A program made the position numbers and the translations under genes. Of a stretch of DNA of 64,000 nt, positions 1 through 64,000 are shown piece after piece (within the stretch, counting starts at the first letter, position 1; each line of letters opens with the position of its first letter). The stretch is from an uncultured Actinomycetota bacterium (GTDB taxonomy: Bacteria; Actinomycetota; Actinomycetes; JAHEKZ01), in assembly GCA_963743915.1 (NCBI GenBank), contig CAVURN010000002.1, positions 64,001 through 128,000 of the forward strand. Reading direction: 5' to 3'. The notes under the pieces were generated by a model, which was not told where the DNA came from, ran no database searches, and saw only the letters and a program-made list of their open reading frames with translations.

Positions 1-540
1 GCAGCCCACGAGCACGGGCTGGGGACGCGGCTCCACGCGGAGGAGATCGCCCACACCGGCGCGGCGGACCTCGCCGCCGAGCTCGGGTGCGCCAGCGCTG
101 ACCACCTCGAGCACGTCACACCGCAGGGAGCCGCAGCCATGGCGTCCGCCGGTGTCGTGGGGGTGCTGCTGCCGACCGTCACACTCTCGCTGCGCACCTT
201 CGCGTTCAGCCAGTACGCCGTGCTCCGCGACGCCGGTGTGTCGCTCGCGCTGTCGACGGACTGCAACCCGGGTACGTCGTGGTGCGAGTCCATGCCGTAC
301 GTGGTGCAGCTCGCCTGCCTCGTGTACGGGATGCCTGTGCCGGACGCGCTATGGGCCGCCACCCGAGGGGGAGCAGCCGCCCTTCGACGCGACGACGTCG
401 GACGCGTGGACGTCGGGCACCCAGGTGACCTGGCCGTCCTCGATGTCGAGCACGAGGCTGACCTGGTCGCGCACCTTGGCACCGCGGGCTGCGCCGCCAC
501 GGTGCTCGGGGGCCAGATCTGGGCACCGCCCGCTGGCTAG
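1..540 (+). CDS. hutI: Imidazolonepropionase, C-terminal part (5' truncated by window)
   Basis: Frame open from base 1: RLHAEE, ASADHLEH, ALSTDCNPGTS, ATRGGAAAL amidohydrolase/HutI motifs. Confidence 0.85.
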   Translation, partial: AAHEHGLGTRLHAEEIAHTGAADLAAELGCASADHLEHVTPQGAAAMASAGVVGVLLPTVTLSLRTFAFSQYAVLRDAGVSLALSTDCNPGTSWCESMPYVVQLACLVYGMPVPDALWAATRGGAAALRRDDVGRVDVGHPGDLAVLDVEHEADLVAHLGTAGCAATVLGGQIWAPPAG

Positions 541-546
541 GGTGAC

Positions 547-984
547 GTGATGAGCGCTGCCGACGAAGGGCGGGACGAGGCCTCCGACCCGCCGGGCCCG
601 GACTGGCTGTACCGGTGGCGCATGCGGCTCATCGGCCAGAGCCGGGCACGACAGCTGGCCTGGCGGATCTTCATCACCGTCCTGGGTGGGGCGATCACGC
701 TCGCTGGGATCGGCATGCTGGCCCTCCCGGGGCCGGGATGGGCCGTCATCTTCCTCGGCCTGGCCGTCCTCGCCTCCGAGTACGTCTGGGCTCGACGCCT
801 CCTGCGCTACACCAAGGACCGGGCGCAAGGTGCCGCCTCGACGGTGCTGGCGAAGGAGAACCGCGCCCTCGCTCTGAGCCTGCTGCTTGTCGTACTGCTG
901 CTCGTGGCTGCGCTCGTCTCGTGGTACGTCTACCGCTACGGATGGACCCTCGATGGCGCCCTCGGGTGGTTCGGGCTCAACTGA
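547..984 (+). CDS. PGPGW-domain (TIGR02611-like) membrane protein
   Basis: LALPGPGWAVIFLGLAVLASEYVWA motif, three hydrophobic segments. Confidence 0.8.
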   Translation: MMSAADEGRDEASDPPGPDWLYRWRMRLIGQSRARQLAWRIFITVLGGAITLAGIGMLALPGPGWAVIFLGLAVLASEYVWARRLLRYTKDRAQGAASTVLAKENRALALSLLLVVLLLVAALVSWYVYRYGWTLDGALGWFGLN

Positions 985-1037
985 CGCGCTGCGCTAGGCT
1001 GCTGCGGCACCCAGAGACCTCGTCGGTCGCGGGTCCA

Positions 1038-1114
1038 GGGCGGTTAGCTCAGTTGGTTAGAGCGCTTCGTTCACACCGAAGAGGTCGGCGGTTCGAGTCC
1101 GCCATCGCCCACCA
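1038..1114 (+). tRNA. tRNA-Val (anticodon CAC), CCA encoded
   Basis: GGGCGGT acceptor/ATCGCCC-A-CCA, D-arm AGCTCAGTTGGTTAGAGC, anticodon arm CTTCG-TT-CAC-AC-CGAAG, T-loop GTTCGAG. Confidence 0.97.
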
Positions 1115-1139
1115 CGAGGCGCGCAGTTGAGAATGGAGC

Positions 1140-1616
1140 ATGCACTCCGTCCGCGAGCTCTCCACCCCGGATTCCGGTGATCTTGGAGCACTTGCCGACC
1201 TCTTCGACCTGTACCGGATCCACTACGGCCAGGCGGCTGAGCCCGGCCGATCAGCGCCTTGGCTGGCAGACCAGCTCCAGACGGGACGGTTGAAGATTTT
1301 CGTGGCCGAGCGGAACTCGGCGATGGTGGGCTTCGCGACCGCGGCTCCGATTCCTGCGTCGCTGCGGCTCGGCCACTGGTGGCAGATCCGTGACCTGTTC
1401 GTCGCGCCGGAGCAGCGTCGCCTCGGCATCGCTCTCTCCCTGCTGGACGCCATCCGCACAGCAGCCGAGGCGTCGGGAGCATTGCGACTGGGTCTGCAGA
1501 CCGAAGTGGACAACGCATCGGCCTTGGCGCTCTACCGCGAGGCCGGGTACACGTCCGTCATGGGCTATCGGGGTCTGACGCTTCCCTTGGACGGTGCTGC
1601 TGTCAGCTCGGGGTGA
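1140..1616 (+). CDS. GNAT family N-acetyltransferase
   Basis: DLFVAPEQRRLGIA (motif A) and NASALALYREAGY (motif B). Confidence 0.88.
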   Translation: MHSVRELSTPDSGDLGALADLFDLYRIHYGQAAEPGRSAPWLADQLQTGRLKIFVAERNSAMVGFATAAPIPASLRLGHWWQIRDLFVAPEQRRLGIALSLLDAIRTAAEASGALRLGLQTEVDNASALALYREAGYTSVMGYRGLTLPLDGAAVSSG

Positions 1617-2745
1617 TGACCCGGACCACGGAGTTGAAGGTGTCGGCGATGATGAGACGACCTTGGTCGTCGACCGTCAGGCCGCGTGGGTTGTAGAAGC
1701 GGGCCGCCGAGGCAGGACCGCCGTCGCCGCTGAACCCGCTGGGCCCGCCCGCCACGGTGGAGATGATGCCGGTCGACAGGTCCAGCTTGCGGATCCGGTG
1801 GTTGCCCGAGTCGGCGACGTACAGCGTGCCGTCCCCGTCGAGGGCCACTCCACGAGGCTTGCGGAGCAGCGCCGCGGTGCCCTGCCCGCCGTCGCCGCCG
1901 AAGCCCGCCGCGCCGCGTCCGGCCACCGTGGTGATCACACCGGTCTGCGCATCGACGCGACGGACGCGGTTGTTGCCGGAGTCCGCGATGTAGATGTTTC
2001 CGACCGAGTCGATCGCGATGCGCTGGGGTGAGTTCAGTCGAGCAGCCAAGGCCGAGCCACCGTCCCCGCTGTACCCGACCACACCGGTGCCCGCGACCGT
2101 CGTCACGATGCCGGTCGTGAGGTCGAGCCTGCGCACTCTGTTGCTGAGGTCGGCGACGAAGAGCGCGCCGCCGAAGAGTGCGACGGACTTGGGGTTCTTC
2201 AGCTGCGACCTCGTCCCCAGCACGCCATCGGCGCCGATTCCGGCCGCCCCGGTTCCCAGGACGGTCGTGATGATCCCCGTGGTCGCGTCGATGCGGCGGA
2301 CGCGGTGGTGCGCCGAGTCGGCAAGGTAGATCGTCCCGTCATCGGCGACCGTGACGTCGTGCGGCCACTTCAGCCGCGCCTGGGTGGCCAGGATGTTGTC
2401 TCCGTTGTAGGCCGTCCCACCGGTCCCGGCCACCGTGGTGATGATCCCGGTGACCGCGTCGATCCGGCGGATCCGCTGGTTGTAGGTGTCCGCCACGTAG
2501 AGGGAGCCGTCCGGACCCATGGCGGTGTCGCGCGGCAGGTTGACGTTGGCGCTCAGCGCCGAACCACCGTCACCGGAGAACGTCTGCGCGCCGGTTCCGG
2601 CCACCCGGCTGACCGTGTCGGTCGGCACCACGGCGTCGGCGTGTACCAGCGGCAGCACACCCACTGTCAGCGCGACCACCGCCAGCAGCAGGGTGCGCGC
2701 AGCGCCGGCCCTGATGGCAGGGGCGGTGCGGGTGGTCGGCAGCAT
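1603..2745 (-). CDS. Secreted NHL-repeat beta-propeller protein
   Basis: Signal peptide followed by about six TVAGxG..GDGG.A..A.L..P......G.LY.AD..N.R.R repeats; RBS GAAGGG before ATG 2745. Confidence 0.88.
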   Translation of the reverse strand: MLPTTRTAPAIRAGAARTLLLAVVALTVGVLPLVHADAVVPTDTVSRVAGTGAQTFSGDGGSALSANVNLPRDTAMGPDGSLYVADTYNQRIRRIDAVTGIITTVAGTGGTAYNGDNILATQARLKWPHDVTVADDGTIYLADSAHHRVRRIDATTGIITTVLGTGAAGIGADGVLGTRSQLKNPKSVALFGGALFVADLSNRVRRLDLTTGIVTTVAGTGVVGYSGDGGSALAARLNSPQRIAIDSVGNIYIADSGNNRVRRVDAQTGVITTVAGRGAAGFGGDGGQGTAALLRKPRGVALDGDGTLYVADSGNHRIRKLDLSTGIISTVAGGPSGFSGDGGPASAARFYNPRGLTVDDQGRLIIADTFNSVVRVITPS

Positions 2746-2843
2746 CGCTGTTCCCTTCGTCGTACGTCGTTCCACGATGGGGGGTGGGCTTACTCCGTCG
2801 CAAGCGGATCGACAGAAGTAACAGGGCCACTACTCTCTGTGCG

Positions 2844-3914
2844 ATGGACGTCGACGCCTTCGACCGCTATCTCCAGAGCCGCAGTGACGCCGATCTCTTC
2901 GCAGGCGTGGTCCGTCTCGAGCAGGACCAGCCGGACGGCACCGCGGTGACGCTGCTGGAGAAGGGTTACGGACTCGCCAGCCGCGCTTGGCAGATTCCGT
3001 GCACGCCGGACATCCGCTTCGACACCGCCTCGATCACCAAGCTGTTCACCGCGGTGGCAGTGCTGCAGCAGGTCGAAGCAGGAGCGTTCGGGCTCGACAC
3101 CTCGGTGACGGACTACCTCGGTCTCACCGGGACGCAGATCTCCGCGGACGTGACGCCCTACCACCTGCTCACCCACAGCTCCGGGATCGCCGACGACGCG
3201 GACGAGGAGGCGGGCGAGGAGTACGAGGACCTCTTTCGCGACCGCCCCAACTACGCGGTCCGGGTGACCAGGGACTTCCTGCCCAGCTTCGTGCACAAGA
3301 AGCCGAACTTCCCGCCCGGTCAGGGATGCCGCTACTGCAACGTCAGCTACGTGCTGCTCGGGCTGATGGTCGAGGTCGCGACGGGACGCTCCTACCGCGA
3401 GTACGTGACCGACCGGGTGTTCGTCCCGGCGGGCATGAAGGACGCGCTCTTCGCCTCCATGGACGTCGTCACCCCGCGGATCGCGGAAGGAGCGGAGCCG
3501 CTGCACGACGACGACGGAGCGACCGTCGGGTGGCGCCGGAACATCTACTCCTACCCTCCGATCGGCTCTCCCGACGGCGGCGCGCATGTGACGGCAGGGG
3601 ACCTCGTGGCCTTCCACGACGCGCTGCGCTCCGAGCGGTTGCTGTCCGCCGAGATGACCGAGGCCATGCTCCGGCCTCACGTCCGCAAGGCTCCGCGAGG
3701 AACCGGTACCCACCACGCCGGCTTCGGGCTCGAGTTCGCCACGGATGCCAAGGGCGAAGTGACGGCCTACTGGAAGGAGGGGATGAACGTGGGGGTGAGC
3801 GGCATCCTGAGCCACTACCCGTCCTCGGGCATCACCATGGTCATCCTCAGCACCCTCCAGGACGGGGCCTGGGAGCCACGGGCAGATCTCGAAGCGCTGC
3901 TCGGGGTGGACTGA
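2844..3914 (+). CDS. Serine hydrolase, beta-lactamase (class C/PBP-like) family
   Basis: SxxK (ASITK), LLTHSSG, YxN (YCN). Confidence 0.88.
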   Translation: MDVDAFDRYLQSRSDADLFAGVVRLEQDQPDGTAVTLLEKGYGLASRAWQIPCTPDIRFDTASITKLFTAVAVLQQVEAGAFGLDTSVTDYLGLTGTQISADVTPYHLLTHSSGIADDADEEAGEEYEDLFRDRPNYAVRVTRDFLPSFVHKKPNFPPGQGCRYCNVSYVLLGLMVEVATGRSYREYVTDRVFVPAGMKDALFASMDVVTPRIAEGAEPLHDDDGATVGWRRNIYSYPPIGSPDGGAHVTAGDLVAFHDALRSERLLSAEMTEAMLRPHVRKAPRGTGTHHAGFGLEFATDAKGEVTAYWKEGMNVGVSGILSHYPSSGITMVILSTLQDGAWEPRADLEALLGVD

Positions 3915-3980
3915 CCCGCTGCTCGGCGCGTCCGCGCGGCGGTGGTTGTGCCGACCCGACTCACCCCGCAAGGTGGGTGC

Positions 3981-5211
3981 ATGCAACCTCGTGGGATCGC
4001 CGCTGCTGCCGTTGCCGCTGCCTTGGTGCTGGGGGTGACCTCCGTCGCTCCCGGCGCCGCTGACGTCGCCAACCCGCCCGCGCAACGGTCGAGCCCCGCC
4101 GCAACCGCCACCGAGCGCGCGCCGCTGCGCGCCTTCGACGTGCGATGGCGTCGCGTGGTCTCCGGTCTCTCCGCCCCGACCGAGGTCACCTCGGCCCCGG
4201 ACGGCCGCAAGCGGCTCTTCGTCGTCGAGAAGGGGGGCACCGTCCGGATCGTGCGGAAGGGCAACGTCGTCGGACGCCCCTACCTCTCGATCGGCGGGCG
4301 GATCGACGCGTCCGGCGAGGGCGGGCTGCTGTCGGTCGCGTTCAGCCCCACCTTCCGGAGGGACGGACTTCTCTTCCTCACGTACGTGAGTGATGGCGAC
4401 GGGGACCTGGTGGTCGGCCGGATGAAGGCCCGCCGGCCGGGCGCCACGCACGTCCGCGCGCAGACCCTCAAAACGGTGCTCCGGGTCAACCACCCGGTGA
4501 ACGACAACCACTACGGGGGCCAGCTCGCGTTCGACTCCCAGCGCCGCCTCTACGTCGGCGTCGGCGACGGAGGTGGCGGAGGTGACCCGTTCAACGCGGC
4601 CGGTGACCGCTCGGACCTGCGCGGCAAGATCCTGCGCGTCGACCCGTTCTCGTCGTGCGCCGACCGGCGCTACTGCGTACCGAGCGACAACCCGTTCGTG
4701 GGCCGGAAGGGCAAGGACGAGATCTGGCTGATGGGTCTGCGGAACCCGTGGCGCTTCAGCATCGACCCCCGCACCCAGAAGCTGTGGATCGGTGACGTCG
4801 GCCAAGACGCCTGGGAGGAGGTCGACGTGGTCGGCCCGAACCCACGCCGCATCCACCTCGGCTGGTCGTGCAAGGAGGGTCGCGCGACGTACAACGCGAC
4901 CCGTTGTCGGCCCCTCTGTCGACTACCTCGGGCCCGCGGCCGTCGTGCCCCACCCGCAGGGGGAGTCCATCACCGGCGGCTACGTGTACCGCGGCGAGCG
5001 TTACCGCGCCCGGATCGGCGGTGCGTACGTCTTTGCCGACTTCGTCACCCGGCGGGTGTGGCTCTACCGGGAGGGCACCGGCAAGGTGCTGCAGGACGCA
5101 CGGTTGGGCACCGGAGGAGGACCCACCTCCTTCGGGCGCGACGACCGCGGCGAGATCTATGCGGTCACCTACGACGGCGTCCTGTGGCGGATGCACGTCA
5201 GGAGGGGCTGA
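3981..5211 (+). CDS. Secreted PQQ-dependent sugar dehydrogenase (GSDH family), frameshift near 4910
   Basis: EGGLLSVAF, NHYGGQLAF, GLRNPWRFS, DVGQDAWEEVD; C-terminal SITGGYVYRG..SFG.D continues in +1 frame. Confidence 0.85.
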
Positions 5212-5294
5212 CGGCAGACAACTGACGCGAGAGGACCGCGTCCTCCTCGATACGATCGACGAGGCAGCCACCCGCAACGACCCGAGGAGTCCCC

Positions 5295-7286
5295 GTGTCC
5301 GACCTTCGCATCACCGTTGCCGGCAACGCGCAACAGGTGGCGTCGGGCACCACCGCGGCTGATCTGTTCGTCGACGACCGTACGGTGGTCGTGGCCCGCG
5401 TCAACGGAGAGCTGCGTGACCTCGACCGTCCGCTGGCCGACGGTGACGTGGTCGAGCCGGTGACGCTCGACTCCGAGGACGGCCTGGCCGTGCTGCGCCA
5501 CTCGTGCGCGCACGTGCTCGCACAGGCGGTCCAGGACACCTTTGCCGACGCCAAGCTCGGCATCGGACCGCCGATCCAGGACGGCTTCTACTACGACTTC
5601 GACGTCGACACGCCCTTCCACCCCGACGACCTCAAGCGCCTCGAGAAGCGCATGCAGCAGATCATCAAGTCCGGCCAGCGCTTCGGACGCCGGGTGGTCA
5701 CCGAGGAGCAGGCACGCGCCGAGCTCGTCGACGAGCCGTACAAGCTCGAGCTCATCGGTCTCAAGGGCGGCGGTCCCGTCGACGCCGACGTGATGGAGGT
5801 CGGTGGCGCAGAGCTGACGATCTACGAGAACGTCGACGCCAGGAGCGGTGAGCGCCAGTGGCAGGACCTCTGTCGCGGCCCTCACCTGCCGTCGACGCGT
5901 CAGATCCCGGCGTTCAAGCTGATGCGCACCGCTGCCGCCTACTGGCGAGGGAGCGAGAAGAACCCGCAGCTGCAGCGCATCTACGGCACCGCGTGGCCGA
6001 GCAAGGACGCGCCAGGCGAGCTACCTGAACTTCCTGGAGGAGGCCGAGAAGCGCGACCACCGCCGACTCGGCACCGAGCTCGACCTCTTCAGCTTCCCGG
6101 AGGAGATCGGCTCGGGGCTCGCGGTCTTCCACCCCAAGGGTGGCGTCGTGCGCAAGGTGATGGAGGACTACTCGCGCGTCCGCCACGAGCAGGCGGGCTA
6201 CGAGTTCGTCTACTCGCCGCACATCACCAAGCAGGCGCTCTTCGAGACCTCCGGGCACCTCGACTGGTACGCCGACGGCATGTACCCGCCGATGCACCTC
6301 GACGCCGACTACGACGACGACGGGAACGTCCGGCGACCGGGGCAGAACTACTACCTCAAGCCGATGAACTGCCCGTTCCACAACCTGATCTTCCGGTCCC
6401 GCGGTCGCTCGTACCGCGAGCTGCCGCTGCGGCTCTTCGAGTTCGGGTCGGTCTACCGGTACGAGAAGTCCGGGGTGGTGCACGGCCTCACCCGGGTCCG
6501 GGGGATGACGCAGGACGACGCGCACATCTACTGCACGAAGGAGCAGATGCCGGCAGAGCTCGACAGCCTGCTCACCTTCGTGCTCGACCTGCTGCGCGAC
6601 TACGGCCTCGACGACTTCTACCTCGAGCTCTCCACGCGCGACCCCGAGAAGTTCGTCGGCACCGACGCCGAGTGGGCGGAAGCCACGGAGACGCTTCGGC
6701 TGGCCGCGGAGAAGCAGGATCTCGACCTGCGTCATGGACGAGGGCGGCGCCGCCTTCTACGGACCGAAGATCTCGGTTCAGGCCAAGGATGCGATCGGAC
6801 GCACCTGGCAGATGTCGACGATCCAGGTCGACTTCCAGCTGCCGCAGCGCTTCGAGCTGGAGTACCAGGCCGCCGACGGGACCCGGCAGCAGCCGGTGAT
6901 GATCCACCGCGCGCTCTTCGGGTCGATCGAGCGCTTCTTCGGGGTGCTGCTCGAGCACTACGCCGGCGCCTTCCCTGCCTGGCTCGCGCCGGTCCAGGTC
7001 GTCGGCATCCCGATCTCCGACGCCCACGTCGACTACCTTGCCGAGGTCGTCGCCGCAGCTGCGCGCGCAGGGGATCCGCGTCGAGGTCGACGCGTCCGAC
7101 GACCGGATGCAGAAGAAGATCCGGACCGCGCAGAAGCAGAAGGTGCCCTACATGCTGATCGCCGGCGACGAGGACGTCGGCCAGGGTGCAGTCTCGTTCC
7201 GCTTCCGTGACGGCAGCCAGGAGAACGGGATCCCGGTCGCGGACGCGGTCGCGCGCATCGTCGCCGACGTCGCGGCCCGACGGTAG
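5295..7286 (+). CDS. thrS: Threonine--tRNA ligase, three apparent +1 frameshifts (~6010, ~6730, ~7050)
   Basis: TGS domain, [44 protein letters not shown], anticodon-binding domain over successive frames. Confidence 0.95.
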
Positions 7287-7296
7287 GACGATCGCG

Positions 7297-7827
7297 GTGG
7301 CGTCGGACGACATGGCATCAGGCTCTGGACTCCGGACCGCCTCGCCTACATCCAGGGCGAGAACCGCCCCGACTCCGACGAGGCGGGGGACGACCTGCCC
7401 CTTCTGCCGGGCACCGAGCGACCCTGAGGAGTCGTCGCTCGTGGTGCACCGCGGGGAGCACGCCTACGTCGTCCTCAACCTCTACCCGTACAACCCCGGG
7501 CACGCACTGGTCTGCACCTACCGTCACGTGGCCGCCTACGTCGACCTGTCCGCTGCCGAGCGCCACGAGGTGGCCGACCTGACCCGTCAGACGGTCCTGG
7601 CGCTGCAGGCGGCGTCCGCGCCGCACGGCTTCAACCTCGGCATGAACCAGGGCTCCGTGGGAGGCGCGGGGATCGCCGCGCACCTGCACCAGCACGTGGT
7701 CCCGCGCTGGGGTGGCGACACCAACTTCATGCCGGTGGTGGCTCAGACCAAGGTGATGCCGCAGTCACTTCCCGACACCCGCGACGCCCTCCGCGCGGCC
7801 TGGCCGAGCGACCAGCCGTCCGGGTAG
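7297..7827 (+). CDS. HIT family hydrolase (Ap4A phosphorylase-like), N-terminus frameshifted
   Basis: CPFC, LNLYPYNPGH, HLHQHVVPRW; conserved position after thrS. Confidence 0.88.
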   Translation: MASDDMASGSGLRTASPTSRARTAPTPTRRGTTCPFCRAPSDPEESSLVVHRGEHAYVVLNLYPYNPGHALVCTYRHVAAYVDLSAAERHEVADLTRQTVLALQAASAPHGFNLGMNQGSVGGAGIAAHLHQHVVPRWGGDTNFMPVVAQTKVMPQSLPDTRDALRAAWPSDQPSG

Positions 7828-7845
7828 ACCACGTGCGGCATGACG

Positions 7846-9994
7846 TCACCGCTGCGACTCGGCCTGCACCTTTGTCGCCACCTGTGGAGGCATCGGTTCG
7901 TGCCGCACGTACCGACGGGTGAAGGTGCCGGTGCCGTGCGACATCGAGCGCAGGTCGATGGCGTAGCGCACGATCTCCATCTGCGGCACCTCGGCCCGGA
8001 CGAGGGTGCGACCGCCACCGCCGACCGGTTCGGTGCCGACCACGTGGCCCCGGCGCGACGAGAGGTCACCCATGACGGCACCCACGTAGTCGTCGTCGAC
8101 CAGCACCGCGACCTCGTCGTACGGCTCGAGGAGCGACACCTGCGTGTGCTCGGCCGCGTCGCGAAGGGCGAGGCCACCGGCCATCTGGAACGCCATGTCC
8201 GACGAGTCGACCGAGTGGGCCTTGCCGTCGACCAGGGTCACCCGGATGTCGACGACGGGGTAGCCGGCTGACACGCCTTTCTCCATCTGTGCCCGGACAC
8301 CCTTCTCGACGCTCGGGATGAACTGCCGCGGGACGCTTCCCCCCACCACCTTGTCGACGAACTCGAAACCAGTGCCCTGCGGCAGCGGTTCCACCTCGAT
8401 GTCGCACACGGCGAACTGGCCGTGTCCGCCGGACTGCTTGACGTGGCGTCCGTGGCCCTTGGACGAGGCGGCGAACGACTCGCGCAGCGAGACGCGCAAC
8501 GGGACGGTGTCGACCGAGACCCCGTAGCGGTTGGCCAGTCGGTCGAGGAGCACGTCGATGTGTGCCTCGCCCATGGTCCAGAGCACCACCTGCCCGGTCT
8601 CGGCGCTGTGGTCGAGGCGGATCGTCGGGTCCTCGGCGACGAGCCGACCGAGCCCCTGGGAGAGCTTGTCCTCGTCGGCCTTGCTGCGGGCCACGATGGC
8701 GATCGGCAGGAGGGGCTCGGGCATCTGCCACGGCTCCATGAGCAGCGGGGTCTCCTTGTCCGACAACGTGTCACCGGTCTCGGCCCTGGTCAGCTTGGCG
8801 ACGGCGCAGACGTCACCGGCGATGGCCTTGGTGAGGGTGCGCTGGACCTTGCCCAGCGGGGACGAGATCGCCCCGACCTTCTCGTCGACGTCGTGGTCCT
8901 CGTGGCCCGCGGTCCTCCATGCCGTGCCCCGAGACGTGGAGCACGGTGTCGGGTCGGAGCGTCCCGCTGAACACCCGGACCAGGCTGATGCGTCCGACGT
9001 AGGGGTCGCTGACGGTCTTGACCACCTCCGCGACCAGTGGGCCGTTGACGTCAGGAGACAGTGGCCCCCGTGGGTCGCCGCCGGGAGTGGTCACCGGCGG
9101 GACGGTGTGCTCCAGCGGGCTCGGGAAACCGCGCGTCATGACCTCGAGCAGCTCCGGCAGCCCCATGCCGGTGGAGGCCGCCACCGGGACCACCGGGTAG
9201 AACGACCCCCGTGCGACCGCCTTCTCCAGGTCGGTGATCAAGGTCTCGAGGTCGATGTCCTCGCCACCGAGGTAGCGGTCCATCAAGGTCTCGTCCTCGC
9301 TCTCGGCGATGATCGCCTCGATGAGCGCGGCGCGGGCCGGCTCGATCAGCTCGACGTGCTGCGGCTCCGGCTCCCGTTCGACCCTGGTCCCGGACGAGTA
9401 GTCGTCGACGCGCTGCGACAGCAGCGCGATGAGTCCGGCCACCGAGTCGTCGTCGGCGAGCATGGGCAGGTACAACGGCATGACCCCGTCGCCGAAGGCC
9501 GTCTGCGCTGAGGTCAGTGCCTCGTCGTAGTCGGCGCGCGGGGCGTCCAGCTTGGTGACGACCACCGCCCGAGGCATGCCGACGGCACCGCACTCCTCCC
9601 AGAGCTGGCGGGTGGTGCCGTCGACGCCGTCCGTCGCGGCGATCACGAAGAGCGCCGCGTCGGCGGCCCGGAGTCCGGCCCGCAGGTCGCCGACGAAGTC
9701 GGCGTAGCCGGGGGTGTCGAGCAGGTTGACCTTGACGCCGTCGTGGACCAGCGGTGCCAGGCTGAGGGAGACACTGCGCTGCTGGCGGTGCTCGGCCTCG
9801 TCGAAGTCGGACACCGTGGTGCCGTCCTCGACGCGGCCCGCGCGGGTGATGGTTCCGGTGGCGGCCAGCAACGCCTCGACCAGTGTGGTCTTGCCTGCTC
9901 CGCTGTGACCCACGAGGACCACGTTGCGGATCTCGGCCGGGTTGCTGACCGCTGGTGCAGCGCCGCCGCCGACGCCACCTCCCTTGTCTGCCAT
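7846..9994 (-). CDS. Elongation factor G-like protein EF-G2, frameshifted near 8800-8900
   Basis: GHSGAGKTT, DTPGYADF, TKLD, KQSGGHGQF, HSVDSSDMAF. Confidence 0.9.
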
Positions 9995-10216
9995 GGCGTG
10001 CTCCTTCGCTCGGGGAGCGGCTCGTCCACGCCTGGTGTGGCCCTGACGTGGGCCCTGGTGTGGACTCAGCCGCTTCGGCACCCCACCTTGGTCGCCCCGG
10101 GACCTGGGGGCAAGGGACCAACGGACCGACCCCTGCCGTGGCCGCTCCGGTCGCTACCCTCGCCTGAAGAGCGGCGCCGGACCTGCGGCACCCTCGGAGC
10201 GGACGGGAGCGGCGGC

Positions 10217-10837
10217 GTGGGCGGGTTCACCGACTCCGGGCGCGTGGTCGCGGGTCGGGTGTTCACCCCCGTGGCGCGGGTGCTGCTCCGGCTCGGGGTC
10301 AGTCCGGACGCCGTGACCGTGGTCGGGACGGTCGGGACCGCCGTCGCGGCCCTGTACTTCTTCCCGCGCGGCGACCTGCTCGTCGGGCACCCTGGTGATC
10401 TGCCTCTTCGTCTTCTCCGACTCGCTCGACGGCACGATGGCGCGACTCGCCGGTCGACCCTCGACCTGGGGCGCCTTCCTCGACTCGACGCTCGACCGCG
10501 TCGCCGACGCGGCGATCTTCTGCGGCCTCGCCCTGTGGTACGCGGGCGACGGCGACGACCTGACGATGGCGGCGGTGACTCTGGCGGCGCTGGTCGGGGG
10601 ACTCCTCGTGTCCTACGCCCGGGCACGCGCGGAGGGGCTGGGCGCGGACGCGAGCACCGGAATCGCCGAGCGGACCGAGCGACTCGTGCTGACCCTGGCC
10701 GCGGCTGGACTGAGCGGCATCTTCGATGCGCCATGGATCCTGGCAGGCCGGGACTGATCATCGTGGCTGCTCTGGCCTGGGTGACCGTGCTCCAGCGGAT
10801 CTGGGCGGTTCGCAGCCAGCTCCTCGTCCGAGGCTGA
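10217..10837 (+). CDS. pgsA: Phosphatidylinositol phosphate synthase (CDP-alcohol phosphatidyltransferase), frameshifted
   Basis: DSLDGTMAR...GAFLDSTLDRVAD signature; first gene of PIM operon. Confidence 0.88.
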   Translation: MGGFTDSGRVVAGRVFTPVARVLLRLGVSPDAVTVVGTVGTAVAALYFFPRGDLLVGHPGDLPLRLLRLARRHDGATRRSTLDLGRLPRLDARPRRRRGDLLRPRPVVRGRRRRPDDGGGDSGGAGRGTPRVLRPGTRGGAGRGREHRNRRADRATRADPGRGWTERHLRCAMDPGRPGLIIVAALAWVTVLQRIWAVRSQLLVRG

Positions 10838-10841
10838 CGCG

Positions 10842-11739
10842 GTGCGCGCACAGCTGTCGTCGGCCGCCTACCGCACGGGATGGACGCTGTCCCAACGCCT
10901 TCCCGAGGCCTGGGTGGCCCGCGCGTTCGACTACGGCGCCGAGCGCACCTGGCGCGGGCAAGGGCGTGGTGTGCGGCAGCTGCGGGCGAACCTGCGCCGG
11001 GTGCACCCCGAGCTGGACGCCGAGGCGCTCGATGCGCTCACCCGTGCCGGACTCCACTCGTACCTGCGCTACTGGCGTGAGGCATTCCGGCTGCCCCGCT
11101 GGTCACCGGAGGAGATCGACCGACGGATCGTCAGCTCGGGAGAGGACCGCCTCTTCGGGCCGCTCGACCAACGACGCGGCGTGGTCGCCGTCCTCGGGCA
11201 CTTCGGCAACTGGGACCACGGTGGCGTGTGGGTGACCACGCGCGGCTACGGCCTGACCACCGTCGCGGAGCGACTCCAGCCTGAGTCGCTCTACGACCGC
11301 TTCGTCGCGTACCGCGAGTCGCTGGGCATGGAGGTGCTGCCGCTGTCCGGCGGACCGGAGGTGACGCCGGTCCTGCAGGCGCGGCTCCGCGCCGGTGGAT
11401 TGGTGGCGCTCCTGGCCGACCGGGACCTGAGCGGCACCGGGCTGGAGGTGGAGGTGCTCGGCGAGCCGGCGCGGCTCCCGGTCGGGCCGGCGCTGCTGGC
11501 CGAACGCACCGAGTCGGTGCTGCTGCCGGTGATCTCGAGCTACGAAGGGGCGCGGACCCGCCTGGACTTCCTGCCGCCGCTGACCAGCGGACGCCGTGGG
11601 CCTCCGCGACCGCGTCCACGACCTGACCCGGCAGTGGGCCGACGTGATCGGAGTCGCCGCTCGGCAGCACGCCGTCGACTGGCACATGCTGCAGCCGGTG
11701 TGGACCGCCGACGTCCCGCAGCGCGAGCGGGTCCGGTGA
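10842..11739 (+). CDS. Phosphatidylinositol mannoside acyltransferase (PatA-like), frameshift near 11600
   Basis: HFGNWD, VALLADRDL, DWHMLQPVW in shifted frame; between pgsA and pimA. Confidence 0.85.
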
Positions 11740-11776
11740 GACACATGGAGCAGGCCATTGACGTGAGGCGGGTCCC

Positions 11777-12966
11777 ATGAGGGTCGGGATCGTCTGCCCC
11801 TACGACTGGACGGTGCCGAGCGGCGTCGCGATCCATGTGCACGAGCTCGCGGAGGCGCTCCGGACCCTGGGGCTCGAGGTCGCGGTGCTGGCGCCGGGCG
11901 AGGAGTCCGAGGCGGTGCCCGACTTCGTGACGCTGGCCGGTCGCGCGGTCCCGGTGCCGTACAACGGGTCGGTGGCGCGGGTGCTGTTCGGTCCGCGTTC
12001 GGCCTCACGGGTCAGGCGGTGGATCCGGGAGGGCGACTTCGACGTGCTGCACGTGCACTCGCCGGTCACCCCGAGCCTGTCCATGCTCGCGTGCTGGTCG
12101 GCCCTCGGGCCCGATCGTCGCCACGTTCCACGCGGCGATCGACGGGCGGTCCAAGGCGCTCCGCGGCGGATCGTGGATCCTGCGCGCGACGCTCGAGAAG
12201 GTCCGGGCGCGGATCGCGGTGAGCGAGGAGGCGCGTCGAACCGTCGTCCAGCACCTCGGAGGCGACGCGGTCCTGGTGCCGAACGGGGTCGACGTGGCGC
12301 GCTTCGCCGGTGCGTCGGTGCGGACGGAGTGGACCGGACCGGCGACGTTGGCCTTCCTCGGCCGGGTCGACGAGCCACGGAAGGGCCTGCGAGGTGCTCC
12401 TTGCCGCCCTGCCCGGCATCGCCGAGGAGCATCCCGCCGTGCGCCTGTTGGTGGCGGGACCGGGGGAGACCGATGCCCTCGACGCGCTCCCCCGGACATC
12501 CGCCGGCGGGTGACGCTGCTCGGTCGGGTCTCGGAGCAGGAGAAGGCCGAGCTGCTGCGCTCGGTGTCGCTCTACGTCGCCCCGCACATCGGCGGCGAGT
12601 CGTTCGGGATCGTCCTCCTCGAGGCGATGTCGGCATCCACCGCGGTCCTGGCGAGCGACCTGGTCGCGTTCCGTGACGTCCTCGACGGCGGCCGCTGCGG
12701 TGAGCTGTTCACGACCGGCGACGCGGAGGCGCTCGTCCGCGGCGCGTGCGGGCTGCTCGCCGACGCCCCACGCCGCGACGAGCTGGCGGCCGTCGGGCAC
12801 GAGCGGGCCCTGGGCTACGACTGGTCCCGGGTCGCCCGCCAGGTGGTGGCGGTGTACGAGACGGTCACCGCAGGCGGCGAGAGGGTGCGCGAGGACGACC
12901 GCCAGGGACCGGGCCTGTTCGCCGGACGACTGCGCCCCTACCGCGAGGTCGGTGAGCACGCCATGA
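11777..12966 (+). CDS. pimA: GT4 phosphatidyl-myo-inositol mannosyltransferase, several frameshifts
   Basis: GIVCPYDW, VPYNGSVAR, EPRKG, ESFGIVLLEAM; probable stop overlaps next start (ATGA 12963-12966). Confidence 0.85.
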
Positions 12967-13532
12967 CCGCCGAGATCCTCGCCCTGGTCGTTGCCCTCCT
13001 CCTGGTGCTGACGCTCCTCTACGTGCGCGGGCTGGCCGGTCGCCTGGACCGCCTCCACCTGCGGGTGGACGCGGCGAGCGCCGCGCTCGAGACCAAGCTG
13101 GTGCAGCGGGCGGGGCTGGCCCGTGAGCTGGCGCTGAGTGGCTGGCTCGACCCGGCGAGCGCGGTGCTGCTGCTGGACGCTGCCCAGACCGCCGAGGCGG
13201 GAGTGCGGGGGACGGAGGGCATGGCGCGTGACGCCGCGCAGAGCGACCTCACCGCCGCTCTCCGTGCGGTCCTTGTCGACCCGGAGACGATCGTCGACCT
13301 GCAGGCGGACCCCGACGCCCGGGACCTGCTGGTCGAGCTCGCCGACGCGAGCCAGGGAGTCGTGCTCGCCCGCCGGTTCGCCAACGACGCCGTGCAGGCG
13401 GCAGTGGCGGTGCGCCGCCGGTGGCTGGTGCGGTCGCTGCACCTCGCGGGCCGGGCACCGTGGCCGGTCTCCCGCGAGATGGACGACGCGCCGCCGGAGT
13501 CGTTGGCCGAGATCACCCTGCGCGCCGCCTAG
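12963..13532 (+). CDS. Conserved actinobacterial membrane-anchored protein downstream of pimA
   Basis: N-terminal TM, RLDRLHLRVD, ARRFANDAV...LAGRAP pattern typical of this position. Confidence 0.7.
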   Translation: MTAEILALVVALLLVLTLLYVRGLAGRLDRLHLRVDAASAALETKLVQRAGLARELALSGWLDPASAVLLLDAAQTAEAGVRGTEGMARDAAQSDLTAALRAVLVDPETIVDLQADPDARDLLVELADASQGVVLARRFANDAVQAAVAVRRRWLVRSLHLAGRAPWPVSREMDDAPPESLAEITLRAA

Positions 13533-13541
13533 CCTGGTGGC

Positions 13542-14588
13542 ATGAGTCCTTCCCGAGGTGCGGTGGCCCGCGACGTCCTGCCCAAGGGCATGGTGGTCGG
13601 CCTCGCCGCCTCTGTGCTGCTGTCCAGTGCCGTCCTGACGGCGTGCAGCGCCGAGGACGCCGAGCCGGTGGCGGTCACCTCTCCGACGCCCTCGGCGTCG
13701 CCGACCTCGACGCCTGAGCCGCCCACCACGTTGCTGTCCGGCCGACCGGGCAAGGACCACCGGGTGCTCGCGGTCAAGATCGACAACACCGTGAACAGCC
13801 ACCCGCAGAGCGGTCTGATGGCTGCGGACGTCATCTACGTCGAAGAGGTCGAGTGGGGCCTGACCAGGTTCATGGCGGTCTTCTCCTCCCGCTACCCCAA
13901 GCAGGTCGGGCCGATCCGGAGCGCCCGCGAGACCGACATCGAGCTGCTGGCGCAGTACGGCAAGGTCGCGTTCTCGGCGTCCGGTGGGCAGCCGGCCGTG
14001 CTCAACGCGGTCAATGCGGCGCCGTTGTACCCCGTCACGAACATCGGGGGGACGCCCGGGTACACCCGAACCGAGCGCCCAGCCCCGTGGGACCTGTTCG
14101 CGCAGCCGAAGCAGCTGCTCAAGAGCGCTCCGAAGGCAGCCAAGGCCAAGGACATCGGCTTCCGCTTCGACGAAGTGGTGCCGAAGGGCGGAAAGCGCAG
14201 CAAGGGCTTCACGGTCACGTGGCCGTACTCCGAGGCGCGGTTCGCCTGGTCACCGAAGGAGGATCGGTGGCTGCTGTGGTCCGACGGCAGCGCCGCCATG
14301 AGCACGGAGGGCCCCCAGCTCGGCGGGACCACCGTGATCGTCCAGAGCGTCGACGCCTATCCGTCCGACCTCGGGGACCGCTACGGAGGCGTCACCCCGT
14401 TCACCGACACGGTCGGCAAGGGGAAGGCGTGGCTCTTCCGGGACGGGCGGAAATGGCCCATCACCTGGTCCCGGCCCAAGGCCGAGTCGGGCACGATCTG
14501 GCGGTTCCGCGGGGAGCGCATCCCGTTCGACCCGGGTCAGGTGTGGGTGCTGCTGCTCGACAACGACCGCAAGCCCGTGATCCGGTAG
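13542..14588 (+). CDS. DUF3048 (YerB-like) lipoprotein
   Basis: Lipobox LTAC; AVKIDN, PQSGLMAADVIYVEEVE, GPIRSAR. Confidence 0.85.
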   Translation: MSPSRGAVARDVLPKGMVVGLAASVLLSSAVLTACSAEDAEPVAVTSPTPSASPTSTPEPPTTLLSGRPGKDHRVLAVKIDNTVNSHPQSGLMAADVIYVEEVEWGLTRFMAVFSSRYPKQVGPIRSARETDIELLAQYGKVAFSASGGQPAVLNAVNAAPLYPVTNIGGTPGYTRTERPAPWDLFAQPKQLLKSAPKAAKAKDIGFRFDEVVPKGGKRSKGFTVTWPYSEARFAWSPKEDRWLLWSDGSAAMSTEGPQLGGTTVIVQSVDAYPSDLGDRYGGVTPFTDTVGKGKAWLFRDGRKWPITWSRPKAESGTIWRFRGERIPFDPGQVWVLLLDNDRKPVIR

Positions 14589-14657
14589 GCGTCGGACGGC
14601 CCCGTCCCCGTACCATGGGGGGACATCCGTGGGCGTCGCCCACTGTCGTCCCGTCCC

Positions 14658-15611
14658 GTGAGGTTCCCCGTGCCCGCCAGCGAGAACTCAGCCAGCGAGA
14701 ACTCGGCCAACGAGAGCTCAGCCACCACCCCCCAGCTCGGCACGTCGCGCGTCAAGCGCGGCATGGCCGAGATGCTCAAGGGCGGAGTGATCATGGACGT
14801 GGTCACGCCCGACCAGGCCAAGATCGCCGAGGACGCCGGCGCCGTCGCCGTCATGGCCCTCGAGCGGGTGCCCGCGGACATCCGCAAGGACGGCGGTGTC
14901 GCGCGCATGTCCGACCCGGACATGATCGACGGCATCATCGAGGCCGTCTCCATCCCCGTCATGGCGAAGGCCCGCATCGGTCACTTCGTCGAGGCGCAGG
15001 TGCTGCAGGCACTGGGTGTCGACTACGTCGACGAGTCCGAGGTGCTGACCCCTGCGGACGAGAAGCTGCACATCGACAAGTGGCAGTTCACAGTGCCGTT
15101 CGTGTGCGGTGCGACCAACCTGGGTGAGGCGCTGCGGCGGATCGCCGAAGGTGCGGCGATGATCCGCTCCAAGGGCGAGGCCGGAACCGGCAACGTCGTC
15201 GAGGCCACCCGCCACATGCGCCAGATGCTGGGAGACATCCGCCGGGTCCAGGGCCTCGGCGAGGAGGAGCTCTTCAACACCGCCAAGGAGCTCGGTGCCC
15301 CGTACGAGCTGGTGCGCGAGGTGCACGACTCCGGCAGGCTTCCCGTCGTGATGTTCACCGCCGGCGGTCTCGCCACCCCGGCGGACGCGGCGATGATGAT
15401 GCAGCTCGGTGCCGAAGGCGTGTTCGTCGGCTCAGGCATCTTCAAGTCGGGCGACCCGGCCAAGCGCGCCAACGCGATCGTCCAGGCCACGCTGCACTAC
15501 GACAACCCCGACGTCATCGCCAAGGTGTCCCGGGGCCTCGGCGAGGCGATGGTCGGCATCAACATCGACACGCTGCCCGAGTCCGAGCGGTACGCCGGCC
15601 GGGGATGGTGA
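14658..15611 (+). CDS. pdxS: Pyridoxal 5'-phosphate synthase lyase subunit
   Basis: [32 protein letters not shown]. Confidence 0.97.
14676..14720 (+). repeat. 15-bp tandem repeat x3 (ASENS-like units) in pdxS 5' region
   Basis: GCCAGCGAGAACTCA / GCCAGCGAGAACTCG / GCCAACGAGAGCTCA. Confidence 0.8.
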
Positions 15612-16249
15612 CGTCCACCTCGGCGCACCCCTCCTCCGACCCCTCCGACTCCCCGGTGATCGGGGTGCTCGGTCTGCAGGGCGACGTCCGTGAGCACGAG
15701 GTGGTGCTGACCGACTGCGGGGCGACCACGCGGCGGGTGCGCACGGTCGAGGACCTCGCGCAGGTCGAGGCACTGGTGATTCCCGGTGGCGAGTCGACGA
15801 CGATGAGCAAGCTCGCGGTCGACTTCGGGCTGATCGAGCCGCTGCGCAAGGCTCGCGAGTCGGGGATGCCCATGTACGGGTCGTGCGCCGGCATGATCAT
15901 GCTCGCCGACCGGCTCGAGGACGGACGTCCGGACCAGCAGACCATCGGTGGCATCGACATGGTCGTGCGCCGGAACGCCTTCGGCCGACAGGTCGACTCG
16001 TTCGAGGCAGACCTGGCGATGCCCGCCCTCGAAGGGGATCCCGTCCACGCGGTGTTCATCCGGGCCCCCTGGGTGGAGCAGGTCGGGCAACAGGTCGAGG
16101 TGCTCGGCCGCGTCGAGGCCGGGCCGGCCGCCGGTAGGATCGTCGCGGTTCGACAGGGCCCGCTCGTGGCCACGTCCTTCCACCCTGAGCTCACCGGCGA
16201 CCATCGAGTGCACGAGTACTTCGTGAGGATCGTCCGCTCCCGGCGCTGA
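15605..16249 (+). CDS. pdxT: PLP synthase glutaminase subunit
   Basis: [31 protein letters not shown]. Confidence 0.96.
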
Positions 16250-16277
16250 CCACGCACGACCGAATGAGGAGCCCCGC

Positions 16278-17027
16278 ATGTCCGGCCACTCCAAATGGGC
16301 CACGACCAAGCACAAGAAGGCCGTGATCGACGCCCGGCGCGGCAAGCTCTTCGCCAAGCTCATCAAGAACATCGAGGTCGCGGCGCGCACCGGCGGTGGT
16401 GACCCGGCGGGCAACCCGACTCTCTACGACGCGATCCAGAAGGCGAAGAAGAGCTCGGTCCCCAACGACAACATCGACCGCGCGGTCAAGCGCGGCTCGG
16501 GTGCAGAGGCGGGCGGCGCGGACTATCAGACGATCATGTACGAGGGCTACGGGCCCAACGGGGTCGCCGTGCTGATCGAGTGCCTGACGGACAACCGCAA
16601 CCGCGCGGCGTCCGACGTGCGCGTCGCGATGACACGCAACGGGGGGTCGATGGCCGACCCCGGCTCGGTGTCGTACCTGTTCGCGCGCAAGGGCATCGTG
16701 CTGGTGCCGCGGGCGGACCTGGCAGAGGACGACGTGCTGACGGCCGTGCTGGACGCCGGCGCGGAGGAGGTCAACGACCTCGGCGAGACCTTCGAGGTGG
16801 TCAGCGAACCCACCGACCTGGTCGCGGTGCGGACCGCGTTGCAGGACGCAGGGATCGACTATGAGTCCGCAGAGGCGTCGTTCGTCCCCAGCGTCACGGT
16901 GCCGCTCGACGAGACCGGTGCCAGCAAGCTGTTCCGGCTGATCGAGGCGCTCGAGGACTCCGACGACGTGCAGAACGTGTGGGCCAACTTCGACGTCTCC
17001 GACGAAGTCATGGAGAAGGTGGGCTAG
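16278..17027 (+). CDS. yebC: YebC/PmpR family protein
   Basis: [35 protein letters not shown]. Confidence 0.95.
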
Positions 17028-17038
17028 CTTCCGCGAGG

Positions 17039-18358
17039 TCAGGGAGCTGAGCGCCAGCCGCGGGAGCAGTGCTGGCCGAGCTGCTGTCCGTCCGGGCCGC
17101 CAAAGGTGAGGGTGCCGTTGGCCCCCGCGATGGGGGCGACGGGGGTGATGGTCCAACCGCCTTCGTGGACCTGGCGGTGGTGGTGGCGGCAGAGCAAGAG
17201 CCCGTTGGCCAGGTCGGACTGACCTCCGTGTGCCCACGGAATGAGGTGGTGGGCGTCGGTGTGCACCGACGGCCGGCCGCAGCCGGGGAACCGGCAGCCG
17301 TCGTCGCGGGTCGCGAGGGCCCGGCGTTGCGCCGGCGTGAAGACACGCACCGCCCGTCCGAGGTCGAGCGGGATGCCGGCCGGATCGAGCAGCAGCCGTT
17401 GGACCGTGGCGTCGCACGCGAGGCGGCTCGTGCTGGCCGGGGTGAGCCAGACCGGCATGTTCGCGGCGCCTGAGATCTTGGCGGGCTCTGTCTGCTCACC
17501 GGTGAGAGTCGCAAGGTCCACCTCGACCTGCAGCGCAGCAGTGGATCCGGACAGCGTCGGCAGCTCACCGGAACGAACGGCAACGGCGACGAGCTCGGCA
17601 AGTCCGTCGGCGCGTCGCTGGTCGGACGTCCGGGTGTCGTCGGGGCCGGTGGGCACCAGGAAGGGTGCGAGCGCGGCCGACAGGCTCGCCGCTGACTCTG
17701 CGTCGAGGACGCCGTCGATCGAGTGCATGCCGTCCAGCATCGGCGCGAGGCTGAGCCACCGCCGCCCGTAGTCCTCCTCGGCGTGCCGCGCCGACCCGTC
17801 GGGATCGACCACGTGACGCAGGTGTCGGCCCGCGCTGCGCAGCTCGTCGACGGTGAGACGGGTGCCCAGCTCGGTCAGAGCCCCGACGCCCTCGGGGCGG
17901 GTGGAGGGTGGAAGTGCGCGGGCGGTGCGATGGATGGTGCGCAGGTGCTCATACGAGAGGTGACCGTCGGACGACTCCGCCGTACCACCCGCGTGGTCTC
18001 GAGGGTCTGCCACCAGCGCTGCGACCGGTCCGGCCAACAGGTCGCCAGCGGTGCGAGCGATCCGTACCCGCTCGGACGCCTCGCCCGCTGCCAGGCCAAG
18101 CGCCCCGCGGAGCCATGCCTGCGACGATGCAGCAGCGTGCAGCACCTCACCGTCTCCACGCGCGTCGAAGTCGGCCAGCACCGCGGTGAACGCTGCCTCG
18201 GCGGCGTCGACCACCAGCCGTAGCCCGGCCAGCCAGGCGGCTCGCTCCTCGGGGGTTCTGGGCGCGCCGTCCGATGCCCCGGACGCACGCTCAGCCAACA
18301 GGCGAGCGCCCGCAAGGACGTCAGCGACCTGCGGCGGCAGTGCGGGGGTGGGGAGCAC
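17039..18358 (-). CDS. DUF222 + HNH endonuclease (13E12/REP13E12-like)
   Basis: QRRADGL, RLACDA, RDDGCRFPGC, DAHHLIPW..GG.SDLANGLLLCRHHH..VH; true start may be ATG 18488 with a frameshift. Confidence 0.9.
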   Translation of the reverse strand: MLPTPALPPQVADVLAGARLLAERASGASDGAPRTPEERAAWLAGLRLVVDAAEAAFTAVLADFDARGDGEVLHAAASSQAWLRGALGLAAGEASERVRIARTAGDLLAGPVAALVADPRDHAGGTAESSDGHLSYEHLRTIHRTARALPPSTRPEGVGALTELGTRLTVDELRSAGRHLRHVVDPDGSARHAEEDYGRRWLSLAPMLDGMHSIDGVLDAESAASLSAALAPFLVPTGPDDTRTSDQRRADGLAELVAVAVRSGELPTLSGSTAALQVEVDLATLTGEQTEPAKISGAANMPVWLTPASTSRLACDATVQRLLLDPAGIPLDLGRAVRVFTPAQRRALATRDDGCRFPGCGRPSVHTDAHHLIPWAHGGQSDLANGLLLCRHHHRQVHEGGWTITPVAPIAGANGTLTFGGPDGQQLGQHCSRGWRSAP

Positions 18359-18478
18359 GAGGGCCAGAACCTTCCACGACGACAGCGGGTGTGCTGCCCT
18401 GACCAGGGGACCGGTGCCGGGGTCGCGTCGTGGGTGCAGCTGAGTGTCTCAGTGAGTCGGTTCCGGCATGTGCTCTAT

Positions 18479-18494
18479 TCGAACACATGTTCGA
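18479..18494. promoter_or_regulatory. LexA (SOS) box
   Basis: TCGAACACATGTTCGA, perfect match to actinobacterial TCGAAC-N4-GTTCGA. Confidence 0.9.
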
Positions 18495-18522
18495 TAGTAC
18501 GGGGTTCGCGGTCACCGGTCAA
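18494..18522 (-). promoter_or_regulatory. Housekeeping-sigma promoter for the DUF222/HNH gene
   Basis: TTGACC-N17-TACTAT on minus strand, abutting the LexA box. Confidence 0.7.
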
Positions 18523-18633
18523 GCCTTGTGGGCAACAGATCTGAGGGAATCTGCAGCCGTCGAGAGGGCGCGGGTGGCGGCGTCGCGGGCGTGTCGACAT
18601 CGCGGCTCACGCGCACGGCCGGGTAGCGTTCGG

Positions 18634-18649
18634 TCGAACACCTGTTCGC
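18634..18649. promoter_or_regulatory. LexA box upstream of ruvC
   Basis: TCGAACACCTGTTCGC (one mismatch), just after a TAGCGT -10-like hexamer. Confidence 0.8.
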
Positions 18650-18678
18650 CCTGGCTGGAGCGTCCGAAGGAGACCCGC

Positions 18679-19215
18679 GTGCGTGTGCTCGGCGTCGACC
18701 CCGGCCTGACCCGGTGCGGGCTCGGGGTGGTCGACGGCGCACCAGGGCGTCGACTCACCCTCGTCGAGGTCTCCGTGGCTCGTTCCGACGCGGACGAGCC
18801 GCTCGAGCAGCGACTGCTCACCATCGAGTGCGCGGTGGACGAGGTGCTCGACCGGGTCGCCCCCGATGCGGTGGCCGTCGAGCGGGTCTTCAGCCAGCAC
18901 AACGTCCGGACGGTCATGGGCGTCGCGCAGGTCAGCGGGGTCGTGCTCGCTGCGGCGGCCCGTCGGGGGTTGCCAGTGGCCCTGCACACGCCCAGCGAGG
19001 TGAAGGCGGCCGTCACCGGGCACGGACGGGCAGAGAAGGCGCAGGTGGGGGCGATGGTGGCGCGGCTGCTCGGCCTCGACGACGCACCGAAGCCGGCGGA
19101 CGCCGCGGACGCCCTGGCGCTGGCGATCTGTCATGTCTGGCGCGGATCGGCGCAGACCCGGCTCGTCGAGGCGGTGGCGGCTCACACGGCGTCTGCGCGT
19201 GCGGGGACGCGATGA
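18679..19215 (+). CDS. ruvC: Holliday junction resolvase RuvC
   Basis: [32 protein letters not shown]. Confidence 0.96.
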
Positions 19216-19859
19216 TCGCGTCGGTGCGTGGGACCGTGCTCGAGGTGACGGCGGAACGAGCCGTGATCGAGGTGGGAGGGCTCGGTCTGGCCGTGCAGTG
19301 CGCGCCGAACACGCTCGTCGGGCTCCGGCGGGGTGAGCCTGCGACCGTGCACACCGCGCTGGTGGTGCGGGAGGACTCCCTGACACTGTTCGGCTTCGCT
19401 GACGCCGACGAGCGCGCGGTCTTCGAGATCCTGCAGACGGTGAGCGGTGTGGGCCCCCGGTTGGCGCAGGCGATGCTGGGAGCACTGCGTCCGGACGCCC
19501 TGCGGCAGATCGTCGCGCGCGAGGACGTCACCGCACTGACGCAGGTGCCGGGCATCGGCAAGAAGGGCGCCCAGCGGCTCGTCCTCGAGCTCAAGGACAA
19601 GCTCGGGGCACCGGGCGGGGATGTCGGCGTCGCGACGACCGCGGGTGCGGCCGGTGCAGGGGCCGGCGCGACCGGGTGGCGTCCGCAGGTGCACGCGGCT
19701 CTGGTGGGTCTCGGCTGGCCGCCCCGCGAGGCGGAGGCGGCGCTGAGCGTGGTCGCCGACGAGTACGGACCTGAGGCCGACGAGATGGACGTGGGCGTCC
19801 TGCTCCGGACCGCCCTGCGCGCCATGAGCGGGTCGGTCAGCTCACCGAGCGGTCGGTGA
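19212..19859 (+). CDS. ruvA: Holliday junction branch migration protein RuvA
   Basis: [31 protein letters not shown]. Confidence 0.96.
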
Positions 19860-20954
19860 CGCGGATGAGCGGCGACCGTCCGTCCGGTGACGACAGCCCG
19901 GTCATCGACCCCAACGCCCAGCAGGACGAGGGCGCGATCGAGGCCGCCCTGCGGCCCAAGCACCTCGAGGAGTTCGTGGGTCAGCAGCGGGTGCGCGAGC
20001 AGCTCGGGCTGGTGCTGTCCGCGGCGCACGGACGCGGGGCGGCGCCCGACCACGTGCTGCTCTCCGGTCCGCCCGGTCTCGGCAAGACCACCTTGGCCAT
20101 GATCATCGCTGCCGAGCTCGGACAGCCGCTCCGCATCTCGAGCGGCCCGGCGATCCAGCATGCCGGCGACCTCGCCGCGGTGCTGTCGTCGCTGGCTGAG
20201 GGCGAGGTCTTCTTCCTCGACGAGATCCACCGGATGGCCAGGCCGGCCGAGGAGATGCTGTACCTCGCCATGGAGGACTTCCGGGTGGACGTGGTCATCG
20301 GCAAGGGTCCCGGCGCCACGGCGATCCCGCTCGAGCTGCCGCCGTTCACCCTGGTCGGGGCAACGACCCGAGCCGGCCTGCTGCCCGGTCCGCTGCGCGA
20401 CCGCTTCGGGTTCACCGCGCACCTCGACTTCTACGAGGTCGACGAGCTCACGTCGATCCTGGTGCGTTCCGCTGAGCTGCTCTCGGTGCCGCTCGAGTCT
20501 GAGGGCGCCACCGAGATCGCAAGCCGCTCCCGCGGCACGCCGCGCGTCGCGAACCGGTTGCTGCGTCGGGTCCGTGACTTCGCCGAGGTCCGCGGCTCGG
20601 GCGTCGTCGACCTGGCCACGGCCCGCGCGGCGCTGGCGATCTACGACGTCGACGCGATCGGACTGGACCGGCTCGACCGATCGGTGCTCGAGGCGCTGGT
20701 GCGCAAGTTCGGGGGAGGTCCGGTCGGGCTCAGCACCCTGGCCGTCGCGGTCGGCGAGGAGCGCGAGACGGTCGAGGAGGTCGCCGAGCCCTACCTGGTC
20801 CGGGCCGGGCTCCTCGCCCGGACGCCACGCGGCCGGGTGGCCACACCCGCGGCGTGGGAGCATCTCGGGATGAACCCGCCTTCACCCACCACCGCAGGCG
20901 CGATGACCTCGCTGTTCGACGTCGGCGCCTGCGGACGAGGAGCCGACGGCATGA
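19856..20954 (+). CDS. ruvB: Holliday junction helicase RuvB (reads in frame into yajC in this assembly)
   Basis: [27 protein letters not shown]; probable true stop TGA 20952-20954 in +1 frame. Confidence 0.93.
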
Positions 20955-21241
20955 GCGACGTCCTCTACCTGTTGGTGCTGGTCGCCCCCCTGGTCGGCAT
21001 CTGGCTGTTGCTGATCCGGCCGGCCCAGCGACGTTCTCAGGAGGCCGCCGCGCTGGCGGCGGCCGTCCAGGTCGGGCAGGAGGTCGTCACCACCAGCGGC
21101 CTCTTCGGGCGGATCACTGCGCTCGACGAGAGCACGGTGCAGCTGCTGGTGGCGCCGGGGGTCGAGCTGCGCTTCGACCGCCGGGCGATCGGCCGGGTCG
21201 TCGGCGGCCAGATGCCCGAGGGCGACGTCCCACCGGCCTAG
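20951..21241 (+). CDS. yajC: Preprotein translocase subunit YajC
   Basis: RBS GAGGAG, TM helix then [12 protein letters not shown]; precedes secD. Confidence 0.85.
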
Positions 21242-21371
21242 GCTTCCTGGAGGACACGCTCACCCTGTGCGGTTCGGCCGGGGCGCGTCAGGGATACTTC
21301 CGGGGCTGTCGCTGCACAGCGCCCGGAGCACGCCGGGCGTCCGGCGGGGGCGATGAAGCGGAGGACTCGAC

Positions 21372-23078
21372 GTGGCAACACCCACGAGCACACGACCGGG
21401 CCGGGCCCTGCTCGTGCTGCTGGTCATCGCGGTGGCGATGGGCGGCTGGATGCTGTGGAAGGGCGTGAACACCCCGCGGCTGGGCCTGGACCTGCAGGGG
21501 GGGACCACGGTGACGCTGGTCCCGTCGCCGGCGCCGGGGGAGACCGGGACGATCACCGACGAGGCGATCGACCAGGCGGTCCAGATCATCGCCGCCCGCG
21601 TCAACGGCTTCGGTGTCGCTGAGGCCGAGGTCTCGGCGCAGGGTCGCGGTGAGAACGCCGTCATCGTGGTCTCGGTGCCCGGCGCGACGGAGAGCGACCT
21701 GGTCGACCAGCTCGGACAGACGGCCCGCCTGGGCTTCCGACCCGTGCTCGACGCCCAGCCGGCCGGCGCCGTGCCCACGCCGTCGCCGAGTCCGACGAAG
21801 GACAAGAAGAACAACCAGGGGGCGAACGGCTCGCTCGTGCCGAGACTCATGCCGGGAACCGCGACAGATGCCTCGGCCGCAAGCGACACGCGCGCCGGGA
21901 AGAACGACCCGAGCCCGTCACCGACCCCGACGCAGACGACCGACCCAGCAGCAGCTCCGACCGCAGACGGACAGCCGCCGGCCGAGCTGCAGCAGCGGTA
22001 CCTCGAGCTCGACTGCACTGACCCCGAGAGCCAGCAGGTGGGTGCGGAGTTCGCGGACGACCAGTACGCGATCGCCTGTGACCGGAACGGGGCCGAGAAG
22101 TTTCTGCTCGGCCCGGTGGCAGTTCCGGGGTCGGACGTCGAGAGCGCGCAGGCCGGGCTGGACTCGCAGAACGCGTCCGGGTGGATCGTGCAGCTCGACT
22201 TCAACGGGGAGGGCACCAAGACCTTCGGTGCGATCACCGCCGAGATGGCCACGCAGCCACCGGACAGCCCGGGCAACCGGTTCGCGATCGTCCTGGACGG
22301 GGTGGTCATCTCCGCACCAGGTGTCAACGAGGCGATCCCCGGGGGGCAGGCGCAGATCTCCGGTCGGTTCACCCAGGCTGAGGCGACCGATCTGGCCAAC
22401 GTTCTGAAGTACGGAGCGCTGCCGCTCACCTTCGAGATCGGTGAGCGCAACACGGTGTCGCCAACGCTCGGCGAGGAGCAGCTCCAGGCGGGCCTGATCG
22501 CGGGAGGCCTCGGCCTGATCCTGGTCGTTGTCTACCTGCTGCTGTACTACCGCGCGCTCGCGTTGGTCGCCGTGGCCAGCCTCGTCATCGCCGGCGCGCT
22601 CACCTACGCGACCGTCGTGATCCTCGGCGAGACGATCGGGTTCGCGCTGACGTTGGCGGGGGTGGCGGGTCTGATCGTGGCGATCGGAATCACCGCCGAC
22701 TCGTTCATCGTCTATTTCGAACGCATCCGCGACGAGGTGCGCGACGGCAGGTCGGTCCGGGCGGCGCTCGAGGCCGGCTGGATCCGCGCGCGGCGGACCA
22801 TCGTCGCCGCCGACTTCATCTCGCTGATCGCAGCGGTGGTGCTGTACGTGCTGTCGGTGGGGAGTGTGCGGGGGTTCGCCTTCACGCTCGGCCTGACGAC
22901 GGTCATCGACCTCCTGGTCGTCTTCCTCTTCACCAAGCCGGTCGTGACGCTGCTGGCGCGTACCCGCTTCTTCAGCGGCGGCAGCAAGTGGTCGGGGCTC
23001 TCCATCGAACGTCTCGGGGGTCGGGCTCCGACGCCTACGGCGCAGCGACCCGGACGTCGCACGGCGAAGGAGGCCTGA
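21372..23078 (+). CDS. secD: Protein translocase subunit SecD
   Basis: LGLDLQGG, FAIVLDG, LKYGALP, ADSFIVYFERI. Confidence 0.96.
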   Translation: MATPTSTRPGRALLVLLVIAVAMGGWMLWKGVNTPRLGLDLQGGTTVTLVPSPAPGETGTITDEAIDQAVQIIAARVNGFGVAEAEVSAQGRGENAVIVVSVPGATESDLVDQLGQTARLGFRPVLDAQPAGAVPTPSPSPTKDKKNNQGANGSLVPRLMPGTATDASAASDTRAGKNDPSPSPTPTQTTDPAAAPTADGQPPAELQQRYLELDCTDPESQQVGAEFADDQYAIACDRNGAEKFLLGPVAVPGSDVESAQAGLDSQNASGWIVQLDFNGEGTKTFGAITAEMATQPPDSPGNRFAIVLDGVVISAPGVNEAIPGGQAQISGRFTQAEATDLANVLKYGALPLTFEIGERNTVSPTLGEEQLQAGLIAGGLGLILVVVYLLLYYRALALVAVASLVIAGALTYATVVILGETIGFALTLAGVAGLIVAIGITADSFIVYFERIRDEVRDGRSVRAALEAGWIRARRTIVAADFISLIAAVVLYVLSVGSVRGFAFTLGLTTVIDLLVVFLFTKPVVTLLARTRFFSGGSKWSGLSIERLGGRAPTPTAQRPGRRTAKEA

Positions 23079-23079
23079 C

Positions 23080-24195
23080 ATGAGCCGGCTGCACGATCTC
23101 ACCTCGGGTCTCTATCGCGGCGACGTCTCGTTCGACTTCGTCGGTCGCGCTCGCACCTGGTACGTGCTCTCGGCGGTGCTGCTGCTGCTGTCCATCGGCG
23201 CCATCGCCGTGAACGGGCTGAAGTTCGGGGTCGAGTTCTCGGGTGGCTCGGTCTTCACGGTGCAGAGCGAGACCTGCGACGTCGAGGTGGCGCGTGACGC
23301 GGCAGCGGAGCAGGTCCCTGAAGGCGTGCCGATCGTCACCGAGCTGACCGGTTCGAGCGGACGGGCTCTGCGTGTCCAGACCGTGGACATGACGCCGACC
23401 GAGACGGCGGCGGTGAGCCAGTCGCTGGCCGATGCCTGTGACGTGCCCCTCGACGAGATCTCCACGCAGGTGATCGGCCCGTCATGGGGTGAGCAGATCA
23501 CCAACAAGGCCCTCGCCGGGCTTGCGGTCTTCCTGGTGCTGATCGTCATCTACCTCTCGATCACCTTCGAGTGGCGGATGGCGGTCGCCGCGATCGTGGC
23601 GCTCTTCCACGACGTCTTCATCACGGTGGGCATCTACGCGCTCGTCGGCTTCGAGGTCACCCCGGCCACCGTGATCGGCGTTCTCACGATCCTCGGGTAC
23701 TCGCTGTACGACACCGTGGTCGTCTTCGACAAGGTGAAGGAGAACACCCGCGGGCTGCAGGCCACCAGCAGGATGACCTACAGCGAGGCGGCCAACCTGG
23801 CGGTCAACCAGACGCTGATCCGGTCGATCAACACCTCGATCGTGGGACTGCTGCCTGTCGCCGCGCTGCTCTTCGTCGGTGCGTACGTGCTGGGTGCCGG
23901 CACGCTGAAGGACCTCGCGCTCGCCCTCTTCGTGGGGATCGCGGTCGGCACCTACTCGTCGATCTTCGTGGCGACGCCGGTGCTCGCGCAGCTGAAGGAG
24001 CGCGAGCCGTCGATGCAGGCGCTCGCCAAGCGGGTGCAGGCCCGCCGAAGCGGTGGACGCGACGCCGTCGCCACGGCGACCGCCACCGTCGGTGGGTCAT
24101 CAGCGACGGGGGCCGACGGGTCGTCGGCGACCGTCCGGGCACCGAAGCAGGGTCCACGGAACCAGCCGAAGCGCAAACCCAAACGCAAGCGCTAG
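23080..24195 (+). CDS. secF: Protein translocase subunit SecF
   Basis: GVEFSGG, HDV, GYSLYDTVVVFDKV, RSINTS, GTYSS. Confidence 0.96.
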   Translation: MSRLHDLTSGLYRGDVSFDFVGRARTWYVLSAVLLLLSIGAIAVNGLKFGVEFSGGSVFTVQSETCDVEVARDAAAEQVPEGVPIVTELTGSSGRALRVQTVDMTPTETAAVSQSLADACDVPLDEISTQVIGPSWGEQITNKALAGLAVFLVLIVIYLSITFEWRMAVAAIVALFHDVFITVGIYALVGFEVTPATVIGVLTILGYSLYDTVVVFDKVKENTRGLQATSRMTYSEAANLAVNQTLIRSINTSIVGLLPVAALLFVGAYVLGAGTLKDLALALFVGIAVGTYSSIFVATPVLAQLKEREPSMQALAKRVQARRSGGRDAVATATATVGGSSATGADGSSATVRAPKQGPRNQPKRKPKRKR

Positions 24196-24278
24196 GCGTA
24201 CTCGCTCCGGGCGCACGGAGGGTACGACGCACCCCACTTGATTACTATTGAGTCATCCAGTGGAGGGACGGTGCAGCG

Positions 24279-26604
24279 GTGGACGACGAGACCGGCTCTG
24301 CGACGGTGAGTCCTGAGCCTGTCGGCGCGCCCACGGCCACCACCACGGCCCGCCGTGTCGCCTCCTCCGTCCCCCTCCACCCCGCCTCCGCACCAGACCC
24401 GGATGCGAGCGGCACTGGCCCGCCTGGGGGGCGGCGGACGCGTGCAGTACCCCGAGCTCGAGCCGATCGTGCGCTCGGTGCGCTCGGTGCACCCCAAGGC
24501 CGACGTCAAGGTGATCGAGCGTGCCTACGAGGTCGCCGAACGCAAGCATCGGGGGCAGCTGCGTCGCAGTGGCGAGCCCTACATCACCCACCCGCTGGCG
24601 GTGACGCAGATCCTGGCGGACCTCGGCATGACGCCCCCGACCCTGTGCGCCGGACTGCTCCACGACACCATCGAGGACACCGACTACTCGCTGGAGCAGC
24701 TTCGCGGAGAGTTCGGGGACGAGATCGCCCTGCTGGTCGACGGCGTCACCAAGCTGGACAAGGTCAAGTACGGCCAAGCGGCGCAGGCCGAGACCACGCG
24801 CAAGATGGTGGTCGCGATGGCGCGCGACATCCGGGTGCTGGTCATCAAGCTCTGCGACCGGCTGCACAACATGCGGACCCTCCGCTACCTCCCGCCGGAG
24901 AAGCAGCAGTCGAAGGCACGCGAGACGCTCGAGATCTACGCGCCACTCGCGCACCGGCTCGGCATGAACGCGATCAAGTGGGAGCTGGAGGACCTCTCCT
25001 TCGGCACGCTCTACCCCAAGCGGTACGAGGAGATCGTGAGTCTGGTCGAGCGTCGCGCGCCCAGTCGCGACCAGTTCCTCGACGACGTGATCCACGACGT
25101 CGACCAGGCGCTGCACGAGGCGCGCATCGACGCCCAGGTCACCGGTCGGCCGAAGCACTACTACAGCGTCTACCAGAAGATGATCGTCAGGGGCCGTGAC
25201 TTCGCGGACATCTATGACCTGGTCGGGCTTCGTGTGCTGGTCGACTCGGTGCGCGACTGCTATGCGGCTCTGGGTGTCATCCACGCGCGCTGGAACCCTG
25301 TTCCGGGGCGCTTCAAGGACTACATCGCGATGCCCAAGTTCAACATGTACCAGTCGCTGCACACGACGGTGATCGGGCCCGAGGGCAAGCCGGTCGAGCT
25401 GCAGATCCGTACGCACGCGATGCACCGCCGTGCCGAGTACGGCGTGGCTGCGCACTGGAAGTACAAGGAGAGCCCAGGAGCCACGACGACGCAGGACGAC
25501 ATGGCGTGGCTGCGACAGCTGCTCGACTGGCAGCAGGAGACGTCCGACCCTGGGGAGTTCCTCGAGTCGCTGCGGTTCGAGATCAGCGGCAGCGAGGTGT
25601 TCGTCTTCACCCCCAAGGGTGACGTGGTCGCGCTGGTCACCGGTGCCACGCCGGTCGACTTCGCGTACGCGGTGCACACCGAGGTGGGACACCGGACCGT
25701 GGGAGCGCGGGTGAACGGGCGACTGGTGCCCCTCGACTCGGTGCTCGAGAACGGCGACGTCGTCGAGGTGATCACCTCCAAGTCCGAGGGATCGGGCCCG
25801 AGCCAGGACTGGCTCGGCTTCGTCAAGTCACCGCGTGCTCGGAACAAGATCCGCGCCTGGTTCTCCAAGGAGAGGCGCGACGAGGCCGTCGAGCACGGCA
25901 AGGACGCGCTCACCCGCGCCATGCGCAAGCAGGGGCTGCCGATGCAGCGGGTCCTCAGCGGCCCCGCGCTGCTGTCGGTCTCAGCCGACCTGCGGCTGAA
26001 GGACATCTCGTCGCTGTACGCGGCGATCGGGGAGGGGCACGTCAGTGCTCAGACAGTCGTGCGCCGGCTGGTCGACGCCCTCGGCGGTGAGGAGGGTGCG
26101 TCGGAGGACATCGCCGAGGCCGCCTCGCCCACGCGACCTGCGCGCCTGCGGACCGGGGAGGACCCGGGTGTCGTGGTCAAGGGCGTCGACGACGTGTGGG
26201 TCAAGCTGGCCCGTTGCTGCACCCCCGTGCCCGGGGACACGATCGTCGGGTTCGTCACCCGTGCGAGCGGCGTGTCGGTCCACCGGTCGAACTGCGTCAA
26301 CGTCGCTGCGCTCGCCGAGGACCGGTTCGTCGACGTGCAGTGGGCACCGACCGCGTCGAGCGTGTTCCTGGTCTCGATCCAGGTCGAGGCGCTCGACCGC
26401 GCCCGGCTGCTCTCCGACGTGACGCGGGTGCTGTCCGACCAGCACGTCAACATCCTGAGCGCCTCCGTCACCACCAGTCGTGACCGGGTGGCCCTGTCCC
26501 GCTTCACCTTCGAGATGGGGGACACCCGTCACCTGGGGCATGTCCTCGGCGCCGTCCGCGGCATCGAGGGTGTGTACGACGTCTACCGGCTGACCAACGC
26601 CTGA
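24279..26604 (+). CDS. relA: Bifunctional (p)ppGpp synthetase/hydrolase Rel (start uncertain: GTG 24279 with a frameshift, or ATG 24403)
   Basis: [32 protein letters not shown] and ACT domains. Confidence 0.95.
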
Positions 26605-26608
26605 GGCG

Positions 26609-27919
26609 TCAGCCGCCGAACTCCTCCAACGTCGCCTGCGCCTGCTCCAGCCACTCCCGACGAGCCGTCAGCGCAGCCTGCACCTCGTCCTCGGTGCGGG
26701 AGTCACCCGAGGCCCGAGCGGCGGCCAGCTGCTTCTCGAGCTTGGCGATCGAGGCAGTCAGCTGGTCGGCGGTTGCTGATGCCCGCGCGCGCGCCTCCGG
26801 ATTCGTGCGCTTCCATCGCGTCTCCTCGGCCTGCCGGACCGCCTGCTCCACCTGCTGCAGGCGGCGTTCGACGGCTGGACGGTCGGCGCGGGGGACGTGG
26901 CCGATCTGCGCCCAGCGGTCCTGGATGGAGCGCAGCGAGCTGCGAGCGGCGTCGAGGTCCTTCACGGGCAGCAGACGCTCGGCCTCCTCGGCGAGCTGCT
27001 GCTTGGCCTGCAGGTTCTGCTGCTGCTCCGCGTCCCGTTCGGAGAAGACCTCTGACCGCGCTGTGAAGAAGGTGTCCTGTGCAGCCTTGAACCGCGCCCA
27101 CAGCTCGTTCTCCGCCTCGCGGGTGGCAGGCCCGGCGGCTTTCCACCGCTGCATCAGTCCTCGGAAGGCGTTCGCCGTGGGCCCCCAGTCCTTGCTGGAC
27201 GCCAGAGCCTCCGCCTCCTTGACGATCTTCTCCTTGACCGCGACCGCCTCGGCGCGTTGGCTGTCCCGCTGCGCGAACCAGGCGCGGCGTCGCTTCTCGA
27301 AGGTGCTGCGCGCGTGGCTCAGGCGCTTCCAGAGCTCCTGCTCGGTGGCCCGGTCCGTGTGCGGTGCCGTGCGCCACTCCTCGACCAGGGCTCGGAAGCG
27401 GTCCCCCGTGGCCTTCCACTGCGTGCTCTCGGAGAGCTTCTCGGCCTCGGCGACGAGTGCCTCGCGACGCGCCTTCGCCTCGGCCTTGGCGTGCTCGCGC
27501 TCCGCCTTGCGGGCCGCGCGCCGCTCGTCCACGACGGCGACGAGTGCGTCGAGCCGGGCCGAGAGCGCCTTGAGGTCGCCGACGCACGAGGGAGGGTCGA
27601 CCTGCTCGCGGAGCTTCCCGATCGCCGCCATGGCCTCGTCCGGCGGCAGGCCGGCGTCGGTGAGCCGGTGGGCGAGCAGGTCGATCTCGACCGAGAGCGT
27701 CGCGTACTTGCGCTCGTAGAACCGCAGCCCCTCGGCGGGGGACCCGGCAAGCCACTGCCCGACCAGGGCCTCGCCGTCGGCGGTCCGCACGTACACCGCT
27801 CCGTTCTCGTCGGCGCGACCCCACGGCTGCGGGGCCGGCGCGGCGCTGCGTCCGGGCGGCGGGGTCGGACGCGGGACAGCTCCCGGGGCCGAGGGTGGCC
27901 GCGGAGTCGGCTCGCTCAT
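26609..27919 (-). CDS. DUF349 domain protein
   Basis: WGRADENGAVYVRT N-terminus and repeated W..G....E..LW.RF helical units; conserved position after rel. Confidence 0.88.
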   Translation of the reverse strand: MSEPTPRPPSAPGAVPRPTPPPGRSAAPAPQPWGRADENGAVYVRTADGEALVGQWLAGSPAEGLRFYERKYATLSVEIDLLAHRLTDAGLPPDEAMAAIGKLREQVDPPSCVGDLKALSARLDALVAVVDERRAARKAEREHAKAEAKARREALVAEAEKLSESTQWKATGDRFRALVEEWRTAPHTDRATEQELWKRLSHARSTFEKRRRAWFAQRDSQRAEAVAVKEKIVKEAEALASSKDWGPTANAFRGLMQRWKAAGPATREAENELWARFKAAQDTFFTARSEVFSERDAEQQQNLQAKQQLAEEAERLLPVKDLDAARSSLRSIQDRWAQIGHVPRADRPAVERRLQQVEQAVRQAEETRWKRTNPEARARASATADQLTASIAKLEKQLAAARASGDSRTEDEVQAALTARREWLEQAQATLEEFGG

Positions 27920-28665
27920 GCGGGCTCCTGGATACGAGCGGCGGTGATGGTCAACGGCGTGGCCGGGGGACCGTCGCCGGCGGTGGGGGAGCTGGGGTCC
28001 ACGCCGTCCTTGGCGATGGACTCGACGACCTCGAGACCGCTGGTCACGCGTCCGACGATGGTGTAGTCGGGCGGCAGGGTGGTGTCGCGGTACACGAGGA
28101 AGAACTGGCTGCCCGCCTCACCACCTTGGGGCTCGGCCATGGCGACGCTGCCCTTGGGGTAGTTGCCCTTGGTGTCCTTGGGGAGGTTCTCGTCGGCCGT
28201 CGTGTACCCCGGACCGCCCGAACCGGTGCCGGACCGGTCGCCGCACTGCAGCACGTAGATGCCCTCGGTGGTGAGTCGGTGGCACGACGTCCCGTCGAAG
28301 TACCCCTCACCCGCCAGGAAGGCCAGTGAGTTGGAGTTCTTGGGCGCCTGCCGGGTGTCGAGGGCGATGGTGATCGGACCCTGGTCGGTGTCGAGGACCA
28401 GGTCGGCCGAGGTGCCCTTCGGGAGCGCGTCCCCGGCGGCGTCGTAGGTGAACGTGTCCTGGCCCGCCGCGGGGGTCGTGGGCTCGTCGTCGGACGTGCT
28501 CTGCCACAGGAACCAGCCACCGACGGCGACAACGGCGACTCCGGCCACGCTCGCGATGACCACCTGCCGGCGCCGGCGGCGCTCCGCCTTGGTGTGCTGC
28601 CGGGCGAGGTACGCCTCGTGCCGCGCCCGCGCCTTCGCCCTGCGCTGCTGCTGGGTGGGGGACAC
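27916..28665 (-). CDS. Membrane-anchored cyclophilin-type peptidyl-prolyl isomerase
   Basis: TM helix, CHRLTT..IYVLQCGD, GGPGY, GSQFFLV. Confidence 0.9.
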   Translation of the reverse strand: MSPTQQQRRAKARARHEAYLARQHTKAERRRRRQVVIASVAGVAVVAVGGWFLWQSTSDDEPTTPAAGQDTFTYDAAGDALPKGTSADLVLDTDQGPITIALDTRQAPKNSNSLAFLAGEGYFDGTSCHRLTTEGIYVLQCGDRSGTGSGGPGYTTADENLPKDTKGNYPKGSVAMAEPQGGEAGSQFFLVYRDTTLPPDYTIVGRVTSGLEVVESIAKDGVDPSSPTAGDGPPATPLTITAARIQEPA

Positions 28666-28858
28666 CGCTCTCCTGCCTTCGGCCAGACCGGGCTTGCCCC
28701 GGTCGACGCACCAGTGTAGGTACCGAGGCCGCAGGTGGGTGCCAGGGTGACCGATAGGCTCTGCACGTTCCCCGCTGTCCGTCTCCGTGTCGTCCGTCAC
28801 GTGTGCCCGCACGTGGTGCACCCGGTCGCACACCGCCCTGCCCGAGGAGGAGCTGCTC

Positions 28859-29584
28859 GTGCTGGTCGCCGGCTTTCCCTCGGCCGCCTTCGGCACCAAC
28901 GTGTACGTGGTGGCCCCGGCCTCCGGCGAGGAGTGTGTGGTCGTCGACCCGGGCATCGAGGTGGTGCCGGGGCTGGACGCCCTGCTGGACGAGCATCGGC
29001 TCCGCCCGGTCGCCGTGCTGCTCACGCACGGACATCTGGACCACACGTTCTCGGTCGTCCCGGTCGCCGGCTCGCGCGGGATCCCCGCATACATCCATCC
29101 CGCGGACCGCGAGCTGCTGGCAGACCCGATGAAGGGCCTGAGCCGGGAGACCGCCGAGATGTTCGGGGGACGGCTGCAGTGGCAGGAGCCCGACGACGTC
29201 GCCGAGCTCACCGACCGTGGGCAGCTCCGTCTGGCAGGGCTCGAGATCAGCGTCGACCACGCTCCTGGCCACACCCCTGGCTCGGTGATGTTCCGGGTGC
29301 CGGGTGCACCGGAGGGGTTGTCAGGGCTCGACGACGTGCCGGGGCAGACGGTTCTCAGCGGTGACGTGCTCTTCGCGGGGTCGATCGGACGCACTGATCT
29401 GCCAGGGGGATCTCTGCCGCAGATGCTGACGTCACTGAGCGAGAAGGTGCTGCCGCTCGACGACGCCACCCTCGTGCTGCCCGGGCATGGCGGAGCGACC
29501 ACCATCGGTCGGGAGAGGAACTCCAACCCCTACCTGCTGGAGGCCGCCCGCGGCCGGGCAGCGGCACCGGCGAGAGGGCTGTAG
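28859..29584 (+). CDS. MBL-fold metallo-hydrolase (glyoxalase II-like)
   Basis: THGHLDH, PGHTPG, GDVLF, PGHG. Confidence 0.92.
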
Positions 29585-29586
29585 AC

Positions 29587-30961
29587 GTGGCCAAGATGGC
29601 CCCCCTGTCGGGCTTCCCGGAGCTCCTGCCCGAGCAGCGGATCGTCGAGCAGCAGCTGCTCGACACCGTGCGCCGGATCTTCGAGCTGCACGGCTTCAGC
29701 TCCCTCGAGACCCGGTCGGTGGAACCCCTCGAGCAGATGCTGCGCAAGGGCGAGATCGACAAGGAGGTCTACGTCCTCCGCCGGCTGCATGCCGAGGGTG
29801 ACGAGCAGCCACGCCACCAGCTGGGGCTGCACTTCGACCTGACTGTGCCGCTCGCGAGATACGTGCTGCAGCACGCCGGTCAGCTGGAGTTCCCGTTCCG
29901 CCGCTACCAGATCCAGAAGGCCTGGCGGGGGGAGCGACCGCAGGAGGGGCGCTACCGGGAGTTCACGCAAGCCGACATCGACGTGGTCGGACGCGAGACC
30001 CTCGCGTTCCACCACGAGGTCGAGGTCGCACTCGTGATGGCCGAGGTGTTCGCTGCCCTGCCCATCCCGCGGGCGACGGTGCGGGTGAACAACCGCAAGC
30101 TCGCCGAGGGCTTCTTCCTGGGGCTTGGTGCCGGCGACAGCGCAGCCGCGCTCCGCGCGATCGACAAGCTCGACAAGATCCCCGCGAAGGCCGTGTCCGA
30201 CCTGCTGGTGCAGGACGCGGGGCTGACCCCCGCCGCCGCGAGCCAGTGCTTGCAGCTGGCGGCCATCACGAGCGAGGACGTGAGCTTCGCGTCCCGCGTC
30301 CGGGAGCTGGGCGTCAGCCACCCGTTGCTCGACGAGGGGATCGACGAGCTGGTGGCCGTGGTCGGCAGCGCCCACGCCAGTCGGCCCGGCGCCGTCGTCG
30401 CGGATCTGCGGATCGCCCGCGGACTCGACTACTACACCGGCACGGTCTACGAGACCACCCTCGAGGGCTACGAGAGTCTCGGTTCCATCTGCTCCGGTGG
30501 CCGCTACGACGCACTGGCCAGCGACGGCCGCACGTCGTACCCAGGCGTCGGCATCTCGCTCGGCGTCTCCCGCCTGCTCGTCCCGCTACTGGCCGACGGT
30601 CGGATCACCGCCTCGCGGTCGGTCCCGACCTGCGTCCTGGTCGCGGTGGCCGACGAGGCGCACCGAGGAGTGTCCGACCGGGTGGCCGACGCCCTGCGGG
30701 CCCGCGGCATCAGCACGGAGGTGGCGCCGGCGGCTGCCAAGTTCGGCAAGCAGATCAGGCATGCGGACCGCCGGGGGATCCCCTTCGTCTGGTTCCCTGA
30801 CCCAACCGGCTCGGGCTCGGTGAAGGACATCCGCAGCGGCGACCAGGTCGACGCCGACCCGGACACCTGGATGCCGCCCCCCGAGGACCTGCAGCCGGCT
30901 GTTCGTGCAGCCGGCGCGCCCGACGACCCCGACCCCCGCATCCGAGGAGCCACGTTCGTGA
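29587..30961 (+). CDS. hisS: Histidine--tRNA ligase (reads in frame into aspS in this assembly)
   Basis: [34 protein letters not shown]; probable stop TGA 30959-30961 in +1 frame. Confidence 0.93.
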
Positions 30962-32766
30962 TCCGCACCCGTGAAGCAGGCACCCTGCGCAGCCACGACG
31001 CGCAGGCCGAGGTCATCCTTGCCGGCTGGGTGGCCCGGCGGCGCGACCACGGCGGTGTGGCCTTCGTCGATCTGCGCGACGCGTCCGGCTCGGTGCAGGT
31101 GGTGATCCGTGACGTCGTGGTCGCCGACCAGCTGCGTCCGGAGTACTGCGTCAAGATCGTCGGCGAGGTGGCAGCGAGGCCGGAGGGCAACGAGAACCCC
31201 GACCTCGCCACCGGCGACATCGAGGTTCTCGCCACCGAGGTCGAGATCCTGAGCACGAGCGACCCGCTGCCGTTCCCCATCGACGAGCACCTGACCGTCG
31301 GCGAGGACTCCCGTCTGCGTCACCGCTACCTCGACCTCAGGCGCGAAGGTCCGGGCCGCGCACTCCGGCTGCGGGCCGCAGCCACCAAGGTGATCCGCTC
31401 CGTCATGGATGCCGAGGGCTTCCTCGAGATCGAGACTCCCTACCTCACCCGCTCGACACCGGAGGGCGCGCGCGACTTCCTGGTGCCGGTGCGGCTCCAG
31501 CCGGGCCACTGGTATGCCCTGCCGCAGTCACCCCAGCTGTTCAAGCAGCTGCTGATGGTCGCGGGCATGGAGCGCTACTACCAGGTTGTGCGGTGCTTCC
31601 GCGACGAGGACTTCCGGGCCGACCGGCAGCCGGAGTTCACCCAGCTCGACCTCGAGATGTCCTTCGTCGACCAGGACGACGTCATGACGGTCGCAGAGGC
31701 GGTGGTGTCCTCCCTCTGGCGTGAGATCCATGGATACGAGATCTCCCTCCCGCTGCCCCGCATGACGTACGCCGAAGCCATGCAGCGCTTCGGCAGCGAC
31801 AAGCCGGACGTGCGGTTCGGCAACGAGCTGGTCGATGTCACCGAGTACTTCAAGGACACCTCCTTCCGGGTGTTCCAGGCCGAGCACGTCGGCGCCGTCG
31901 TCATGCCCGGAGGTGCCTCGCAGACCCGCAAGGAGCTCGATGCGTGGCAGGACTGGGCCAAGGCGCGGGGGGCGCGGGGGTTGGCGTACGTCCTGGTGGG
32001 TGCCGACGGCGAGCTGGGCGGCCCGGTGGCGAAGAACCTTGCTGACGGTGAGCGGCTGGGGCTCGCCGAGGCCGTCGGGGCTGCTCCGGGCGACGCGGTC
32101 TTCTTCGCAGCCGGCGACCGGCGGGCCGCGCTCGAGCTGCTGGGGGCGGCGCGGCTGGAGATCGGGCGTCGGTGTGAGCTGGTCGACGAGTCTGCATGGG
32201 CGTTCCTGTGGGTGGTCGACGCGCCGATGTTCGAGCCCGACGGCGAAGGTGGCTGGACCGCCGTCCACCACCCGTTCACGGCGCCGAACGCCGACTGGCA
32301 GGACGCCTTCGACGCCGATCCCGGACGTGCCCTCGCCTACGCGTACGACATGGTCCTCAACGGCAGTGAGATCGGCGGTGGGTCGATCCGTATCCATCGC
32401 ACCGACGTGCAGCAGCGAGTCTTCGACGTGATCGGTCTGGAGCGGGACGAGGCCGACGCCAAGTTCGGGTTCCTGCTCGACGCCCTCCGCTACGGTCCAC
32501 CACCGCATGGCGGGATCGCGTTCGGCCTCGACCGCCTCGTGGCGCTGCTCGCCGGGGCCAGCTCGATCCGCGAGGTGATCGCGTTCCCCAAGACCGCATC
32601 CGGCGGCGACCCGCTCACGGGGGCGCCTTCGCCGATCACGCCCGCCCAGCGTGCGGAGGCAGGCGTCGACGCCACACCCGACCCCGACGAGGCGGCCCCT
32701 GTGGCGAACAAGCCGGGCGGTGAGGCCCTGCTCGATCAACCTGGCCCCGACCAGCGTCGGGGATGA
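30958..32766 (+). CDS. aspS: Aspartate--tRNA ligase, likely non-discriminating (Asp/Asn)
   Basis: Own RBS GAGGAG at 30944; [34 protein letters not shown]. Confidence 0.95.
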
Positions 32767-32785
32767 GCCCGCATAGGGTCGCACC

Positions 32786-34141
32786 ATGTCCTCTGGCCCC
32801 GACCTCTTCGAGTCGGCTGCCGACGACCGGGGTGGTGGCCCCCTGGCCGCCCGGATGCGTCCGCAGTCGGTCGACGAGCTGGTCGGGCAGGAGCACCTGC
32901 TGTCCGCCGGGTCGCCGCTCCGCCGGCTGGTCGAGGGTGACGCCCGGTCCGTCTCGCTGATCCTCTACGGACCTCCGGGCACGGGGAAGACCACACTGGC
33001 CCATCTGGTGAGCCGGGCCACGGGTCGCAGGTTCGCCGAGCTGTCGGCAGTGACCGCGGGAGTGAAGGACGTGCGTGCGGTCGTCGACGACGCTCGTCGC
33101 CGCCTCGGCATGGGCGAGGCGGAGACCGTGCTGTTCGTCGACGAGGTGCACCGGTTCTCCAAGACCCAGCAGGACGCACTCCTTCCCGCGGTCGAGAACG
33201 GCTGGGTGGTGCTCATCGCTGCCACGACGGAGAACCCGCACTTCGCGATCGTCGCGCCCCTGCTGTCGCGGTCGCTGCTCGTGACGCTGAGGCCGCTCGA
33301 CGCCGCCGCGCTCGAGACGTTGGTGCGGCGCGCCGTCACCGACGAGCGCGGTCTGGCCGGGGAGGTCGAGGTCACTGACGAGGCAGTCGAGGCGATCGTG
33401 CGTCTCGGCGGTGGGGACGCCCGCAAGTCACTCACGATCCTGGACGCCGCGGCCGCCGGTTCGGACGGAGTCATCGGCGCGGACGAGGTGGCGCGCGCCG
33501 TCGACCGGGCAGCGGTGCGGTACGACCGTGACGGCGACCAGCACTACGACGTGACGAGCGCCTTCATCAAGAGCATCCGCGGCAGCGACGTCGACGCCGC
33601 ACTCCACTACCTGGCGCGGATGATCGAAGCCGGCGAGGACCCACGATTCATCGCGCGGCGACTGGTGATCCATGCTTCCGAAGACATCGGGATGGCGGAT
33701 CCGACAGCGCTGCAGACCGCGGTGGCGGCACTGCATGCCTCTGCCTTCGTGGGGCTGCCCGAGGCTCGGATCCCGCTGGCCCAGGCGGTCATCCACCTGT
33801 CGACCGCACCGAAGTCGAACGCCGTGATCGTGGCGATCGACGCGGCGATCGATGACGTCCGACGGGGACGGATCGGGGCGGTGCCTGCGCCTCTGCGGGA
33901 CGCGCACTATCCGGGCGCGAAGACGCTCGGGGCGGGGCAGGGATACGCGTACCCCCACGACGACCCGCGCGGGGTGGTGCGCCAGCAGTACGCACCCGAA
34001 CCGGTCGTCGGTCGGCGGTACTACAGGCCGTCGCGCCACGGAGCCGAGGGCGCATTGTCCGAGCGGCTGGACAAGCTCCGTGCCCTCATCGACGGTCCGG
34101 GCGACGACGACCCCGACGGCCGGGCCCGCAGCGGGGACTGA
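32786..34141 (+). CDS. rarA: Replication-associated recombination protein A (MgsA/RarA)
   Basis: [43 protein letters not shown]. Confidence 0.95.
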
Positions 34142-34257
34142 CTCCGCACGCCCCGCGCGACCCGCCGGAAATGCGGTCGGGAGCCCACCGTCTCCTTCGG
34201 TAGGCTCGACGGTGTTCTGCGCCGCCACCCCAGATCTGCCCCGAGGAGTCGTTGTCC

Positions 34258-36927
<2,670 letters not shown>

Positions 36928-36931
36928 CCCG

Positions 36932-37429
36932 ATGAGCGGCGGCGCCCGGCAACGCGGGGTCTGGCTCGCGGTCGACCCTGGCGAGGTGCGCATCGGAGTG
37001 GCGGCCTGTGACCCCGAGCAGGTGCTCGCCTCGCCTGTGGTGACCGTGGCCCCTGGTGATGCCGTCGAGGCAGTGGTCTCACTGGTCGCCGATCGTGACG
37101 CGGCTGGCGTGGTGGTGGGGCTGGCCCTCTCGCTGTCCGGTGGTGAGGGAGCCGCCGCCGCGGCCGGGCGCCGCTGGGCCGGTCGGCTCGCTTCCCGGAT
37201 CTCCGAGCCGGTCTACCTGGTCGACGAGCGGCTCACCACGGTCAGTGCGAGCGCCAGCCTGCGCAGCGCCGGTCGCAGCGGGCGGAACGCCCGCGCTGTC
37301 GTCGACCAGGCTGCTGCGGCGGCGCTGCTGCAGGGCGTCCTGGACGCCGCGGCGTCCCGCGGCACCGACGTCGGAGCCGTGCTGGCCACCGGGCTCGGCG
37401 AGCGGGTGCCCGCGGGGGAGGTCTCGTGA
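36932..37429 (+). CDS. ruvX: RuvX/YqgF nuclease
   Basis: AVDPG..RIGVA, VVVGL, DERLTT, VDQAAA. Confidence 0.92.
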   Translation: MSGGARQRGVWLAVDPGEVRIGVAACDPEQVLASPVVTVAPGDAVEAVVSLVADRDAAGVVVGLALSLSGGEGAAAAAGRRWAGRLASRISEPVYLVDERLTTVSASASLRSAGRSGRNARAVVDQAAAAALLQGVLDAAASRGTDVGAVLATGLGERVPAGEVS

Positions 37430-38511
37430 CCGCGTCGACCGTGCATCCGCCGACCCGCAGACCACCCCGCCGCAACCCCGGTCACACGGCGGTCGTGGTG
37501 ATGGTGCTGCTCGCGCTGCTCGTCGGCGGTGCCTGGTTCGGCGTGCGCATCCTCGGGGATGCCCTCGGGGTGCTGGGGGGCGAGGACTACCCCGGACCTG
37601 GTAGTGGTGAGGTCGTGGTCGAGGTGTCTCCGGGCGACAGCACGTCAGCGATCGGCGAGACGCTCGAGGCGGCGGACGTCGTGGCGAGCAGCCAGGCGTT
37701 CGTCGACGTCGCGGCAGGCGACGAGCGGGCGCTCGGCATCCAGCCCGGCTCCTACACGATGCTGAAGCAGATGTCCGCGGAGGGCGCCCTGGAACGGCTC
37801 CTGGATCCCGCCTCCCGCGTCCAGACCGAGGTCGTGGTCCCGGAGGGGCTGCGCCTCAGCCAGGTCGTCGACCGGCTCGTCGCGGCGAGCGGCTTGCCGC
37901 CTGCCGACTTCGAGCGCGCCCTGCAGAGTCCTCGGGGCCTGGGCCTGCCGGAGTACGCGGACGGAGATGCGGAGGGCTTCCTGTTCCCCGCCACCTACAC
38001 ATTCGAACCTGACACCACGGCGCGCTCGATGCTCCGGCAGATGGTGCAACGGTTCGACCAGGCAGCGGCCGACGTCGGTCTGGTCGAGGGTGCGGCCGCG
38101 GCCGGGTACACCCCTCGCGAGGCGCTGACCATCGCCAGCCTGGTCCAGGCGGAGGTGGTCGAGCCGGACTTCGGCAAGGCATCCCGCGTGGTCGCCAACC
38201 GCCTGGCGGTCGGGATGAAGCTGCAGTTCGACTCGACGGTGAACTACGCCCTGGGTGAGGACGACCTGACGCTCGAGGACGATCAGCTCGCGACCGACTC
38301 GCCGTACAACACCTACCTGTACGCGGGGTTGCCGCCGGGTCCCATCAACTCACCGGGGGAGGCGGCGATGCGCGCGGCGATCGCACCGCCTCCCGGTGAC
38401 TGGGTCTACTTCATCGCGGTGTCGCCCGACAGCGACGCCACGCGGTTCACCGCCGACTACGACGAGTTCCTGCAGTGGAAGCGGGAGTTCTACGCGCAGG
38501 ACCCACCGTGA
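37426..38511 (+). CDS. mltG: Endolytic transglycosylase MltG
   Basis: VPEG, EGFLFPATY, ASLVQAE, SPYNTY..GLPPGPI. Confidence 0.94.
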   Translation: MTASTVHPPTRRPPRRNPGHTAVVVMVLLALLVGGAWFGVRILGDALGVLGGEDYPGPGSGEVVVEVSPGDSTSAIGETLEAADVVASSQAFVDVAAGDERALGIQPGSYTMLKQMSAEGALERLLDPASRVQTEVVVPEGLRLSQVVDRLVAASGLPPADFERALQSPRGLGLPEYADGDAEGFLFPATYTFEPDTTARSMLRQMVQRFDQAAADVGLVEGAAAAGYTPREALTIASLVQAEVVEPDFGKASRVVANRLAVGMKLQFDSTVNYALGEDDLTLEDDQLATDSPYNTYLYAGLPPGPINSPGEAAMRAAIAPPPGDWVYFIAVSPDSDATRFTADYDEFLQWKREFYAQDPP

Positions 38512-39353
38512 TGCGGGCGGCGGTCCTCGGGCATCCGATCGCCCACTCGCTGTCCCCCGTGCTCCACCGCCGCGCCTACGACGAGCTCGGGCTCGACTGG
38601 GACTACCAGGCCGTCGACCTCACGGCCGACCAGCTTCCCGGATTCCTCGACTCGCTCGACGCCACCTGGGTCGGCCTCTCGCTCACCATGCCGTTGAAGG
38701 AGGCGGTGCTGCCCCTGCTCGACGACGTCGAGCCCTGGGCGGCGGTCACTGCTGCGGTCAACACGGTGCTGCTCGCCGACGGTCGTCGGCAGGGCATCAA
38801 CACCGACGTCACCGGGCTCCGCGGCATCCTGCGGGACAGCGGGGCGGTCAGCGCACCTCGTGCCCTTGTCATCGGCGCCGGCGCGACCGCCCGCTCAGCG
38901 GTCGCCGCGCTCGCCGCCGAAGGTGCCGGCTCGGTGGCGGTCAGCGCGCGCCGGTCTGATGCGGTCGAGGACCTGCGCAGCCATCTGTCCGCGCTGTCCG
39001 ACGTGCTCGGGCGCCCGCGTCCGACGATCGACGCCGAGGTCTGGCCGCCCCGGCTCCACACGTGGGACGTGGTGATCAGCACGGTGCCCGCCCGGGCCTT
39101 CGACGACAGCGCGGAGCTTCCCAGCAAGCCCTCCGGCGTCCTGCTCGACGTCATCTACGACCCCTGGCCCACGCCGCTGGCCATCGGCTGGGAGCGTGCG
39201 GGTGGCCACGTCGTCGGCGGACTCGAGCTGCTGGTCCGGCAGGCGGTCGAGCAGGTCGCGCTGATGACCGGGCGGCGCCCCACTGCCGGGCTCATGCGCG
39301 CCGCGGGGGAGTCCGTCCTGCGGTCCCGGAGATTCGCTCAAGAGGAGCAGTGA
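38511..39353 (+). CDS. aroE: Shikimate dehydrogenase
   Basis: HSLSP, SLTMPLK, AVNT, NTD, GAGATA. Confidence 0.94.
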   Translation: MRAAVLGHPIAHSLSPVLHRRAYDELGLDWDYQAVDLTADQLPGFLDSLDATWVGLSLTMPLKEAVLPLLDDVEPWAAVTAAVNTVLLADGRRQGINTDVTGLRGILRDSGAVSAPRALVIGAGATARSAVAALAAEGAGSVAVSARRSDAVEDLRSHLSALSDVLGRPRPTIDAEVWPPRLHTWDVVISTVPARAFDDSAELPSKPSGVLLDVIYDPWPTPLAIGWERAGGHVVGGLELLVRQAVEQVALMTGRRPTAGLMRAAGESVLRSRRFAQEEQ

Positions 39354-39363
39354 CCCGGCCGAA
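39336..39363 (+). promoter_or_regulatory. sigma28/FliA/WhiG-type promoter P1 (Roadblock operon)
   Basis: GCTCAAG-N15-GCCGAA overlapping the aroE stop codon. Confidence 0.75.
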
Positions 39364-39437
39364 GCACCTTCAGAAGGTCCGGTGGGTGCTCTGGTGGGCC
39401 CCGGCGGACGACGCGGTTCGACCACTCGAGGTGCACC

Positions 39438-40174
39438 ATGTCAGACCCCTACGTCTCCGCCGTGAGCGGGGCTGCCGGACGTTCGACCCAGCTCGACCAG
39501 GTGCTGGGGACCCTGCTGCGTCAGGCACCGGACGTCGAGGCGGCTGCCGTGGTCTCGTTCGACGGCCTGCCCATGGCCTCGGCGTTGCCCGCCGGGATGG
39601 ACGAGGACCGAGTGGCCGCCATGTCGGCTGCCCTGCTCAGCCTCGGTGAACGTGCCGCCCAGGGCCTCGGTCGCGGCGACCTCTCGCAGGTCTACGTCGA
39701 GGGCGACTCGGGGACCGTCTTCCTGGTGAGCGCCGACGACGAGGCGGTTCTCGTCGCCGTGGCCCGGGCGGGGGCGAAGGTCGGCCTGATGCTCTTCGAG
39801 GTCAAGCAGGCCGCCGAGGCGGTCGCCACCGTGCTGCGGATCGAGGCGGACCCGCTTCCCCCGCTGGTGGTCGCCCCCACGGCCCCGCCGGTGCAGCAGC
39901 CCGTCCAGGAGCAGGTGCAGCAGCAGCCCACCCAGCAGGCCACGTGCCGCAGCCCGTCCAGGAGCAGGTGCAGGAGCAGCCGGTCCCCGTGGCCCAGACG
40001 GCGCACGACACCGACCCGCGATCGAACGGTCACGTGGCACCCGTGCCTCAGCCGACCCCCGCGCTCGAGCCGGACCCGCTCGGGGACCCGGTGCTGGAGT
40101 CCTCCTGGGACGCCGACCGGGCGCGGGACCGCCGTCCGGCGACCGTCGCCCCCGACGGGAGTGCCTGGTCCTAG
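39438..40174 (+). CDS. Roadblock/LC7 (MglB/CvnB-like) protein with Pro/Gln-rich tail, frameshift ~39940
   Basis: AAVVSFDGLPMAS, DRVAAMSAALLSLG, KVGLMLFE; duplicated QPVQEQVQ unit spaced 53 nt implies one lost base. Confidence 0.88.
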
Positions 40175-40239
40175 CCCGGGCTCCGGTGCCCGACCCCCTG
40201 ACCCCCGCCCGCACCTGTACCCGAGGAACGTGAACTGAC

Positions 40240-41469
40240 GTGAAGCTCGAAGGTTCGCTCGACGCCTTCAGTCTTCCGGACGTCTTCCAGCTGCTCAGCC
40301 TGACGAAGAAGTCCGGGGGACTTCACCTGACCAACGGTCAGGTCTCAGGCGTGGTGTATTTCGCCGGAGGCGCCGTGACCGGCGCCTCGTCCGACGCTTC
40401 CCGCCAGGCGCTGGCACGGCGCCTGGTCGGCCTGGGGGCAGCCGACGACGCGGCCCTACGGCGCGCCGTGGAGCGTGCGGCCGCGGACGGTGCCGGTGTG
40501 ACGCGGGCACTCGTCGAGGCCGGCGCCGTCGATCCCTCCGTCGTCCAGCGTCTGGCGCTCCAGCAGGTGGTCGATGCGGTGTTCGACCTGCTCCGGTGGC
40601 CGAACGGGGACTTCTCCTTCGCCATGGGCGAGGAGAACCCCGACGAGGTCGGCCTCTCGGTGCCCGCCGACCAGGTCGTCGGTGAGGCGGCCGCGCGTCG
40701 GGAGAGCTGGGAGTCGCTGTCCCGGCTGATCCCGAGCCCGGACGTGGTGCTCACCATGCCCGTGGTCGTGCCCGAAGGCACCACCGTCGCCCAGGACGAG
40801 TGGGCGCTGCTCTCCCTCGTCGACGGGGTGCGTCCCGTGGGTGAGCTCGTGGACGTCTCCGGGGCGGGACAGTTCGCAGTCGTCTCGACGCTCGGGGCGC
40901 TCCTGCAGCGGGGGCTGCTGGCGATCCGGGACGAGGAGTCCCCCGACCACATCGCGCTGGTCCGGCGGCGGCAGCAGCTGCTCGCCCCGCTGGAAGGCGG
41001 AGCCGAGGCGCCACCTGAGCCGGCCATGCCCGCCGCGGTGCCCTCCACCGATCCTGCCCCCCTCCCTTCAGGCCCGGTCGGCACCGTCGGCCTGCCCGCC
41101 TCACCTACCGCAGCCGCGGCCGCACCCCCGGCCGCCCCGGCGACCGCGCCGCTGGCCCCGGCAGCGTCCGCCGATCCCGGCGTCCTCCCGGGTGCGCACG
41201 ACCCCGCGGGCGTCGTGCCGCCCCGTCCTGAGCCGTTCCTGCCCAGACGCGAGGTCGACCACCCGGAGCCGGCCCGCGCGCCGTCCTTCGGAGCGCCCTC
41301 GGCAGGAGGGGCTCCTGTCTCGCCGCCGCTCACCGCACCGGCGGGTGCCACCGGCACCGTGGGCACGGCCACCGCAGCCCAGCCGGTGGCCGAGAGCGCC
41401 ATCGAACGTGATCCGACCGTCAACCGCAGCCTGATGCTGCGTCTCATCGCCGGTGTGCGGGGGCTCTAG
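40240..41469 (+). CDS. DUF4388 (PATAN) protein with degenerate MshEN-like insert, winged-helix and CvnC-like C-terminal helix
   Basis: LEGSLDAFSLPDVFQLL..KKSGGL; LLRWPNGDFSF; EWALLSLVDG.RPVGEL; ends NRSLMLRLIAGVRGL. Confidence 0.8.
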   Translation: MKLEGSLDAFSLPDVFQLLSLTKKSGGLHLTNGQVSGVVYFAGGAVTGASSDASRQALARRLVGLGAADDAALRRAVERAAADGAGVTRALVEAGAVDPSVVQRLALQQVVDAVFDLLRWPNGDFSFAMGEENPDEVGLSVPADQVVGEAAARRESWESLSRLIPSPDVVLTMPVVVPEGTTVAQDEWALLSLVDGVRPVGELVDVSGAGQFAVVSTLGALLQRGLLAIRDEESPDHIALVRRRQQLLAPLEGGAEAPPEPAMPAAVPSTDPAPLPSGPVGTVGLPASPTAAAAAPPAAPATAPLAPAASADPGVLPGAHDPAGVVPPRPEPFLPRREVDHPEPARAPSFGAPSAGGAPVSPPLTAPAGATGTVGTATAAQPVAESAIERDPTVNRSLMLRLIAGVRGL

Positions 41470-42045
41470 ATGGCAACGAAGCAGCGACGCAGGCACGGTG
41501 GACAGGCCGTCAAGGTCGTCATCACCGGGCCGTTCGCGGCCGGAAAGACCACCCTGATCCGGACGATCAGCGAGATCACCGTGCTCTCGACCGAGCGTGG
41601 TATCTCCGACCACACCCGGAGCCGCAAGAACGAGACCACGGTCGCGATGGACTTCGGCCGGATCACCATCGACCGCGAGCTCGTGCTGTACCTGTTCGGA
41701 ACGCCCGGGCAGGAGCGGTTCGACTTCATGTGGGAGATCCTCGGCGAGGGCATGCTCGGCTACGTGCTGCTGCTCGACGCCAACCGGCCCGAGTCGCTCG
41801 CGGAGGCCGTCGGGATCCTCGACGCCTTCCGGCGGATGGCCCGCGTTCCCTTCGTCGTGGCCCTGAACCGGACCGAGGGTGTCGACGAGGTCGAGGAGGC
41901 CCGGATCCGTCAGGCGCTCTCGCTGGACGCGGCCGTGCCCCTGGTCCCGTGCGACGCCACCGACAAGGAGTCGGTCAAGGCAGTGCTGCTGGCCCTGCTG
42001 TACGCCGTGCTCGACGAGGTCGAGACCGCCAAGGCCGGGGTCTAG
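41470..42045 (+). CDS. Small Ras-like GTPase (MglA group/CvnD-like)
   Basis: GPFAAGKTT, TTVAMDFG, LFGTPGQERF, atypical G4 NRTE, CDA. Confidence 0.92.
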   Translation: MATKQRRRHGGQAVKVVITGPFAAGKTTLIRTISEITVLSTERGISDHTRSRKNETTVAMDFGRITIDRELVLYLFGTPGQERFDFMWEILGEGMLGYVLLLDANRPESLAEAVGILDAFRRMARVPFVVALNRTEGVDEVEEARIRQALSLDAAVPLVPCDATDKESVKAVLLALLYAVLDEVETAKAGV

Positions 42046-42057
42046 TCCGAGCCGGTC

Positions 42058-42336
42058 ATGCTGTGGACCAGGCGGCGTGTCCGCGAGCCGCGAGGACGAC
42101 ACCGGGCCGCGGCGACGACAGCCGTCCCGCCGGTCCCGGTCTCTCCCGTCCCGGTCCCAGCCGGCCGCCGTGCCAGCCGCCGCCCCGTCCTTGCGCCGCA
42201 CGTTCCCGCGTCGACCCCGGTCGAGCCTGGAAGCGGCGTCCACCTCGGCTTCGCCGACGGCTCGGCGCTGGAGCTGGGGTCGGGGGACCCGCGGGTCGGC
42301 GCGTTCCGCGCCGTCGCCCGGACCCTGCGCGGCTGA
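42058..42336 (+). CDS. Small hypothetical protein
   Basis: 92-aa ORF filling the GTPase-pilB gap; Pro-rich middle, C-terminal VHLGFADGS..L motif. Confidence 0.5.
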   Translation: MLWTRRRVREPRGRHRAAATTAVPPVPVSPVPVPAGRRASRRPVLAPHVPASTPVEPGSGVHLGFADGSALELGSGDPRVGAFRAVARTLRG

Positions 42337-42364
42337 GGCTGCGCGGCTGATGCTGCGCGGTTGA
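42325..42364 (+). repeat. 14-bp-period direct repeat x3 upstream of pilB promoter
   Basis: CTGCGCGGCTGA at 42325 and 42339, CTGCGCGGTTGA at 42353. Confidence 0.8.
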
Positions 42365-42371
42365 CCCCGCG

Positions 42372-42398
42372 GCTCAAGGGAGCCGCGACGGCGCCGAT
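42372..42398 (+). promoter_or_regulatory. sigma28-type promoter P2 (pilB)
   Basis: GCTCAAG-N14-GCCGAT. Confidence 0.8.
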
Positions 42399-42467
42399 CT
42401 AGACAACGACGTCGGCACCTCCGGGGCGCACCCGCCTCGGTCGCAGCCGTGCGGGGAGGACACGCGC

Positions 42468-44135
42468 GTGAAGCAGCTGGGCGACATCCTGTTGCAGGAC
42501 GGTCTGGTCACCGAGGACCAGCTCTTTGCTGCGTTCCAGGAGCACAAGGAGCAGGGCAAGGCGCTGGGCCGGGTGCTCGTCGACCGTGGGTTCCTCACCG
42601 AGTCCCAGCTCGTCGCGGCCCTGGCCCAGCAGATCGGGCTCGAGTTCGTCGACCTGGCGGACTACCCGGTCGACGGCAGCATGATCGCCCGGGTGTCAGG
42701 GGCGATCTGCCGGAAGCACTCGGCGTTGCCGCTGCGGGCCGACGACGAGGGCAAGCTCATGCTCGCCATGGCCGACCCTGCGAACGTGTTCGCCATCGAC
42801 GACATCCGTTCCCTGACCGGGATGGACATCCGGCCGGTCGTGGCGACGCGCGCCGACGTGATCGCGGCCATCGACCGGTACTACCGGGCGGACTCGGAGA
42901 TCGACGACCTCACCGCGGCGATGGACAACGCCGACGACGACGAGGACCTGTCCAACCTCAAGGAGGTCGTCGAGGACGCCCCCATCGTCAGGTTCGTGAA
43001 CCTGCTGATCACGCAGGCGATCCAGGACCGCGCGTCCGACATCCACCTCGAACCGGGGGAGCACGCGCTGGTCGTGCGCTACCGGATCGACGGTGTCCTG
43101 AAAGACGTCATGAAGTCTCCGAAGAACATCCAGTCGGGCGTGATCAGCCGGCTGAAGATCATGTCGGACATCAACATCGCCGAGCGCCGGGTTCCGCAGG
43201 ACGGTCGGCTCTCGGTGACGCACCAGGGCAAGAAGATCGACCTCCGCGTGGCGACGTTGCCCACGGTCTGGGGCGAGAAGGTCGTCATGCGCATCCTGGA
43301 CAACTCGACGGCGCGGATGGAGCTGTCCGACCTCGGCTTCTCCGCCCTCAACTACGACATCTACTCGAAGAGCTTCATCAAGCCCTACGGGATGATCCTG
43401 GTGACCGGTCCCACCGGCTCCGGTAAGTCCACGACGCTCTATGCGACGCTGAACCAGATCGCGCGGCCCGAGGTCAACGTGATCACGGTGGAGGACCCGG
43501 TGGAGTACCGGCTCCCGGGCATCAACCAGGTGCAGACCAACGTCAAGGCAGGGCTGACGTTCGCGGCCGCCCTCCGGTCCATCCTGCGCTGTGACCCCGA
43601 CATCGTGCTGATCGGTGAGATCCGCGACCACGAGACGGCGCAGATCGCCGTCGAGGCGGCCCTGACCGGCCACCTGGTGCTCTCCACGCTGCACACCAAC
43701 GACGCCCCCTCGGCGGTCACCCGCCTGACCGAGATGGGTCTGGAACCGTTCCTCGTGGGCTCTGCCCTGGACTGCGTGCTCGCCCAGCGCCTGGCCCGCA
43801 GGCTCTGCAGCAAGTGCAAGGAGCCGTACGAGCCCTCGGCGGAGGCGCTGCTGACCGCCGGCTTCCCCTGGGAGGAAGGCACACCGCTGCCCACGCTGTA
43901 CCGCGCCGCTGGCTGCTCGGCCTGCTCCAAGACCGGGTACCGGGGTCGACTGGCCCTGCACGAGGTCATGGCGGTCTCCGAGACCATCGAGCGGCACGCC
44001 GTCGAGCACGCCTCAGCCACGGTCATCGCGCAGACAGCGAGGGACGAGGGCATGCGCACACTCCGCGATGACGGGATGCTGAAGGCCGCCGACGGGATCA
44101 CCACGATCGACGAGATCCTCCGCGTCGTCGTCTGA
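42468..44135 (+). CDS. pilB: Type IV pilus extension ATPase with N-terminal MshEN domain
   Basis: LGDILLQDG/LGRVLVDRG MshEN repeats, ASDIHLEP, PQDGR, GPTGSGKST, EDPVE, GEIRD, LHTND, CxxC...CxxC. Confidence 0.95.
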   Translation: MKQLGDILLQDGLVTEDQLFAAFQEHKEQGKALGRVLVDRGFLTESQLVAALAQQIGLEFVDLADYPVDGSMIARVSGAICRKHSALPLRADDEGKLMLAMADPANVFAIDDIRSLTGMDIRPVVATRADVIAAIDRYYRADSEIDDLTAAMDNADDDEDLSNLKEVVEDAPIVRFVNLLITQAIQDRASDIHLEPGEHALVVRYRIDGVLKDVMKSPKNIQSGVISRLKIMSDINIAERRVPQDGRLSVTHQGKKIDLRVATLPTVWGEKVVMRILDNSTARMELSDLGFSALNYDIYSKSFIKPYGMILVTGPTGSGKSTTLYATLNQIARPEVNVITVEDPVEYRLPGINQVQTNVKAGLTFAAALRSILRCDPDIVLIGEIRDHETAQIAVEAALTGHLVLSTLHTNDAPSAVTRLTEMGLEPFLVGSALDCVLAQRLARRLCSKCKEPYEPSAEALLTAGFPWEEGTPLPTLYRAAGCSACSKTGYRGRLALHEVMAVSETIERHAVEHASATVIAQTARDEGMRTLRDDGMLKAADGITTIDEILRVVV

Positions 44136-44179
44136 ACCAGCCACCGTTCGACCCGGTCGGACTAGTTCTCCTTGAGTCG

Positions 44180-44207
44180 GCTCAAGGGGTGACCCCCACA
44201 GGCCGAT
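44180..44207 (+). promoter_or_regulatory. sigma28-type promoter P3 (pilT-pilC)
   Basis: GCTCAAG-N15-GCCGAT. Confidence 0.8.
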
Positions 44208-44275
44208 GGTCGCTACAGGAGCACCACTGACGAGGTGGTGCACGTGGTGCGACGGCGCCCAAGGAGGCAACACTC

Positions 44276-45944
44276 GTGGAGACCACGAACTTCAGCGGCC
44301 CACCGCAGGGCGACGACGACGCGTCGGACGCCGGACGCGGCGAGGACCTCAACTTCTTCGCGCCGGCACCCGCGCCGACCACCGTCGCCGAACCGGCGGC
44401 TGAGCCTGCGCCTGAGCCCGAGTACCGCGCGGAGGCGGAGGCACCCGTCGAGTTCCAGCCCGAGCCGGTCTCCGAGCAGTCCGCCGAGCCTGCTCCGACC
44501 TTCGACCCCGGCGCTCTGGACGCCCCGAGTCTGCTCGCGCCGGAGGAGGTCGTGCCTGACGCCGGGTCCGGTCTGCCGATGTCGTTGGCGATCGCCGCAG
44601 AAGAGGCCGCCACGGTCGACGTCGAGAGCGCACCCGAACCCGCCGTCCTTCGACTACCAGGCCTTCATGGACCAGCCGGCCGATGCCGAGGCGGCTCCTG
44701 ACCCCGTCGAGACGGTGTCCGAAGCCGCACCGGTGGAGGAGGCAGCCGTCGACTACTCCGACCCGCAGCCGGCCCCCGTGGACTACGCGACCCCCGAGAC
44801 GATGGTCGAGCTCGCCGACTCAGAGGCCGAGGAGGCCGCGTACTCGCGCGTGACCACCGAGCCCACGCTGGGCGGCGAGGACATCGTCCTGGTCGACCTG
44901 CTGCTGCACATGCTGGAGATGGGCGCCTCCGACCTGCACATCACAGCGGGAGCACGCCCGGCGATCCGCGTCAACGGCGAGCTCTTCCAGATGGACGACT
45001 TCCCCGTCCTGACACCGCCGGTCATCCAGCGGGTCATGTACGCGGCGATCACGCAGCGCCAGCGGGAGATCTTCGAGGAGCAGCTCGAGCTCGACTTCGC
45101 CTACTCGGTCCCGGGGCGTGCGCGGTTCCGCGTCAACATGTACCGGCAGCGGGACTCGGTGGGTGCCGCTTTCCGCATCATCCCCTTCGAGATCAAGAAG
45201 CTCGAAGACCTGGGTGTCCCGCAGACGGTCGCCAACTTCGCCGCCCTGCCGCGTGGGTTCGTCCTCGTCACCGGTCCGACCGGTTCGGGCAAGTCCACCA
45301 CCCTGGCGTCGCTGCTCGACCTCGCGAACCGCACGCGCAAAGAGCACATCATGACGTGTGAGGACCCGATCGAGTTCCTCCACCGCCACCAGCAGTGCCT
45401 CGTGAACCAGCGTGAGGTGGGGGAGGACACCCACTCGTTCCAGAACGCGCTGAAGCACGTGCTGCGGCAGGACCCCGACATCATCCTGGTCGGTGAGATG
45501 CGTGACCTCGAGACCATCGGGGTCGCGCTGACCGCTGCAGAGACCGGTCACCTCGTCTACGCCACCCTGCACACGCAGGACGCGGCACAGACCATCGACC
45601 GTGTCATCGACGTCTTTCCTCCGCACCAGCAGCAGCAGGTTCGCGCGCAGCTCGCGCAGGCGATCCAGGGCGTGGTCTGCCAGACCCTGGCCCGGACGGC
45701 GGACGGCAAGGGCCGCGTGGTCGCCTGTGAGGTCATGGTGGCCACCCCGGCCATCCGGAACCTGATCCGTGAGGGAAAGACGCACCAGATCTACTCGGCC
45801 ATGCAGGCCGGCGCCAAGCACGGGATGCAGACCATGGACCAGCACCTGGCTGACCTGGTGAACAAGGGCCGGATCACGCACGAGACCGGCATCGAGAAGT
45901 GCCACCACATCGAAGACTTCAACCGGCTCACCGGCCGCGCCTGA
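44276..45944 (+). CDS. pilT: Type IV pilus retraction ATPase with ~200-aa acidic/Pro-rich N-terminal extension (frameshift ~44640)
   Basis: RBS AAGGAGG; ASDLH, RFRVN, GPTGSGKSTT, EDPIE, QREVG, GEMRD, AIRNLIRE. Confidence 0.94.
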
Positions 45945-45958
45945 CGGGAGCGTCACAC

Positions 45959-47179
45959 ATGGGAACCTCGACCTTCCAGTACCAGGTCCGCGACAAGACC
46001 GGGAAGATCGTCTCCGGCACGATCGAGGCGGAGTCACAGGCCGCGGTCGCGCAGAAGCTGACCAGCATGGGCTACGCCACGGTCAGCATCTCGCAGGCCA
46101 GTGCCGGCATGAAGACCGAGCTGAAGATCCCCGGCTTCGGCGGCAAGGTCAAGCTGAAGGACCTCGCGGTGATGTCGCGGCAGTTCGCCACGATGATCAA
46201 CTCAGGTCTCTCCCTGCTCCGCGCCCTGAACATCCTGGCCGAGCAGACGCCGAACAAGAAGCTCGCCGAGGTCCTGGCCGCCGTGCGCAACGACGTCGAG
46301 ACCGGCAACCCGCTGTCGGGGGCGATGGCGCAGCACCCGGACATCTTCCCGCCCCTGATGGTCAACATGATCCGGGCCGGAGAGGTCGGCGGCTTCCTCG
46401 ACGGCGTCCTGCTGCAGATCGCCGCCAACTACGAGGCCGAGGTCAGGCTCAAGGGCAAGATCAAGAGCGCGATGACCTACCCGGTCGTCGTCTTCGTCAT
46501 GGCCATCCTGGCCGCCATCGGGATGCTCATCTTCATCGTCCCGACCTTCGCCAAGATGTTCGAGGGACTCGGCGCCGAGCTTCCGGTGCCGACGCAGATC
46601 CTGGTCAACCTGAGCAACTTCATGAAGCAGGCGGCGCCGGTCCTGGTCGTGGCCTTCATCGGCCTGGTGTTCGCCTGGCGGAAGGTCAAGCGCACCGAGC
46701 GCGTCCGCAACATCGTGGATCCGCTCAAGCTCAAGCTCCCGGTGTTCGGCACGCTCTTCCAGAAGATCGCGCTGAGCCGGTTCACCCGCAACTTCGGCAC
46801 CATGCTGCACGCCGGTGTGCCGATCCTGCAGGCCCTCGACATCGTGGCCGACACCTCCGGCAACGTGGTCGTCGCCCGAGCCGTGCGCGACGTCCAGGAG
46901 AGCGTGCGCAGCGGTGAGTCGCTGACCGGGCCGCTGAGCCAGCACGCGGTCTTCCCGCCGATGGTGGTGCAGATGATGGCCGTCGGTGAGGACACCGGTG
47001 CGCTCGACGACATGCTGCACAAGATCTCGGAGTTCTACGACCAGGACGTCGAGGCGACGACCGAGTCGCTCACGTCGCTGATCGAGCCGCTGATGATCGC
47101 CTTCCTCGGCGGCATGGTGGGAAGCATGATCATCGCCCTGTACATGCCCATCTTCAAGGTGTTCGACCTCATCCAGTAG
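45959..47179 (+). CDS. pilC: Type IV pilus platform protein (T2SSF family)
   Basis: Two T2SSF repeats: AGEVGG.L, SAMTYP, VGEDTG.L, IEP, ALYMPIF. Confidence 0.95.
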   Translation: MGTSTFQYQVRDKTGKIVSGTIEAESQAAVAQKLTSMGYATVSISQASAGMKTELKIPGFGGKVKLKDLAVMSRQFATMINSGLSLLRALNILAEQTPNKKLAEVLAAVRNDVETGNPLSGAMAQHPDIFPPLMVNMIRAGEVGGFLDGVLLQIAANYEAEVRLKGKIKSAMTYPVVVFVMAILAAIGMLIFIVPTFAKMFEGLGAELPVPTQILVNLSNFMKQAAPVLVVAFIGLVFAWRKVKRTERVRNIVDPLKLKLPVFGTLFQKIALSRFTRNFGTMLHAGVPILQALDIVADTSGNVVVARAVRDVQESVRSGESLTGPLSQHAVFPPMVVQMMAVGEDTGALDDMLHKISEFYDQDVEATTESLTSLIEPLMIAFLGGMVGSMIIALYMPIFKVFDLIQ

Positions 47180-47202
47180 GTCGAAATCCACCCGGTCCAG
47201 TC

Positions 47203-47229
47203 CTAAAGACGGTGTCCGCGTGGGTCGAA
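47203..47229 (+). promoter_or_regulatory. Variant sigma28-type promoter P4 (major pilin)
   Basis: CTAAAG-N15-GTCGAA about 20 nt upstream of the riboswitch. Confidence 0.6.
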
Positions 47230-47251
47230 GTAGTACCCGTACAGAGCCAAC

Positions 47252-47342
47252 CGGCCAGAAAAGGCACACCTGCCGCAAGGCAGGGTCGCAAAGCCAGGGG
47301 ACCCTCCCAGCATTACCGGGGTCAGCCCAGCTGCCTCGGCTG
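47252..47342 (+). ncRNA. c-di-GMP-I (GEMM-I) riboswitch
   Basis: GGCACACC-TGCC-GCAA-GGCA-GGGTCGCAAAGCC core, second stem GACCC/GGGTC then AGCC, 3' GCTGCC, closing GGCC/GGCT. Confidence 0.88.
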
Positions 47343-47416
47343 ATTCCTCTCTCCGGAGGGGATCACCCAAGGGCGAGCGCCGCACGGCTCACCGAACAGT
47401 GGGAAAGGGAACACAG

Positions 47417-47821
47417 ATGCTCGCTCGCATCCGCAAGGCCCAGGAGGAGCACGAGGGTGGCTTCACCCTCATCGAGCTCCTGGTCGTCATCATCATCATC
47501 GGTATCCTCGCGGCCATCGCGATCCCGGTCTTCCTGAACCAGCGCCAGAAGGGCTACGACGCCGCCGCCAAGAGCGACGTCAAGAACATCGCGACGCTGC
47601 AGGAGACCTACTTCACCGACAACAACAACTACGCAGCCAGCGTTGCGGCGCTGAACGCGCCGGCTCTCGCCGGTGAAGACCTCGCCGAACACCTCGGGTC
47701 ACACCACTGCGCCTGAGCGCGACGGTGCAACTCGTTCACGGTCCAGGTCGACTCCGACTCGGGCAACAGCTTCTGCTGGGACAGCTCCGGCGTTGCCGGT
47801 GCGGGTGTCTACTCCTGCTGA
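47417..47821 (+). CDS. pilA: Major type IV pilin (two apparent frameshifts)
   Basis: G|FTLIELLVVIIIIGILAAIAIP; C-terminal FCWD...YSC-stop in shifted frame. Confidence 0.88.
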
Positions 47822-47858
47822 CCTGAGCACGAAGCGGTGCAAGCTGCCGCACTCACGA

Positions 47859-47890
47859 CGAGGGGCCCGTACTCCGGTACGGGCCCCTCG
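47859..47890 (+). terminator. Stem-loop terminator after pilin 1
   Basis: CGAGGGGCCCGTAC-TCCG-GTACGGGCCCCTCG, 14-bp perfect stem. Confidence 0.8.
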
Positions 47891-48022
47891 TTCGTCGTCG
47901 AGCCTGCGCTTCGTTCACCCGATCGGGCGTACCGGGTGCACAGCGTCCGGTATCCGAAACACAGAGAGCACACATTGTCATGCGTCTCGACCGGTCGGGA
48001 CCGAGCCACCACGGAGGGGGAG

Positions 48023-48508
48023 ATGCACCGAAGACAACGAGCCGGCCCTTGCCGCCGGCCCCACCACAACTGCATCAAGTGTCGTGAGCATCCCGAGAGC
48101 GGGTTCACGTTGATCGAGCTGCTGGTCGTCATCATCATCATCGGCATCCTGGCGGCCATCGCGATCCCGGTCTTCCTGAGCCAACGGGCCAAGGCCCACG
48201 AGGGTGCGGCCAAGACCGACATCAGAACCTGGCCACGCAGCAGGAGCTCTACCTGACCGAGAACCAGACGTACGGCGCCATCGCGACCCTGAGTCGCCGA
48301 CGGGATGGACATCCGGGTCGGTCCGAGGACATCACGCTGTCGGTGGTGCGCTTCGACACCGCGAACGTCCTTCTGCCTGTCGGCGTCGCACGCCGCTCCG
48401 GGGACGACGTTCTACTACGACAGCGCGGCTGGCGGACTGCAGCCCTCGGGATCGGCCGGCTGCCCGGTGACGGTCGCCGGGGCAGCCGGTGACTCCATCA
48501 CCGGCTGA
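48023..48508 (+). CDS. Second major-type pilin with Cys/His-rich leader (frameshifted)
   Basis: RBS GGAGG; SG|FTLIELLVVIIIIGILAAIAIPVFL; C-terminal FCLSA...YYDS...GCP. Confidence 0.8.
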
Positions 48509-48519
48509 CGATGACGCAC

Positions 48520-48560
48520 GCGTGAGCCGGGGCCGACGATCCGTCGACCCCGGCTCACGC
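48520..48560 (+). terminator. Stem-loop after pilin 2
   Basis: GCGTGAGCCGGGG ... CCCCGGCTCACGC 13-bp stem. Confidence 0.65.
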
Positions 48561-48585
48561 TCAAGACCGGTCCCTTCCTGCCGAT
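48559..48585 (+). promoter_or_regulatory. sigma28-type promoter P5 (minor pilins)
   Basis: GCTCAAG-N14-GCCGAT(AG). Confidence 0.8.
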
Positions 48586-48620
48586 AGGCCAGTAGGGCAG
48601 CCGTACCCCCAGGAGGCATT

Positions 48621-50244
48621 GTGATCGCCAGGATCCGACGTGGTCTGCAGCACGACAGCGGGTTCTCGCTGATCGAGCTGATCGTGGCACTGAGCATCGC
48701 CATGGTGATCTTCTCGGCGATGGCCGCTGCAGCGATCGCCGGAGTCCGGGCCTCGGTGGTGGCGCGGCAGAACCAGCAGGCGGTCGACGTCCTCAACGAG
48801 GTCGTCGAGGCCGGTCGCGGTGTCGACGTACGCCAATCTGGCGATGGTGACCACCGACCTCGGCGGGGACCCCGCGATCTCCGGCGAGCCCGACACCGAA
48901 GTACACCGTGCCGAACGGCGTCGGTGCCGAGGACGTCTGGGCACAGGCGACCGGGTCGATCAGCCCGCATATCACGACCGAGACCGGGTCGAACGGCCTG
49001 GATTACACCGTGGCCCGGTACGTGACCGTGCCGGCGGGAGTGACCTCGGACACCGCCGGCCAGCCGATGCAGAAGCGCTACACGGTGGTGGCCACCTGGA
49101 CGTCGTACGGGCAGACCCACGAGCGTGTCGTCTCCACCCTGGTCACCGAGACGCAGCGTGGCCTTCCGCTGCCGCGATACTCGGTGGCCGCGACGTCACC
49201 GCAGACTCAGACCAAGAACCCGAGCACGGTACTCACCTGGGGCTTCCAGGTCATCAACCGCGGTGCGCGCGACACCTTCAACATCTCGGCCTCGACGGGT
49301 ACGTGGGACTACTACGTCGATGCCAACTGCAACGGGGGCCTCGATGCCGGTGAGACCACGGCACTCACCAACACCGACTCCGCGACGGGGAACACGGCGC
49401 CCGACACCGGCCAGATCGAGCCGAACAACTACCCGCCGTACTGCGTGCTGGCCACCCGGACCATCCCCAGCACCGAGCTCGGCACCTCTTCGGTCGTCTT
49501 CACGCTGACCTCGTCCGCACAGCCCACCGCTTCCGGGGCCGTCGTCACGACACCGATCCTTCACGGTCAACGTGACGACCGGCGCGGTCGGCGGTGGCTC
49601 GAGCAGCGGCGGCAGCACCTCGCCTGACGCCTGCGTTCCGAGTGCCAGCCTTGCCGTGCAGGGCTCGGGCACCACGCTCACCGCGTTCGGCCTGAAGAAC
49701 GGTGCGGACCACTGGCGCCACGACAACCCAGCTGGTGAACCTCTTCGACCAGGCCACCTGTGCTCCGCAGTCCCAGGACTACAACTTCTCGACCGACGTC
49801 GCTGACGGGGCCACTGTCGGCCGTGCGCTGCAGGGCGGAGGCAGTGCGACCTCCGCGGTGGCGAGGCAGATGGGGGAGTGGCGCTGGAACCCGCCGGCGG
49901 ACCGCACCTTCAACGGAACCGCCTCCGCATCGCTCACCGTCAAGTGCCTGTCCTCCACGGGCAGTGCCACGATCAACGTCGCGCTGGGCACCTTCACGCA
50001 GAAGACGTCGACGTGGGCGAGCAAGGCGACCGGCACCAAGACCGTCACGTGTGCCACCACGACCAGCTGGACGACGGTCGAGGTGCCGCTGCCCATCAGC
50101 ACCGCCTTCGTCGTCAAGAACAAGGTCACCGGTCAGCCGCAGTACCTGTCGATGCGGGTGTGGTCCGCAGCTGGCAGCGCGAACCTGCGGATGAACTACG
50201 AGTCGCCCACCAACAAGTCCTTCCTCACCGCGTCGATGGGATGA
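48621..50244 (+). CDS. Large minor pilin (PilV-like N-terminus, long Thr/Ser/Cys-rich C-terminus), multiple frameshifts
   Basis: SG|FSLIELIVAL; coding-like segments continue across frames to the stop at 50244. Confidence 0.7.
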
Positions 50245-50879
50245 CGATGAGCCGCTTGCATGCAGCCCGGCAGACGCTGGTTGACCGGACGTCGCCCCAG
50301 GGTCGGGTGGACGCGGGCTTCACCCTGCCCGAGATGCTCGTCTCCATGATCATCATGGGCGATCTTCGGCACCCTGGCGGTCTTCGCTTGATCTCGGTCA
50401 ACGAGACCTTCCGGGTGACCGACGACGAGGCGACGGGCCTGGCAGACACACGGACCGTGGTCGAGCGGCTGGGACGTGACATCCGGGCGGCCCGCGGCGT
50501 GGACGCAGGGGCCACCGAGAGCACTCTGGTGCTGTGGGTGGACTACAACTCGGACTACATCCGCAGCCCGAGCGCCCAGCCGGACGAGATCGTGACGTGG
50601 TCGCTGGTGAGCCAGGGTTCGGGAAGCACGCAGTACAACACGCTGCGTTCGACTGCGGGTGGTACCGCGGTGGTGCAGGCCCGCACCCTCGTCTCCGACC
50701 TCGCGTTCTGCTACCAGAGCGAGCACGACCGCGCCCTGCTTCACGACTCCGCTGTCGGTCGCGGACGCGGAGGACACCCGACTCGTCACGGTCGACCTCG
50801 ACGTACGACTCGCTGGTCGTCCTCTGGCGGGGACGAGCGAACCACGTCGTTCTCCGAGCGGATCAGGAATGTGAGCTGA
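50241..50879 (+). CDS. Minor pilin (PilW-like)
   Basis: AG|FTLPEMLVSM, LGRDIRAA, C-terminal RIRN. Confidence 0.78.
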   Translation: MTMSRLHAARQTLVDRTSPQGRVDAGFTLPEMLVSMIIMGDLRHPGGLRLISVNETFRVTDDEATGLADTRTVVERLGRDIRAARGVDAGATESTLVLWVDYNSDYIRSPSAQPDEIVTWSLVSQGSGSTQYNTLRSTAGGTAVVQARTLVSDLAFCYQSEHDRALLHDSAVGRGRGGHPTRHGRPRRTTRWSSSGGDERTTSFSERIRNVS

Positions 50880-50880
50880 C

Positions 50881-52293
50881 ATGAACCGACGAAGTGCCTG
50901 CTGCGGCGACTCCGGGCCGAGGACGAGGGCATCGGTCTCATCCTGGTCATCGGACTGAGCGCGGTCATGGCGATCCTGATCACGGTCATGACGACCGTGG
51001 CCATCCGTTCCCTGAACTCGAGCAGCGACCACGTCCGGTTCGAGCAGTCGCTGGCAGCGGCCGAGGCCGGGATCGACCGCGAGCTGGCCAACATCCAGAC
51101 CGCCCGCAACCAGGTGCCACCGGTCGCCTACACCGGTACCGCCGGGTGCGTGCCCTCGGCGGCGCCGGCCGGGACGTTCTCGTCCGAGGCGAGCGAGAAG
51201 GCATGGGCGCGCACGGCGCTCGAGGCGCTCCCGACCTCGTGCACCGAGAGCAACGGAGAGGGCGAGTTCGTGGCCTTCAAGGATCCGGCGCGCCAGGTGG
51301 TGTACTCCCTGGGCTGGTCACCGGAGCGCTCGGCGGCGAATGCCAAGAGCCGGCTGCTGAAGGCCGAGTACATCTTCGCTCCCTTCCGGCCGGGTCAGGC
51401 GATCCTCACCGGCTGGTGACCTCGACTTCTCCGGGTCGGTCGCGGTGAACGCGATCGCGGGGCTGCCGGCAGACATCCACACGAACTCCAACGTCATCGG
51501 GATCAACAACAGCGTGAGCGCGACCGGTTCCCTCACTGCGTCGGGAACCCTCTCCGGCTGCTCGAGCGGCGTCGTCGGCGGCTGCACCGCGGGTCAGCCG
51601 CAGGAGCGGGTGCCGGTGGCGAACCCGCGCGCGGTCTACCAGGACTACGCGCTGACGACCTCCGCAGTGGTTCGACCTCTGCCCCGACGGCACCGTGCGG
51701 TCACCGTCGGCCGACACCGCTGCCACCACCGACGGGCCCTGCACCGGCAGCCTGATCGCCAACAGCCCCTACAACAACTGGGTCTACACGGCGGGGAACG
51801 CCACGACACCGGGCAAGTGGGTGGTCGACAATGCAGCCACCCAGTACCCGGGTGTGTACTACGTGTACGGCGCCAACGCCCAGCTGGGAGACAACGGCAA
51901 CTCCAATGACAGCGTGACCCTCACCGTCCTCGCCGAGTCGACGACGCCCGTCGGGTTACACGAATGCCGCCACGTGCAACAAGTACGGCGGCGACATCAC
52001 CTGGAAGCTGTTCAACGTCCAGAACTACCTGCGCGGGACCCTCTTCATCGCGGAGGGCTCGTTCTACGGCAGTGCCAACTCGATCGGCGTCGGCCGGTGT
52101 CATGCTCGCCGGCGACAAGATCGACCTCAACACCTCGAGCGGTACGGTCACCGGATCCGTGATCGCCAACAACACCTGCGCGGCGGCGGGAGCGAACGAG
52201 ATCCAGGGCATGACGGTGACCTACGACCAGTCGGTCGAGGCCCCCGTCTACAGCGTGGTGAACACCACGCTGTGGCTGGAGTACGTGGGCTGA
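50881..52293 (+). CDS. PilX-like minor pilin with extended C-terminal domain, multiple frameshifts
   Basis: DEG|IGLILVIGL (no Glu5), LAAAEAGID motif. Confidence 0.7.
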
Positions 52294-52342
52294 CGGCGCG
52301 CCGTCCGGCGTGCGCACCACTGCGATGAGTTAGATCGTCTCC

Positions 52343-53127
52343 GTGGAGATCTACTTCGGGGTGCTGCTCGCCGTCGTCGGCCTGCTCATCGGGTCGTTCC
52401 TCAACGTCGTCATCGCCCGCGTGCCGGCCGGGGAATCGGTGGTCAGCCCGCGCTCCCGCTGCCCTCGCTGCGGCACCGAGATCGCTGCGCGGGACAACAT
52501 CCCGGTGGTGTCCTGGCTGCTGCTGCGCGGGCGGTGCCGCTCGTGCGCGGAACCGATCTCGGTGCGCTACCCCTTGGTCGAGCTGGGCCACGCCGCCCTG
52601 TGGCTCGTCATGCTCGCGACGATCGGGTGGACCTGGGAGCTGCCTGCCTACCTCTACCTGGCCTCGGTGGGGCTGGCTCTGGCGGTCATCGACCTGGACA
52701 CCAAGCGGCTGCCCGACCCCCTGACCCTGCCGAGCTACGTGGTGGTCGGCCTGCTGCTGCTCCTTCCTGCGGTGGCCGACGGGGACTGGTCCGCCTACCT
52801 GCGGGCGTGGCTGGCGGCCGCCGCCCTGTTCGCCTTCTACTTCCTGCTCCTGGTCGTCTACCCCGGTGGGATGGGGTTCGGGGACGTGAAGCTGGCCGGC
52901 GTGCTGGGGCTGGCCCTCGGCTGGCTCGGGTGGGGAGTGCTCCTCGTGGGCGGCTTCCTGGGCTTCTTCCTCGGTGCCGTCGTCGGCGGCGCGCCTGATG
53001 CTCGTCCGGCGGGCGGGTCGGAAGTCGAAGATCCCGTTCGGCCCCTTCATGCTGCTCGGCACCCTGATCGGCGTCGCTGTGGGGCGAGCCGCTGTGGGAC
53101 GCCTACGTCTCCGCCATGGGTCTGTAG
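52343..53127 (+). CDS. pilD: Prepilin peptidase (A24), C-terminal frameshifts
   Basis: GSFLNVVI.R, CPRC...CRSC, YPLVE, AVIDL, MGFGDVKL, IPFGPF. Confidence 0.94.
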
Positions 53128-53158
53128 CACTCCCGGCCGACAAGAAATGTGAGTTAGC

Positions 53159-53186
53159 GCTCAAGGGCGGGGCCCGTCGCGCCGAT
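53159..53186 (+). promoter_or_regulatory. sigma28-type promoter P6 (pilMNO)
   Basis: GCTCAAG-N15-GCCGAT. Confidence 0.8.
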
Positions 53187-53258
53187 CATCCGGCAGACAT
53201 AGTCCAAAAGGACTCACCCACCTGGCGCAATGTCGCCGTCGGTGCGAAGGGGACAGAC

Positions 53259-54326
53259 GTGGCCGCACGAACCGCCATCGGCCTGGACATCGGCACGTCC
53301 GGCGTCCGGGCAGCCGAGCTCACGTTCGGCAAGTCAGGCATCACGCTCGACAAGTTCGGTCAGGTCGCGCTCCCTGAGGGCGCGGTCCGTGACGGCGAGG
53401 TCGTCCGACCGGCCGCCGTGGCCGAGGCGATCCGCCAGCTGTGGACGCACACCAAGTTCTCCGGCAAGGACGTCGTCGTCGGCGTCGCCAACCAGAAGGT
53501 GATCGTCCGCCAGCTCGACCTGCCGTGGCAGACGATGGACGAGCTGCGCAAGACGCTCCCGTACGCGCTGCCCGACGGCACCATCCCGATGTCCGTGGAC
53601 CAGGCGATCCTCGACTTCTACCCGCTCGACGAGCTCGCCTCGGACGACGGCACGCGGATGCTCCGCGGCCTGCTCGTGGCGGCGCAGCGCGACATGGTCG
53701 AGAAGCAGCTCGAGGCCGTGCACGCCGCCGGCCTCAAGCCGGTCATGGTCGACCTCACCGCCTTCGCCGTGCTGCGGTCGCTGGCCGAGAGCGACGACCT
53801 GGGCATGGGCAGCACCATGGAGGCCCTGGTCGACGTCGGTGCCCGCGTCACCAACATCATCGTCCACGAGGGTGGCATCCCGCGGTTCGTCCGCATCCTG
53901 CTGATGGGCGGCGCCGACGTCACCGACGCCCTCGCCGAGCGCACCGGCTCGGAGAACACCGAGGCCGAGGCCATGAAGCACGAGATGGGCATGACCACGG
54001 ACACCGGGGACGCGCGCGCGCAGGCTGCGGGTCGCGTCATGGAAGCAGCCGGCCAGGCGTTCATCGACCAGGTCCGTACCTCCCTGGACTACTACACCGC
54101 GTCCCCCGGCTCGCGTCCGATCGACCGGATCGTCCTGACGGGCGGAGGGTCGCGTCTCGTCGGCCTCGCCGAGCGGCTGCAGAACTCCACGCGGATCGAG
54201 GTCCAGCGCGGCACCGCCTTCGGCGAGCTCGCGATCGGCAAGACCGGCCTCAGCCGCGAACAGATGGAATTCGTCGAGCCCCTGGCCGCCGTGCCGGTCG
54301 GCCTCGCCCTGGGAGCTGCCTCATGA
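53259..54326 (+). CDS. pilM: Type IV pilus assembly protein PilM
   Basis: IGLDIGTS, VDVGA, LTGGGS.L.GL, VGLAL. Confidence 0.94.
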   Translation: MAARTAIGLDIGTSGVRAAELTFGKSGITLDKFGQVALPEGAVRDGEVVRPAAVAEAIRQLWTHTKFSGKDVVVGVANQKVIVRQLDLPWQTMDELRKTLPYALPDGTIPMSVDQAILDFYPLDELASDDGTRMLRGLLVAAQRDMVEKQLEAVHAAGLKPVMVDLTAFAVLRSLAESDDLGMGSTMEALVDVGARVTNIIVHEGGIPRFVRILLMGGADVTDALAERTGSENTEAEAMKHEMGMTTDTGDARAQAAGRVMEAAGQAFIDQVRTSLDYYTASPGSRPIDRIVLTGGGSRLVGLAERLQNSTRIEVQRGTAFGELAIGKTGLSREQMEFVEPLAAVPVGLALGAAS

Positions 54327-55018
54327 CCACCTTGACCCCCACCCGCCTGGCCGCGATGCCGCGGGTCAACCTGCTCCCGCCGGAGATCGCGGCTGCGGCC
54401 CGGCTGAAGCGGACCAAGGCGCTGCTCGGGTTCGTGATGCTCGCCGCCATGGCGGCCGTCGTCCTCGTCTACCTCGTCGTCAGCAGCCAGGTCGGCGGCG
54501 CCGAGGAGGAGCTCGCGACGGCCCAGGCGCAGGGCGCTGCCCTGCAGAGCCAGGTGAACGAGTACGCCGAGGTGCCGGAGGTCCTCGCGGCCGTCGACGC
54601 CGCGCAGGCCAACCTCACCACCGCGATGACGCCCGAGATCCGCTGGTCGTTCTACCTCAACGACCTGAGCCTCTCGATCCCCAAGACCACCCGTCTGGCC
54701 AGCATGACGGCGGTGAACACCGCGGCCGCCGCACAGCTCGACCCCGCGGCCGCGGCCCTGAACCCCTCGGTGACACCACTGGGTGAACCCACCATGGGCA
54801 CCGTCACCTTCACCGGCAGCGCGACGGACTTCGACGCGGTCGCGTCCTGGCTGCAGACGCTCGCTCGTCAGGAGGGCTACACCGAGCCCACCGTGACCAG
54901 CGTCCAGAAGTCCGACGCCGAGGACACCGTCGGTGAGTTCTACGAGGTCGAGACCTCCACCGCACTGACCCCTGAGGCGGCGTCCAACCGCTACCTCCAG
55001 ATCGCGACAGGTGAGTGA
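54323..55018 (+). CDS. pilN: Type IV pilus assembly protein PilN
   Basis: VNLLPP motif, TM helix, coiled coil, WS..L.DLS. Confidence 0.9.
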   Translation: MTTLTPTRLAAMPRVNLLPPEIAAAARLKRTKALLGFVMLAAMAAVVLVYLVVSSQVGGAEEELATAQAQGAALQSQVNEYAEVPEVLAAVDAAQANLTTAMTPEIRWSFYLNDLSLSIPKTTRLASMTAVNTAAAAQLDPAAAALNPSVTPLGEPTMGTVTFTGSATDFDAVASWLQTLARQEGYTEPTVTSVQKSDAEDTVGEFYEVETSTALTPEAASNRYLQIATGE

Positions 55019-55686
55019 CATGACCGTTTCCCGGAAATGGACCATGGGGACGGCCCTGGTGGCGCTCCTGGTGCTCGTCGCCGGCTGGTTCCTGCTCATC
55101 GCTCCCAAGCGGGGCGAGGTGGCGGACCTGCAGGCGCAGGCCGACGAGCAGCTGAGCACCAACAGCTCGCTGCAGATCCAGCTCGAGCAGCTCAAGCAGC
55201 AGAACAAGGACCTGCCCGAGAAGCAGGCCGAGCTCGCCGAGCTGCAGACCCGCATCCCGGAGACGCCCGACCTGACCGGCTACATCCGTGAGCTGCAGGA
55301 CATCGCTCGCCAGGCGGATGTCGGGCTGGTGTCGATGACGCCGGCGGCTGCTGTCACGTTGGGTCAGCCGGTCACCGAGCTCGGTGCGGGTCTGGCACCG
55401 GAGTCGCTGGCAGCGATCGACGTCGAGGTCGTCGTGGAAGGTGACTACACCGGCATCGAGCGCTTCTTCAACGAGATGGAGACGACCGAGCGCTACACCC
55501 TGGTGGGCGGCTACACGATCGCCGAGGTCGAGGACACCGAGGACACCAGCGGTGTCGCGGCGCCCGACGCTGACCGCCACGATCAACGCCCGCATCTACC
55601 TGGTTCCGACCACCCCCGAGGGCACCACGACCACCGCGCCCGCCACCGCGCCGACCCCGGCGCCGACCACGGCGACCGCCTCCTAG
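55011..55686 (+). CDS. pilO: Type IV pilus assembly protein PilO (frameshift ~55565)
   Basis: TM ending WFLLIAP, coiled coil, RIP..PD, V.G.Y..I..FF. Confidence 0.85.
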
Positions 55687-55694
55687 GAGCTCCG

Positions 55695-56381
55695 ATGTCA
55701 GACACCATTGCGCAAGAGCCCCTCGAGGGCCTGGACGACACCGCGAACGCCTCCGGCGGCAGCCGACGGCTCCTGATGCTGGTTGCGGGTGGCGCTGCGG
55801 TCCTCGTCCTCGCCCTGGCTGTGTACTTCCTGTTCCTGTCCGGTGGGGACGAGGAGGTGGCCGGCCCGGCCGCACCCGTTCCCGCGCCGACGGCGCCGGA
55901 GAAGACCGACAAAGGCGACAAGGACAAGGCCGGCTCCGACGTCCCCAAGGAGGTCGACGAGGACTTCGCCGTGGGGCGAGACCCGTTCCAGCCGCTCGCC
56001 GTCGAAGCCATCGTCGAGGAGGAGCCCGCGGTCACCGACACCGGCGACACCGGCACCGGTACCGACCCCGTGACCGACCCGGGCACTCCGGCACCGGCGC
56101 CCACCGTGGCACCGCAGCCGGCGCCGACCGTCGAACCGACCACCACCTACCAGGTGAAGCTCATCTCCGTCGACCTGGTCAAGGAGAAGGCCACCATCGC
56201 GGTGGACGGCAAGCGGTACGTGGTCGCCGTCCAGGTCACGTTCCCGAACACCAAGACCGGGCCGTTCCAGCTGACCAGCGTCGGGGAGCGCCCCTCGGGC
56301 AAGGACACCGCCACGGTGGTGTTCGGCTCCGACGCGCCCGTCGAGCTGGTCCAGCGGGACAAGGTGACGTTCGAGAACTGA
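55695..56381 (+). CDS. Bitopic membrane protein at the pilP position
   Basis: RBS AGGAG; TM helix, GRDPFQPL motif, Pro/Thr linker, small beta-rich C-terminal domain. Confidence 0.75.
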   Translation: MSDTIAQEPLEGLDDTANASGGSRRLLMLVAGGAAVLVLALAVYFLFLSGGDEEVAGPAAPVPAPTAPEKTDKGDKDKAGSDVPKEVDEDFAVGRDPFQPLAVEAIVEEEPAVTDTGDTGTGTDPVTDPGTPAPAPTVAPQPAPTVEPTTTYQVKLISVDLVKEKATIAVDGKRYVVAVQVTFPNTKTGPFQLTSVGERPSGKDTATVVFGSDAPVELVQRDKVTFEN

Positions 56382-56395
56382 ACACTCACTCCACA

Positions 56396-56433
56396 GCAGA
56401 CGGACGGCCCGCGCGAGCGGGCCGTCCGTCTGC
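56396..56433 (+). terminator. Stem-loop terminator closing the pilus locus
   Basis: GCAGACGGACGGCCCGC-GCGA-GCGGGCCGTCCGTCTGC 17-bp perfect stem. Confidence 0.8.
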
Positions 56434-56492
56434 GTCCGCACCTGAAGGGGGACGACCGGGACGTCCGGGTGCGGTCTGGGAGACTGCTCCTC

Positions 56493-57667
56493 ATGCTGCG
56501 TTGGTTGACCGCCGGTGAGTCGCACGGCCCCGCTCTCGTCGCGGTGGCTGAGGGCTTCCCGGCCGGCATCGAGGTGACGACAGCCGACATCGACCGCGAG
56601 CTGGCGCGTCGACGACTCGGCCACGGTCGTGGTGCGCGGATGAAGTTCGAGCAGGACGCGGTGCGGATCCTGGGTGGCGTCCGGCACGGTCGGACCATGG
56701 GCGGGCCCGTCGCCATCGAGATCGGCAACAGCGAGTGGTCCAAGTGGGACACGGTGATGGCGGCCGACCCGGTCGACCCGGACCTGCTGGCCGAGCAGGC
56801 ACGCAACGCGCCGTTGACACGTCCGCGACCAGGTCACGCCGACCTGGTCGGCATGCAGAAGTACGACCTCGACGACGCACGCCCGGTGCTGGAGCGGGCC
56901 AGCGCGCGCGAGACCGCTGCCAGGGTCGCGCTGGGCGCCGTGGCGCAGGCCTTTCTCCGCCAGGTCGTCGGCGCCGAGGTGGTGAGTCATGTGGTGGCCA
57001 TCGGGCAGGCAGAGTCGACCAGCACCGAGCCTCCGACTCCTGACGACCGGTCCGCCATCGACGACGACCCCGTGCGCTGCCTCGAGCCCGGGGCCGCGCA
57101 GGCGATGGTCGACGAGATCGAAGCCGCCCGGAAAGCCGGCGACACGCTCGGAGGGGTGGTCGAGGTCGTGGTGCACGGGCTGCCGCCCGGTCTGGGCAGC
57201 CACGTGCACTGGGACCGCCGCATCGACGCGCAGCTCGCCGCGGCACTGATGGGAATCCAGGCGATCAAGGGCGTGGAGGTCGGTGACGGCTTCGACCTCG
57301 CCCGGCGTCGCGGATCGTCGGCGCACGACGAGATCGTCCCCACCGAGGAGGGGATCCGGCGGGCGACGGGTCGCTCGGGGGGCACCGAGGGAGGCATGAC
57401 CACCGGAGAGGTGCTGCGTGTCCGGGCTGCCATGAAGCCCATCTCCACCGTGCCCCGCGCGTTGGCGACCGTCGACGTCGCGACGGGAGAGCCGGCCAAG
57501 GCCATCAACCAGCGGTCGGACGTCTGCGCCGTACCTGCCGCGGCCGTCGTCGCCGAGGCGATGGTGGCGCTGGTGCTGGCCAGAGCTGTGCTCGAGAAGT
57601 TCGGTGGCGACAGCGTCGCCGAGACCGCCAGGAACGCGGCCGCATACCTCGAGCACCTCAGCATCCG

Positions 57668-57671
<4 letters not shown>
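56493..57671 (+). CDS. aroC: Chorismate synthase
   Basis: [33 protein letters not shown]. Confidence 0.97.
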
Positions 57672-59744
<2,073 letters not shown>

Positions 59745-59761
59745 AGCGGACGGGAGACGCC

Positions 59762-60847
59762 ATGGCGGTCGTGCACGAGCAGCGACGGACGCGGCTGGCT
59801 GCCGCCCTCACCTCGGCCGAGCTCGACGGCGTCCTGGTGAGCCATCTGCTCAACGTCCGCTACCTCACCGGCTTCACCGGTTCAGCCGGCCATGCCCTGC
59901 TCGGGGCCGACGGCAGCTGCGTGCTGGCCACTGACGCGCGCTACGACCTGCAGGCCAGCGACGAGGCACCGGACGTCGAGCTGGTCATCACCCGGCACGG
60001 GCTCTCCGACCTGGCGACGCGTGCCACTGACGCCGGGTGGTCCAGGACCGGCTTCGAGGACCTGCACCTGACCGTCGCGGACTGGAGAACCCTCGTCGAG
60101 CAGCGCGACGGCGAGCGCTGGCACCCCTGCGGGCGGCTGGTCGAGGAGCTCCGCGTCGTCAAGGACGAGGTCGAGCTGGACGCGTTGCGCCGTGCCTGTG
60201 CGATCTCCGACGCTGCGCTCGCCGCCGTGCTGCCGCAGATCGTCCCTGGCGTCACCGAGCGCCAGGTCGGGCGATGGATCGACGAGGGCCTGCGGGTGGA
60301 CGGCAGTGACGGACCCGGCTTCGACACGATCGTTGCGGCAGGGCCCTGGGGTGCGGTGCCGCACCACCAGCCCTCCGACTACCCGATCGCGGAGGGTGAC
60401 CTGGTCACGATCGACTTCGGAGCCCGGGTCGACGGCTACCACGCCGACATGACGCGCACCGTCCTCGCGGGTGAGACCCCCGACCCGTGGCAGGCGAAGG
60501 TCTACGCACTGGTGCAGAAGGCGCAGGCGGCCGGCGTCGAGGCCCTGTCGAGCACGACCACGCCGGCGATGGTCGACGCCGCGGCTCGGCAGGTCATCGA
60601 CGACGGGGGGATGGGGGACTACTTCACGCACGGTCTGGGGCACGGCGTGGGGCTGCAGATCCACGAGGCGCCGTTCCTGGGGTCCAGCTCCACCGATAAA
60701 CTCGGGGTCGCCGTGCCCGTCACCGTCGAACCCGGGATCTACGTCCCGGGACGCGGCGGGGTGCGGATCGAGGACACCGTCGTCGTCCATGCCGACCACG
60801 TCGAGCGCCTCACCACGACCACCCGCGACCTCATCGAGCTCGGCTGA
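59762..60847 (+). CDS. Xaa-Pro aminopeptidase (M24B)
   Basis: [12 protein letters not shown]...[34 protein letters not shown]. Confidence 0.92.
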
Positions 60848-60881
60848 ACGGGCCGGCCCACCACTTGGGAGAGAACACACC

Positions 60882-61439
60882 ATGGCCACCACGAACGACC
60901 TGAAGAACGGCCTGGTGCTCAACCTCGACGGCGGCCTGTGGACCGTGGTGGAGTTCCAGCACGTCAAGCCCGGCAAGGGCGGGGCCTTCGTGCGCACCAA
61001 GCTGAAGAACGTGCTCTCCGGCAAGGTCGTCGACAAGACCTTCAACGCCGGTGTGAAGGTCGAGACCGCCAGCGTCGACAAGCGCGAGATGCAGTACCTG
61101 TACCAGGACGGCGAGGACTTCGTCTTCATGGACACCGCCTCGTACGACCAGCTCCACGTACCGGCACCGACGGTCGGGGATGCCGCGCACTTCATGCTCG
61201 AGGGCCAGACCGCCACCGTCGCCGTCCACGAGGGGACGGCGCTCTACGTCGAGCTGCCCGCCGCCGTCGAGCTCGAGATCACCTACACCGAGCCAGGGCT
61301 GCAGGGCGACCGCTCCACCGGCGGCAGCAAGCCCGCCACGCTCGAGACCGGCTACGAGGTCGCCGTCCCGCTCTTCATCACCCAGGGGGAGCGGATCAAG
61401 GTCGACACCCGCGACGGCAGCTACCTCGGGCGCGCCTGA
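60882..61439 (+). CDS. efp: Elongation factor P
   Basis: [23 protein letters not shown]. Confidence 0.97.
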
Positions 61440-61442
61440 CCT

Positions 61443-61835
61443 GTGGGCGCCCGGCACAAGGCGCGCAAACGCGCCCTCGACATCCTGTTCGAGGCCGACC
61501 AGCGTGGAGAGCCGATCGACAACGTGCTCGCCGACCGGGCGGCCCGTGGGGACGCGGCGGCCAACCCGTACACGCAGACGCTGGTGGCGGGCTTCGTCGC
61601 CCATCGGGACGAGATCGACGCGCTGATCGCCGAGCATGCGGTCGACTGGCCGCTGGACCGGATGCCGGCGGTCGACCGGGCGCTGCTGCGCCTGGCCACC
61701 TACGAGCTGCGCTGGGGCGACGAGGTCAGCCCGGCCGTGGCCATCGACGAGGCGGTCGAGCTGGCCAAGGAGCTGTCCACCGACGAGTCCCCGGGCTTCG
61801 TCAACGGAGTCCTGGGCCGCATCGCCGCCCCCTGA
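61443..61835 (+). CDS. nusB: Transcription antitermination factor NusB
   Basis: RHKARKRA, DRALLR, AIDEAVELAK, FVNGVL. Confidence 0.95.
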   Translation: MGARHKARKRALDILFEADQRGEPIDNVLADRAARGDAAANPYTQTLVAGFVAHRDEIDALIAEHAVDWPLDRMPAVDRALLRLATYELRWGDEVSPAVAIDEAVELAKELSTDESPGFVNGVLGRIAAP

Positions 61836-61948
61836 CCCCTTGGTGGGTGCGGTGCCACACCGCCTCCGTTCTACGAAGGGCTCGCCGCACCCATGGGCCC
61901 GCGGGGAGCATCTCAGCACCCCATCGGGACCCCCAACCGCCCCAGAAG

Positions 61949-62030
61949 TGCCCCGGGAGGGACTCGAACCCTCATGCCTCTCGGCAACGGATTTTGAGTC
62001 CGCCGCGTCTGCCAGTTCCGCCACCGGGGC
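61949..62030 (-). tRNA. tRNA-Leu (anticodon CAA), CCA not encoded
   Basis: GCCCCGG acceptor, GGCAGAC D-arm, GCGGA-CT-CAA-AA-TCCGT, long variable arm, GGTTCGAG. Confidence 0.95.
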
Positions 62031-62234
62031 GCCAGCCGCTCACTGTAGTGAGCCACCGCCGGTGCCGTTCCACGAGGCGGTGACCCGGCGCGTCCTAGGT
62101 CACGATGCCGCAACGACCCGGCCACGGACGGCTACCGCGGGCTGCATCGGGCCCTGCGGGGGGCTAGTTTTCGGTGATCAACCGGTGAAACGCCGGGACC
62201 GGGGCCACCAGGCCCGATCGGCAAGGAGTGATGA

Positions 62235-63602
62235 ATGATCCGAGCAAACGCCACCTGGCGTCTGGTCGCGGTCGCGGGTGCTGCGGGGCTCGTGCTCGCG
62301 GCCTGCGGCAGCGACGACGGCGGGGAGACCACGGACGACGGCGGCGAACCCGCGGCGACCGGCACCCCCCTGTACTTCGTCGACGGAAACCTCGGCAACG
62401 GCCCCCTGGGCGAGCTCGCCCCCGGCACCCTCGAGGGTTCCAAGGGAACGCTGCCAGGTGCCCAGATCGACGACACGCTGAAGGAGCGCCTCAACGAGGT
62501 CGACCCGAAGCTGAAGAAGATCGGGTACTCGTACTCGCCCGAGTCGTACGACGCGGTCATCGTGGTCGCGCTCGCTGCCCAGCAGGCCAACTCGGATGCG
62601 GGCAAGGACATGGCTGCCGAGATGCAAGAGGTCTCGGCCAACGGCACCAAGTGCACCACGTTCGCCGAGTGCAACGCGCTCATCGCTGACGGCGAGGACA
62701 TCGACTACGACGGAGTCTCCGGCCCGATCGAGTTCGACTCCTTCGGTGACCCGACCTCGGCGTCCATCGGCATCTACCAGTACGACGCGCAGAACACCGT
62801 GCCTGGCTACAACGCCGACGGCGAGGCCCTGTCGTACCAGTCCGGTGACATCGCCCCCACCGAGGGCACCCCGCCGGCGCTGACCGACAAGACCAACTCG
62901 GGTGCTGACGGACAGCTGCAGATCGGTGGCTACCTGCCACTGACCGGTTCGCTCGCGTCCCTCGGCCCGCCCGAGGTCGCTGCCGTCGAGCTCGCGATCA
63001 GCGAGGTCAACGACGAGGGTGGCGTGCTGGGCAAGCCGATCGAGTGGTTCCCCGGTGACTCCAGCGACTCAGCCAACTTCGACAAGGGCGCGCAGACCAT
63101 CCAGGGCCACATCGCCAAGGGTGTCGACGCCATCGTCGGTGCTGCGTCGTCCAGCGTGAGCCTCAACACGCTCAAGCAGGTCACCGACGCCGGCATCCTG
63201 CAGATCTCGCCGGCGAACACCTCACCGGACCTGACCACGGCCAAGGACGGTGGGCTGTACTTCCGCACCGCTCCGTCGGACGTGCTCCAGGGCCGCGTGC
63301 TCGCCGACCTGCTGCTCGCCGATGGTCACACCAACGTCGCGATCATCTCGCTGCAGGACGCCTACGGCGAGGGTCTGGCGAAGTACACCACCATCCCGTT
63401 CGAGGAGGGTGGCGGCACGGTCGTGACCGAGCCGGACACCGAGGAGAAGGCCATCTTCTACGACCCCACCGCGCAGTCGTTCACCGCGGAGGTCACCGAG
63501 ATCGCCGGCCTCGACCCCGACGCCATCGTGCTCATCGGCTTCGATGAGAGCGCGAAGGTCGTCGAGGAGCTGGTCAAGCAGGGCATCGGTCCGAACAGCT
63601 GA
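62235..63602 (+). CDS. Branched-chain amino-acid ABC substrate-binding lipoprotein (LivJ/K-like), apparently circularly permuted
   Basis: Lipobox LAAC; IG..LP.TG, GAASS, QISP.NTS, FRTAPSD; segment YFVDGN...DYDGVSGPI.FD placed first. Confidence 0.85.
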   Translation: MIRANATWRLVAVAGAAGLVLAACGSDDGGETTDDGGEPAATGTPLYFVDGNLGNGPLGELAPGTLEGSKGTLPGAQIDDTLKERLNEVDPKLKKIGYSYSPESYDAVIVVALAAQQANSDAGKDMAAEMQEVSANGTKCTTFAECNALIADGEDIDYDGVSGPIEFDSFGDPTSASIGIYQYDAQNTVPGYNADGEALSYQSGDIAPTEGTPPALTDKTNSGADGQLQIGGYLPLTGSLASLGPPEVAAVELAISEVNDEGGVLGKPIEWFPGDSSDSANFDKGAQTIQGHIAKGVDAIVGAASSSVSLNTLKQVTDAGILQISPANTSPDLTTAKDGGLYFRTAPSDVLQGRVLADLLLADGHTNVAIISLQDAYGEGLAKYTTIPFEEGGGTVVTEPDTEEKAIFYDPTAQSFTAEVTEIAGLDPDAIVLIGFDESAKVVEELVKQGIGPNS

Positions 63603-63624
63603 TGCGCTGACGACGCAAGTCAGA

Positions 63625-63656
63625 AGAAGGGGCCCGGCTCACGCCGGGCCCCTTCT
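63625..63656. terminator. Stem-loop between convergent genes
   Basis: AGAAGGGGCCCGGC-TCAC-GCCGGGCCCCTTCT. Confidence 0.8.
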
Positions 63657-63715
63657 GCGTGTCTCGGGAAAGGCACGCCGACGACAGCTCTGCTCGCGGG
63701 GGGAGGGGAGGGTGG

Positions 63716-64000
63716 TCAGGCTTTGGCGAGGGTGCCCAGGTAGAGCTCGATGACCTTGGGATCCTCGAGCAGTCCGAGGCCGGTGCCGGTGTAGGCATTG
63801 CGCCCTTGGTCGAGGACATATCCCCGGTCACAGATCTGCAGGCATCGCCGGGCGTTCTGCTCGACCATGATGACGGTGACGCCGACGGCGTTGATCTGCT
63901 TGGTGCGGATGAACACCTCGTCCTGCAGCACCGGTGAGAGCCCGGCGGAGGGCTCGTCGAGAAGGATGACCGACGGGTCCATCATCAGGGCGCGGCTCAT
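63716..64000 (-). CDS. livF: Branched-chain amino-acid ABC ATPase, C-terminal part
   Basis: LLDEPSAGLSP, MVEQN, DRGYVL, ELYLG. Confidence 0.85.
   Translation of the reverse strand: MSRALMMDPSVILLDEPSAGLSPVLQDEVFIRTKQINAVGVTVIMVEQNARRCLQICDRGYVLDQGRNAYTGTGLGLLEDPKVIELYLGTLAKA

Follow-up and report, generated by a model that had tools for sequence, protein, structure and literature searches.

A putative small-GTPase signalling module at the head of a type IVa pilus gene cluster in an uncultured Actinomycetota bacterium

Introduction

Conservon-type G-protein systems are widespread in the Actinomycetota, but little is understood of their outputs or of what CvnC does. In the accessible portion of one study (PMC13343842), the CvnB homologue MfpD is described as a GAP and the CvnC homologue MfpC as a likely GEF. 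For the MglA/MglB pair, the available text of PMC6785124 reports that nucleotide exchange is promoted by the C-terminal helix of MglB, which binds MglA in its alpha5/beta2/beta2-beta3 pocket. The PATAN domain of Synechocystis binds the N-terminal domains of PilB1 and PilC, according to the part of bioRxiv 2021.06.11.447907 that is available. Neighbourhoods of GTPase, MglB and PATAN genes were catalogued in 2006 (Makarova et al.) and again in the accessible sections of Wuichet & Sogaard-Andersen 2014 (PMC4316618), and WhiG-controlled type IV pili in Actinomycetota have already been published, both for Rubrobacter (PMC8325347) and as predictions across the Actinomycetota (bioRxiv 10.64898/2026.01.14.699351).

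Here we describe a locus in which, as we consider reasonably probable, a small-GTPase signalling module of four genes stands at the head of a complete type IVa pilus cluster, is transcribed from the same WhiG (sigma-28 family) promoter type and works by the mechanism proposed below. The four genes probably form an on/off switch for the pilus motor that is built from known parts and is itself unstudied. That the parts, their co-occurrence (2006, 2014) and the WhiG control of actinobacterial pili are already known tempers the value of the finding. Its interest is that a single-copy conservon relative adjoins the type IV pilus motor, a target that is concrete and open to assay, and that it would show how Gram-positive actinobacteria regulate retractile pili, a little-studied matter.

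Four genes upstream of a complete pilus cluster

The window is the whole stretch of DNA that was analysed, 64,000 nucleotides from an uncultured Actinomycetota bacterium. Pfam annotation places the entire cluster on the + strand between aroE (38475-39353) and aroC (56469-57671), with mltG and aroE as the genes upstream of the Roadblock-PATAN-GTPase trio. The features are as follows (E-values from Pfam unless stated).

39336-39363, +, promoter-like site P1 (GCTCAAG-N15-GCCGAA), overlapping the aroE 3' end about 75 nt 5' of the Roadblock start
39438-40174, +, Roadblock/LC7 gene, CvnB-like (Robl_LC7 2e-18; ORF 39438-40238)
40240-41469, +, PATAN protein, 409 aa (DUF4388 4.8e-25)
41470-42045, +, small GTPase, 191 aa (ATP_bind_1/PF03029 7.5e-21)
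42058-42336, +, mini-ORF of 92 codons, GC3 0.86, between the GTPase gene and pilB
42372-42398, +, promoter-like site P2, before pilB (motif search)
42468-44135, +, pilB, assembly ATPase with an N-terminal MshEN domain (T2SSE 6.6e-138, MshEN 6.7e-24)
44180-44207, +, promoter-like site P3, before pilT (motif search)
44276-45944, +, pilT, retraction ATPase with an acidic N-terminal extension of about 190 aa (NCBIfam pilT_fam TIGR01420, 487 bits, cut-off 319)
45959-47179, +, pilC, platform protein (ORF 45899-47179; T2SSF 1e-67, two stretches)
47399-47716 and 48023-48256, +, two pilin genes with N-terminal methylation motifs (N_methyl 6.3e-8 and 2.4e-9)
48559-48585, +, promoter-like site P4, before the minor-pilin block (motif search)
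48621-52293, +, minor-pilin block (N_methyl in the ORFs at 48621 and 50241; remaining ORFs without a family)
52343-53152, +, pilD, prepilin peptidase (A24_N_bact 4e-35, Peptidase_A24 1.4e-14)
53159-53186, +, promoter-like site P5, before pilM (motif search)
53232-54326, +, pilM (PilM_2 2.2e-49)
54323-55018, +, pilN (PilN 7.2e-6)
from 55011, +, pilO (PilO 2.6e-4)
55695-56381, +, 228-aa ORF without a family, after pilO

The type IVa set is complete, with PilB, PilT, PilC, a prepilin peptidase, PilMNO and pilins bearing the N-methylation motif, the last numbering four in the cluster. Both ORFs of the pilin pair (47399-47716 and 48023-48256) appear shortened. Two genes carry apparent frameshifts, recognised by two-frame matches to single ORFs of relatives. 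One lies in pilT near 44634-44680, where Pfam finds T2SSE in an ORF at 44235-45944 and the corrected start is 44276, and the other in the Roadblock gene near 39940-39950. The Roadblock domain occupies 39438-39938 and is followed in another frame, from about 39950, by a P/Q-rich tail that ends ...DGSAWS; the true end of the gene is the stop at 40172-40174, and a C-terminal ...W(S/T/Q) recurs among relatives.

Like CvnB, the first product of the module is a Roadblock/LC7 protein, and among named structures it is nearest to CvnB5 (3leq, 2.8e-11), with 7f8m at 2.5e-22 and MglB chains at E-values of 0.42-0.69 in the same comparison with PDB sequences. NCBIfam has no family for either the Roadblock or the PATAN protein. 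The mini-ORF, without a family match in a Pfam search, has a conserved C-terminal stretch of about 35 residues and recurs at the same position in relatives, with up to 82% identity over 34 aa by tblastn; the N-terminus of pilB is likewise conserved in relatives.

A weak hint of expression comes from contigs in an RNA library. In one metatranscriptome run, near-identical contigs cover part of the Roadblock gene (39477-39853, 4 differences), the stretch where the GTPase gene meets the mini-ORF (41869-42114, 2 differences), and pilM, pilN and pilO; DNA carry-over is possible for all of them. This is a single run recorded as RNA and available as contigs, which shows the presence of sequence rather than transcript ends, strand or level, and runs X2-X4 are probably DNA.

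Promoter-like sites of the WhiG type

The motif GCTCAAG-N13-16-GCCGAW has five matches in the window, all on the + strand (39336, 42372, 44180, 48559 and 53159) and each preceding a transcription unit, against a mean of 0.01 over 100 shuffles, none of which reached five. The whole 2.9-Mb genome holds ten matches, so half of them lie here. By its sequence the motif is the published WhiG/sigma-28 promoter consensus: P1 fits CTCA-N16-17-GCCGA (bioRxiv 10.64898/2026.01.14.699351), and the features by which a WhiG/FliA regulon is recognised are present, namely a putative -35 of CTCA or T(A/C)AA, a spacer of 16-17, a putative -10 of GCCGA upstream of start codons and a cognate sigma factor, the genome encoding a FliA/WhiG protein at 284.5 bits against a cut-off of 189.6. 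Among 59 related loci, 29 also have a P1-type motif within 300 nt 5' of the Roadblock gene, and motif sites in related loci number 117 on the gene strand and 20 on the opposite one.

Elsewhere in the genome, the motif precedes GGDEF genes, a gene for a small membrane protein beside an NlpC/P60 protein, and a gene for a secreted protein. Such breadth would suit an alternative that we consider unlikely, in which the module acts on a target other than the pilus (envelope growth, division or another dispersal trait) and adjoins the pil genes through a shared WhiG regulon at an old aroE/aroC insertion site. The distribution of the module bears directly on this point.

Distribution of the module among Actinomycetota

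Our search of 300 genomes of the class found a GTPase orthologue in 109 (E<=7.7e-51) and a PilB orthologue in 151 (E<=1e-150), with both present in 100 among the matches listed. Of these 100 genomes, 94 have pilB on the contig and strand of the GTPase gene and downstream of it, within 1.5 kb in 65 and, with other DNA intervening, at 1.5-17 kb in 29; in the remaining six the two genes are on different contigs, and the opposite strand occurs in none. The PATAN gene is directly 5' of the GTPase gene in all of the best 30 loci, and the order mltG-aroE-Roadblock-PATAN-GTPase-pilB-pilT-pilC recurs in named loci from Actinomycetes, Nitriliruptorales and Geothermincolia-type MAGs. When loci were grouped for tree building, 48 in addition to the window had pilB within 9 kb and the PATAN gene within 4.5 kb. 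The module is thus common, heading pil genes in about a third of the class.

The sequence-only reading had placed the Roadblock, DUF4388/PATAN and small-GTPase genes 5' of pilB-pilT-pilC-pilins-pilD-pilMNO on one strand, and had noted the same type of motif before the trio as before the pil genes; a lack of conservation of the trio beside pil genes was to count against it. The Pfam and NCBIfam gene calls and the five motif sites with those of related loci agree with it on both counts, and the neighbourhood survey shows the trio to be conserved beside pil genes.

These data argue against a non-pilus target, since wherever the GTPase gene and pilB share a contig the GTPase gene is upstream on the same strand, and only 9 of the 109 genomes with a GTPase orthologue lack a listed PilB, most of them being incomplete assemblies. 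The adjacency of PATAN gene and pilB also persists where the GTPase is absent. A sample of the phylum has a listed pilB at most 7 kb downstream on the same strand in 60 of 94 genomes with a PATAN-protein match, including genomes without a pil-type GTPase, such as G003 (no GTPase match) and G176 (conservon-level matches only). In favour of a non-pilus target, the Chloroflexota carry the same trio with no adjoining pil genes in the fetched flanks, and 49 of the 151 PilB-bearing genomes yield no orthologue of the GTPase at the threshold applied. In G097, the closest complete genome sampled, a reverse transcriptase and a transposase take the place expected for the trio. Together with those 49 genomes, G097 indicates that the module is dispensable for having pili.

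Phylogenetic placement of the GTPase

The GTPase has a G1 of GPFAAGKT, a G3 of FGTPGQ and a degenerate G4 (NRTE for NKxD), so that its guanine specificity is not assured; G4 is degenerate in most Actinomycetes orthologues as well. Q81, the intrinsic catalytic Gln of G3 and a feature expected of MglA, is invariant in 36 of 36 aligned sequences, as is Gly77 at the Asp position of DxxGQ. NCBIfam gave only small_GTP, just below its cut-off (41.6 against 42.5). The description of the system as MglAB-type stands at the superfamily level and not as a close likeness, MglA being absent from the five PDB matches of the GTPase at E<=0.001.

As the sequence-only reading had it, the gene order is the B-C-D of the conservons and no kinase is present: a CvnA-type kinase is not upstream, where mltG and aroE are found instead, while the true conservons fetched for comparison do have a NIT-HAMP-HATPase kinase. 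The match runs gene by gene, from the cvnB5-like Roadblock protein through a CvnC-like winged helix and tail to a GTPase that is 39-51% identical to CvnD with the common G3 signature FGTPGQ, and all three genes of the trio appear from their sequences to be related to CvnB, CvnC and CvnD.

Such likeness could be taken to mean that the module is a degenerate CvnA-D remnant, a conservon that has lost its kinase, which we regard as very improbable. In a quick tree, the 19 CvnD sequences group in a single clade (SH-aLRT 100) with a long stem (1.38), to which neither the window GTPase nor any other pil-linked GTPase belongs. Derivation from a conservon, as implied by the first description of the module as a kinase-less conservon, is therefore not supported. 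Further, the monophyly of pil-linked actinobacterial GTPases was not rejected by the AU test (p-AU 0.687), the Chloroflexota have a kinase-less trio that likewise bears PATAN, and Pfam did not detect DUF742 (PF05331) in the PATAN protein, whose only Pfam family is DUF4388. The genome encodes one Roadblock protein, one DUF4388 protein and one PF03029 GTPase and thus contains no conservon. The quick tree puts CvnD within a polytomy among the actinobacterial pil-linked GTPases and, given the AU result, both a nested and a sister placement of CvnD fit the data, with more than one possible order of events; the root is uncertain because the outgroup rows are long.

Architecture of the PATAN protein

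The PATAN protein consists of a PATAN/DUF4388 domain (residues ~1-160), a winged helix (162-230), a disordered linker (~253-390) and a C-terminal helix (394-406; ...NRSLMLRLIAGVRGL) in a tail that is conserved among relatives. Its AF2 model has pLDDT >90 for about residues 1-250. Foldseek of the model against the PDB gave no match at E<=0.001, and the matches of a further structure search were dominated by the winged helix rather than the PATAN core (residues 1-160).

Residues 162-230 also match MarR, Lrp/AsnC and ArsR-type DNA-binding domains (Z ~5.6-6.7). The module might then be a regulator of transcription, with the winged helix binding DNA and the GTPase cycle controlling the expression of pil or other genes rather than the motor, and the altered gene expression of Streptomyces conservon mutants in the accessible part of PMC13343842 fits this idea. 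We nevertheless find it quite unlikely. Structurally, the winged helix is matched best by those of GATOR1 and SEA (Z 9.4 and 8.3), regulators of Rag GTPases in which it does not bind DNA, the pil units already have sigma-factor promoters of their own, and the Synechocystis PATAN domains that bind PilB1 and PilC are membrane-localised, the authors arguing against DNA binding in the available text of bioRxiv 2021.06.11.447907.

Action on the pilus motor, the reading that we prefer, draws on the likeness to CvnC. The winged helix aligned with the CvnC profile (hhalign E 5.5e-4, probability 30%), and the C-terminal motif G-phi-[RKS]-x-phi, which among the 4,967 ORFs of the genome ends only the PATAN protein, ends 10 of 12 CvnC sequences, with close variants in the other two. 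The idea that the C gene had gained a PATAN domain found no support: the Chloroflexota carry the same Roadblock-PATAN-GTPase trio with PATAN in place, which makes it more likely that PATAN is ancestral and that CvnC is a shortened form.

A possible switch for the pilus motor

A contact between the GTPase and the DUF4388 protein, suggested at the outset as a subject for structure prediction, was returned by our modelling. The PATAN-protein tail and the GTPase scored 0.65, the best of three controls scored 0.00, and the score fell to 0.00 once the GTPase was replaced. The confidently predicted interface sets PATAN-protein residues 387-409 on GTPase residues 12, 14, 65-73, 89-97, 122-127 and 166-188, with runs agreeing in at least 26% of contacts and partner pLDDT of at least 64. 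Of 80 solved complexes 58 reach the mark applied, as do 2 of 110 mismatched pairs. The alignments supplied lay outside the calibration of this mark, and the solved MglA-MglB helix complex may account for part of the pass. In a three-protein prediction, PilB residues 1-170 made no confident contact with the PATAN protein.

We propose that the GTPase would alternate between GTP and GDP states, with the Roadblock protein as its putative GAP, like MfpD/CvnB and MglB. The CvnC-like part of the PATAN protein would act on the nucleotide state, possibly as a GEF, its C-terminal helix being predicted to dock at the GTPase face that matches the MglB-helix site on MglA. The PATAN domain may then relay the signal to PilB and/or PilC of the motor and so govern the timing or the site of pilus assembly; the output might be polarity or reversal, as the sequence-only reading had it, or a simple on/off decision. 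It is homologues alone that suggest the GAP and GEF roles and the action of PATAN on PilB/PilC, and every functional role of the module members is borrowed in this way.

A broader proposal, which we offer tentatively and consider doubtful, is that the pil-linked Roadblock/PATAN-CvnC/GTPase(/mini-protein) cassette is an older actinobacterial G-protein system from which conservons were derived by duplication, PATAN loss and kinase gain. Its direct output would be the pilus motor, and its C protein would be both an exchange factor, through the C-terminal helix on the GTPase allosteric face, and an adaptor, through PATAN on PilB or PilC. If true, this would give a monoderm phylum a type IV pilus steered by a G protein, and the long-enigmatic CvnC family a mechanism. 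The pairing of PATAN, which binds PilB and PilC in cyanobacteria, with a CvnC-like helix predicted on the GTPase offers a direct route to testing how CvnB/C/D-type proteins work.

Discussion

The locus resembles the WhiG regulons of PMC8325347 and bioRxiv 10.64898/2026.01.14.699351 in its several GCCGA-type promoters within the pil cluster and in the c-di-GMP enzyme genes that share the motif. It differs in that the exact RsiG c-di-GMP motif (E-x3-S-x2-R-x3-Q-x3-D) occurs in no ORF and a search of the genome for flagellin (PF00669) gave no match; with a genome 90% complete and a strict RsiG pattern, the absence of neither is thereby shown. The terms "Roadblock", "GTPase" and "pilB" do not occur in the main text of either study, nor "DUF4388" in that of the preprint.

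With the conservons (CvnA-CvnB-CvnC-CvnD; AGPS, Mfp) the module shares a Roadblock protein, a winged-helix protein with the same C-terminal helix motif and a PF03029 FGTPGQ GTPase, all in the same order. It lacks the CvnA kinase, its GTPase falls outside the CvnD clade, and it is present as one copy per genome beside pilB whereas conservons occur as many scattered copies.

Our literature search, which covered openly accessible main texts, found no explicit description of a pil-linked Roadblock-DUF4388-GTPase module. A close account is that of MglA-family (Group 1/5) neighbourhoods, in which genes for a small GTPase, a Roadblock/MglB-like protein and PATAN occur together, and Group 5 is reported from the Actinobacteria, Chloroflexi and Aquificae, the phyla of the relatives found here, an agreement by phyla only (PMC4316618, accessible text). 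That text has GTPases "occasionally" near PATAN and names no pilus linkage, whereas the window trio has a fixed order, a fourth gene and, across roughly one third of the class, a tie to pilB.

MglA/MglB of Myxococcus xanthus and Thermus thermophilus also comprise a Ras-like GTPase and a Roadblock partner linked to type IV pili, and a C-terminal helix is here predicted to occupy the alpha5/beta2-beta3 face, the counterpart of the MglA surface that the MglB helix binds. However, the sequences are distant, the docking helix belongs to the PATAN protein rather than the Roadblock protein, and mglAB of Myxococcus is not encoded beside pil genes according to the same portion of PMC4316618. Finally, the PatA-type PATAN-REC regulators of cyanobacteria (PixE, PixG, LsiR) likewise have a PATAN/DUF4388 domain through which the signal probably reaches PilB and PilC; their input arrives through a phosphorylated receiver domain, whereas here it would come from a GTPase cycle acting through the CvnC-like module.

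A Roadblock-PATAN-GTPase cassette heads the pilus cluster

Between aroE and pilB, the source genome (G000, with the window at C2:64001-128000; 2.92 Mb in 5 contigs, 70% G+C, 90% complete) carries a trio of genes encoding a Roadblock protein, a DUF4388 (PATAN) protein and a small GTPase, followed by a fourth, very short gene. Profile matches (Pfam and NCBIfam) showed the gene list of the sequence-only reading to be correct, with all genes on the + strand:

37426-38511, +, mltG
38475-39353, +, aroE
from 39438, +, Roadblock gene (Pfam)
40240-41469, +, DUF4388/PATAN gene (Pfam)
41470-42045, +, PF03029 small-GTPase gene (Pfam)
42058-42336, +, mini-ORF of 92 codons (fourth gene)
42468-44135, +, pilB
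to 45944, +, pilT
to 47179, +, pilC
between pilC and pilD, +, two pilins, then the minor-pilin block
52343-53152, +, pilD
after pilD, +, pilM, pilN and pilO
55695-56381, +, ORF of 228 aa without a Pfam family, last of the pil block
56469-57671, +, aroC

The mini-ORF has a conserved C-terminal stretch of ~35 residues and occupies the same position in many relatives (at most 82% identity over 34 aa). The 228-aa ORF has one predicted membrane helix and a middle portion rich in proline and acidic residues. Two genes, Roadblock (near 39940-39950) and pilT (near 44634-44680), require two frames to match the single ORFs of relatives, and the pilin ORFs (47399-48256) appear cut short. Since related long-contig MAGs show comparable breaks, including in the PATAN gene, indels introduced during assembly most likely explain them. 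One metatranscriptome run yielded near-identical contigs covering the Roadblock gene, the GTPase/mini-ORF junction, pilM, pilN and pilO, such contigs being no proof of transcription.

We searched for the cassette in 300 other genomes of the same class and in a phylum sample of 300 genomes, mostly from other classes; the counts for both include unpublished genomes, and no claim rests solely on those. A single strong GTPase orthologue (E ≤ 7.7e-51; full-length matches with 62-94% identity) was found in 109 of the 300 class genomes, 5 further genomes had conservon-level GTPase matches only (E ~1e-43 to 1e-45), and 151 had a PilB orthologue (E ≤ 1e-150). Both proteins are among the listed coordinates for 100 class genomes: in 94, the GTPase gene is followed by pilB on its own contig and strand (within 1.5 kb in 65, at 1.5-17 kb in 29), the two genes are on separate contigs in 6, and none has them on opposite strands. 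In the 29 genomes with the wider spacing, the interval consists of other DNA. In nine class genomes the GTPase comes with no PilB among the listed matches; one of the nine is G480, whose entry in the genome table holds a PilB at 6.6e-152, and 49 have PilB without the GTPase. Among the best 30 loci, that of the window included, the PATAN gene is immediately upstream of the GTPase gene in every case, and pilB starts inside the 1.5-kb flank in 24.

In the phylum sample, 94 genomes have a match to the PATAN protein, 220 a PilB-like match (E ≤ 1e-60) and 47 a GTPase match at a threshold (at least 148.9 bits) above every conservon-type match. A listed pilB lies at most 7 kb downstream of the PATAN gene on the same strand in 60 of the 94; among the remaining PATAN genomes, pilB is just upstream in 2 and on another contig in 16, and no PilB is among the matches listed for 14. 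Several genomes show PATAN-pilB adjacency without a pil-type GTPase, for instance G003, with no GTPase match, and G176, with conservon-level matches elsewhere only.

The order mltG-aroE-Roadblock-PATAN-GTPase-pilB-pilT-pilC recurs across 80 named loci from public species genomes, nearly all MAGs, which are labeled Nanopelagicales, Sporichthyaceae, Frankiales, Mycobacteriales, Motilibacteraceae, Acidothermus, Nitriliruptorales and 'Candidatus Solincola'. Chloroflexota loci (Chloroflexia, Roseiflexus, Oscillochloridaceae) also have Roadblock-PATAN-GTPase, with no pil genes in the fetched flanks. The closest complete genome in the phylum sample (G097; PilB 73% identical) has a reverse transcriptase and a DDE transposase between aroE and pilB, at the expected cassette position (7215-9716 of locus L139, G097:C1:1250000-1268000), and a normal conservon elsewhere. 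In five Geothermincolia-type MAGs (loci L080, L082, L083, L088 and L089), the PATAN protein has the same head and tail at a length of 1,080-1,270 aa, two Roadblock genes lie upstream, and aroE sits between the GTPase gene and pilB.

These data show that the cassette is real, conserved and widespread. The observation that the trio lies upstream of the pil genes is confirmed.

The cassette shares a WhiG-type promoter motif with the pil genes

The motif GCTCAAG-N13-16-GCCGAW has five sites in the window, all on the + strand, compared with a mean of 0.01 over 100 shuffles, none of which reached five. These sites precede the Roadblock gene, pilB, pilT, the minor-pilin block and pilM. The whole genome holds 10 sites; elsewhere the motif precedes a GAF-GGDEF gene, a gene for a secreted protein and one for a small membrane protein, after which a coiled-coil NlpC/P60 protein is encoded, and a looser form (CTCAA) precedes a TadE-like pilus gene and a GGDEF-EAL gene (motif and looser sites at G000:C1:348426, C3:285187 (-), C2:488450 (-), C3:359139 (-) and C5:81884). 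Taken together, the sites look like a WhiG regulon of pili and c-di-GMP turnover.

The PilB N-terminus is conserved and of the MshEN type, the type that binds c-di-GMP. Within this domain (42468-42650), two tandem LG..L....G.L....L...L..Q-type repeats are strongly conserved across relatives. PilT has an acidic, proline-rich N-terminal extension of ~190 aa (44276-44850) that is retained in three related loci (L040, L043 and L046) and includes the conserved stretch …LPMSL.IAAEEAATVDVE…; it is possible that this extension is a regulator docking site.

By its sequence, the motif belongs to a known promoter type of the sigma-28 family. According to a 2026 preprint (bioRxiv 10.64898/2026.01.14.699351), actinobacterial genomes have been scanned with CTCA-N16-17-GCCGA and T(A/C)AA-N16-GCCGA, and type IV pili are predicted to be under WhiG control in several families; GCTCAAG is compatible with both of these -35 forms (CTCA and T(A/C)AA). 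A 2021 study (PMC8325347) showed WhiG promoters within the Rubrobacter pil cluster and ahead of c-di-GMP enzyme genes. One sigma factor in the source genome exceeds the FliA/WhiG cut-off (284.5 bits vs 189.6). Across the 80 related loci, 29 of the 59 that were scorable have the motif no more than 300 nt ahead of the Roadblock gene and 11 of 52 have it upstream of pilB, with 117 sites on the gene strand against 20 on the opposite one. We place the trio in the predicted pil regulon because it shares the motif with the pil genes, here and in related loci. WhiG-type control of pili is itself already known biology.

The PATAN protein resembles CvnC and is predicted to contact the GTPase

An AlphaFold2 model of the PATAN protein (36-row alignment) shows a confident fold over approximately residues 1-250, in which a PATAN core bearing a helical insert leads into a winged helix, and beyond ~250 a disordered linker followed by a helix at 394-406. 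The best structural match of the winged helix (residues 162-230) was to GATOR1 (8fw5_B: Z 9.4, rmsd 2.6, 68 aligned), followed by SEA (Z 8.3), both Rag-GTPase regulators, and by MarR and Lrp types (Z ~6-6.7), but as these Z values are near those of unrelated models, only the winged-helix fold class is secure. When a profile of this region of the protein was compared with a profile of 12 CvnC proteins by hhalign, the winged helices aligned (E 5.5e-4, probability 30%, 54 columns). The C-terminal end of the protein (...NRSLMLRLIAGVRGL) is conserved in Actinomycetota, with a variant form in Chloroflexota, and by reading was present in 54 of 61 extracted PATAN ORFs, the others being broken or read-through. 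Ten of the 12 CvnC C-termini match G-phi-[RKS]-x-[LIC] and two are close variants; the same ending occurs in 1 of 4,967 long high-GC3 ORFs of the genome, the PATAN protein itself.

We predicted a complex in which the full-length PATAN protein, as the scored partner, was combined with the GTPase, GTP and PilB(1-170), alongside three controls, using our own alignments, which lie outside the calibration set; in the calibration, 58 of 80 solved complexes attained the score mark, as did 2 of 110 mismatched pairs. The complex scored 0.65 vs 0.00 for the best control, and 0.00 after the GTPase was replaced, with contact agreement between runs of at least 26% and partner pLDDT of at least 64. All confident contacts are between tail residues 387-409 and, on the GTPase, residues 12, 14, 65-73, 89-97, 122-127 and 166-188; in the usual small-GTPase topology these presumably fall in beta1, the beta2-beta3 hairpin and helix alpha5. 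In Myxococcus xanthus, the C-terminal helix of MglB promotes nucleotide exchange and binds MglA in a pocket made up of alpha5, beta2 and the beta2-beta3 loop (PMC6785124), and the score of our complex may partly reflect the solved MglA-MglB structure. In the model, the tail would dock on the GTPase at an MglB-helix-like face. A 2026 mBio study (PMC13343842) describes two regulators of the GTPase MfpB: a GAP, the CvnB homolog MfpD, and a likely GEF, the CvnC homolog MfpC. GAP and GEF roles of conservon proteins are also already known.

By analogy with cyanobacteria, the PATAN domain would pass a signal to the pilus (PilB/PilC). Synechocystis PATAN domains bind both PilB1 and PilC through the N-terminal domains of these two proteins, and DUF4388 fused to a PilB-type N-terminal domain exists (bioRxiv 2021.06.11.447907). 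In our phylum sample, PATAN adjoins pilB even where the GTPase is missing.

Relation to previous reports

PATAN genes have been reported near MglB/MglA homologs (Makarova 2006, as cited; Wuichet 2014, PMC4316618), and the cyanobacterial preprint repeats this proximity and asks whether PATAN has a conserved pilus role. In the searchable literature, supplementary tables excluded (Wuichet Table S2, preprint Table S4), we found neither the cassette described as a constant component of pilus clusters in actinobacteria nor the CvnC likeness of the middle protein or the tail-GTPase contact. The 2026 AGPS survey required cvnA synteny and would therefore have missed the cassette. Nothing in the cassette is surprising in kind.

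Relation to conservons and Mgl systems

Two of 19 fetched conservon loci were annotated by Pfam, and both encode, in this order, a NIT-HAMP-HATPase kinase, Robl_LC7, DUF742 and ATP_bind_1. In the source genome, Roadblock, DUF4388 and PF03029 each have exactly one match, and there is hence no canonical conservon. Against solved structures, the cassette Roadblock protein is far closer to CvnB5 (3leq, 2.8e-11) and Rv3364c (4.3e-10) than to MglB (0.42-0.69). Cassette Roadblock proteins (window 39950-40171; loci L040-L119) have long low-complexity tails of variable length that end in a conserved ...(S/G)xW(S/T/Q) in most Actinomycetota loci, an ending that the Chloroflexota versions lack.

The window GTPase is 39-51% identical to CvnD proteins, and its G3 signature, FGTPGQ, recurs in these and in the Chloroflexota proteins; MglA is absent from its PDB matches at E ≤ 0.001. 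It retains G1, the G2 threonines and the G3 glutamine Q81, and at G4 it has NRTE in place of NKxD, like most Actinomycetes orthologs; among non-actinobacterial relatives, 22 of 24 keep NKQD. In a quick tree of 101 rows, calculated by maximum likelihood, all 19 CvnD rows group in a single clade (SH-aLRT 100) with a long stem (1.38), and this clade falls within a 77-row Actinomycetota clade (96), with Chloroflexota and Aquificota proteins outside. An AU test did not reject monophyly of all 58 non-CvnD actinobacterial rows (p 0.687). The tree and AU test indicate that the window GTPase is not a CvnD and place CvnD either beside the pil-linked group, as its sister, or within it.

The sequence-only reading had proposed a kinase-less conservon whose C gene gained a PATAN domain. 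Its observation is confirmed and its interpretation partly supported: the trio-pil linkage stands, as does the gene-by-gene B/C/D correspondence (Roadblock structures, CvnD identity, and the winged helix and C-terminal ending of CvnC), while derivation from a conservon and the gain of PATAN are not supported. The absence of a canonical conservon and the retained trio order agree with that proposal, but the GTPase lies outside the CvnD clade. It is the form with PATAN and no kinase that is shared with a second phylum, the Chloroflexota, and the direction was therefore probably the reverse, with PATAN lost in the CvnC line, though the root is uncertain. With members that correspond to CvnB, CvnC and CvnD, the cassette offers a tractable route to learning what such G-protein systems do.
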